A DNA stretch of 45,930 nt from Octopus bimaculoides (GCF_001194135.2 NC_068983.1:118016616-118062545); one strand, 5' to 3'. Positions 1-45,930 are shown, counted from the stretch's first letter. Notes: generated by a model from the sequence alone, not told the origin. A program made the numbers and translations.

Positions 1-109
<109 letters not shown>

Positions 110-914
110 TGTGTGTGTGTCTAAGAGAAAACAGAAAATAATATCATTATAGCAGGTACTATATGTGTGTGTGTGTATACGTGTATGTATGCGTATATGT
201 TTATGCGTGTTGTTGTATAGCTCCTAATCAGCCCTAATTCAACTGAGTTATGATAAGTAGGTACAGCGTCATTTGAGCAGGTTCGAGCCACTCATCCATC
301 TATTCAGTTACGGCACGCTCCCACCTAACTGAGAATCACATTGCACTCTCCGGTAAACAGTGTAAATTGCATGGGCTGCAACATAATACATTGCACTCAC
401 TCTACTCTTTTGTTATGAAATGTGTGCAAAGATAGTGACAATGTTATATATGTGTATTTATCAGAGTTGAGTGGAAATATTTTATATTTGTAATGTTGCC
501 GTTGTCATTTGTGTCTTTTGCAGTGATTATACGTATAATTGTGGAGACTATAAGAGTTGGAACTCACTACTTTAACAAACTGCACCTCTTGTATGTCATA
601 TAGCTTTTCACTTGAAACATTTTTCTTTTCTTTTGTAATTTAACTCTGTGCAACCTGTGATAATGAGTGCTGTTTCGTATTCTTTATGGTGAAAAGAGAT
701 TGAGGGCCAGGAAGGGGTAGGATAGTCCATTTTCGATCAAATATACTGTTTGTACACTACAGCTGTTTTTACTTCTTATTGTCCAAATGTGATACTTGTG
801 ATATTTTGAAATTATTTCTACGTTGTTTTATTCTCTTGACTGTATTTTGTATTTATGCAGTGACTGTTGTAGACATGTAATTTCTAGTAATTTTGAGCAT
901 ACAAATGACAATTT

Positions 915-1620
915 TAGGTGGGGAAAAATTTATTAGACAAGATAAAGTAAATTTTCCTCTTCATTTCTCCAGAATTACATTTGAGAAAAGACATACCAAT
1001 CAATATCTACCCTTAGACATCAAAAAGATCAGAAGTGCAGCAAAAATTTTAAATATTTAATTCAAATTCAAAGAAGATCATGAAAAACTGGTACATGATA
1101 ACAAAGCTCTACTAAATCTAAAACCTCAACATAAAATATTCATTATAACTTCCTTACAATCTGCTGGAATGGCTCTATTCTTGATATATTTACGCATTTT
1201 GCAGTTAAAAAGAATAAAATTATTGAAATTAGTTATTACTCGTTTTGCCCCACTTCAGATATTTTTTATTTTTTGAAAATTATCAAATTAGACAGTATAG
1301 GAAAAAATTGACTTTGAATCCAACAGAGAAAAGAATATTGGTTGTTAAACATCAAAAGTTATCCTGACACTTTATTAGCAACCTCAATTACAACCGAATC
1401 AAAGCTGAAGAAAAATTTGTTGAAAAACAGTACCTGCCACCTGACAATGTGTCGAACTCTCTCAACTTCAACAACAATTATGCTGACTAACTTTTACATT
1501 TTTACTCCTAGAGATGATACAACAGTATAAAATGATGGTACAATACTTTCAATGTAATGGTTTCAAAGAGACAGCGGGAAAATAGGGATCAGAAATTACT
1601 CATTTTGCCCCATATACCTA
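915..1620. mobile_element. Possible decayed DNA-transposon remnant (Tc1/mariner-pogo-like terminus)
   Basis: TTACTC(G/A)TTTTGCCCCA occurs at 1236-1252 and 1596-1612, 360 bp apart. The second copy ends ATACC|TA, and a weak inverted partner GGTGGGGAAAAA lies near 917. No transposase motif was recognised. Confidence 0.3.
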
Positions 1621-2739
1621 TTTTGAGACTCCCGGCCTCATGTAGTAGTCCTGCAGTCAACAGCAGTGAACAGAACATCTTCACATGATACCTGTTTACG
1701 AATAGAAAGGTTGCTATTGTTAGGAAGCTTGGTTTCAGCTATAACACAGGTTGGTGACATGATACGAGCCGTCGATCCGTCTGGTCAGTTGTCCGACTTC
1801 CAACTCAGTTGTGACTCAGTAAATTTAATAAACAAATGAGAATGTAAACCTAGTTCGTGACAGTATAAATCATTCAACTACAGTGTTAAGTTTTCTGCGT
1901 TAGTCGTGTCAGCATGTAAGACAATTAGACAATCAGGCACGCACACATACGTAACATAGACACGTACTATGTCAAACTTACATGTACACATTGACAGATT
2001 CAAAACGAGAATTAAAATTACAAATGTTTAATACGACAATGTAGCCTCCGGGTTTATAAATTCTTCCCGCCCGATAAAGCATTCAACTTTCGTGAACTAA
2101 GATGTTTATATTATACCATGACAACAATATCTTCCAGAAATTTCAACTAAATTGATGATTTTATAGATATATTGCCCATGTTTGTTATCATTATTATCAT
2201 TATTATCACAAAAGGAAACTATTTCTTGTGAATAAATTCGTTCCTTTCTAAAAGCATTTAATCCCATCCTCATCGCTCTTTTTAAAATGTTTTAGGTTTA
2301 GGGAATCAGTATAACGTGTTACACTTTCAATTTAGATCGACCTCGGCTTTATTTTGTTCGTTTTAGGGGTCGATAAAATAAGTAACAGTCAATTATTAAT
2401 GATAGCTATAATCGACTATAGTTCTTTCCCCACAAGAATTGCAGCATTACACCAGCAATACACGAAATTCTTATTATTGCAGATATAATACAAACAGATA
2501 AATAAAAAGATTTCCCTTCTACAATTACGGACCTTTAAAATCTTAGTTAAAATCCTGTCAAAGTTAACTGCGGATTTCATCTTTTCAGAGTTTATTAAAC
2601 AAGTGCCAGGCAAGTTTAAAAAGTTGAAGTTGAATTCTGTTTCGAACCAGCAGGATCCTAAAACCGGAGTAATCTCACTTTCTCACTACTGGATAAGAGA
2701 GAATGTAAAACTTCTTCTTGAGCGAAACGCTAGCCCAGT

Positions 2740-2845
2740 GGAAGGTTAACTTGCAGCTGTTGCTGTTACTTATTTTCAGCTGAAACGGCTGGAGCAACAT
2801 AAAATGAAGTACTTGCTCAAACACACAACACTCCAACCGGTTTCA
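2740..2845 (-). mobile_element. SINE-C fragment (CORE/V-like body)
   Basis: CTGGAGCAAC..AAATGAAGTACTTGCTCAA..CACAACAC motif shared with the copies at 12300 and 37190. Confidence 0.6.
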
Positions 2846-3099
2846 TATATTTGATTGCATCATATCCCAAAATGGCTGGTCATGCTCATATGTTAGAAAT
2901 CGCTATGAATAATACTATGAAAAGGAGATTAGTAGAAACGGTAGAGTGCTGCGCAACATGCATTATATTATTTAATTTCTACACCATGCTGAGGAAAGAT
3001 TTATATGGATACAAATTATTTTGTCTTTTCATTAATAAACTTCTCATTTTGTCTCGAATTTTGCAACTGATTGGTTTCCTTAAAAGGAGCCCACTCATC

Positions 3100-3235
3100 T
3101 AAAACTTAGTAGCATTAGCAGCTGGAGGTTAACATTACAATGGATTGCTATTCAGTGTTAGGGATAGTCTAATACTTCCAGTCGCTTAACAGAAACCAGG
3201 GTAAGTTCTGATTAATGAGCCTACGAGCTTGAAAC
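3100..3235 (+). mobile_element. Highly diverged relic of a V/Meta-type SINE 3' region
   Basis: The order GGAGGTTAAC..ATGGATTG..AATACTTCCAGTCGCT..CAGAAACCAGGGTAAG..ATGAGCC resembles, from memory, the 3' module of deep-branching V/Meta SINEs. Confidence 0.4.
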
Positions 3236-3844
3236 AGATTTCATTTAAAACTTTTAAAATTTAGCTGGTATTTATTCTAACAACTCTGAAATGATAAAAT
3301 GTACGATCAGCTTTTGTAGAAAATTAACTAAGATTGTAGTGTGGAGTAATTATATACTGCAAACCTTATATCTGTGTCATGTGTTTGATAATAATGATTT
3401 CTTATATTGGTGATACAAAATCGCAGTTTTTGGTGGGATGCGTATAATCGAATATTTAGTGGGATTATTTGATAAATATCTGACCGTTTAAAGACCACTG
3501 GCTTAAGGCAGTCATGACAAGGAAGTGATCTTAAACTGGGTGGGCAACAGATTAAGTCTACCACCCATTAATAGAAATGCTCCTTCAATGAGGTGCTAAT
3601 AATTTCCATCCACTGAAATATCATACCATAAATTTCTAATCGAGATTATAGCAGAAGACACTTAACCAAGATGCTGCGTAGATTGGATTGAACTCAAGTC
3701 AAGCAGTGGCGGAGCGAACTTCAGCACATAGCCCTACCTACGTCTATTTCATTGGAGTCGTTTTTACAGCATGCGTTATAATAATGTTTGTTAATTTCTC
3801 CCAGTCTTTTCTACATATGTTCTTAGAAGTGAGAAAAACTGTGC

Positions 3845-4195
3845 TAGTTCGCTGTGTAGTAAGCAGCTGGCTTCTCAACCACGTGTTTCTGGATTCAGTC
3901 CGATTGTATGACACCTTGGGAGAGTATGTCTTCTACTGTAGCCTCCGGCAGACCTAAGTCATGTGAGTGTATTTGGTAGACGGAAACTGAGAGAAGCCCA
4001 TCACACACATGTGAATGTGTATGTGTGTGTGTGTCCCCGTATCTTAGTGGTTTGGTAAAAGAGAACGATAGAATAAGTGCTAAGCTTAGCACAAAAAAAA
4101 TAAATCGTCGGGTCGATTTGTTCGAGAAAAAAAAAAACCAAGGCGGTGCCCCAGCGTGGCCACATTCAAATGACTGAAATAAGTAAAAGATAAAA
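3845..4195 (+). mobile_element. SINE-B (tRNA head, CORE-like CCTTGGG motif, internal microsatellite)
   Basis: GTGTAGTAAG..GGATTCAGTCCC..CACCTTGGG..GTCTTCTACT..TTGGTAGACGGAAACTG; colinear with the copies at 6102, 9408 and 33899. Confidence 0.9.
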
Positions 4196-4787
4196 AATAA
4201 AATATATAGTCTACGTGAATTATATTCTCATGGTCACTTTTTGTGCTACATGTATAAAAACTTTTATTAACATTCACACATGGACTCCATTTTGTAGAAA
4301 GAGATTTCGTCAAATAAGACAGCCTATAAAACAGGTGGTATTCCCTTTTATTGACACACCTTCTCCGTCACCAGAAACGAAAAGCAAATTCAATCTCAAG
4401 AGAATTTGAACTACAAGGCGTTTAATCGGCGTTCTACTGTTTCTGCCAATACACCAACCATTTATTTGTTAAAAAGTATATAAAAGAATTGTTCCCTGCT
4501 CTGTGTTCATAACTTGATCGAAAATATTGATTGCCGGAAGGTAGGAAACAAAAGAAGGGTAGGATACATACTCCACGCACATCATATATCGCTTCATTGC
4601 AAAACCGATTTAGAATGTGTGTATTAACAAGTTTCACTGTGGCGTTATTAAAAACAAGGGTGGGAAAGAAACGAAAAATAAGGACTAGGGGAAAATAATG
4701 ATTTTTTTTCTTTTAATTTTTCACACTGTCGATTTCTATTTCTTCTTTTCTCATCCCCTTTCTCTTTCGGTGATATATATTGCATAT

Positions 4788-4945
4788 NNNNNNNNNNNNN
4801 NNNNNNNNNNNNNNNNNNNNNNNNNNNNNNNNNNNNNNNNNNNNNNNNNNNNNNNNNNNNNNNNNNNNNNNNNNNNNNNNNNNNNNNNNNNNNNNNNNNN
4901 NNNNNNNNNNNNNNNNNNNNNNNNNNNNNNNNNNNNNNNNNNNNN
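4788..4945. other. Assembly gap (N-run) flanked by AT/GT/GTAT microsatellites
   Basis: N-run seen directly. Other gaps lie at 10887-11108, 17240-17378, 19783-19792, 25891-26643, 27401-28004, 39825-40093 and 40873-41794. Confidence 0.99.
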
Positions 4946-5005
<60 letters not shown>

Positions 5006-5437
5006 ATGTATGTATGTATGTATGTATTTATATCTTTGTTTCGTTGTCGACGTATCTTTCCATCTGTTAATACTTTTGATCCTTATTTTTAATTTCTTTT
5101 CATTCACCATTTTGTTATTTCTGTCGCCTGAAACACCACCTTGCCTCCAATATCGTAATTTTTTACTTTATTTATTCATCCTTGTATTTTTATTGCATTT
5201 TATCGTTTGTTGTTAACTGATTTACTTTATTATTTTGTTTTATTCTTGTTGTTTTTCTTTTATTATTGTTTTATTTTTTGGAGGGGTGGGTTTGTCTTCT
5301 TTTCTCAGTTCAAAATGATCTTTCAACAGTGTTTGACTGGAAGATACGAAACCAATTGGAGACATGCTCTATCTTGAAATTTCAGAATTAATTATTCGAA
5401 GCAAATCTGCAGTTTTCTTTCCTTCTCAATCATTCAG

Positions 5438-5555
5438 TCCAGTCTTGTACATACTTGTATTAAAAAATAAAACAAAGCAGGGTACATACAATCCAGTCTT
5501 GCGTATACTTATATCAACAAAAGCTGGGAAGGATCCAATCTTGTGCATACTTGTA
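5438..5555 (+). repeat. Degenerate three-unit minisatellite (core TCCAGTCTTGTACATACTTGTA)
   Basis: Cores start at 5438, 5492 and 5534; the spacers share AAAGC(A/T)GGG. Confidence 0.75.
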
Positions 5556-5784
5556 ACCGAGCTAAGCAAGATAAAATCCGATTAGAAATAAGACACTAAA
5601 AAGATAATTTACATTACTTCATTTTCCTATAGCCGTTACATTTTTGTTTCTTTTCTTCTATTTTTCTTTGTTTCTTTCCATTGTTTTCTTCGCAACCGGA
5701 TTAACTTTGTCGTATATTTAGCCTTAACGAACATGTTATAGAAAAACAGTCTCATATGTATATGTGTACATACACATACACATT

Positions 5785-5804
5785 TAGATAGATAGAAAGA
5801 GGAC

Positions 5805-5884
<80 letters not shown>

Positions 5885-5940
5885 TGGTAGATAGATAGCA
5901 TACGTGAAATAAAAAATGACAGTCATACACACACAGTGAT

Positions 5941-5975
<35 letters not shown>
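5785..5975. repeat. (GATA)n and (GA)n microsatellites
   Basis: Seen directly. Confidence 0.95.
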
Positions 5976-6101
5976 TGTGTGGTCTGTGTTCACACTTCGT
6001 ATTTAAACATTGTGATATGAACCCGCAAAAAATCATATATACTGTTATCATATTATACAACATTTAATTTGAAAAATAGTAGTGGAATCATCAAAATACA
6101 C

Positions 6102-6567
6102 AGGGGCGTAGCTATGTGGTAAGAAGCTTGCTTCCCAACCACATGGTTTCTGGTTCAGTCCCACTGCATGATACCTTGGGCAAATGTCTTCTACTTTAGC
6201 CTCAGGTAGGCCAAAGCCTTGTGAGTGGATTTGGTTGACAGAAACTGAAAGAAGCCCGTCGTATATATTTGTGTGTGTGTGTATGTGTATGTGTGTGAGT
6301 TTCCATTTCTCCCCTACCACTGCTTGACAACCGGTGTTAATGTGTTTACGTCTCCGTACTTTAGCGGCTCGGCAATATAGACCGATAGAATAAACACCTT
6401 TTCTATATAAGCACCTTTTCAATATAGACCGATAGAATAAGCAGCCTTTTCTAGGCTTAAAACATAACAAAAAAAAGTATGTACTAGGATCGGTTCATTC
6501 GACTAAAAGTTCTTCAAAGCGTACCCCAGCATGGCCGCAGTCTAATGTCTGAAACAACTAAAAGATA
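6102..6567 (+). mobile_element. SINE-B, full length
   Basis: GGCGTAGCTATGTGGTAAG (A-box-like), GGTTCAGTCCC (B-box-like), CORE-like CCTTGGGCAAATGTCTT, and a 3' end CCCAGCATGGCCGCAG..GAAACAA..AAAAGAT. Confidence 0.92.
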
Positions 6568-6714
6568 GACCTTTGGATGGAGAAACATAGAAAAGTGTAC
6601 AGGAATTTTATTGACAGAATGTAGAAAAGGTAGAAAGTCGGAAAAGAGTGTTTGTGTCAGTCAGCGAAGGATTTGAAATGACATCAATGTGAAATCAAAA
6701 TGTGTTCTTCGTTC

Positions 6715-6804
6715 CTCAATCTATCTGTCTATCTATTTCTTAATCTATCTATCTGTCGATCGATTGATCGATCGATCTCTTTCTCTCTCTCCCACTCTCA
6801 CTTA

Positions 6805-6835
<31 letters not shown>

Positions 6836-6880
6836 CCTCTCTCCCTCTTTCTCTCCTCCTCTCTCTGTCTTTCTCACACA
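6715..6880. repeat. (TCTA)n/(TC)n microsatellite
   Basis: Seen directly. Confidence 0.9.
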
Positions 6881-6896
6881 AACACGCTGGATAAGT

Positions 6897-7284
6897 TGTT
6901 GTTGTTGGCACTCCGTCGGTTACGACGTCGAGGGTTCCAGTTGATCCGATCAACTGAACAGCCTGCTCGTGAAATTAACGTACAAGTGGCTGAGCAATCC
7001 ACAGACACGTGTACCCCTTAACGTAGTTCTCGGGGATATTCAGCGTGACACAGTGTGACAAGGCTGACCCTTTGAATTATAGGCACAACAGAAACAGGAA
7101 GTAAGAGTGAGAGAAAGTTGTGGTGAAAGAGTACAGCAGGGTTCGCCACCATCCCCTGCCGGAGCCTTGTGGAGCTTTATGTGTTTTCGCTCAATAAACA
7201 CTCACAGCGACCGGTCTGGGAATCGAAATCGCGATCCTATGACCGCGAGTCCGCTGCCCTAACCACTGGGCCATTGTGCCTTCA
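6897..7284 (-). mobile_element. SINE-A, full length, with target-site duplication
   Basis: The minus-strand head has A-box TGGCCCAGTGG and B-box GATTTCGATTCCC, and the tail is (CAA)n. TSD CTGGATAAGT lies at 6887-6896 and 7285-7294. Confidence 0.95.
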
Positions 7285-7575
7285 CTGGATAAGTAGAAAA
7301 GAGACAGCAAGAGATTATATAGACATAAATAGACAGGAAAAGTTCTTGAGTGAACCCTCAAATCAAATTCTACTGACTTAGGTAATACCGAACACGTTAC
7401 ACAATGCAACGCAGTCTTTAAAATAAAAACAAATGTGACTGTCACGGCTGGAAGACCTTTTAAATGGTAAAGATCTATTCGATCAGAACTGATTTGGGTA
7501 AAACAACAAAAGCATCAGCAACAATAAATAAAACGGTAAAATAGCACAAAATCAAAGGAATATAAATACAGAATT

Positions 7576-8019
7576 ATTGATTTTAAATTTTGGTACAAGG
7601 CCAGAAATGTAGGGGTAGGTGATAAGACGATTACATCGACCCAGTTCTCGACTGGTATTTATTTTATCGACCTCGAAAAGATGAAGTCGACCCCAACGGT
7701 GTTTGAACTCGAAACGTGAAAACGGACGGAAGGAAATGCTGAGAAACATTTTGCCCGGCGTGCTAACGCTTCTGCCATCTCGCCACCATTTAATACAGAA
7801 TTTTTTTTTCTACTCTAGGCACAAGGGCCAAAGTTTTTGGGAAGGAGGCCAGTCGATTAGATGAACCCCAGTACGCAACTGGTACTTAACTTATCGTCCA
7901 CAAAAGGATGAAAGGTAAAGTCGACCTCGGCGGAATTTGAACTCCGAACGTAAAGACAAACGAAATACCGCTTAGCATATCGCCCGGCGTGCTAACGTTT
8001 CTGCCAGCTCACCGCCTTT
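7576..8019 (-). mobile_element. Two SINE-E copies head-to-tail (7576-7790, 7803-8019), with different 3' subtypes
   Basis: Each copy has GGCGGCGAGCTGGCAGAA..GAGTTCAAATTCCGCCGAGGTCGACTTT-type sequence on the minus strand. An AATACAGAATT-like motif sits at all three junctions. Confidence 0.93.
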
Positions 8020-8944
8020 AAATGTAGGATTATTAACAAATAGCTTTGATTAAAAATTCTGTTTCTAAATATAGACTCTTAAGAGATGACAATATGTAAC
8101 TACCGAGAATAACTTTTTTGTATAGATGTTGTGAAGACAAAAACTGTCAGTCTAATGGAAGTCTTCGATTTAATAATGTAACTCTGGGCTTCTCTTTTTA
8201 TACTCACAAACATCTTCAGTAAAAGCAGATAAACCAAAATATGTTCACAATATGACATAGACGTTTACATGAGCAAAATAGACACTTTAATTGACAGAAG
8301 AATGTTTTCTATGACAAGTGACTGATATATATATATATATATACACACACTTTGCAAACTGTTCAACAATGGTCTTTTTATATTGCCTTGGGTATGTCTA
8401 TATGTATGAACCAGCAAGACAGTTCTCAGTGTGATAGCACTACCTACAATAAATATCATCTGAATCACTTATTGTCTTCTGTATGAAGATGTGCATGTAT
8501 AAGCCATTGAAAGAATATCTATACATAACTACATACGTATGACACCCCAGTGCTTGAGCCAAACAGCTAAATGTGCTAGAAATAACAGTTAATTATTTCT
8601 CAAACCACACTGTCTTGTGTATGAATATGTGTGTGCAAGAGAGAGAGAGAGAGAGAGGGGAGGAGGATGGTGGTGGGAGAAACAGACTGACAGACAGACA
8701 ACCAGACAGACAGATAGACATCCAGAGAAAATCAGCAGAGATGCGTTTATAATGTATCTCGACCTCTTAGAAATAACTGCCTAATCCTCTCAAACAACAG
8801 TCTTATGTATATTCACATGCATGATTGAACTAACCGTTGTAATTTCTTCATAGCAGATACACATTGTTGGAAAAACATCTATATCTTCCAGAAAGCACCT
8901 CAAACTATTTTATGTATGTTCACTGTGAAATCACTGTCTTCTAT

Positions 8945-8981
8945 GTTGTGTGTGTGTGTGTGTATGTGCGTGTTTGAGAAG

Positions 8982-9062
<81 letters not shown>
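8945..9062. repeat. (GT)n/(GA)n microsatellite
   Basis: Seen directly. Confidence 0.97.
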
Positions 9063-9068
<6 letters not shown>

Positions 9069-9407
9069 AACCAATATGGAAGCTTTCAAACAGTATCACA
9101 AAATGGCTGAAATAACGACCAGATTTCCCCAAAGCACATCTTATGTGTGTTTATGCAGCACCCAACAGGATAGACAAGTCATATATAATAGCTAATTATC
9201 CCTCAGATTACATTCTTTTCTCTCCTGTTACTTTAATACAATAGCTGGACATGGACATACCCCAGACATAACCAAGAACCTCTGATGATGCTAGTTAAGT
9301 TTAAAGCAGAACACATTGTAAATTTTAGTAATGTGACGCGTATATGTTTTCCCACATCGCCATATGGCAACACATCTATAGAGGAGGCTTTAATTGAAAT
9401 AAAATCA

Positions 9408-9778
9408 ATGTGATTGTATGGTAAGAAGCTTGCTTCCCAACCATAGGGCTCCAGGTTCAGTCCCACTGCGTGGTACCTTAAGCAGGTGTCTTCTACTAGA
9501 GCCTCTGACCGACCAAAGCATTGTGAGTGGATTTGGTAGATGCAGATTGAAAGAAGTCCGTCGTATATAAACATTTGTGTGTGTGTGTCCGTCACCACCG
9601 CTTGACAACCGGGGTGTTTACGTCCCCGTTCCTTAGTAGTTCAGTGAAAGAAATCAATAGAATAAGTAGCAGGTTTTAAAAAAAGCACCGAGGTTGGTCC
9701 ATTCTACTAAAAGATTTTTTCAAGGTGGTGCTCCAGCATGGCTGTAGTCTAATGACTGAAACAAGTAAAAGTAAAAGA
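9408..9778 (+). mobile_element. SINE-B, full length
   Basis: Same head, CORE-like motif and tail as the copy at 6102. Confidence 0.92.
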
Positions 9779-10533
9779 AACTAACTTACCACAATAAATT
9801 CACGTTGCTCCAGGAAGGACGAAGAACAAAGAATTATTCTTGGTGGGATTTGAACTCTGAACCTATAAAGGGACAAAATTTAATGCTGTTATAGTTATAT
9901 CCGTTGCTCTAAATATATGTTTAAGAATTGTATGCAAATATATGTGCAATAAATATTCACTTGTATATGGAATATAAGAATTTTGTATCTAGCGACAGAG
10001 AAACTAATATATGAAAGAAACGTTGTAGTGGAATGGGTAATGTCCCAGAAGCATGAGTCTCGGATCTGACCTCAAGCTATTTTATTTACGTGTCTAATGT
10101 ATTTGGAAATGCGATGTTTACTTTGTTTAATCTCATTTCCATTATTTACGCATAGAGACCCTTTACTCTCGAAGTCCCAAATGAAATAAAAGTTTTAAAT
10201 ATATATTCATGAAATGAATGTACCGAAAATCGTTAAGTACAAAGGCAGCCTCCAGCAATCCAATTTTTTTTTTTTTTTTTTTTTTTTGCTAATAGAAGCT
10301 GTTTCCCTTCTACACATATATGGTCATAAAAAATTCACCAACGTTACCGAATCTCATCTCCTGAACTTATTTTCTCTGTCAGTTTGTTTGCTGAAATCTA
10401 ACTTCATAAAATAAAGACCTTTTTTCACACAATATTAATTCAACATGTCAGTAATGATATATTAAAACAGCAAAAATTTTGCCATTTCTGATCAACTCTT
10501 CTTCTACGCCTCAAAATCTATTTTCATTATAAT

Positions 10534-10573
<40 letters not shown>

Positions 10574-11108
10574 TTTAAAGGAATAGAAAAAGATAAGCGT
10601 CATGTTTATAAGGAGCAATTAATCTTGTATAAAATGTTGTCAATTAGATTGATCACTTAAGATGAAAACAAATGATGTCTGGCGATTTTATTGGCAAATA
10701 ACATTTTTCCACTACAGCTAATTGAAAATAAGTTTTCTCTGGTTTAATAACAACTACGAATGTGGCACCATATTTTGTCATGGAAAAGCGATTTTTAACC
10801 CTTCATTACATCATTAACATCTTCGAATACATACACATATATACTACATATGCACACATGTACATCCATATATATATATATATATANNNNNNNNNNNNNN
10901 NNNNNNNNNNNNNNNNNNNNNNNNNNNNNNNNNNNNNNNNNNNNNNNNNNNNNNNNNNNNNNNNNNNNNNNNNNNNNNNNNNNNNNNNNNNNNNNNNNNN
11001 NNNNNNNNNNNNNNNNNNNNNNNNNNNNNNNNNNNNNNNNNNNNNNNNNNNNNNNNNNNNNNNNNNNNNNNNNNNNNNNNNNNNNNNNNNNNNNNNNNNN
11101 NNNNNNNN

Positions 11109-11162
<54 letters not shown>

Positions 11163-11339
11163 TGTGTGTGTGTATGTGTGTGTGTGAAAACATTGTGAGT
11201 ATAGTGTCTCTGCAATTAAACATGCTATCCATAGCAGTACACGAAACTAGTATTATTAAATGAAAAGATACCACTAAATATCAGAAAATGTCCGTGTAGT
11301 TTTGTTGCTGGTTTAGGTTTTAATATTTAACCATGCTTT

Positions 11340-11548
11340 AAGGAGGTGAGCTGATAAACTCGTTAGCTCACCCGGCAAAATGCTTACCGACATTTCGCCC
11401 GTCTTTACGTTGTCAGTTCAATTTCCAAGGTAGACTTTACCTTTCATCCTTATGTAGTCGATAAAATAAGTACCAGTTGAGCACTGGGATCGATCTAATC
11501 GACTTCTCCTTCCCCCGAAATCGCTGGCCTTGTGCCAAAACTTGAAAT
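11340..11548 (+). mobile_element. SINE-E
   Basis: GGAGGTGAGCTG..GTAGACTTTACCTTTCATCC..GCTGGCCTTGTGCCAAAACTTGAAA, flanked by AATATTTAAC(C/T)ATG. Confidence 0.9.
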
Positions 11549-11699
11549 CAATATTTAACTATGGTGACAGAGTTAGATCGTCATTTACTACAGATTATCT
11601 GAGAGGTAGAAAAACTATCTTGTTAACTACTAAGTTGTGATCTGACAGGACACTCTTAATTCTTAAACTTTGCTGCTGTGGTTGTCGCTATCGCCGTTC

Positions 11700-11890
11700 T
11701 CCTGGTTCTTGTTCTTGTTGTTCTTGTTTAGCGCCAGCTCAGTCCTGGTTGAACACATCTGTGATCCATAGGCTTCCAGCTTTGACCATACTGTCTTTAT
11801 TTAGACATAATCTAAGACTGCACAGTGCCAGGCGTTCTTCCTTTTCAAAAAAAAAATCGCAGTGTGATTTGAAAGAGGTGTGTCTGAAAT
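11700..11890 (-). mobile_element. Repeat family D (SINE-like, CAA tail); related copies near 7440, 8560, 8760, 13870, 14810, 31715, 33735 and 37960
   Basis: Shared GTTTAGC..CAG.TCAG.CCTG.TCGA.CA..CCTATGATC..ATTCCAGC..TGACCAT.C.GTC..GTGTGATTTGA..GAG motif string across copies. Confidence 0.7.
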
Positions 11891-12299
11891 CGCCAGTAGA
11901 TCCAATGACTACATAAAGACTTTCTTGTTGAACTGGGTTTCAATAGCTTCTGAAACTCGTTATCAATTCACCATTCGTTATTCTTTTATTCTTTTGCTGT
12001 TTTTAGTCATTGGACTACCGACTTACTTCAGCACCACTTTCAAGGGATTAATCGGTGATATTGATATTTCAATCAGGAATTTATTTTATCGAAACTTATT
12101 TGTGGAACCATTAAGTTATGGAATATAAAGGCAAAAACCATAAATTATGTCAGCTCTTAGACCCGTGTAAACTTAAATACATGCAAACTACTAATAACTT
12201 GAATATAACTATGGTAGCATGTACCATACTTTTGCTAATTGCTTTAGGTGCCTATGTAGTCACAAACAGAGGTAGACACTCTCTTGGTTGTCTCACCCT

Positions 12300-12478
12300 T
12301 ACCCCAGGGAATGTTCAGGTTGTAACAGTTGGAGATACTCATTTTTGCTAAATAGATTGGAGCAACGTGAAATTAAGTGCCTTGTTCATAGACACAACGT
12401 GCCACAGATCTAGAAATCGAACACTCGATCGTATGAACGGGAGTATAATACCCTAACTAGAAAGCTATGTGCCTACCA
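12300..12478 (-). mobile_element. SINE-C, diverged
   Basis: TGGAGCAACGTGAAATTAAGTGCCTTG..GACACAAC..AATCGAAC (B-box on minus strand). Confidence 0.7.
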
Positions 12479-12499
12479 TACATGAACTCACACATACAC

Positions 12500-12660
12500 A
12501 CATTCACATATACTCACGATGGAGTTGAGCAGAGTTTTCGTCTATCAAATTCTACTCATAAGTTATTGGTGAAAACTGGTGCTCTGCAGTGAAATTGGAT
12601 TTGAAACCACATGGTTTGAGAAGCGAGCTTTTTAACCACACAGCCAATCTTGCACCTATA
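12500..12660 (-). mobile_element. SINE-B 5' half, diverged
   Basis: Reverse complement of the SINE-B head: GAAACCACATGGTTTGAGAAGCGAGCTTTTTAACCACACAGCC. Confidence 0.7.
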
Positions 12661-12766
12661 AATAGAAACAAAATAGTTTTACAGCAGACGGCTAACTGGT
12701 TCAAACATTTAAAACTCACACTAAAATAAAGACCCAGCCGCACACTCGCGAATGTTTACATGACTT

Positions 12767-13134
12767 GTTGTTGGCACTCCGTCACTTACGACGTCGAGGG
12801 TTCCAGTTGATCCGATCAACGGAACAGCCTGCTCGTGAAATTAACGTGCAAGTGGCTGAGCAATCCACAGACACGTGTACTCTTAACGTAGTTCTCGGGG
12901 ACATTCAGCGTGACACGGCTGACTCTTTGAATTACAAGCACGACAGAAACAGGAAGTAAGAGAAAGTTGTGGTGGAAGAGTACAGCAGGGTTCGCCACCA
13001 TCCGCTGCCGGAGCCTCGTTGAGCTTTAGGTGTTTTCGCTCAATAAACACTCACAACGCCCGGTCTGGGAATCAAAACCGCGATCCTATGACCGCGAGTC
13101 CGCTGCCCTAACCACTGGGCCATTGCGCCTCCAC
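12767..13134 (-). mobile_element. SINE-A, full length, with 11-bp TSD
   Basis: Near-identical to the copies at 6897 and 30828. TSD TTACATGACTT lies at 12756-12766 and 13135-13145. Confidence 0.96.
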
Positions 13135-14543
13135 TTACATGACTTATACAGCTGAGAAATATTTAAATATCACAACTCACTGCCCATTTAGGAAAGAAAT
13201 ATTTTAAGGAAATGCAATTTAAAGCAAATGTTTTCATTTTATAACTGGTTTGAGCATAAAATTTGTCCAGATAAAGTTTTTTTAAAGTTATTTGAAAAGT
13301 TTTTTGTACAAAAAACAATTCTGATGTTCTATTTAAGATTCAATGAAGAGAAATTTAATTAAATGAACGAGATATTTTGCAGACAAATTTCCCAAACTTT
13401 TGAAGATCGACGCCGTAAAATATCTTAATTAGTGGAAATGTTAACATTGAATATTGTAGTATTTACAAATTATTAACTGAGTTTTACGTAAAATTAAAAT
13501 AGATTTGAACCAAAATAAACTTGAATTAAAATAAAACTATTTTGAAAGATTTATTTTGATTCCAGTTTATTTTCATTTATTTATATTTTAATTCAAGAGA
13601 AATTTATTTATTTGAAAATTATGTTATACAGGAAAACTTAAGTAACGATTTGTTGGAGTTAAGCATTAAAGCAATGAAATATTAAAACTTGTAAAACTTT
13701 GAACTGAAGTATTTACGAGTTAAAGTGTTTCTAAATATAATTTAGAAAAATAATTCTAAATTATCATCAAATATTAGAAAATTGATCAATTAATTTACAA
13801 AATTGCTATAAAATGATATCTTGTATTTTGCAGACTGGTGAGTTTTGCTAATTAATTGTCGCTTTTCTGCTATTGTTGTTGTTTAGACTAGGGTCTCCTA
13901 CGATAGAGATAACATTTTATCAGAGACATTCCAATCATGACCATTCCGTCTTGTTTTTTTCGGCCGTAATCTGAAACTGGTTTATCCAACGTACCCCGCT
14001 CTTTTTAAAGTCGGTAGAGTATCATTCGAAATACATTAGGCGGTTATTTACAACAATTCAACAACTATGTGGAAGTTCTCTTCAGCTTCAGCAGTACATA
14101 TAGCTATACTGACAGTATCTGACATTGTCACAGAGCTATAGATTATAAACAACTGAGCATGCTATTAAACGCCCCCAATAATTGCTTTATTGATTCCGGA
14201 CGGATAAAGTGTAAAGTCGACACTTGGCAGGATTGAAACGCAAACCACCAACAGTTGTAACTAAATACCATTAGACCTTTTGACCGTCTCTCAACCTACT
14301 TTACTAACCACCGCCCTTCATATGCTAAACTTCTAAGTAACGAATAAATTGTAAATGCAAATGTTAAGTCAATAACTGCATTTAGTACTGTAACTTCAGG
14401 TTTTGAGTTAAACATCTCAAGATCAATAAAAGTATGAGTCATTGTCGTTGCAGTTTTGCTTTGTTTTGTTTGGTGAGGGTTGGCGTGGGGGGAGGGATGG
14501 ATCTGGGTGAACTTCACAGGCCCGCCGATAAGAAGGCTACTGT

Positions 14544-14730
14544 TTATATTCTGCTGAAAGTGTTGAAAGCCGACGCTTGCAGGAAAACATGAGCCAGTAG
14601 GGAATTCCAGAAAACCAGCGTTCTGGAGAGGAGCTGAGCATAGTGGTTAGTGCGAGGCAAGGCAGGATTGGATACAACATGGATGATAAGGGAAGGTGAG
14701 ACGAGCGGGTCGAGAGTGCCTGTGTTGAGA
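14544..14730 (-). mobile_element. CR1/Jockey-group LINE ORF2 C-terminal remnant
   Basis: Translates with a frameshift to HRHSRPARLTFPYHP../LPRTNHYAQLLSRTLVFWNSLLAHVF, matching the R-x-T-R..HP..SFFPRT..WNxLP end of CR1-like ORF2. Confidence 0.55.
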
Positions 14731-16012
14731 TTGCATGAGAAAGCCCACAGACTAGTTTTCGGTACGACAGTCTGGTTAGCTATTAACGCTACATGAGTTG
14801 GGGTGGGGTTGTTTTATATTAGCCTCAGGTCAATCCTGATCAACTACAACGAGACATGAACGAAATCCCCATTGCCGAGACCATGCCAACATTTTAATTT
14901 ATCAAACGTAATATATTCAAAACTACTTTATACTATGTATCGTACTTTCATCAAGGGTTGGGGGGAAGAGTGTGAGTTGAGATAAGTTAGGTTACTGCTT
15001 CAAACTAGATCGAACGATTGTGTAAAGCAGAGATAGGCAGCTTCAGTTTGTAATGACGCACTTTTGATTTTTCACGTGGCTCACATCTATCTCACATCAT
15101 ATCTCTGCATATCTCCAGCCTGTGTTTCCCTCACTAGCAATGCATATGTAAGCAACACTTAAACAAATCGTGACAAAAATCTATCAATACGCCATCAATT
15201 GTTCAATTGCTTACAAATGTTTTCAGTTTGAAAAATTTTTTTAGAACAGATCCGAGACCCTCAGGTAACGATCTCTGTAGCCCATGTTCAAGCCGCGCTC
15301 TACTTTTTGTTTCCACTAGTAACAGGACCATTGTAATTTGTTAGCTTCTACAATTCTTTTGGATATAGCTTTCAAAAGAGAAGCTTTCAGTGGGCTGACT
15401 CAGCATACATGCACACACGTATTAAAACGAAATCAACATAATGCTTCCAAAAGCAAACGGGCAATGTGAGTCACCATTAATTCTTAACCATTATGTAGTC
15501 AAACCGATCATATCAAACCTAAATATTCTACATGTCTTGTGCTCAAACTGACCAGATCAGGCCTCTCACACCTACCCTACATTATCATTCTAAAAGTCAA
15601 CAATCGCTTCATTGAAATCTAAAAGCTATGAGATAATGCATGATTAATTCAAAACAATGTGAATAAAGAAGGATTATATTTAGCAGAATGATCTGAATGG
15701 CAAAGGGTTAAACTAATTTGTTCCTTCTTGTATCAGAGTCGTTTCTCTTATAGAAGACATATATTGTACTGATTGCTATGAAGATTTGTCACCCCTTATA
15801 GATTACGAAATTGTGTAATGCAGTAAGGACATGTAGTTAGATGTAGTAGGAAGTTCGTTTGGAGCGAGGTTTTGAGCGTCGTAAATGTCAAAAATGGTTG
15901 ATTCATGAGAATTTCATTATGATGTTGCAGCCTTCCTTCTATTTAGAATTAAGTAATCCACAACACAGAATCAAGCACGCAAATACACAACAACAGAAAT
16001 AAACCCGAATGT

Positions 16013-17214
16013 GATCGCAACATACACAGTGTGCGCGTTATGTTTATAAACTGTATTTGCTGCGCTTTTGTGTCGGCAACAGCTCCCTGGACAACGCTGA
16101 GTGTTAAAGAACACCTGAATGTCATAGGCCAGGCGGAATGTATCTATGAGTGGTAGATACCGATATTTCACGATTGTTGTGGCTTATCAATATCACGCAC
16201 TTAGTTCATCCCGAAACGAATCGAATCCTTAGCCTATGACTTATATGCAAATAAAGTGAAAACTGAATAGAGTGACAGAGGCAGTATTAATACCAAAAAG
16301 TAAAATATTCACCGCTTAAAAGTGAATGTGGCGTTAGAACACATAAATACTGCAATATTCAACAAGTGAGAAAACTTTTGTATGGATGTACAGTGCACAA
16401 ATGCACATCATAGCTATCACCAGCGGCAGACACTCAACGCTACTTCCACCACTATGACTACCAGATCACGTAATTTCGGCCTTATCTGGTAGTCCGAGCG
16501 GCGGAAGTAGCGGTGATTGTCTGCCGCTGGCAATAGCAATGATGTGCTTTTAAGCACCAAATAATCATATAAGCGTTTTCTCTCTTGTTGAATATTTCAG
16601 TATTTGTGTATTCAAACGCAACATACACTTTTAAGTGGTGAATATTTTACCTTTGAGTATTAATAATGTTTCTGTCGATCTATTTATTTTTAATAAGCAC
16701 ACTGGCCTTTAGCGACAATAGCACCTGTTTTGGCTCCGTATTTCCATGTATATCGCAAGCGCGGCAGCTACTGCTATTTCCTGCTGTTTAGTGTCTGTCA
16801 TTGAAAAGGCCAAATTTGGTCGAAATCACGTGATCTGGTAGTCTAAGCGGTGAAAGTAGCGGTAATTGTGTGCCGCCGGCAATAGATATGATGTGCTCTT
16901 ATGCTCCATATAACCATATGAAAGTTTTCTGTGTTGGTAAAAATTACAATATTTGTGTACACTAACGCAACATCCACTTTTAGTGGTGAATATTTTACCT
17001 TAGAATGAAAACTATATGCTGATGTGCTGCAGCATAGTACATGTCAAAAAATTAATTAAATTACGAATTAAATGCAGTTCTAGTAATGCAAACATTATCT
17101 CTCACATTCAGGTGTTCTTTAACACTCGGCGTTGTAAAGGAAGCTCTCCCAGACACTATCCCGCAACAAATTCGGTGTATAAGCAAAATACATACACTGT
17201 GTATATATACGATC
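16013..17214. repeat. Nested inverted repeats / foldback non-autonomous DNA element
   Basis: Outer arms of about 110 bp lie at 16013-16122 and 17104-17214. Inner arms of about 200 bp lie at ~16263-16467 and ~16485-16686, with a third copy of the inner arm at ~16818-17003. Confidence 0.85.
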
Positions 17215-17405
17215 GATAATATATATATATATATATATANNNNNNNNNNNNNNNNNNNNNNNNNNNNNNNNNNNNNNNNNNNNNNNNNNNNNNNNNNNNN
17301 NNNNNNNNNNNNNNNNNNNNNNNNNNNNNNNNNNNNNNNNNNNNNNNNNNNNNNNNNNNNNNNNNNNNNNNNNNNNNNTATATATATATATATGTATATA
17401 TATAA

Positions 17406-17479
<74 letters not shown>

Positions 17480-17559
17480 CAAAATAAGCAACAGGATATC
17501 GACTAGTAATGCAGTACAACCCGTTTCAAGCAATTCCATTTAATTGAACAATGCAATCA

Positions 17560-18750
17560 TTACATCAGACAATGGTCACTGCCGACTCTGCCGTTAAAGT
17601 CCCCCAACGGGACGAGATGTCATGCGCGTGGACTGTCTGGATGGTGCGGTCCAGCAGGTTGTAGAACGAACCCTTTACGTCGTCTTCAGATGTGAGGGTA
17701 GGGGTATATACAGAGATAAGGTATCTGTCCCGAATGAGTAGGATTCGAACAGTCATCAGGTGCTCACTGACAGCAGTTGAGACGAATCTGTGTTGGTCCA
17801 CAAGTTACGTATTGATGGCAAGGACAACTCCATGGATACGTGGTTCATTAGCATTCTTCTTCCAAAAAATGGTGTATTTGGAGCCAGTTTCTCTGATGCT
17901 GCCTTCTCCGGGAAGCCTATTCTCGCTCAAGGCTGCCGCGTCGATGCTGAAGCGGGCAAGTTCCCTGCAGACGAGGGCTGTATGTCGCTCTGGTCGATTA
18001 ATGTCACTCTTGTCCTGGAGAGTGCAGATGTTCCAGGCCCCGAAGATGAGAGGTTGTGAAACAAAGGATTTAGTAGAGTTCCGACCGCTAAGTGGGAGGT
18101 CCGCGAACCGCGGTATACTGGCCAGATCAAGCTGCCGTGTTCGATGTTTACCCAACCTTTTCTAGGGGCTTCTTCTTGAAAGGTGGGCTGCGGTAATCCT
18201 AAAGATGCCAGCCCAGTCACGAATCGAACTCCAATGTCACGACTATTCATTGGAGAGCAACCGTCTGAGATTCGCCGCCAATGTGTGGTCACGGACTAGA
18301 GGCTTCCAGCTTCCCAGACCTGCCTCCGGTGCCCACGATACCATCGACATTCGGCTTTTTGAGACAGATTAGAAAGACGAAGCCATTCACTGAGTAAATT
18401 GTTTGAGGTGATCGTGGATGTGTGATGGCCACGCGCACACACTTGGCCAGAAACTTCTCCACTGCGGCTCAAGAATTGAGACGTGCAGTCTTGATGAGGC
18501 TGGTTGCAGCGAGCTGCCGGAGTCTATCCGCCTTTGTCACGTCTGCCCGCCAGGCGTTGCCCTCTTCAGCCGGAGTCAATCCTTGGGGGCTTGAGATAGC
18601 CCTCCTCCGCTTGCTCCGCTGTTGGGGTCTTGATGTTGGTGTTTGGTCGTGTTTAGTCTGGGACCTCATCCCCCACCTTGCCTAAGACTCCAGACGATAT
18701 TGCTCTCAGAATCATCGGAACACACGAACTCTTCCAGTACGACAAGGGAC
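17560..18750 (-). mobile_element. RTE-clade LINE: 5' UTR plus APE endonuclease N-terminus, 3'-truncated
   Basis: Frameshifted peptides GAWNICTL..RPERHTALVCRELARFSIDAAALSENR..GEG..E.G..YTIFW, SVYTPTL..KGSFY and GDFNGRVGSDH. The 5' end CCTTGTCGTACTGGAAGAGTTCGTGTGTTCCGATGATTCTGAGAGC is typical of RTE elements. Confidence 0.93.
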
Positions 18751-18789
18751 GACCGTCTGAAAGAATCGGGGATACTGAAATAAGTAGAG

Positions 18790-19050
18790 AATAGGAGGTT
18801 CAATAGTAAGCTATGAAGAAGACCATATGTATAATGGCGAGAACACTATTGTAATGGCAACGTCCAGTGTGGACGATAGGGCGTTGGGAAAGTGTTAAAG
18901 GGTTGTAAACTAGATAAAGTATTCGGACAATAGCAGTATAGCATAGTGATTCAAGTATGGTGTGTGGCAGAGTAGGAGTTATACAGAGTATTAGTGGGGA
19001 AGGGGAATTATAGGGTAGAGGAGTAAAGAGATCAGGGGCAAACTGGTTAT
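18790..19050 (-). mobile_element. Possible second CR1-group 3' remnant, very degenerate
   Basis: YHYNQFAPDL..LNHYA..HFP on the minus strand; AATCACTATGCT matches AACCACTATGCT in the 14.6-kb remnant. Confidence 0.35.
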
Positions 19051-19199
19051 AATGATATCAGCGAAAGTGTAAATTCATTGGGAATAAGTCAAATATTAAG
19101 TTACCACTAGATTCGAATAGATTGAAGTATAACGAATAACGATAAAATAAAATGAAATGAAAGTAAAATAAAACAAGAACACTCAGAGAGCGCAAGCCT

Positions 19200-19796
19200 C
19201 CGCCAATTTCTTTATGATTGAGCACATGGCTCCTATAGAGAGGGGACAGTACAAGAACATACAATACAATACAATGGGGTACATAAAAACACGTATCGTA
19301 TGAAATTATGGATACAATGAAAAATGAGGATGGAATGACTTACCCTCTCCCCTCCCATAAACAAGCAGTTTCATTTTACTGTTTTTATATAAGGTTGTAC
19401 AGAGTTCAATATTCTGTCCTGTATCTTTTGGTTTTCCCATTTTTCCTTTTTTTTTAAATTTACACGAAGTCATTAATTATTCAATTCTTAAATTCCCTTC
19501 CTTACCCTCATTTATATCAAATGCTTCATTAAATCTTGAAATGCCACCACCGGTGGAAACTCATCAAAACAAAACTGTACCGGTGTCACTTCTAATTTTT
19601 CTCCAAATTAATTCCTTCAACCTTTATCCTATTTCATTTTCCAGCAGAACAGCTTTAAAAACCTTGATTTTTCTTTGTGGGTTCCAATTTAATTCTAATT
19701 ACATTCTTCATTTTCGCAATTTTTTTCTCTATCTCTACATTTTTTTTTTTTTTGTGTGTTTTCTATCATATTTCTTAATTGCNNNNNNNNNNTCGG

Positions 19797-19853
<57 letters not shown>

Positions 19854-20525
19854 CCTTCACCAGTCTCTTCTACTGTTGCTGGTATTCCTATCTCTGTATG
19901 TCTCTCATTCTTTGTTTCCATCGTCTCTCATTTTCCTTTTTCTTCTGTACTTTCTCCTCCTTGCTAGATGTTGGTAACGGTCTCTGCTTTCGCTCCTCGA
20001 CTTTGTCACTTCCATTGTTGACCTTCCATTTTTTCTCTGCTCGTTCGCATTTCCTTGTTTTCCACTCTGCGTCTCCTCTCCACTTCCCTTTTTTTTTTGC
20101 TTCCTAGGACTTTTTGGTGGTGAGTTCGTGTTACTTTTCTTCCTCTTCACCACTGTATACTGTTCTTCCATTTTTTTTTTGCTCCTCTGTGGTTGAACCC
20201 TCTTCTTCTTGATGTTCTTTCTCTAGCTCCTCCTCTTAGTGTTTCTGAGGACACTTATCTTTCATGTGTCCCCTTACGGGAAGTCTTCCTTCCACTACAA
20301 CTCTCAGCCTCGTCTCGTCCGGCAACACTAATTCCTCTGCAATTTTGTGGAGGTCTGGTAAACTGATGTGAACCAACACCTGAAGGCCGTCTCCCCACTA
20401 GATCACCTCCGTAGTTCTTGTAATTTTCAGTATTTTGGTTTCCTCCTCTGTATTATAGAGGATGGCTACCACCAGCTACGCCTAGTCAATTTCTGGGGGC
20501 GCCCTACCAACCCTAACTCTGGCCG
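19200..20525 (-). mobile_element. L1/Tx1-type LINE ORF1 remnant with basic tail and probable 3' end
   Basis: ARVRVGRAPPEID*A*LVVAIL..LVLPDETRLRVVVEGRLP-[first half of the zinc knuckle deleted]-RGHMKDKCP..YTVVKRKK, with stops and frameshifts; alignable to the 36.2-kb remnant. Confidence 0.75.
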
Positions 20526-20569
20526 AACGTAATTAGGTAGGTAGACAGGTGTGTAATTATGTTTATTAA

Positions 20570-21070
20570 AAGTCGACTTCGGCGGAATTTGAACGCAGAA
20601 CGTAAAGACGGGCGAAAAGCATTTTGTCTGTCACGCTAACGACTCTGCCAACTCGCCGCTTTAACAATCCTTTCTACTATAGGCACAAGGCCTGAAATTT
20701 GTGGGGAGGAGGTAAGTCGATCACATTGACCCTAGTACTTGACTGGTACTTAATTTATCAACCCCAAAAGGATGAAAGGCAAAGTCGACCTCGGTGGAAT
20801 TTGAACTCAGAACCTAAAGACGGATGAAATGCTGCAAAGCATTTTTCCAGCGTGCTAAAGATTTTGCCAGCTTATAGCCTTAATAATAATAATAATTCTT
20901 TCTATTATAGGCACAAGACCTGAAATTTGGTGGGAGGGGACTAGTCGATTACATCGACTCGAAAGGATGAACGGCAAAATCGACCTTGGCAGAATTTGAA
21001 CTCAAAACATCAAGCCCAACGAAATGCCATTAAATGTTTTTCCCAGCGTGCTAACGATTCCGTCATCTGG
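20570..21070 (-). mobile_element. Three SINE-E copies head-to-tail (20570-20662 partial, 20670-20875, 20897-21070)
   Basis: Repeated AAAGTCGAC(C/T)TCGG.GGAATTTGAAC core; (AAT)n spacer at 20882-20895. Confidence 0.92.
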
Positions 21071-21974
21071 CCATAAAGTTTTGTAACCATTGGTTACGTG
21101 TTTTACTGAGGCAGGCTACTAAAAAAAAAAAGGAAAACGAGAGGAAAGTGTTTGAGGTGGTGGTAAATGGTACGTACAGCTTGAAGAGCTGTTATTTTGA
21201 CGTCTCAATTTATCGCATCACTATAAACTGTCATGATATTATACAGAATAGGCATTTGAACGTATCAAAAAGTATTTTTACACTTAATTAACATAAGTGG
21301 TGTCGCAGACACGAATATCTATCCGACATCGGGAAAAAATAAATTTGACGAAAACCAAATATCGAGTACATAATGCTTTTTGTTTTCATCAATTTTTATT
21401 CAGTTAACCTAAACACTTTTATAAGAGACTGTTTTAGCTCTCATTTCATAATAGATAATAGATCATGACGTTAATGAAGTGTATCGATCCTGGTTTTATT
21501 TTATTTTATTTCATTTTCTATTTTTGTTGTTTTGTTCAGTAAGTTAGTAATTTTGGTAGATATTCTTAGTGATCATTTGTGCAGAAACTAATCCAAAGTA
21601 GCGGAAACTTTAACCATTACAATTACTATATTAGTTTCTAGATCGGTAGACTTTACAGAAAATTGTTTAGTTGAGTCAGATTGTTTGGTTGAGTCAGGAG
21701 GAATGGGATGTGCCTGTATCTTACGCAGGCCCTCTGAGACCAGCTAAATCGACCAAGTTAATGTTCCTCTTCAACAGTTGCAAGTCGGCAAAATTCTTTG
21801 CAGTGTTTATTCGCCCCTGTTTTTAGCTTTTTTTTTCATTCAGTTAAGTTTGCCATTACCCAACAATATTTAACATAAACAAGAAACTACTTAAATTATC
21901 ACTATTATTGTTACAAATTTTATTAAGAACTTATTAATTTTACTATTATTATTCCATATACGCACAACAGAGAA

Positions 21975-22290
21975 AAAAATTCTTAACTTTCTCGTCATTT
22001 GGGACTGTAAAGTCAATTACCTGGCACTTTCTATTCTCTTCGTCTACAACTGCTAAATCATACCTCATAGCTTCTGTTACTCTGTCAGTCTGAATTGTAA
22101 AATTCCACATCTTATATTTCTTCCTTTCTAACACTTTACGAGGTTTATGTTCATACCGCTATCAGTATTGTCAACCCCTAGCTTTTCTACGTAACTCCCG
22201 GCGTATTATTTTTTCCTAGGACGTCATGCCCTTTCTTGTATTCTTTCTGTGCTAGTACACAACGTTCGCTAACTATATGAGTAACACTAT
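21975..22290 (-). mobile_element. R4/Dong-like non-LTR retrotransposon C-terminus (CCHC remnant plus PD-(D/E)xK restriction-like endonuclease)
   Basis: SVTHIVSERCVLAQKEYKKGHDVLG/KII..ELRRK..RYEHKPRKVLE..KMWNFTIQTDRVTEAMRYDLAVVD..KCQVIDFTVPNDEKV. This matches the HIVSEC..LAQ.EY..RH, WYEH.P..V.E, WDF.IQTD, RPD and IID..VP blocks of R4-clade RLE elements. Confidence 0.88.
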
Positions 22291-22300
22291 TACTATTATG

Positions 22301-22333
<33 letters not shown>

Positions 22334-22492
22334 AATAATAATAATAATAATTTTACGTTCTGGTTTCAAATTCCGCCGAGATCGACTTTGCGTTTCACCC
22401 TTTCGGGATCGATAAATTAAGTACCAGTGAAACACTGGGTCGGTGTAATCGACTAGTCCCCCCACCACCACCACCACCAAATTCCAGGAAGG

Positions 22493-22542
<50 letters not shown>

Positions 22543-22555
22543 CATCATTATTATT
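22291..22555 (+). mobile_element. 5'-truncated SINE-E (22352-22492) embedded in (ATT)n/(AAT)n microsatellite
   Basis: SINE-E body ending GAAGG followed by (ATT)n, preceded by (ATT)n(AAT)n. Confidence 0.92.
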
Positions 22556-22724
22556 GAGAGAGCAGCGCACGACATCAAAGTGACATTAGGGTACAAATAT
22601 ACAAAGCCATATATATATATATATATATATATATACCCGCCTGATAAGAGTACACCAGGTACATGCATCACAACCATATGTGCGTGATATGGTGAACTCA
22701 TATCAAGTACTGCATCAAGGAAAC

Positions 22725-23591
22725 GCCGAGAAAAATGCTTAGTGGTATTTCGTCCGTCTTTATGTTCTGAGTTCAAATTCCGTCGAGGTCCACTTTCCTT
22801 ATCATGCTTTCGATGTCGATAAAATAAGTACTAGTCGGACACTGGGGGTCGATGTAATCGACTGCCTCCTCCCACAAAATTTCAGGCCTTGCGCCTATTG
22901 TAGAAAGGATAATTATTGTTATATTAGGCAGCGAGTATTAAGCAGGTACACTGGACAAAATGCTTGGCGGCATTTCCTCCACCCTTATTTTCTGAGTTCA
23001 AATCCCGCCGCAGTCGACTTTGCCTTTCATCATTGCGAAGTCAATAAAATAAGTACCAGCTGAGGAGTACTGGGGTCGATATGATCGACTTCCCCAGTCC
23101 CCCAAAATTTCAGGTCTTTTGCCTATAGCAGAAAGGAGTATTAAAGGCAGCGAGCCGGCAGAATCGTTGGCACGCCGGACAAAATCTTAACGGTATTTGG
23201 TCCGTCTTTTCGTTCAGCGTTCAAATTCCGCCGAGGTCGACTTTGCCTTTCATTCTTTCGGGGTTGATAAAATAATTACCAATTGTATACTGGGGTAGGT
23301 GTAATCGACTTACCTCTTCACTTCGAACTTTCTGACCTTCTGCCAAACTTTTAAATCAATTTTCTATTCGTTAAGGCGGCGTGCTGGCTGGACCGTTACG
23401 TTAGCACGCCGGGTAAAATGCTTAGCAGTATTTCGTGTGTGTTTAAGTTTTGAGTTCAAATTCCGCTGAGGCTGATTTTCCCCTTCATTCTTTCTGGGTC
23501 GATAAAATAGGTATCAGTTGAATACTGGGGTCGACATTATCGACTTATCCCACCACTAAAGTTGCTGACCTTGTGCCAAAATTTGAAACCA
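22725..23591 (+). mobile_element. Four SINE-E copies head-to-tail (22725-22910, 22927-23137, 23146-23358, 23377-23591)
   Basis: Each copy has B-box GTTCAAATTCC/ATCCC and GTCGACTTTGCCTTTCAT..GTCGATAAAAT. Spacers are short and AT/ATT-rich, and the copies are mutually diverged. Confidence 0.94.
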
Positions 23592-24185
23592 TAATTATTT
23601 TTTTTTATTATCTTTCTTAATCATGGTTTGGCAAATGCATCAAGAGTTTCTTTTCCAAAAACCAGGATTGGGTACATAATAGATTAAGATGATGCATGAA
23701 AAAGCACTAGCAATTCTTATGGGATCCTAGTATTGTTATTTTCTGGAATGTGCCTATGTTTATCATTATAAATAAGCTGTCAATGTTCTTATAAAAATAG
23801 CTGTGTATCATAATAATTGTGCTAGTAACATATGGGATGATAATACACATTCCTTATCTGCTAGAATTTTTTTTTCTTAGTATTCAACAGCTTGTTTCCG
23901 TCTTACTTTGTTGCCTTTAAGTTCGTTTCTATACAGCCTCATTGTCATTTGGTACTGCAGTGTCGATAATTAGTACGCTGTTGTTTTTGTGATGACAAAT
24001 TGTGGTGTTAGACTTATGAGTTGTTTTATGTTTTGGAAAGTATCCCTAGCTATTTCACATTATCGTTTTCTAACATATGTGGAGATTCAAATGAGTACTA
24101 CAGAGTTGTTTTTTTCTTTTTGTTAAAACAGCTGAAAATGTGTGACTGGGTGTATGTAGAGTAGCTTTGCTATGGCGTACCCTTG

Positions 24186-24395
24186 AAGCGGTGAGCTGGG
24201 AAAATCGTTAGCACGCTGGACAAAATGTTTAGTGGCATTTCGCTGTCTTTACGTTCAGAGTCCAAATTCCGCCGAGGTCGACTTTGCCTTTCATCCCTTT
24301 CGGGGTCGATAAAATAAGTACCAGTTGAGCACTAGAGTCCATGTAATTGATTTACCACTCCACTGAAATTGCTGGCTCAGTGCCAAAATTTGAAA
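24186..24395 (+). mobile_element. SINE-E
   Basis: GCGGTGAGCTGGGAAAATCGTTAGCACGCTGG..GTGCCAAAATTTGAAA. Confidence 0.93.
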
Positions 24396-25834
24396 TTATC
24401 TGAAATAAAATCAATATATTGCGTAGTCAGTTCACTGTAAAGGTCCGTTTTTTTATGGTTGCTCCCTACGGTTGACCTATATGCCATCAGTTTATCCTTT
24501 GTGGGGACGGGGAGATGTTCGAATTAATTATTGAGCGTTTTGTGAGATAGTTTTTTTCTGTAGATATAGTCGATTTATTTCATCTTCTACAATCATAGTC
24601 AATAAGGGCACGTAGCAGACTCTCTTGTAAATTGCAAAGATAAATACAAAATTAATAACTGCATTCATATATTGCTCTCCTGCCATCTTCCTATCTAGGG
24701 TAGTTGGATATCAAATATTTTGTAAACAGCGTAGTGATTTTAGTAGATCTCTCATATTACAGTCTATGGAATCTAAGTTTATCACATTAAAGTCCAACAT
24801 TAGAGAGCTATATCTTTGACTCTGCAAATGTGTTAATGATACAGGGTGTTCTTGCCATTGAGATGAATTTTGTTTAAATATGCTTGATTGTGTTAAAACA
24901 TTCATTCTTAATCTTTAATCAAAGTTTTCATTTACTATTCCATTTTCAGTCGTGTCCAAGTACTTGTAAAACGTGGAATTTGTCCATCCTTGTATTATCT
25001 CACCTCTCGGGAGATTCAAATCAATGGTTTGGTTTATCTGTCACGACGCATCACGACCTTCTGTCATCTCTTCCGCCCAAAAGTATTAAGGAAAACATTT
25101 CTATAAAACTAAGTGACGATATTGAAAAACCTCTCAAACTGGGGACTATTTGTGGCATGCAATTTTAAGTTGTCCATAACAATGATTTGGTGGTTGAACC
25201 TGTTTTCCCTCCCCCATACACACACACACCTCTCTCTCTCTCTAATATCTCAAATTGGCATTTTTGTTTATTAGCTTTAAGGTAATAAGCATACAATGGA
25301 ATAAAGAGAACTACTATCCCCTCGAAATGTCTTACAGATATTCATGTGTCATGAGTTATGGAATCAAAGGTACATAGCAGGTTCTTTTTGCGTAATTCCG
25401 CATCATCCAATAACATATCTTTTACCATGGAGTTGATCAATTCTCTCGCTGGATTACGTTTACAACCTTTCTGCTCTACAGGAATTAATTATACAAATAG
25501 CGAAGAAAGCCATGTCTTAAATTAGTAGGCGCCGTCATCTGATCGATGACTTGCAAGTCTGGCTTTGGATAAACAGACCCTACTGGAGATGTTTCAAACA
25601 TTTTCAAGCAGAAAAATGTCTGGGATTAAAATCAAGTCCTATTTACAGTGCTCGTTTCAAGGTGGAGTGTTCAATTTTTCCGTGTTTCAAATGCTTTAAA
25701 ACCATCGTAGATCACTGCTTTCCAAACCGATCGTTTCCTGTCGTCTGCATTTCAGTCTTTAACATCTACAATAAGAACCTTAAGCTTGTTTTTGACGGCA
25801 TCCCTAGAACGTTTCTTAGGTTTATGTCACGAAG

Positions 25835-25880
<46 letters not shown>

Positions 25881-26643
25881 GTGTGTATATNNNNNNNNNN
25901 NNNNNNNNNNNNNNNNNNNNNNNNNNNNNNNNNNNNNNNNNNNNNNNNNNNNNNNNNNNNNNNNNNNNNNNNNNNNNNNNNNNNNNNNNNNNNNNNNNNN
26001 NNNNNNNNNNNNNNNNNNNNNNNNNNNNNNNNNNNNNNNNNNNNNNNNNNNNNNNNNNNNNNNNNNNNNNNNNNNNNNNNNNNNNNNNNNNNNNNNNNNN
26101 NNNNNNNNNNNNNNNNNNNNNNNNNNNNNNNNNNNNNNNNNNNNNNNNNNNNNNNNNNNNNNNNNNNNNNNNNNNNNNNNNNNNNNNNNNNNNNNNNNNN
26201 NNNNNNNNNNNNNNNNNNNNNNNNNNNNNNNNNNNNNNNNNNNNNNNNNNNNNNNNNNNNNNNNNNNNNNNNNNNNNNNNNNNNNNNNNNNNNNNNNNNN
26301 NNNNNNNNNNNNNNNNNNNNNNNNNNNNNNNNNNNNNNNNNNNNNNNNNNNNNNNNNNNNNNNNNNNNNNNNNNNNNNNNNNNNNNNNNNNNNNNNNNNN
26401 NNNNNNNNNNNNNNNNNNNNNNNNNNNNNNNNNNNNNNNNNNNNNNNNNNNNNNNNNNNNNNNNNNNNNNNNNNNNNNNNNNNNNNNNNNNNNNNNNNNN
26501 NNNNNNNNNNNNNNNNNNNNNNNNNNNNNNNNNNNNNNNNNNNNNNNNNNNNNNNNNNNNNNNNNNNNNNNNNNNNNNNNNNNNNNNNNNNNNNNNNNNN
26601 NNNNNNNNNNNNNNNNNNNNNNNNNNNNNNNNNNNNNNNNNNN

Positions 26644-27400
26644 GTATGCGTGTCTGTGTGAGTGTGTTGTGTTGGTGAGAAGTGTATGTGCGTGTGTATG
26701 TGTATGTGGGTGTGTGCGTGGGTGTGTGTGTGTGTGTGGATGTGCGTGTGTGTGTGGGATTGTGATGTGTGTGGGTTTGTGAGTGTTAGGTACGGGCGCG
26801 TGTGTGTGTATGCGCGTGTGTGTATGCGCGTGTGTGTATGCGCGTGTGTGTTTATGTGTGTTTGTATGTGTGTGTCCGTGTGCGTGTATGTGCGTGTGTG
26901 TGTATATTTTTTGTGCGTGCATGTCTGTGTATATTGTGTATGTTTTCGTGCGTGCGTGTGTGTTGTGTATGTGAGTGAGTATTGTGTATGTGAGAGGTGT
27001 GTGTGCATATGTGCATGTGTGTATATGTGTATGTGTGTACGTGTATGTGTGTGTATCTGTGTGTTTGTGTATGTGAGAGGTGTGTGTGCGTATGTGTATG
27101 TGTGTGTCTATGTGTGTGTGCGTGCGTATGTGTGTGAGAGCGTAAGGATGTGTGCCAGGTATGTGTGTTATTTTGTGTGTGCACTCCTGTGTGTGTGTGT
27201 GTGCATGTGTATGCGGCTGTGTATGTACGTGTATGTAGGCGTGCGCGTATATATGGGTGTGTGTGTGTGTCTGTGTGTGTATAGGGCTGTGTAAGGTGTG
27301 TGTCTCTACCACTGTGCGTGTGTGTGTATATATGTGCGTTCGTCTATACGTGTGTGTGAGGGCGCGCATGTATGTTTGTCATGTGTGTGGGCGGTATATA
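26644..27400. repeat. Long degenerate (GT/GTAT/GC)n alternating purine-pyrimidine tract between two gaps
   Basis: Seen directly; the source of the spurious His/Thr-rich and Cys/Val-rich ORFs. Confidence 0.97.
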
Positions 27401-29529
27401 NNNNNNNNNNNNNNNNNNNNNNNNNNNNNNNNNNNNNNNNNNNNNNNNNNNNNNNNNNNNNNNNNNNNNNNNNNNNNNNNNNNNNNNNNNNNNNNNNNNN
27501 NNNNNNNNNNNNNNNNNNNNNNNNNNNNNNNNNNNNNNNNNNNNNNNNNNNNNNNNNNNNNNNNNNNNNNNNNNNNNNNNNNNNNNNNNNNNNNNNNNNN
27601 NNNNNNNNNNNNNNNNNNNNNNNNNNNNNNNNNNNNNNNNNNNNNNNNNNNNNNNNNNNNNNNNNNNNNNNNNNNNNNNNNNNNNNNNNNNNNNNNNNNN
27701 NNNNNNNNNNNNNNNNNNNNNNNNNNNNNNNNNNNNNNNNNNNNNNNNNNNNNNNNNNNNNNNNNNNNNNNNNNNNNNNNNNNNNNNNNNNNNNNNNNNN
27801 NNNNNNNNNNNNNNNNNNNNNNNNNNNNNNNNNNNNNNNNNNNNNNNNNNNNNNNNNNNNNNNNNNNNNNNNNNNNNNNNNNNNNNNNNNNNNNNNNNNN
27901 NNNNNNNNNNNNNNNNNNNNNNNNNNNNNNNNNNNNNNNNNNNNNNNNNNNNNNNNNNNNNNNNNNNNNNNNNNNNNNNNNNNNNNNNNNNNNNNNNNNN
28001 NNNNTATATATATATATATATATATCATATTTGACTATCCTACTAGATATTTTGGTGGGGAGCAGTATATAAGCAAATAAGTTTTGGGCTGGTAGTTAGA
28101 TGAGTCATATATTAGTCTTTTCTTGAGATTCATATTTGTTCTCCCAGAAGAGATCCATCTAAGTACTTGGTCGATTATTTAGGCTGGTGTTAAAGAAGAT
28201 CATTATCTAATAGTGTTGTATGTTACATTATGACAACCACCAAAAGTTATGGATGTTGTCAAAGGCGGGATTTTTTATACGTGGCTTCGTTTTCAAAACT
28301 GTGTTTCCAAAATGTGCCTATTTTTATATATTTTTATAAGTAACAGCTTACTGTCCTAAAATTGTGGGTTGTTTTGAAGGGCAAGGTTGTGAGAGAAACA
28401 TTTCCTGTAATGCAAGAATTATTGTAGTCTTATTTAACTAGATATCTTTGAAACAGGCGAGACTTTGCAGTTATTGATTATGTTCTCTCAATCGTCATCC
28501 GTTCTCCAAATAACATCGTACAACGTTTAAACTCTTTCTCTTGTGTTGTGTTTTTCTTTGTACTGTCGAATCTTGAGAAGACAAACTGCTATCCTTAGAG
28601 CAGCGTACTTCTGATTATGTGAACATGTATTCTGGTGAGAAAACCGATCTAATAAAATATTTATTAGTTTATTTTGATGAAACTTTTCTACGTCTAATAA
28701 TCCGTCTATTAAAAGTCGAAGAGGTGAACCATGAATACGTCTAACTGGCCAGAGAGTTCCTTATTAATATTAGCACCTTTATAATCCATGTTTTGAGAAC
28801 TGCATCAAGAGTTTTCTTTCTTCCAGTAGTTATTGCTGTGGTCGCTACTACTGCTGTAGCTGCTGTTGTTGGCCGCCACCATAGAGTAAGAGATGAGATT
28901 TCAGCTAATCCTAATTCACCGCTTGTTTTCAGCTTATGGCTGGCACCAATTCGCTTCGTTTACGTTACTGATGCTTTAAAAAATTTCCAAAGCAAAGAAA
29001 GTTCTGAACACAATTTCATTGTTTTCCATCCGACAAATTATAAACGCAGGTCTATTTAATTGGTGCCTTTGCATAATACATCAAAAGCTGCGCATTACAA
29101 AATAAATTATTGGGTAAAGTTAGTAGATCTAATTGCAAGAACCGAAAACGTATGATGGCGAAGAAAATTCTAAACTTTTCAGTGATTGCTGAACTAAACA
29201 GCTTAACGCCTTTCATAATGTTTATTGCATCACCATTGACAACGATCGACAATTCTATTTATAGGCTAGTTACTTGAGCATATTTAGAATTGAAGCATGG
29301 TCTGTGTGCAAATTAACTTGAATTACGCTGAAATAGATGGAGTGTTCTTTAGACGGTTGCGGGAAATGTCCGCTAGCCTTTGTGTAGCATGTGAAACATA
29401 TAAGCGAGTTGAGACGTATTGACACCGCTTGAAAATAACGTGTTCATGGAGTATAGACAGGATAAAATGTTATCCTTCTTCAAGCTCTGATCGTAAGAGC
29501 ACTTTAATTAAATATCTTTTAATTAATCC

Positions 29530-29935
29530 TTTCTATTACAGACACAGGGGCTGAAATTTGGTGGGAAGGTGTAAGTCGATCACATAGACCTCAATACATG
29601 ACAGGTACTTATTTCATCGACCCTAAAAGGATGAAAGGCAGTTGATCGCAGTGGAATTTGAACTCAGAACGTAAAGACGGACAAAATGCTGCTAAACATT
29701 TTGCACAGTGTGCTAACGACTTTTTCCTGCTCTAGGCACAAGGCCCGAAATTTTTGGGAAGGTGGTCAGTCGATTAGATCGACCCCAGTACACAACTGAT
29801 ACTTAATTTATCGACCCCGAAAGGATGAAAGGCAAAGTCGACCTCGGCGGAATTTGAACTCAGAACGTAAAGATAGATGAAATACCGGTAAGCATTTTCG
29901 CCCAGCGTGTTAACGACTCTGCCAACTCGCCCCCG
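29530..29935 (-). mobile_element. Two SINE-E copies head-to-tail
   Basis: Two AAAGGATGAAAGGCA..GGAATTTGAACTCAGAACGTAAAGA cores. Confidence 0.93.
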
Positions 29936-30827
29936 TTAATGCCTTTCCGTTGATGATATTGCTTTGTACGGTAGAATGTTATACTAAATCACAGGACAAA
30001 TTTACAGCTAAATGAATTTAACTATTCGAAAAAGAATATCATGGCGTTGGATAGAACACTATTTCGATAATGGGATACTCACCGTGAACTTTTCTTTTGT
30101 TATCTCAAAACTTTTGCAATTCTAGGATCCGTTTGCTATTACCACTTTAAAAAAAATACAAGAACACAGAGTTGATAAAAATAAATATGTATAGCATGTA
30201 CTTTAGTTTTTTTGTGACCCAACCATAATTTTTGTCGTTATTAACTTTCAATGTTTCTTTCTTAGGCAGATACAATAAAGACCATTAATGATAAAAGACA
30301 ATAGAGTCAACTGCATTCCCCTATTATAAATATTTGCCTTTGTCTTCTTAAGAAAGAAACCATTAATTGAAAACTGTGCCAACAATTTTTTTCTGTCTTA
30401 GTTTATTTTCTTCTAATTGATCTATTGTTAATACGCATGATTTTTTATTCAAATGTAATGTGATGGATAATTTTTTTAAAATTTTGTTTATATTTCAAGT
30501 CATTTTATGAATAAATTTCTAGCAAGACACTGTTATGTTCTCTGAGTTAACACCATCTGATCTCTTTCCGTTTTAATTCCTCAGATACATTTTAATGTTT
30601 TATCCCTTCGTTTCTTTTCGCTTTATAAACATGTACGTTAGGTCGAATGTCCGAGTGATTCAAAGAGCGGACTCGGTCTGTCATACGAATATCCACAGGA
30701 GACTAGAATTTATCAAAAGCACCATTGGCGTAAATGAAGCAAATTGGTGTCGAGCATAGCCTAATTTTAATAGTTTCCGCCATACGTACAGACATACATA
30801 CAAACATGCATGCTTACATGCGTACAT

Positions 30828-31216
30828 GTTGTTGTTGGCACTCCATCGCTTACTATGTCGAGGGTTCCAGTTGATACCATCAACGAAACAGCCTGCTCGT
30901 GAAATTAACGTGCAAGTGGCTGAGCACTCCACAGACACGTGTACCCTTAACGTAGTTCTCGGGGATATTCAGCGTGACACAGTGTGACAAGGCTGACCCT
31001 TTTAATTACAGGCACAACAGAAACAGGAAGTAAGAGTGAGAGAAAGTTGTGGTGAAAGAGTACAGCAGGGTTCGCCACCATCCCCTGCCGGAGCCTCGTG
31101 GAGCTTTAGGTATTTTTCGTTCAATAAACACTCACAACGCCCGGTCTGGGAATCGAAACCGCGATCCTATGACCGCGTGTCCGCTGCCCTAACCACTGGG
31201 CCATTGCGCCTCCACT
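30828..31216 (-). mobile_element. SINE-A, full length, with TSD
   Basis: Same consensus as the copies at 6897 and 12767. TSD CATGC(G/A)TACAT lies at 30817-30827 and 31217-31227. Confidence 0.96.
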
Positions 31217-33006
31217 CATGCATACATACATATGTACGTACGTACATCGTCGTCTTTGTTTCATTCTTTCTCCCTCTCTCTTTCTCAATGTGAAGAGGGA
31301 AAGAAACATTCTCTCATTTGAGAATCTCTTTTCATACACAGGTTATATAGTATATACAAACTTTTTTAAAACTTTTAATGAAATAAGACCGAAGATCCTA
31401 TAATTCTTTTTGACAAAGATTCAAGAATATCACTCGATGCCTCCTAACCATGAAAAATAATCCGTATTTCTGTGATTACGCAATGCGATGGTAATGGTCA
31501 TGACTATAGAGGATTGCATTAAATGTTTTACCTCTTTTTAAGGAGTTTAAAAGATAAGGGCTAGTGTTTGTGTAGTAAAGTTAAGGGGATCATAGCGTTT
31601 GGAAGTTGTTCAATCAACTAAAATTTTTTTTAATTCTCCGAATAAGAGACCAGTATACAGCTTTCGAATTAGCCTTTTTTAAATAGAATTTTTCCGACAC
31701 CATCCACTATACACGAGAGAGCTTCTGCGTAGACTCTCAACCTACTGGAAATAGCACAATCTCCTCCTTGTCAAGCCTTAGCTTCTTAACTAAGGAAAGA
31801 ACACGCTAAATAATACAGTCCTACATTATCCTAAAAAGAGGGGGTGGTCATGAGTGGACTATTTTGCTGTTTGCTCAGTAAGAATTGTCTTGAGGCTTAA
31901 ATCAACAACCACTAGTTTCCTTCACTTCTAGTGTTTAAATTTGATGTTCGCAGCATTTAATTTGTTTTCCTCTCACTTTGTATTCTTCGTCCTTCACTAG
32001 ATATTTCAAATTAGGACCAGAAATTTACCGAAGTAAATTCAATCTTCGCTACATTCTTCCCTTTAAAAAGTGACTCAGTTATTTAACAGGAAGAATATAT
32101 TTCTACCTTGATTTGGTAAATGAAGAACAAAATAGATAGAAGTACCTGGAGAGCCGGTGTGAGTTATGTAATATTTCACTTTACGATGTTAACACCATTT
32201 TTCTTTAAATCTGAAATTCGCGCCTACGTAAGAAATCAATATTCTTTCCGTGTCATGTTTTTAGTATTAGAACCTTGTTGTTTCCACTTCTACTGTAACA
32301 CGTATATTGTACTCAAAGAGTATATATCTCCCAATATCAGGTTCAACGGGACGAAATTGAATGGAATCTATAAACTATTTTTTTTTAGTCTAATGTGCTA
32401 ACTACTGTATGATACTACGCAGAAAAACACAGAAAAAAATAAAACAGAGCAAAACATGGTGCAATGAAGGAGTTTACACATGGCCGCTTCTGACAGAAAT
32501 AGCAACCATATGTCCATCAAAATGCATTCTACTAAATTTTAAAAAAAAGACATTGGATGACTTAATCATACATATATTACACCTGAAGATAATGGGTTGG
32601 TCACGTCATGGAGCTCTTTAAATATGTGTCTGCTTAAACTTGGTTAAACAACAACAGCAGAACTAAGTAAAAAAGAAGCGGAGTGATGGAGACGTGCACA
32701 GCTGGTTGTATCTAATCTCGTTGGATCGACTAGCCATCTCCCAAATGGCAGTTTGAATGTGGCTGATATTGTGCAAAAAAGAAAACAACTTATATGTAGC
32801 AGCCAATCTAAATTTGTTTCAATAAATGCACTGTTTATCTGGGTTTTTATATTTTTATCTTAGTCATGGCCTTCTCCATAGCAAAAGTTGTCGACAACTG
32901 AAAGCACTGACTAAACACTGAATTTCGAATTTAATCGATACACCGGACATCGAAAATCAATTTATATATCTGGAGAAGTTGGAAATGTGTGTTATAGCCA
33001 GAGCTT

Positions 33007-33165
33007 TGTAGCGGGGTTTAGAATTAAAAGTGTGTTAACTCAGCAACGATTGAGTAATCGCCGCTAAAATACCACCGGCCGACAATTGCGCCGATATCAC
33101 CTGATATTTCATAGTTTATTTCTCGTTACTGAATTATTGCGGTTTCAATTCTAAACCTCGCAACA
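33007..33165. repeat. MITE-like 159-bp element with imperfect terminal inverted repeats of about 43 bp
   Basis: TGTAGCGGGGTTTAGAATTAAAA..CAGCAACGA (33007-33049) versus the reverse complement of 33123-33165, TGTTGCGAGGTTTAGAATTGAAA..CAGTAACGA. No clear TSD. Confidence 0.6.
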
Positions 33166-33389
33166 CCAAATAGTTGCATCTATGCCACAGATTTGCATGT
33201 AGAACTGACCAGAATAACTCAATATGAAAGTATCACGAAATGGTACCACTTCCTCAATATAAACGGTAGGATTATTTTATGACTGGTGTCAATTTTGATA
33301 GTCCGAAGTTCTGAGCATCAATCCTTCCATGACTTGAAACAGGCAACAGTGACACTCTCTAAAGTGTGCCTTTGTTGAAATCATAAATT

Positions 33390-33588
33390 GGTTTCAAATT
33401 TTGGCACAATGCCAGCAGTTTTGGAGGTGGGGTAAGTAGATTACATCGACTACTCCAGAGATAAACAGGTACTTATTTTTATCGGCCCTGAAAGCATGAA
33501 AGGTAAAGTCGACCTCAGCGGAAATCAAACTCAGACGGAATTGCGCTAAACATTTCTGTCCGGCGTGCTAACGATTCTGCCAACTCGC
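33390..33588 (-). mobile_element. SINE-E
   Basis: TTTCAAATTTTGGCACAA..AAAGTCGACCTCAGCGG..CTAACGATTCTGCCAACTCG. Confidence 0.9.
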
Positions 33589-33898
33589 AGAAGTATGTTC
33601 ACTTTAATTACACTTAAATCTTAATTAAAGTTCTTTTCTACATTAAATTATATATCCGTATACTTCGTAACCGCTACTTTTATGTTTAAGTAGCAATGTC
33701 AATGTAAATTTCTACGGGAGACTTATCATTGTTGTTGTTTAACCTGTTTTAATCGGAAACAATTATATGATCAAGAACATTCCAATTATGACCATCCAAT
33801 CTTATTTTCAGGCAAAGTGCATCCAGGATCCCATTTTCTTAATATGCGGTCAGTGCAGAACTTCTTGCATTTTATTTGTCAGCAGAATATTTAGCTTC

Positions 33899-34116
33899 GT
33901 TTATCTTTTACTTGTTTCAGTCACTGGATTGTGGCCATGCTGGGGCACAGCTTTTATGTGTTTAATCGAACAAATAGACGCCAATACTTTTTTTAAGCTC
34001 ATAGTTATTCAATCAGTCTCTTTTTTGCCGAACAACTATAATTAAGGGGACGTAAGCAAAGCAACACAGGCTTTCAGGCGAAGCTTGGGACAAGCACACA
34101 CACACACACATGTATG

Positions 34117-34201
<85 letters not shown>

Positions 34202-34359
34202 GACGGGCTTCTTTCAGCTTCTGTCAACCAAATGCACTCACAAGGCCTTGGTCGGCCCAGATCTAGAGTAGAAGACATTTGCCTAAGGTGTCACGCTGTA
34301 GGACTGAACCTGAAACTTGTGGTTGGAAAGCAAACTTTTTACCGCACAACCACACCTGC
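33899..34359 (-). mobile_element. SINE-B, full length, with expanded internal (AT)n
   Basis: Reverse complement of the 6102 consensus; internal (CA)/(AT)n at 34096-34198. Confidence 0.92.
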
Positions 34360-35458
34360 TATTAATGAGTTTTTGTCCAAGAACGTTTTTTTCACCAATT
34401 ATTTGATATCCCCAATTGTTGCAGTGATGACATGTATCTCCTCGTGATCCCTCTACACACCCAAATAGATTAACTTAATTCAGATTTAAATGTAATTAAT
34501 GGGAACATACGCCCTGCCAATTGTAACTTGTTTCCTGAGTCAGTCAATATGCCTCACTTTAACCTAATTTAACTAAGTGCTCATAAATTATTGTATGGTC
34601 GGCTCACTAGTGAAGATTAGGTGTTTGTATATGTGTGGGAGTTCGTCAAGGATGCACTTCAGAGAGTTTCACTCTTGTCTACATCAAACCATAAAAGCTT
34701 GTATGCTCAGTACTGCAGACTAACAAATCAATAATGCAATAAACGTACTGCTTATAGCGATGAGGCATACCTTTGGTAGTACATTGTCTGGTACACAATG
34801 CAGCATAATTGGTAGGATACGAGTCATGCAACCTTCAAACGAAAAGAGAAATCTTTTCGTTAAAGCCTTAGTGTAATACAGCTTTAGGATTGTTCAGCCC
34901 ACGCCTTTCAGCTGCTTTCTTATTTAAAACTAACTGGTATTTTCTACTTTGTAAATACATTATAAATATGTGCTAAAACTACATCACTTCTCACGAAATA
35001 ACGCAATAGTAAGGAAAAGTATCAACTATTATCAGCTGTCACAATTCTGTTTCCTTTAACTGCTTATATTCAAATTTGATGTTTTATTTTCTCCTTAAGG
35101 GCAATCTCTGCCACCTGTCCTCCGTTGTAGACATACTTTCTCTGTCACCTCACGAATACCGTTATAATTTAAGATAAATCTCCGCCTTATTTAATCCACC
35201 TGTTTTGTTTTTGATGTTATCGTTGTTTTATGCAGTGAATTAGAGCTGCTTTTGTGTCTCCTATTTAGAAGAGGCAACAAATAAGAGGTCAATGAGGTGA
35301 AAGCTTTTCTTTTTTTTCCTAACTGGAACACGGTTATCTACCAGCTATTGAGATTTTAATTCATTTTCAGAAATCTGTTGCATGAATTTATTTATTTATA
35401 CCCGCGATTGAGACATGGAAAACATTATTATTATTATTATTATTGTCATCATTGTTAA

Positions 35459-35642
35459 GGCGGTGAGCTGGCAGAATCGTTACCACGCCGAGCGAAATGC
35501 TTAGCGGTACGTCGTCTGTCTCCACGTTCTAAGTTCAAATTCCACCGAGATTAACTTAGCCAAGCACCAATGAAATACTGGGTCGATGTAATCGGCTAGT
35601 CTTCTTCTCCAAAATAGCTGCCCTTGTGGCAAAATTTGAAAC
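35459..35642 (+). mobile_element. SINE-E flanked on both sides by (ATT)n
   Basis: GGCGGTGAGCTGGCAGAATCGTT..GCAAAATTTGAAAC; (ATT)n near 35424-35443 and 35644-35660. Confidence 0.93.
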
Positions 35643-36003
35643 AATTATTATTATTATTATCATCGCTATAGCTGGGGGTGTATTTTTGGAGCACTGTAAG
35701 TTTATGACTAATTCACTTGTTTACAAGGATCTATACTGTATTTTGTTTTTTATTATTGTTTAAATCTTTTTGCAAGCCAGCTGTCCGTCTGGGGAAGGAG
35801 GGGATGACCTTTATTAACCATAGCTTACTGTCTAAAATAAAAGATACAAACTTTTTTGTTTTCAAATTTCTTAGAAACTTTTCTTCGAAAAAGGTAAACA
35901 TTGAAGATGGTGATTAAAAACGGGGGTGGGGAAAGAGGGTGGTACGGCAATTTGCACGAGGACTTCCCCGTCTTCCTCGCCATGATTGGCAGTAGACAGC
36001 AGG

Positions 36004-36104
36004 AAGAAAAGGAAGAAAGAAAGAAAGAAAGAAAGAAGAAGAAGAAGAAGAAGAAGAAGAAGAAGAAGAAGAAGAAGAAGAAGAAGAAGGAGGAGAAGAA
36101 GAAA
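36004..36104. repeat. (GAAA)n/(GAA)n polypurine microsatellite
   Basis: Seen directly. Confidence 0.97.
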
Positions 36105-36109
36105 GATTA

Positions 36110-37065
36110 AAAGCAAAAAAGAAGGCGAGAGGAAGGAAGGAAGGAGTAAAGTCTTCCTCACTACATGGAAATTGTAGTAGCATGAAGAAAGCGTTGAAAG
36201 CAACTGTTGCGAAGAATCTAACAAAAATAAAGTTAGCGACGGGAAAGGGACTTTTGCAAATATCACGGAAGCTAAGGAATTGGTTAACATTTCATTGGCA
36301 ACAGAACAAGGCAGAAAAATATATGAAAATGAACGGAAGGAGGGCAGAATTGACGCCTCCAGGCGACGTGCTTGAAGAAACAGCCAAAAGAACAGTTATC
36401 TACAGGTGCTTTAACACAAAGACCAGGGAACTCGAAAATGCTAAACGAGACCAGATGGAAAAAGCATTGAAAGACATATGGCAGGATATCCACCACATTG
36501 CGAGAGCGAGGCAGTACGGCGGAATAGAAGTCCTTTATAAGACCAAGGGGTAGGCAATACAGAACTCGGTGACCACGCGTCGCACAGAGGAAAGCGCCCT
36601 CTTCCCAACGTACATGGGAAGAAGGGCAGTACAAATTACAGTATCTGGAGTCTCAGCAGGCCTGGATTTATGATGGATTCTCGCATTAATTTATAAGGAA
36701 TTTCCTGGATATTAAAAGATCGAGGAGGGAGAATTGGGTTGGGACTACCCTGGAGGTTCTTCACGCGAAGCCAGAACAGCTAGAGAAAGTCCCAGACCTG
36801 ATTTCCCTCTCGAATGGAGTAGAACTAAGGGCAAACGAGGAGGGCAGAAGGCCGAGGTTCCACGATTGTGGTTCAACGGGCCGCTTACCATTTTTCTGCC
36901 CACAGAACCAGAATAGAAGGGCAGAAAGAAATGTCCAAACGAAAGTACCACAACTCATGAGTCGACAAAAACAAGAGCAAAAACAACGGAAAAGCAGGGA
37001 AATAGAAACCGGTCTGTCCAGTGCCCTACGACGCGGAGCCGAATTGAGATTACTGTGACTATTGC
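36110..37065 (+). mobile_element. L1/Tx1-type LINE ORF1 (gag-like) remnant with degenerate CCHC knuckle
   Basis: ORF 36182-36553 continues through stops and a frameshift to ..DLISLSNGVELRANEEGRRPR-FHDCGSTGRLPFFC. This is C-x2-C-x4-H-x4-C with two single-nucleotide changes. Confidence 0.75.
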
Positions 37066-37189
37066 CGTGATGTCGTCCGCATATGCAAACAATAATGATA
37101 ATAAGCCTGTCTGATGGTTACAGAGTCATGGGGCCTGAGTTTCTCTGGATTTTCAAAAAGTTTAGGCAGAAGGTACAAGTCTTACCCCT

Positions 37190-37350
37190 GTCAATCGCAG
37201 GATTGAACCTTAGGTGCCATAACTACACATTTTCAACTGAGTCTAGTGGAGCAACGTAAAATGTAGTCCCTTGCTTTACAGACACAACCCATCGTCTGGG
37301 CCAAGAATCGAACTCACGACATATGATGATGAGGCTAACACTATCTATTA
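37190..37350 (-). mobile_element. SINE-C, diverged
   Basis: GTGGAGCAACGTAAAATG..GACACAAC..GAATCGAACTCACGAC. Confidence 0.65.
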
Positions 37351-38362
37351 CGTCACTAATTTTCATTATATAAAAGTTGTAGCCGCATTAAACTGCCTAC
37401 TTTTGACGATTGAAAGGAAGACATGGTTTGGCATAGCCAAAAGCCTGCTCCTCTATTCTGTGGCACTCAGTGATCAGCAAAAGCATAAAGACATTTATTG
37501 ATTTGTTTCTTTGAAATACAACCCATTTCTGAAAGTGTGAATAGGTACACCACCGACTGATATTTTTTTTATTGATCTTATCGTATTTATTTAACTGATT
37601 AGAGAAATGATCGATAGGAGACAAAATCGACCCAACCAGGAAAAACATATAAGCTATCGAAATAGAGTCTAGGAAGGATATTTTCCGCCTTTTTATGTTG
37701 TTCTTTTTCATTTACTCTTTCACTTTAATAATGATTTCTTACATGGCTACCTTTATAGATAGAGGAAATATAGAAATAGAAAATGCTGCGTGTATGTGTG
37801 TGTGAGAGAGAGAGTTGAATGTTTTTGATCTGAATTTGAATCTCAATCTTTATTCAGTTGATCGATCTAAATTCAATTGGTCGAGAAATAACAGTTATGT
37901 TCTTGTACATCATTCGTAAACAACGTGCATAGCAAAGGTAGGAGCCTCTACTTTAAAAATAGTAGTCAAATCAAACCTTCCTTATACCATAGCTTACTGT
38001 CTAAAATAAAAGATACAACAAAGTCCCGAAATGCAAAAACAAGAGAGGGATTGTCATGGTTGGAATATCATTGATAAGTCCGCTCCATCAAGGCTGATCT
38101 ATGGATAAACAACAAAGAACGCAGTCCATCTAGAAACTAATCGTAAGAATCATGCATATGTGATTTGTGCAATGTAAATATCGATTTCTTATACTAGCAT
38201 CGGTTTTCTTTTGGGGTATAATTGATTGAGTCGCCATTAATAAATGCCAGAAGCTTATTTTATGAACATTGGAGAGATGAGAGTCAAAGATGGCCTCAGC
38301 AGAACATGCACTCAAAGCACAGAGACGAAACTAACGTATGTGATTCTTTAATACTGGTTTCG

Positions 38363-38700
38363 AATTTTGGCACAAGGCCAGCAAGTTCAGTGGTGGGGGC
38401 TAAGTCGATTACATCGACTCCAGTGCTCAGCTGATAGGTATTCTATCGACCCCGAAATGATGAAAGGCACAGGCGACCTCGATGGAATTTGAACTCAGAA
38501 TGTACAGCGGACAAAATGGCGCTAAGCATTTTGCTCAGCATGCTAACGATTCTGCTTGCTCGCTGTCTTATGTTAGTCTAGTATTATTCAGCCGACATTG
38601 TACAAGAGAAATGTAAACGACCCAATTTGTGGAATTTGAGCTCAGAACAGAAAGGACCACGAGTAAATACCACAAAGCATGTTATACTATAGATTCAGTC
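38363..38700 (-). mobile_element. SINE-E (38363-38568) plus a diverged partial copy (38600-38700)
   Basis: TTTCGAATTTTGGCACAAGGCCAGCA..GGAATTTGAACTCAGAA..CTAACGATTCTGC. Confidence 0.88.
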
Positions 38701-39098
38701 AATTCAATGTCTTCTGCAAGAGAAATATTAAGAAAACAAATGACGGTCTTATACAAAGAACAGATTGTTATCATTAACACTTCGAAAGTTGTAGCCCTAC
38801 ATTTCTATCTCTCTCCAAGTAATACTTTATTATCAACATTAATATATCCTTCTTATTCGTTACTTCTCAATCTGATATCATACATATTCAGTAGAAACCT
38901 CATTAAGTATTCTGGATCTTTATGCGTTCAGTAAAAAAAAAAACATTGTTAAGTTTATTAGATACGAATGTACTTTATGGTCGGCGATAAACTTAAAACG
39001 TTGCTTCTTTTTCTCATACTATGATAATCTATTTAGCTTTAGTAGTCCCGATATGTTCTGAGGGAAGGGCGTTAGTTGGTTCCATCAATCCCAGCAAC

Positions 39099-39136
<38 letters not shown>

Positions 39137-39169
39137 AGGGTCCGCCATAAGTAACTATATATCTTCTTT

Positions 39170-40612
39170 TTCGATTGGATCGTTGCTATGTACAGCAGCA
39201 TTTGTACGGGTGAATGGTCACCTGTCAGAACCATTCAGCATCTTGCGCTCGGTCCATCAAGAGTACCCTCTCTCTGCCCTTCTGTATGTACTGACTCTTG
39301 AGCCACTGCTGCGGAAGCTGCAGGCTTTGAAGGGTGTCCCGCGTGATCTAGAACGTGGGAGAAGCGTGTCTGCTTATGCCGACGATGTCACCGTCATAGT
39401 GTCGAGCCATAGGCACATAGACCTTATTGGCGACACACTAAAAGAATATGAAGAGGTGACAGGAGCAAAAATTAACGCGGAAAATCAGTGGGCTTGCAAC
39501 TCGGCACCTGAAGAGGCGAGTGCATGCCGTCCAACAGCGTAGTGGGACGCTGGACAAACGGTCCGGTTAAATTGCTTGGGGTCTAGTTCGGGTCAGACCT
39601 CCAGGTGAAGAAAAACTGGGTCGAGGTAACGAACAGTGTGGCCAATCTCACCCAGAAATGGGCCGAGAGGAAGCTGTCCCTGAAAGGTCGAGCCGAGGTG
39701 GCGAATGCGTACATCGCATCCGTCATCTATTACCACTTGACCGTCGTCCCTTGTTGGCTGAACAAGCTGGTCTGCATACTCTTCTGCTTTCTATGGAGGA
39801 ATCGCGCTCCGCTGGTAAAGCGATNNNNNNNNNNNNNNNNNNNNNNNNNNNNNNNNNNNNNNNNNNNNNNNNNNNNNNNNNNNNNNNNNNNNNNNNNNNN
39901 NNNNNNNNNNNNNNNNNNNNNNNNNNNNNNNNNNNNNNNNNNNNNNNNNNNNNNNNNNNNNNNNNNNNNNNNNNNNNNNNNNNNNNNNNNNNNNNNNNNN
40001 NNNNNNNNNNNNNNNNNNNNNNNNNNNNNNNNNNNNNNNNNNNNNNNNNNNNNNNNNNNNNNNNNNNNNNNNNNNNNNNNNNNNNNNNNNNNNATGGTCG
40101 CCGTTTGTTAGGCTCGTTCTTCCACAGCTCATCTCTTTGACTGGATTAGGTGTGGACCGAGGAGGGGCGCTTAGCACCTGAGTACCGTCAAGCGCTCACA
40201 GTCCTCCGCCAGACGGGCAGTGCGGTCGGTGGTAGTTCCACTTTAGCGTTCTATAGAGAGTTAGTGGAGGAAAATGCGACGATGTTCTCGGGGAAATTCT
40301 GGGCGTCGATGAGGATCAACGCACCAATCTGTTCCGGAGGATATTCGGGTAGGAGCCTATGGATAATTTCCAAAAATTCCTCTCTTGGCAATGCTACCGA
40401 GGGGCGCTGCCCGTTCGAGATAAACTGAAGTGCCGTCAGCCGAGCCTGTCCGAGGTGCGCGAAGAGCGACGAAACCGTTCTGCACGCTCTCCTCCAGTGC
40501 CCGAGCATTGTGACTTGTGGGTTAATGTCGAAAACCTGCTGTCGCATGTAGGATGGATCCAGCTATCAGCTGAATTCAGAGTGAAGATTGCCCCGCCGCC
40601 CTTCTTTGGCCG
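39170..40612 (+). mobile_element. L1/Tx1-clade LINE ORF2 remnant (reverse transcriptase plus C-terminal CCHC), 5'-truncated
   Basis: VRVNGHLSEPF..RSVHQEYPLSALLYVLTLEPLL..SAYADDVTV..GAKIN..LSLKGRAEVAN..FLW and later CPRCAKSDETVLHALLQCP. Frameshifted, with an internal gap; the 3' end is cut by a SINE-E. Confidence 0.95.
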
Positions 40613-40799
40613 CGGCAAGCTGGTAGAGTTGTTGGCATTTCGTCCGTTTTTACGGCTCTACGTTCAAATTCCACCGAAGTTGACTATGCATTTCATCTCT
40701 TCGGAATCGATAGAGTAAGTACTAGCTGAACACTTGAGTTGATGCAATCGAGAAACACCCGCCCCCGACATTGCTGGCCTTGTGCCAAAATTTGAAATT
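40613..40799 (+). mobile_element. SINE-E inserted at the end of the L1 remnant
   Basis: GCGGCAAGCTGGTAGAG..GTTCAAATTCCACCGAAG..GCCTTGTGCCAAAATTTGAAA. Confidence 0.88.
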
Positions 40800-40809
40800 G
40801 TTTTATATA

Positions 40810-40872
<63 letters not shown>

Positions 40873-42273
40873 NNNNNNNNNNNNNNNNNNNNNNNNNNNN
40901 NNNNNNNNNNNNNNNNNNNNNNNNNNNNNNNNNNNNNNNNNNNNNNNNNNNNNNNNNNNNNNNNNNNNNNNNNNNNNNNNNNNNNNNNNNNNNNNNNNNN
41001 NNNNNNNNNNNNNNNNNNNNNNNNNNNNNNNNNNNNNNNNNNNNNNNNNNNNNNNNNNNNNNNNNNNNNNNNNNNNNNNNNNNNNNNNNNNNNNNNNNNN
41101 NNNNNNNNNNNNNNNNNNNNNNNNNNNNNNNNNNNNNNNNNNNNNNNNNNNNNNNNNNNNNNNNNNNNNNNNNNNNNNNNNNNNNNNNNNNNNNNNNNNN
41201 NNNNNNNNNNNNNNNNNNNNNNNNNNNNNNNNNNNNNNNNNNNNNNNNNNNNNNNNNNNNNNNNNNNNNNNNNNNNNNNNNNNNNNNNNNNNNNNNNNNN
41301 NNNNNNNNNNNNNNNNNNNNNNNNNNNNNNNNNNNNNNNNNNNNNNNNNNNNNNNNNNNNNNNNNNNNNNNNNNNNNNNNNNNNNNNNNNNNNNNNNNNN
41401 NNNNNNNNNNNNNNNNNNNNNNNNNNNNNNNNNNNNNNNNNNNNNNNNNNNNNNNNNNNNNNNNNNNNNNNNNNNNNNNNNNNNNNNNNNNNNNNNNNNN
41501 NNNNNNNNNNNNNNNNNNNNNNNNNNNNNNNNNNNNNNNNNNNNNNNNNNNNNNNNNNNNNNNNNNNNNNNNNNNNNNNNNNNNNNNNNNNNNNNNNNNN
41601 NNNNNNNNNNNNNNNNNNNNNNNNNNNNNNNNNNNNNNNNNNNNNNNNNNNNNNNNNNNNNNNNNNNNNNNNNNNNNNNNNNNNNNNNNNNNNNNNNNNN
41701 NNNNNNNNNNNNNNNNNNNNNNNNNNNNNNNNNNNNNNNNNNNNNNNNNNNNNNNNNNNNNNNNNNNNNNNNNNNNNNNNNNNNNNNNNNNNNNATATAT
41801 ATATATACATATAATTTTATAGTCGATGTTCCAGTCACAATCCTTTACTTAACTGATTTCTAACTTCTCAATCTAATAAAATATATAGTATTGCATATAA
41901 TATTGTGATATGCTTTCTTCTCCGATAGTGAAACACCATCTATTGTTACGTTTTCATTTTCTTATACTCATATTTTCCGATTACACAATGTACGTTCATA
42001 TCTTTTGTTAACGCAGGAAAATCTATACATGTTGTATATATTCTCCAAATCTTTCTATGCACGAGTGCAATTCTGATTTGTGTAACTTTTTTGATTCGCA
42101 GTTTTATCTGCTCTTCTACTTCATTACGTAGTATTTTCTTGTAATCGATTACATTCTAAGATAGTTCATCTCCTATTGTTAGTCTTTCCCCATCCTTCTC
42201 TTCCTGACGACTCATTCTTCTGCAATAAACATAAAGTGCCGCATGTTATTTTCACGGCATTGTCATCTTTCTG

Positions 42274-42276
<3 letters not shown>

Positions 42277-42322
<46 letters not shown>

Positions 42323-42432
42323 ATTCTCTCTCTCTCTCTCTCACTCTCTCTCCCTCTCTCTCTTTCCGTCTACACACACACACACATGCACACACACATA
42401 CACAGCGAGAAAGAGAGAGAGAGAACGAGAGA
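42277..42432. repeat. (TC)n/(CA)n/(GA)n compound microsatellite
   Basis: Seen directly. Confidence 0.95.
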
Positions 42433-43581
42433 GAGGTATCTAATGTCTCATTTTTGAGGAATTTCATGCGTGTTAATTTGTTTTTAGTGCAACAGTTCTT
42501 TAAATACTGTTTCTTCTATTCTCTAGAAACAAACCAAAACTTATCTCCTCGAAGCATTCGATTCTCTCAAAGACACACTTATTCATGATCTAACTCGTAT
42601 GTCATTTTCACATTCTATTTGGTTTTCCCTTTTATTTCGCAAGCTCTCTTTGGGTACGATCAATAATTCACACTGCATCTCTTTTAAAAGGAACCGTTCT
42701 TTTCGTATTCAACAACATACTCTTCATTTTCATAATGTCACTTTTCGAAATAATTATTTCCTTTTCACCATCTAGTTTTGTTTTGTTTTCTGTTGTATGT
42801 GTGTGTTTTTTAATCCTTATCACCCTTCACCCTCACCACTAAATTTTTTTCATCCCTAAAAATCTCGTTTCATTTCAGAAGTAATCTTGTTTCTCGATTA
42901 TGTTTAGTAGAAAGTGTCATAACATTTCTTTTCTCTTTAATCCACATGTTTCTGAACTCTATTCCTAAATTTCTATTAAAAGCTGTCGTTTTCTCAATGG
43001 AAATCTATCCACGTAACTCTACAACATTATGATTTAAATTTAATTTAGTTTCACAGTAAATATCCATTTTTTAGTTTATTCTAAATTATTGAGAATAAAA
43101 TTTGAATTATAGGATTAGTATAAAATAAAAATATTATGAGAATTTCTCTCAGGAATCTAGAATATATTAGATTTGGGCTCATAATTGATTGCAAAATGAT
43201 GGGAAAGAAAGAGAAACTGTATATAACAAGATTATATGCGTTGTTCTATCTAGTCATTTCACATCTCTTCATGTTCTGTGGTCAAATCCAGCATGCGTTT
43301 ACTTGCCCTCCAGAGTCTATAAAAGTAGTTCACATGGAAATTTATACATCTCCCAAGTAATTTTTTTTTTTTTGCCTTGTACTAAAGTAAGAAATCGTTA
43401 TTATCATCCAAATAGTGTAACCGAAGAACGAGTCTTTAGAATCATTTTTTTTCCATATTCCTAGATATGTCTATTTAATCAAACCCCGCTCAACTACAAA
43501 AATTGTACATTTGCCGCGTCAAAAGTATCTAAAGCAGAAATGATAAACGCTGGACTATCTCTTTTACAATATTTAATGTAC

Positions 43582-43967
43582 CTTCGTCTGTCTTTACGTT
43601 TTGAGTTCAAATTCCGCCGAGATCAACTTTGCCTTTCATCATTTCGGGGTCGATAAATTAAGTACCAGTGGCGTACTGGAGTAGATCTAATCGACTGCCC
43701 CCCCTCCCAAAAAACTTCGGGCCTTGTACCTAGATTAGAAAAGAATATTTAATGTTCTTCTGGCGACGAGATGGCAGAATCGTTAGCACGCCGGTCAAAA
43801 TATTTATCGGCATTTCGTCCGTTCTGAGTTCTAATTTCTCCGAGGTCGACTTTACCTCTCATTCTTTCGGGCAAGAATGAGATTAAACGATAAAATAGGC
43901 ACCAGGGGTCAATCTAATTGATCTATCCATCTCCTGGAATTGCTGGCCTTGTGCCAAAACTTGAAAG
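43582..43967 (+). mobile_element. Two SINE-E copies head-to-tail (43582-43743, 43761-43967), with different 3' subtypes
   Basis: AAT(A/G)TTTAATGT at 43568-43579, 43744-43755 and 43969-43980. Confidence 0.94.
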
Positions 43968-44960
43968 CAATGTTTAATGTCCCTCATTATTCTAAGTTCA
44001 AATCTCGTTAGAATAAACGTCGCCTTCAGACATTTTGTGGTCGATAAGATAATAGAGCAACAGAGTCGCGTGAGTCTCTGACAAAATATATTGCAGTATT
44101 AAACCCTTAACAATCTTGCTAATGTTGACTTCGCTTTTCATCCTTGCTAGTTCTAAAAAAATGAAGTACTTGTCAAATACTGGAGGTGAAATAATTGACT
44201 GTTCCATCCCCATATGCCTATGTAAGAAATCAATATACGCTATGTTGATTCAGTTATTCACCCTTTATGGCAAACAGTTGCCTGTTTGCCCGGACATGAA
44301 TCTAATAGTCAGTTTTGGCTTAAGCAATATATTTTACTTGTGTCCGAAGATCGTTTTAAATTTCTAAAATGGTAATCAATGTTTTTTAAGTTAATTAATT
44401 TACACATATACTGTATACAGTTACAAAAAAATACGAACTTAGGAAAATAACATTTTCAGTAAATTGAAATTTGACTTTTAATAGGAGAAACCAGATTAAA
44501 GCTTGCGGCACCTGTCAGCGACTATCCAAAGATAGGAGAAAGTTTTTCAAGAAATTAAAAATGAATTTCAGTGATATTTTAAACAAATCTGATCTCAGTC
44601 CAGTTAGTTACTGAATTGCTTATCTGAATATCATTATCATCAAAGGGTTTCATCATTCAACAGAAATCAATGAATTTATTAGGTAGGGTTCTGATCGTTA
44701 TATCAAGCTAAAGAAAAAAAAAACGAACAGAGAACACAACTGACAAAATATCGAAGAACATGACACGATTAAAATACAAATATATTTCGTGTTTGAACAC
44801 ACAACTTTTGGATAAAATCTCTTGCAAAAAATGAAAAGAAGCAATAAATATATTCAAAACGACGAATGAAAGATGGTATGATAAACCCTTCTATTATATT
44901 TGCGTTTTTTGTGAGATCAAAAGTAACTACCTTCCGGGAGAAAGAAGTTGTTTCCTGTAT

Positions 44961-45230
44961 TCTAACAGGCACGGTTTTCCTAGTGGCAGAGCCTGCATAA
45001 AGAGCAGCTTCTGCATCAATTTGATGGCATCCTAAATGCTCTGGAAAAGGGTTCCACCACCGATGTCATTTACTTTGTCTTTAATAAAGCTTTCGATAGA
45101 GTAGGTCACAACACTCTGCTACAGAAACTATCCAACATTGGAGTCTGTGAAAAGCTACTGAAGTGGATTGTTTCCTGAACGTATTCAAGACCAGTAGAAG
45201 TCATTAGTGATGAATCCTTGAGCACTGGAT
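44961..45230 (+). mobile_element. CR1/L2/Jockey-group reverse transcriptase fragment
   Basis: NRHGFPSGRAC/EQLLHQFDGILNALEKGSTTDVIYFVFNKAFDRVGHNTLLQKL..G..EKLLKWI, matching QHGF..GRSC..QLL..DVIYLDF.KAFD.V.H..LL.KL..WI. Confidence 0.85.
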
Positions 45231-45257
45231 CAGGCCCACTTCTGCTTGGCCTGGCCC

Positions 45258-45560
45258 GCTCTGGCACTCCCTCGGTTACAAAGATGAGTGTTCCAGTTGA
45301 TTCGATCAACAGAACAGCCTGCTCATGAAATTAATGTGCAAGTGGCAGAGCATTCCATAGACACACGTACCTCTAACGTAGTTCTCAGGGAAATTGAACG
45401 CGACACAAAGCGTAGCAAGGCTGACTTTTGAAATATAGGTACAATTCGTTTTTGATGATTTAGTGGATTGAATCAACGGGAATCACATCTGCGCAGCCGG
45501 GAATCGAACACACGACCTTAGAATCGCGAGCCAAATACCCTAATAATTAAGCCATGCACC
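45258..45560 (-). mobile_element. Diverged SINE with a SINE-A 3' half and a different head
   Basis: 45263-45430 aligns to the SINE-A tail, and 45480-45560 is a tRNA-like head closer to SINE-C; the SINE-A middle is absent. Confidence 0.75.
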
Positions 45561-45930
45561 TAGATATAAATATTGTAATTTCTAATAGCTTCGCCGTCTG
45601 AATGTATTACGTTTTTATGCTCTTGGATGTGAGGATTCGTTGTATTTGATATAATTCACCATTTTAAAGAGTAATAGCTCTTTTATAGGAATGAGTGTTT
45701 AGTTATCATGTAATGGTGAGTTCATTTCTACCATACAAATGGTACCTACGAGAGACCAACGCCATATATAGAGCAATGGAATTCGTCAAATAAGTACCAG
45801 CTTAACAGATCGAAACATAGATATTTTATAACTCAAACTCATGGCCATGTATGTTAGGGAGAATGTTGTTGATTATAATAAACTCACCTTATTTATCCAT
45901 ATACATACATATTCACACACTTATATATAT

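What the first reader, a model, noticed from the sequence alone, without database searches (positions are those of the whole stretch)
7564..43980. SINE-E repeatedly re-inserts at the same AAT/ATT-rich target, building head-to-tail arrays: a possible site-specific SINE system
About 20 copies occur, mostly in same-orientation arrays (x2 at 7.6 kb, x3 at 20.6 kb, x4-5 at 22.3-23.6 kb, x2 at 29.5 kb, x2 at 43.6 kb). In two dimers the same 11-12 bp motif sits at all three junctions: AAT(A/G)TTTAATGT at 43568/43744/43969, and an AATACAGAATT-like motif at 7565/7792/8021. The two members of these dimers carry different 3' subtypes (..GTGCCAAAATTTGAAACC versus ..GTGCCTA.AGTAGAAAGG), so they are not simple tandem duplicates. 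Most 3' flanks read AATATT/ATTATT, and single copies at 22352 and 35459 sit inside (ATT)n. R4/Dong-clade RLE retrotransposons are known to target TAA-type repeats, and such a fragment lies at 21975-22290, beside the largest array. My inference is that SINE-E may be mobilised by a microsatellite-targeting RLE LINE, an uncommon SINE-LINE partnership that would channel insertions into AAT repeats and into its own TSDs.
Basis: partly seen in the sequence, partly recalled or inferred. Interest (0 to 1): 0.72.

Follow-up and report, generated by a model that had tools for sequence, protein, structure and literature searches.

The report
SINE copies stacked head-to-tail at ATT sites
An old, very abundant short mobile element repeatedly landed beside earlier copies of itself, because its ATT-type tail matches the sites it integrates into; the pile-ups are real, but the proposed R4/Dong driver is not supported.

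Summary
The window has 20 clear copies of a ~215-bp SINE plus about 10 decayed ones. Thirteen clear copies lie in five same-orientation head-to-tail arrays: 8 adjacencies of 30 bp or less, against 0.14 expected by chance. Two dimers carry the same 12-15-bp motif at all three junctions, and their members are different 3' subtypes. Array neighbours are no more alike than random pairs (74.7% vs 74.5% identity), so tandem duplication is excluded.

The "AAT/ATT-rich flank" is mostly the element's own terminal hexamer (AATATT/ATTATT, sometimes expanded to (ATT)n). However, the readable target-site duplications also begin with that hexamer. The target therefore matched the tail before insertion, and two copies sit in pre-existing (ATT)n.

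My reading is tail-to-target annealing during target-primed reverse transcription. Each insertion regenerates the site, so later copies land at the same nick. Some junctions have no room for a duplication and fit reverse-transcriptase template jumps.

The R4/Dong partnership is not supported. The RLE-type fragment at 21975-22290 is real, but it is a decayed internal piece on the other strand. It reads the microsatellite as (TAA)n, as Bombyx Dong does, whereas the SINE reads (ATT)n. No LINE 3' end was available for comparison. Known analogues: Alu self-insertion hotspots and bivalve SINE arrays.

The parts
7576..7784 (-). SINE-E copy, X-type tail, full length; downstream member of dimer A1
   Evidence: nhmmer 180 bits, profile 2-213; tail column
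7802..8013 (-). SINE-E copy, Y2-type (A-rich end), full length; upstream member of dimer A1
   Evidence: nhmmer 210 bits; best relative is 29931m in another array
7564..7578 (-). Right copy of the triple target-site duplication of dimer A1 (AATAATTCTGTATTT in element orientation); the other two copies are at 7791-7805 and 8020-8034
   Evidence: sequence; flank comparison
11345..11553 (+). Single X-type copy with a 14-bp duplication, AATATTTAACCATG (11322-11335) / AATATTTAACTATG (11550-11563)
20569..21072 (-). Array A2 of three copies: 21072-20893 (Y1), 20873-20666 (Y1), 20657-20569 (cut at profile position 98). Junctions are AATT(ATT)4 and ATTGTT.
21975..22290 (-). Decayed internal fragment of an RLE-type LINE C-terminus (CCHC-like HIVSE.C.LAQKEYK..HD motif, then ..D..VVD......IDF). 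It has one frameshift and several stops and is flanked by ATT-type repeats on the + strand.
   Evidence: translation; 46% identity to P0001 over 93 aa, E = 8e-25 pairwise; the only PDB hits of P0001 are the RLE domain of R2 proteins 9nl3/9dou, E about 0.05
22288..22555 (+). (ATT)14-(AAT)7, then a 5'-truncated Y-type SINE copy (22352-22492), then (ATT)21
   Evidence: TRF; nhmmer 98 bits; sequence
22723..23593 (+). Array A3 of four copies: 22723-22911 (Y1, 5'-truncated), 22941-23140 (Y1), 23149-23360 (X), 23378-23593 (X). The last three are flanked as a block by ATAATTATTGTT / ATAATTATTTTT. Internal junctions are AGTATT (6 nt) and AATTTTCTATTCGTT.
24190..24398 (+). Single X-type copy with a weak duplication, TATGGCGTA / TATTGCGTA
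29525..29931 (-). Array A4: 29931-29721 (Y2, full length) joined with no spacer to 29725-29525 (Y1, 5'-truncated at profile position 11)
33387..33588 (-). Single X-type copy
35424..35660 (+). X-type copy (35462-35647) inside (ATT)n, with a 21-bp duplication ATTATTATTATTATTGTCATC / ATTATTATTATTATTATCATC. The leader ATTGTT lies between the duplication and the AAGGCGG head.
38218..38684 (-). X-type copy 38563-38352 between two old same-orientation SINE-like copies (38684-38627 and 38329-38218)
40616..40798 (+). X-type copy with an internal deletion, abutting the 3'-truncated L1/Tx1-like RT fragment; followed by (TA)n and a gap
43568..43980 (+). Dimer A5: duplication (43568-43579), Y2 copy 5'-truncated (43580-43743), duplication (43744-43755), leader TCTTCT plus X copy (43756-43968), duplication (43969-43980)
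43547..44233 (+). Older decayed copies that host or follow dimer A5. Copy O is 43547-43579 plus 43981-44052; once the dimer is removed in silico it aligns contiguously to profile 25-129. Copy P is 44116-44233.
   Evidence: joined-flank nhmmer 22.1 bits, against 17.2 for the right part alone

Best explanation
What SINE-E is. It is an old, high-copy SINE; copies are 78-89% identical to the consensus. It has a Pol III-type head, a conserved core and three 3' subtypes. The X and Y1 subtypes share a small GGCC-TTGTG-CC-type hairpin and end in a short triplet tail, AATATT or ATTATT, occasionally expanded to (ATT)n. (The Pol III inference rests on a B-box-like GAGTTCAAATTCC; it is not a detectable tRNA.)

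How it integrates (inferred). A LINE integrates it by target-primed reverse transcription. The nicked target strand has to anneal to the terminal AAUAUU/(AUU)n of the RNA. First nicks are therefore used at AATATT/ATTATT-like sites, and in (ATT)n only in one orientation. Shown in support: the duplication begins with the same hexamer as the tail.

Why arrays form (inferred). Every insertion leaves two copies of that site, one in each duplication, plus an ATT tail. The locus becomes a better target than before. Later copies of any subtype enter at the same nicks. This gives same-orientation head-to-tail arrays of unrelated copies, and dimers with the duplication at all three junctions.

Junctions of 0-6 nt, and the trimer flanked as a block by one duplication, are best explained by the reverse transcriptase jumping from the 5' end of one SINE RNA to the 3' end of another within one event. 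This is inferred.

The LINE partner is unknown. The strand used and the 11-21-bp duplications at non-repeat sites fit an APE-type LINE with a trinucleotide tail (RTE-like) better than a canonical (TAA)n-specific Dong. This is an inference from the literature.
For: - Real family and arrays: (8 adjacencies vs 0.14 expected; 8 of 8 in the same orientation).
- Independent origin of array members: neighbour identity 0.747 vs 0.745 for non-neighbours, Mann-Whitney p = 0.40; no copy has its best match in its own array.
- Duplications start with the tail hexamer: 11345, 35462, 43580, 43765, 7784m.
- ATT-phase triplets are enriched 3' of the core (5.5 vs 1.5 per 20 nt, p < 1e-4), but AAT-phase triplets are not.
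- Two copies lie inside (ATT)n in the ATT sense.
- Same-nick re-use: triple duplications in A1 and A5 with different subtypes. A5 is nested in an older copy, which fixes the empty-site sequence.
- Junction classes of 0/6 nt versus 15-18 nt, and the block duplication around 22941-23593.
- Control: two other repeat families in the same window (4 copies each) form no arrays.
- An unrelated 543-bp scaffold, L003, shows the same element with an ATTATTATTGTTGTTGTT leader and a second same-orientation fragment.
- Known precedent: about 19,000 sense-orientation Alu-into-Alu insertions at one hotspot, explained by L1 nicking plus tail annealing (PMC2836564). RTE 3' ends carry di- or tri-nucleotide repeats, including (ATT)n, with 6-12-bp duplications (PMC2887409).
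Against: - Only about 6 of 18 copies have a readable duplication; the rest are too decayed or sit inside arrays.
- AATATT occurs at chance frequency (0.9 per kb), and 34 unoccupied sites remain in the window. Hexamer matching alone predicts roughly 1.5-4 coincident insertions, not 9. Something more is needed: longer ATT tracts, template jumps or local chromatin.
- No LINE 3' end could be compared.
- The head is not recognised as a tRNA by ARAGORN or Rfam.
- The hairpin is not energetically exceptional (z = -1.3 and +0.2).
Confidence: 0.55

Rival explanations
1. SINE-E is mobilised by a microsatellite-specific RLE LINE of the R4/Dong clade, which channels it into TAA/AAT-type repeats and into its own duplications.
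For: - An RLE-type LINE fragment lies 60 bp from the microsatellite that holds copy 22352.
- Dong elements, including one from a snail, target (TAA)n (PMC3812793).
- Dong-R4 is the most abundant recently active LINE group reported in Octopus vulgaris (PMC13282606).
- Re-use of identical nick pairs suggests sequence-determined cleavage.
Against: - Opposite strand: the fragment and Bombyx Dong read (TAA)n in their sense, while SINE-E reads (ATT)n.
- Most copies are outside microsatellites and have 11-15-bp duplications of ordinary sequence.
- The fragment is internal and decayed, and shares nothing with the SINE tails.
- Its clade (R4/Dong vs HERO, NeSL or R2) was not established.
Confidence: 0.1
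2. Arrays are mainly made in single events. The reverse transcriptase copies one SINE RNA, jumps end-to-end to another, and integrates a ready-made concatemer. Target preference plays little part.
For: - Junctions of 0 and 6 nt leave no room for a duplication.
- The trimer 22941-23593 is flanked as a block by ATAATTATTKTT.
- Members are unrelated copies.
- The element begins with the same kind of triplet (ATTGTT/ATTATT) with which it ends, giving microhomology for a jump.
- Template switching is the accepted origin of composite SINEs (PMC3272025).
Against: The two best-preserved dimers have the full duplication at the internal junction, which a single event cannot produce. The model does not explain duplications that start with the tail hexamer, or copies inside (ATT)n.
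Confidence: 0.15
3. Arrays arose by tandem duplication or unequal crossing-over between duplications, as proposed for the bivalve TSD1-(SINE-TSD1)n arrays.
For: The layout duplication-SINE-duplication-SINE-duplication is the one described in Scapharca broughtonii (PMC11481361).
Against: Neighbours are no closer than random pairs. They belong to different subtypes and have different 5' truncations. No copy has its best match in its own array.
Confidence: 0.03
4. There is no special mechanism. An extremely dense SINE in an AT-rich, insertion-tolerant region gives chance pile-ups.
For: SINEs make up more than 10% of octopus genomes (PMC13282606). The window was chosen for looking unusual.
Against: Random placement never gives more than 3 adjacencies, against 8 observed. 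All adjacent pairs share orientation. The re-use of identical nicks and the duplication-tail identity are not expected by chance. Other repeat families in the window do not stack.
Confidence: 0.07

Closest known systems
Alu self-insertion hotspot (L1 nick plus poly(A)/poly(T) annealing; Levy, Schwartz & Ast 2010, PMC2836564)
   Same: A SINE lands inside or next to older copies of itself, in the sense orientation, at a site that pairs with its own tail. The duplication length depends on how much of the spacer is tail-like.
   Different: The tail here is AATATT/(ATT)n, not poly(A). The stacking is at the 3' tail and duplications rather than at an internal linker. The partner LINE is unknown.
Tandem-like SINE arrays in bivalves (TSD1-(SINE-TSD1)n and TSD1-(SINE)n-TSD1; PMC11481361)
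   Same: A mollusc, tRNA-type SINEs with microsatellite tails, and both array layouts, including arrays that mix families.
   Different: The bivalve arrays with internal duplications consist of near-identical units and are attributed to unequal recombination. Here the units are different subtypes and no closer than random pairs. In this window 65% of clear copies are in arrays, against about 3% genome-wide in the bivalve; note that this window was selected.
Dong / R4-clade (TAA)n-specific LINEs
   Same: Association with an AT-only trinucleotide microsatellite. An RLE-type LINE fragment lies in the same repeat.
   Different: Opposite strand of the repeat. Most SINE-E copies are not in microsatellites. 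No shared 3' end was shown.
RTE-dependent SINEs with trinucleotide-repeat tails (e.g. HaSE1/HaRTE1 with (TGA)n; PMC3272025, PMC2887409)
   Same: tRNA-type head, conserved body, short LINE-like 3' region ending in a few trinucleotide units, and variable 5-18-bp duplications.
   Different: RTE insertion is described as not sequence-specific. Identity of the SINE-E tail to an RTE 3' end is untested.

Membership tests
SINE (Pol III-type, non-autonomous retroposon) | Short, non-coding, many dispersed diverged copies | tested here: met
   About 215 bp; 20 strong copies at 78-89% identity to the consensus
SINE (Pol III-type, non-autonomous retroposon) | tRNA-derived head with A and B boxes | tested here: inconclusive
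   The B-box-like GAGTTCAAATTCC and the TGGCAGAATCG region are visible in the consensus. ARAGORN finds no tRNA, and Rfam finds none even at E <= 5.
SINE (Pol III-type, non-autonomous retroposon) | Variable target-site duplications and 5' truncations, the signature of target-primed reverse transcription | tested here: met
   Duplications of 11-21 bp for about 6 copies; 5'-truncated copies 22352, 22723, 29725m and 43580
SINE (Pol III-type, non-autonomous retroposon) | 3' end shared with a partner LINE | not testable with these tools
   No LINE with this tail in the window; no cephalopod LINE sequence could be fetched
Dong/R4-dependent, (TAA)n-specific element | Inserted in (TAA)n with (TAA)n in the element's sense strand | tested here: not met
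   SINE-E carries (ATT)n in its sense at tails and in both microsatellite-embedded copies. Dong carries (TAA)n (PMC3774820 primer).
Dong/R4-dependent, (TAA)n-specific element | Copies essentially confined to the microsatellite target | tested here: not met
   Only 2-3 of about 12 independent loci are in a triplet microsatellite
RLE-bearing LINE (the fragment at 21975-22290) | C-terminal CCHC motif followed by a PD-(D/E)xK-type restriction-like endonuclease | tested here: met
   46% identity over 93 aa to P0001. The only PDB matches of P0001 are R2 RLE domains, aligned on KPD..V...D...K..KY, at a weak E of about 0.05.
RLE-bearing LINE (the fragment at 21975-22290) | Placement in the R4/Dong clade by RT or RLE phylogeny | not tested
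   Only 3 homologues were retrieved and the fragment has no RT domain. Its (TAA)n-sense flanks agree with Dong but do not define the clade.
Tandem duplication / SINE-derived satellite | Neighbouring units are each other's closest relatives | tested here: not met
   0.747 vs 0.745, p = 0.40; every best match lies outside the copy's own array
RTE-dependent SINE | Short 3' region ending in a few di- or tri-nucleotide units; duplications of about 6-12 bp or more; no strict target | tested here: inconclusive
   The tail and duplication lengths fit (PMC2887409). The defining identity to an RTE 3' end could not be tested.

The most novel reading that the evidence does not exclude
SINE-E and its still unidentified LINE form a self-reinforcing landing-pad system. 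The triplet tail is both the recognition element and the target. Every insertion therefore seeds the next, builds arrays genome-wide, and spawns or extends (ATT)n microsatellites. The driver could be a microsatellite-directed LINE working on the ATT strand, either a Dong-like lineage with inverted strand choice or another clade. That would make this one of very few target-specific SINE-LINE pairs.
Probability: 0.15. Interest if true: 0.6.

Novelty: new member of a known kind. Interest (0 to 1): 0.35.

Why it matters
SINEs are reported to make up roughly a tenth of octopus genomes and have been linked to genome rearrangement there. Suppose their placement is steered by tail-to-target pairing, so that copies pile onto earlier copies. 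Then SINE density maps, age estimates from nested insertions, microsatellite origin and recombination-prone direct repeats in these genomes all need to be read with that bias in mind. It would also give a non-poly(A) counterpart to the Alu self-insertion hotspot. As it stands, this is one selected window and an expected consequence of known retrotransposition chemistry. It is not a new system.

Tried and rejected
Attempts to fetch the partner LINE or more SINE copies from elsewhere:
- A homologue search with the RLE fragment gave 3 hits, none cephalopod.
- A search with the L1/Tx1-like RT gave only contigs under 1.2 kb, plus two long contigs from another organism with no SINE-E.
- A search with a peptide translated from the antisense SINE consensus gave one 543-bp scaffold.
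- Exact-pattern scans of the metagenome, prokaryote-genome and viral collections with the 25-nt B-box segment gave 0 hits.

Other dead ends:
- A search for tail-only matches in the window, which would mark LINE 3' ends, found only SINE copies.
- The idea that the copy at 40616 is the true 3' end of the L1/Tx1-like fragment was rejected. The copy includes the SINE head, and the LINE reading frame stops short of its normal C-terminus.
- Tandem duplication was rejected.
- A composite "Y2+X dimer" element was rejected, because the linker differs between the two dimers and equals the local duplication.
- An extended target AATATTTAA, shared by two loci, was judged not significant once the tail hexamer is taken as given (one search counts plus reasoning).
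- tRNA identity of the head was not detected.
- Energetic support for the 3' hairpin was not significant.


Full report
**What is there**

The window is AT-rich eukaryotic DNA (62% A+T) with 8 runs of N. By its repeat content it looks cephalopod-like. That is my inference from the literature on octopus SINEs and LINEs; the species was not identified.

A profile built from window copies finds 20 clear copies of a ~215-bp element and about 10-15 weak or old ones. The element starts ..TTAAGGCGGCGAGCTGGCAGAATCGTTAGCACGCC. It has a B-box-like GAGTTCAAATTCC and a conserved core, GGGGTCGATAAAATAAGTACCAG...GGGGTCGATGTAATCGACTTA.

It ends in one of three 3' versions:
- X: ..GCTGGCCTTGTGCCAAAATTTGAAACC
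- Y1: ..TTTCAGGCCTTGTGCCTATAGTAGAAAGG
- Y2: ..GGGCCTTGTGCCTAGAGTAGAAAAA

After the core comes a hexamer, AATATT/ATTATT or a one-off variant. It is expanded to (ATT)4-21 in three copies.

Copies are 78-89% identical to the consensus, so all are old. ARAGORN and Rfam do not call the head a tRNA, even at E <= 5. "tRNA-derived" is therefore an inference from the box motifs.

**Gaps first, as asked**

No copy or junction touches a gap. The nearest distances are 75 and 231 bp for two single copies, and at least 777 bp for every array. All but one gap are flanked on at least one side by a dinucleotide repeat. One gap (40873-41794) is inside the finding's range but not in the program's list. The gap at 39825-40093 interrupts an L1/Tx1-like RT fragment, whose continuity cannot be judged. 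Array members differ from each other by 19-31%, so the arrays cannot be an assembly collapse.

Thirteen of the 20 clear copies lie in five head-to-tail arrays of 2, 3, 4, 2 and 2. There are 8 same-orientation adjacencies with a gap of 30 bp or less. Random placement gives a mean of 0.14 and a maximum of 3 in 20,000 trials. All 8 adjacent pairs share orientation.

Two other repeat families in the same window, with 4 copies each, are all solitary.

I add three observations:
- The 43.6-kb dimer sits inside an older decayed copy. When the dimer and two copies of the motif are removed in silico, the flanks align as one contiguous copy (profile 25-129, 22.1 bits vs 17.2 for the right part alone). 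This fixes the empty site as ..TTTTAC|AATATTTAATGT|CCCTC.
- The copy at 38352-38563 is bracketed by two old same-orientation copies.
- A 543-bp scaffold from an unrelated sample carries the same element with a second same-orientation fragment 65 bp away.

**Not tandem duplication**

Neighbour identity is 0.747, against 0.745 for the 180 non-neighbour pairs (Mann-Whitney p = 0.40). No copy has its best match in its own array. The three Y2 copies, each in a different array, are each other's closest relatives.

**Tail or target?**

The first 6 nt after the core are 95% A/T. ATT-phase triplets are enriched in the next 20 nt (5.5 vs 1.5, p < 1e-4), but AAT-phase triplets are not. Outside microsatellites the 5' flanks are not significantly AT-rich (p = 0.12). 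Most of the "AAT/ATT-rich flank" is therefore the element's own strand-specific tail.

The readable duplications nevertheless begin with the same hexamer:
- AATATTTAACCATG / AATATTTAACTATG (copy 11345)
- AATATTTAATGT, three times (43.6 kb)
- AATAATYCTRYATTT, three times (7.6 kb)
- (ATT)5GTCATC / (ATT)5ATCATC (copy 35462)
- weaker, TATGGCGTA / TATTGCGTA (copy 24190)

The 5' copy of a duplication cannot come from the tail, so the target matched the tail before insertion. Two copies lie in pre-existing (ATT)n in the ATT sense, and a third does tentatively.

This is what target-primed reverse transcription gives when the nicked strand must pair with the RNA's terminal AAUAUU/(AUU)n. It is the triplet-tail counterpart of the L1/Alu model, in which poly(T) at the nick pairs with the poly(A) tail. 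That model explains about 19,000 sense-orientation Alu-into-Alu insertions at one hotspot (PMC2836564).

**Why arrays**

Each insertion duplicates the matching site and adds a tail, so the locus offers two or three sites where there was one.

AATATT itself occurs at chance frequency: 39 per window, 34 of them unoccupied. With about 120 tail-like hexamers and 20 insertions, I estimate 1.5-4 coincidences. That is short of the 9 observed, so simple hexamer matching is not the whole story.

Junctions fall into two classes:
- 15-18 nt, which is tail plus duplication: serial re-insertion at the same two nicks.
- 0-6 nt, with no room for a duplication: ATTGTT, AGTATT, and one direct fusion to a 5'-truncated copy.

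The block 22941-23593 (Y1-X-X) is flanked as a unit by ATAATTATTGTT / ATAATTATTTTT.

The element also tends to begin with a tail-like hexamer just before AAGGCGG. This is ATTGTT in the solitary copy 35462, after its duplication, and ..ATTGTTGTTGTT in L003.

I therefore think some arrays, or parts of them, were made in one event by the reverse transcriptase jumping from the 5' end of one SINE RNA to the 3' end of another. That is inference. Such jumps are the accepted origin of composite SINEs.

**The LINE partner**

The fragment at 21975-22290 is a real remnant of an RLE-type LINE C-terminus. It shows 46% identity over 93 aa to a coral protein. That protein's only PDB matches are the restriction-like endonuclease domains of R2 proteins.

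But the fragment lies on the minus strand, has one frameshift and several stops, and lacks an RT domain and a recognisable 3' end. Its clade was not established. In its own sense it is flanked by (AAT)n = (TAA)n. That is the orientation of Bombyx Dong, whose sense-strand 5'-junction primer carries (TAA)7 (PMC3774820). SINE-E uses the other strand of the very same microsatellite.

Together with the 11-21-bp duplications at ordinary sites, this speaks against a canonical Dong mode of integration.

The literature shows two relevant facts:
- RTE elements end in short di- or tri-nucleotide repeats, including (ATT)n, and make 6-12-bp duplications (PMC2887409).
- Dong-R4, RTE, CR1 and L1-Tx1 are all recently active in Octopus vulgaris (PMC13282606).

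The decisive comparison of 3' ends could not be run. No LINE with this tail is in the window. None of the public collections I could reach holds cephalopod DNA in usable pieces.

**Comparison and verdict**

Tandem-like SINE arrays with both layouts seen here are already described in bivalves, where they are attributed to unequal recombination (PMC11481361). The arrays here differ in being built from unrelated copies.

Self-insertion hotspots driven by tail-target pairing are known for Alu. Microsatellite-specific LINEs are known, but the evidence here does not tie SINE-E to one.

I rate this as a real, well-documented local pattern that follows from known retrotransposition chemistry with an unusual tail: a new member of a known kind, with moderate-to-low interest. 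The selected single window and the missing partner test are the main limits.

Noticed in passing
window 3851-4034, 6000-6520, 9419-9665, 34194-34346; and 6870-7400, 12765-13135, 30827-31216, 45262-45444: Two other interspersed repeat families with 4 copies each (72-94% identity), all solitary. The first is often next to (TA)n/(TG)n. I used them only as a control for array formation.
   Followed up: partly
window 39099-40600 (+): A 5'- and 3'-truncated L1/Tx1-like LINE fragment (Pfam RVT_1, plus a zinc-knuckle-like C-terminal motif). It is preceded by (AAT)12, broken by the gap 39825-40093, and runs straight into SINE copy 40603-40798. A possible very decayed Y-type SINE fragment lies on the minus strand at about 39045-39095, just past the microsatellite.
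   Followed up: partly
window 17568-18155 (-): The translation looks like the N-terminal AP-endonuclease domain of a LINE (..WNICTLQDKSDINRPERHTALVCRELARFSIDAAALSE..). Pfam gave no hit. The element is cut off by (TA)n and the gap 17240-17378.
   Followed up: partly
window 44984-45175 (+): A short RT motif block (..DVIYFVFNKAFDRVGHNTLLQKL..) of a CR1/L2-like LINE; weak RVT_1 hit, E = 0.02.
   Followed up: partly
window 22640-22709: A near-perfect 70-nt hairpin between the (ATT)21 tract and array A3. It gives sub-threshold hits to the mir-3045 model on both strands (27 bits vs a gathering score of 90). It is probably just a palindrome or a MITE-like remnant.
   Followed up: no
window 22288-22351: The microsatellite switches polarity from (ATT)14 to (AAT)7 exactly at the 5' end of the truncated SINE copy 22352. 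I have no explanation.
   Followed up: no
window 7802-8013, 29721-29931, 43580-43743: All three Y2-type copies (A-rich end) are the upstream member of a dimer. With n = 3 this may be chance.
   Followed up: partly
window 40873-41794: A 922-N assembly gap inside the finding's range that the scan program's note does not list. It is flanked by (TA)n on both sides.
   Followed up: yes
window 35996-37055 (+): A (GAA)32 tract followed by a K/E/R-rich, open-reading-frame-like stretch of about 300 codons in two frames. It may be a LINE ORF1 remnant. No Pfam hit.
   Followed up: partly
L003 1-543: A metagenome scaffold (ENA ERZ23499442) holds a SINE-E copy with the leader ATTATTATTGTTGTTGTT, a second same-orientation Y2-type fragment, and a different tRNA-like SINE in the opposite orientation. 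The family therefore exists outside this window's assembly.
   Followed up: partly
window 2361-2614, 3262-3329, 4347-4448, 9807-9879, 14177-14286: Weak matches (12-31 bits) to the SINE-E core. These are older copies or related SINE families that share the B-box and core region. Two of them (2361-2444 and 2532-2614) are again same-orientation neighbours.
   Followed up: partly
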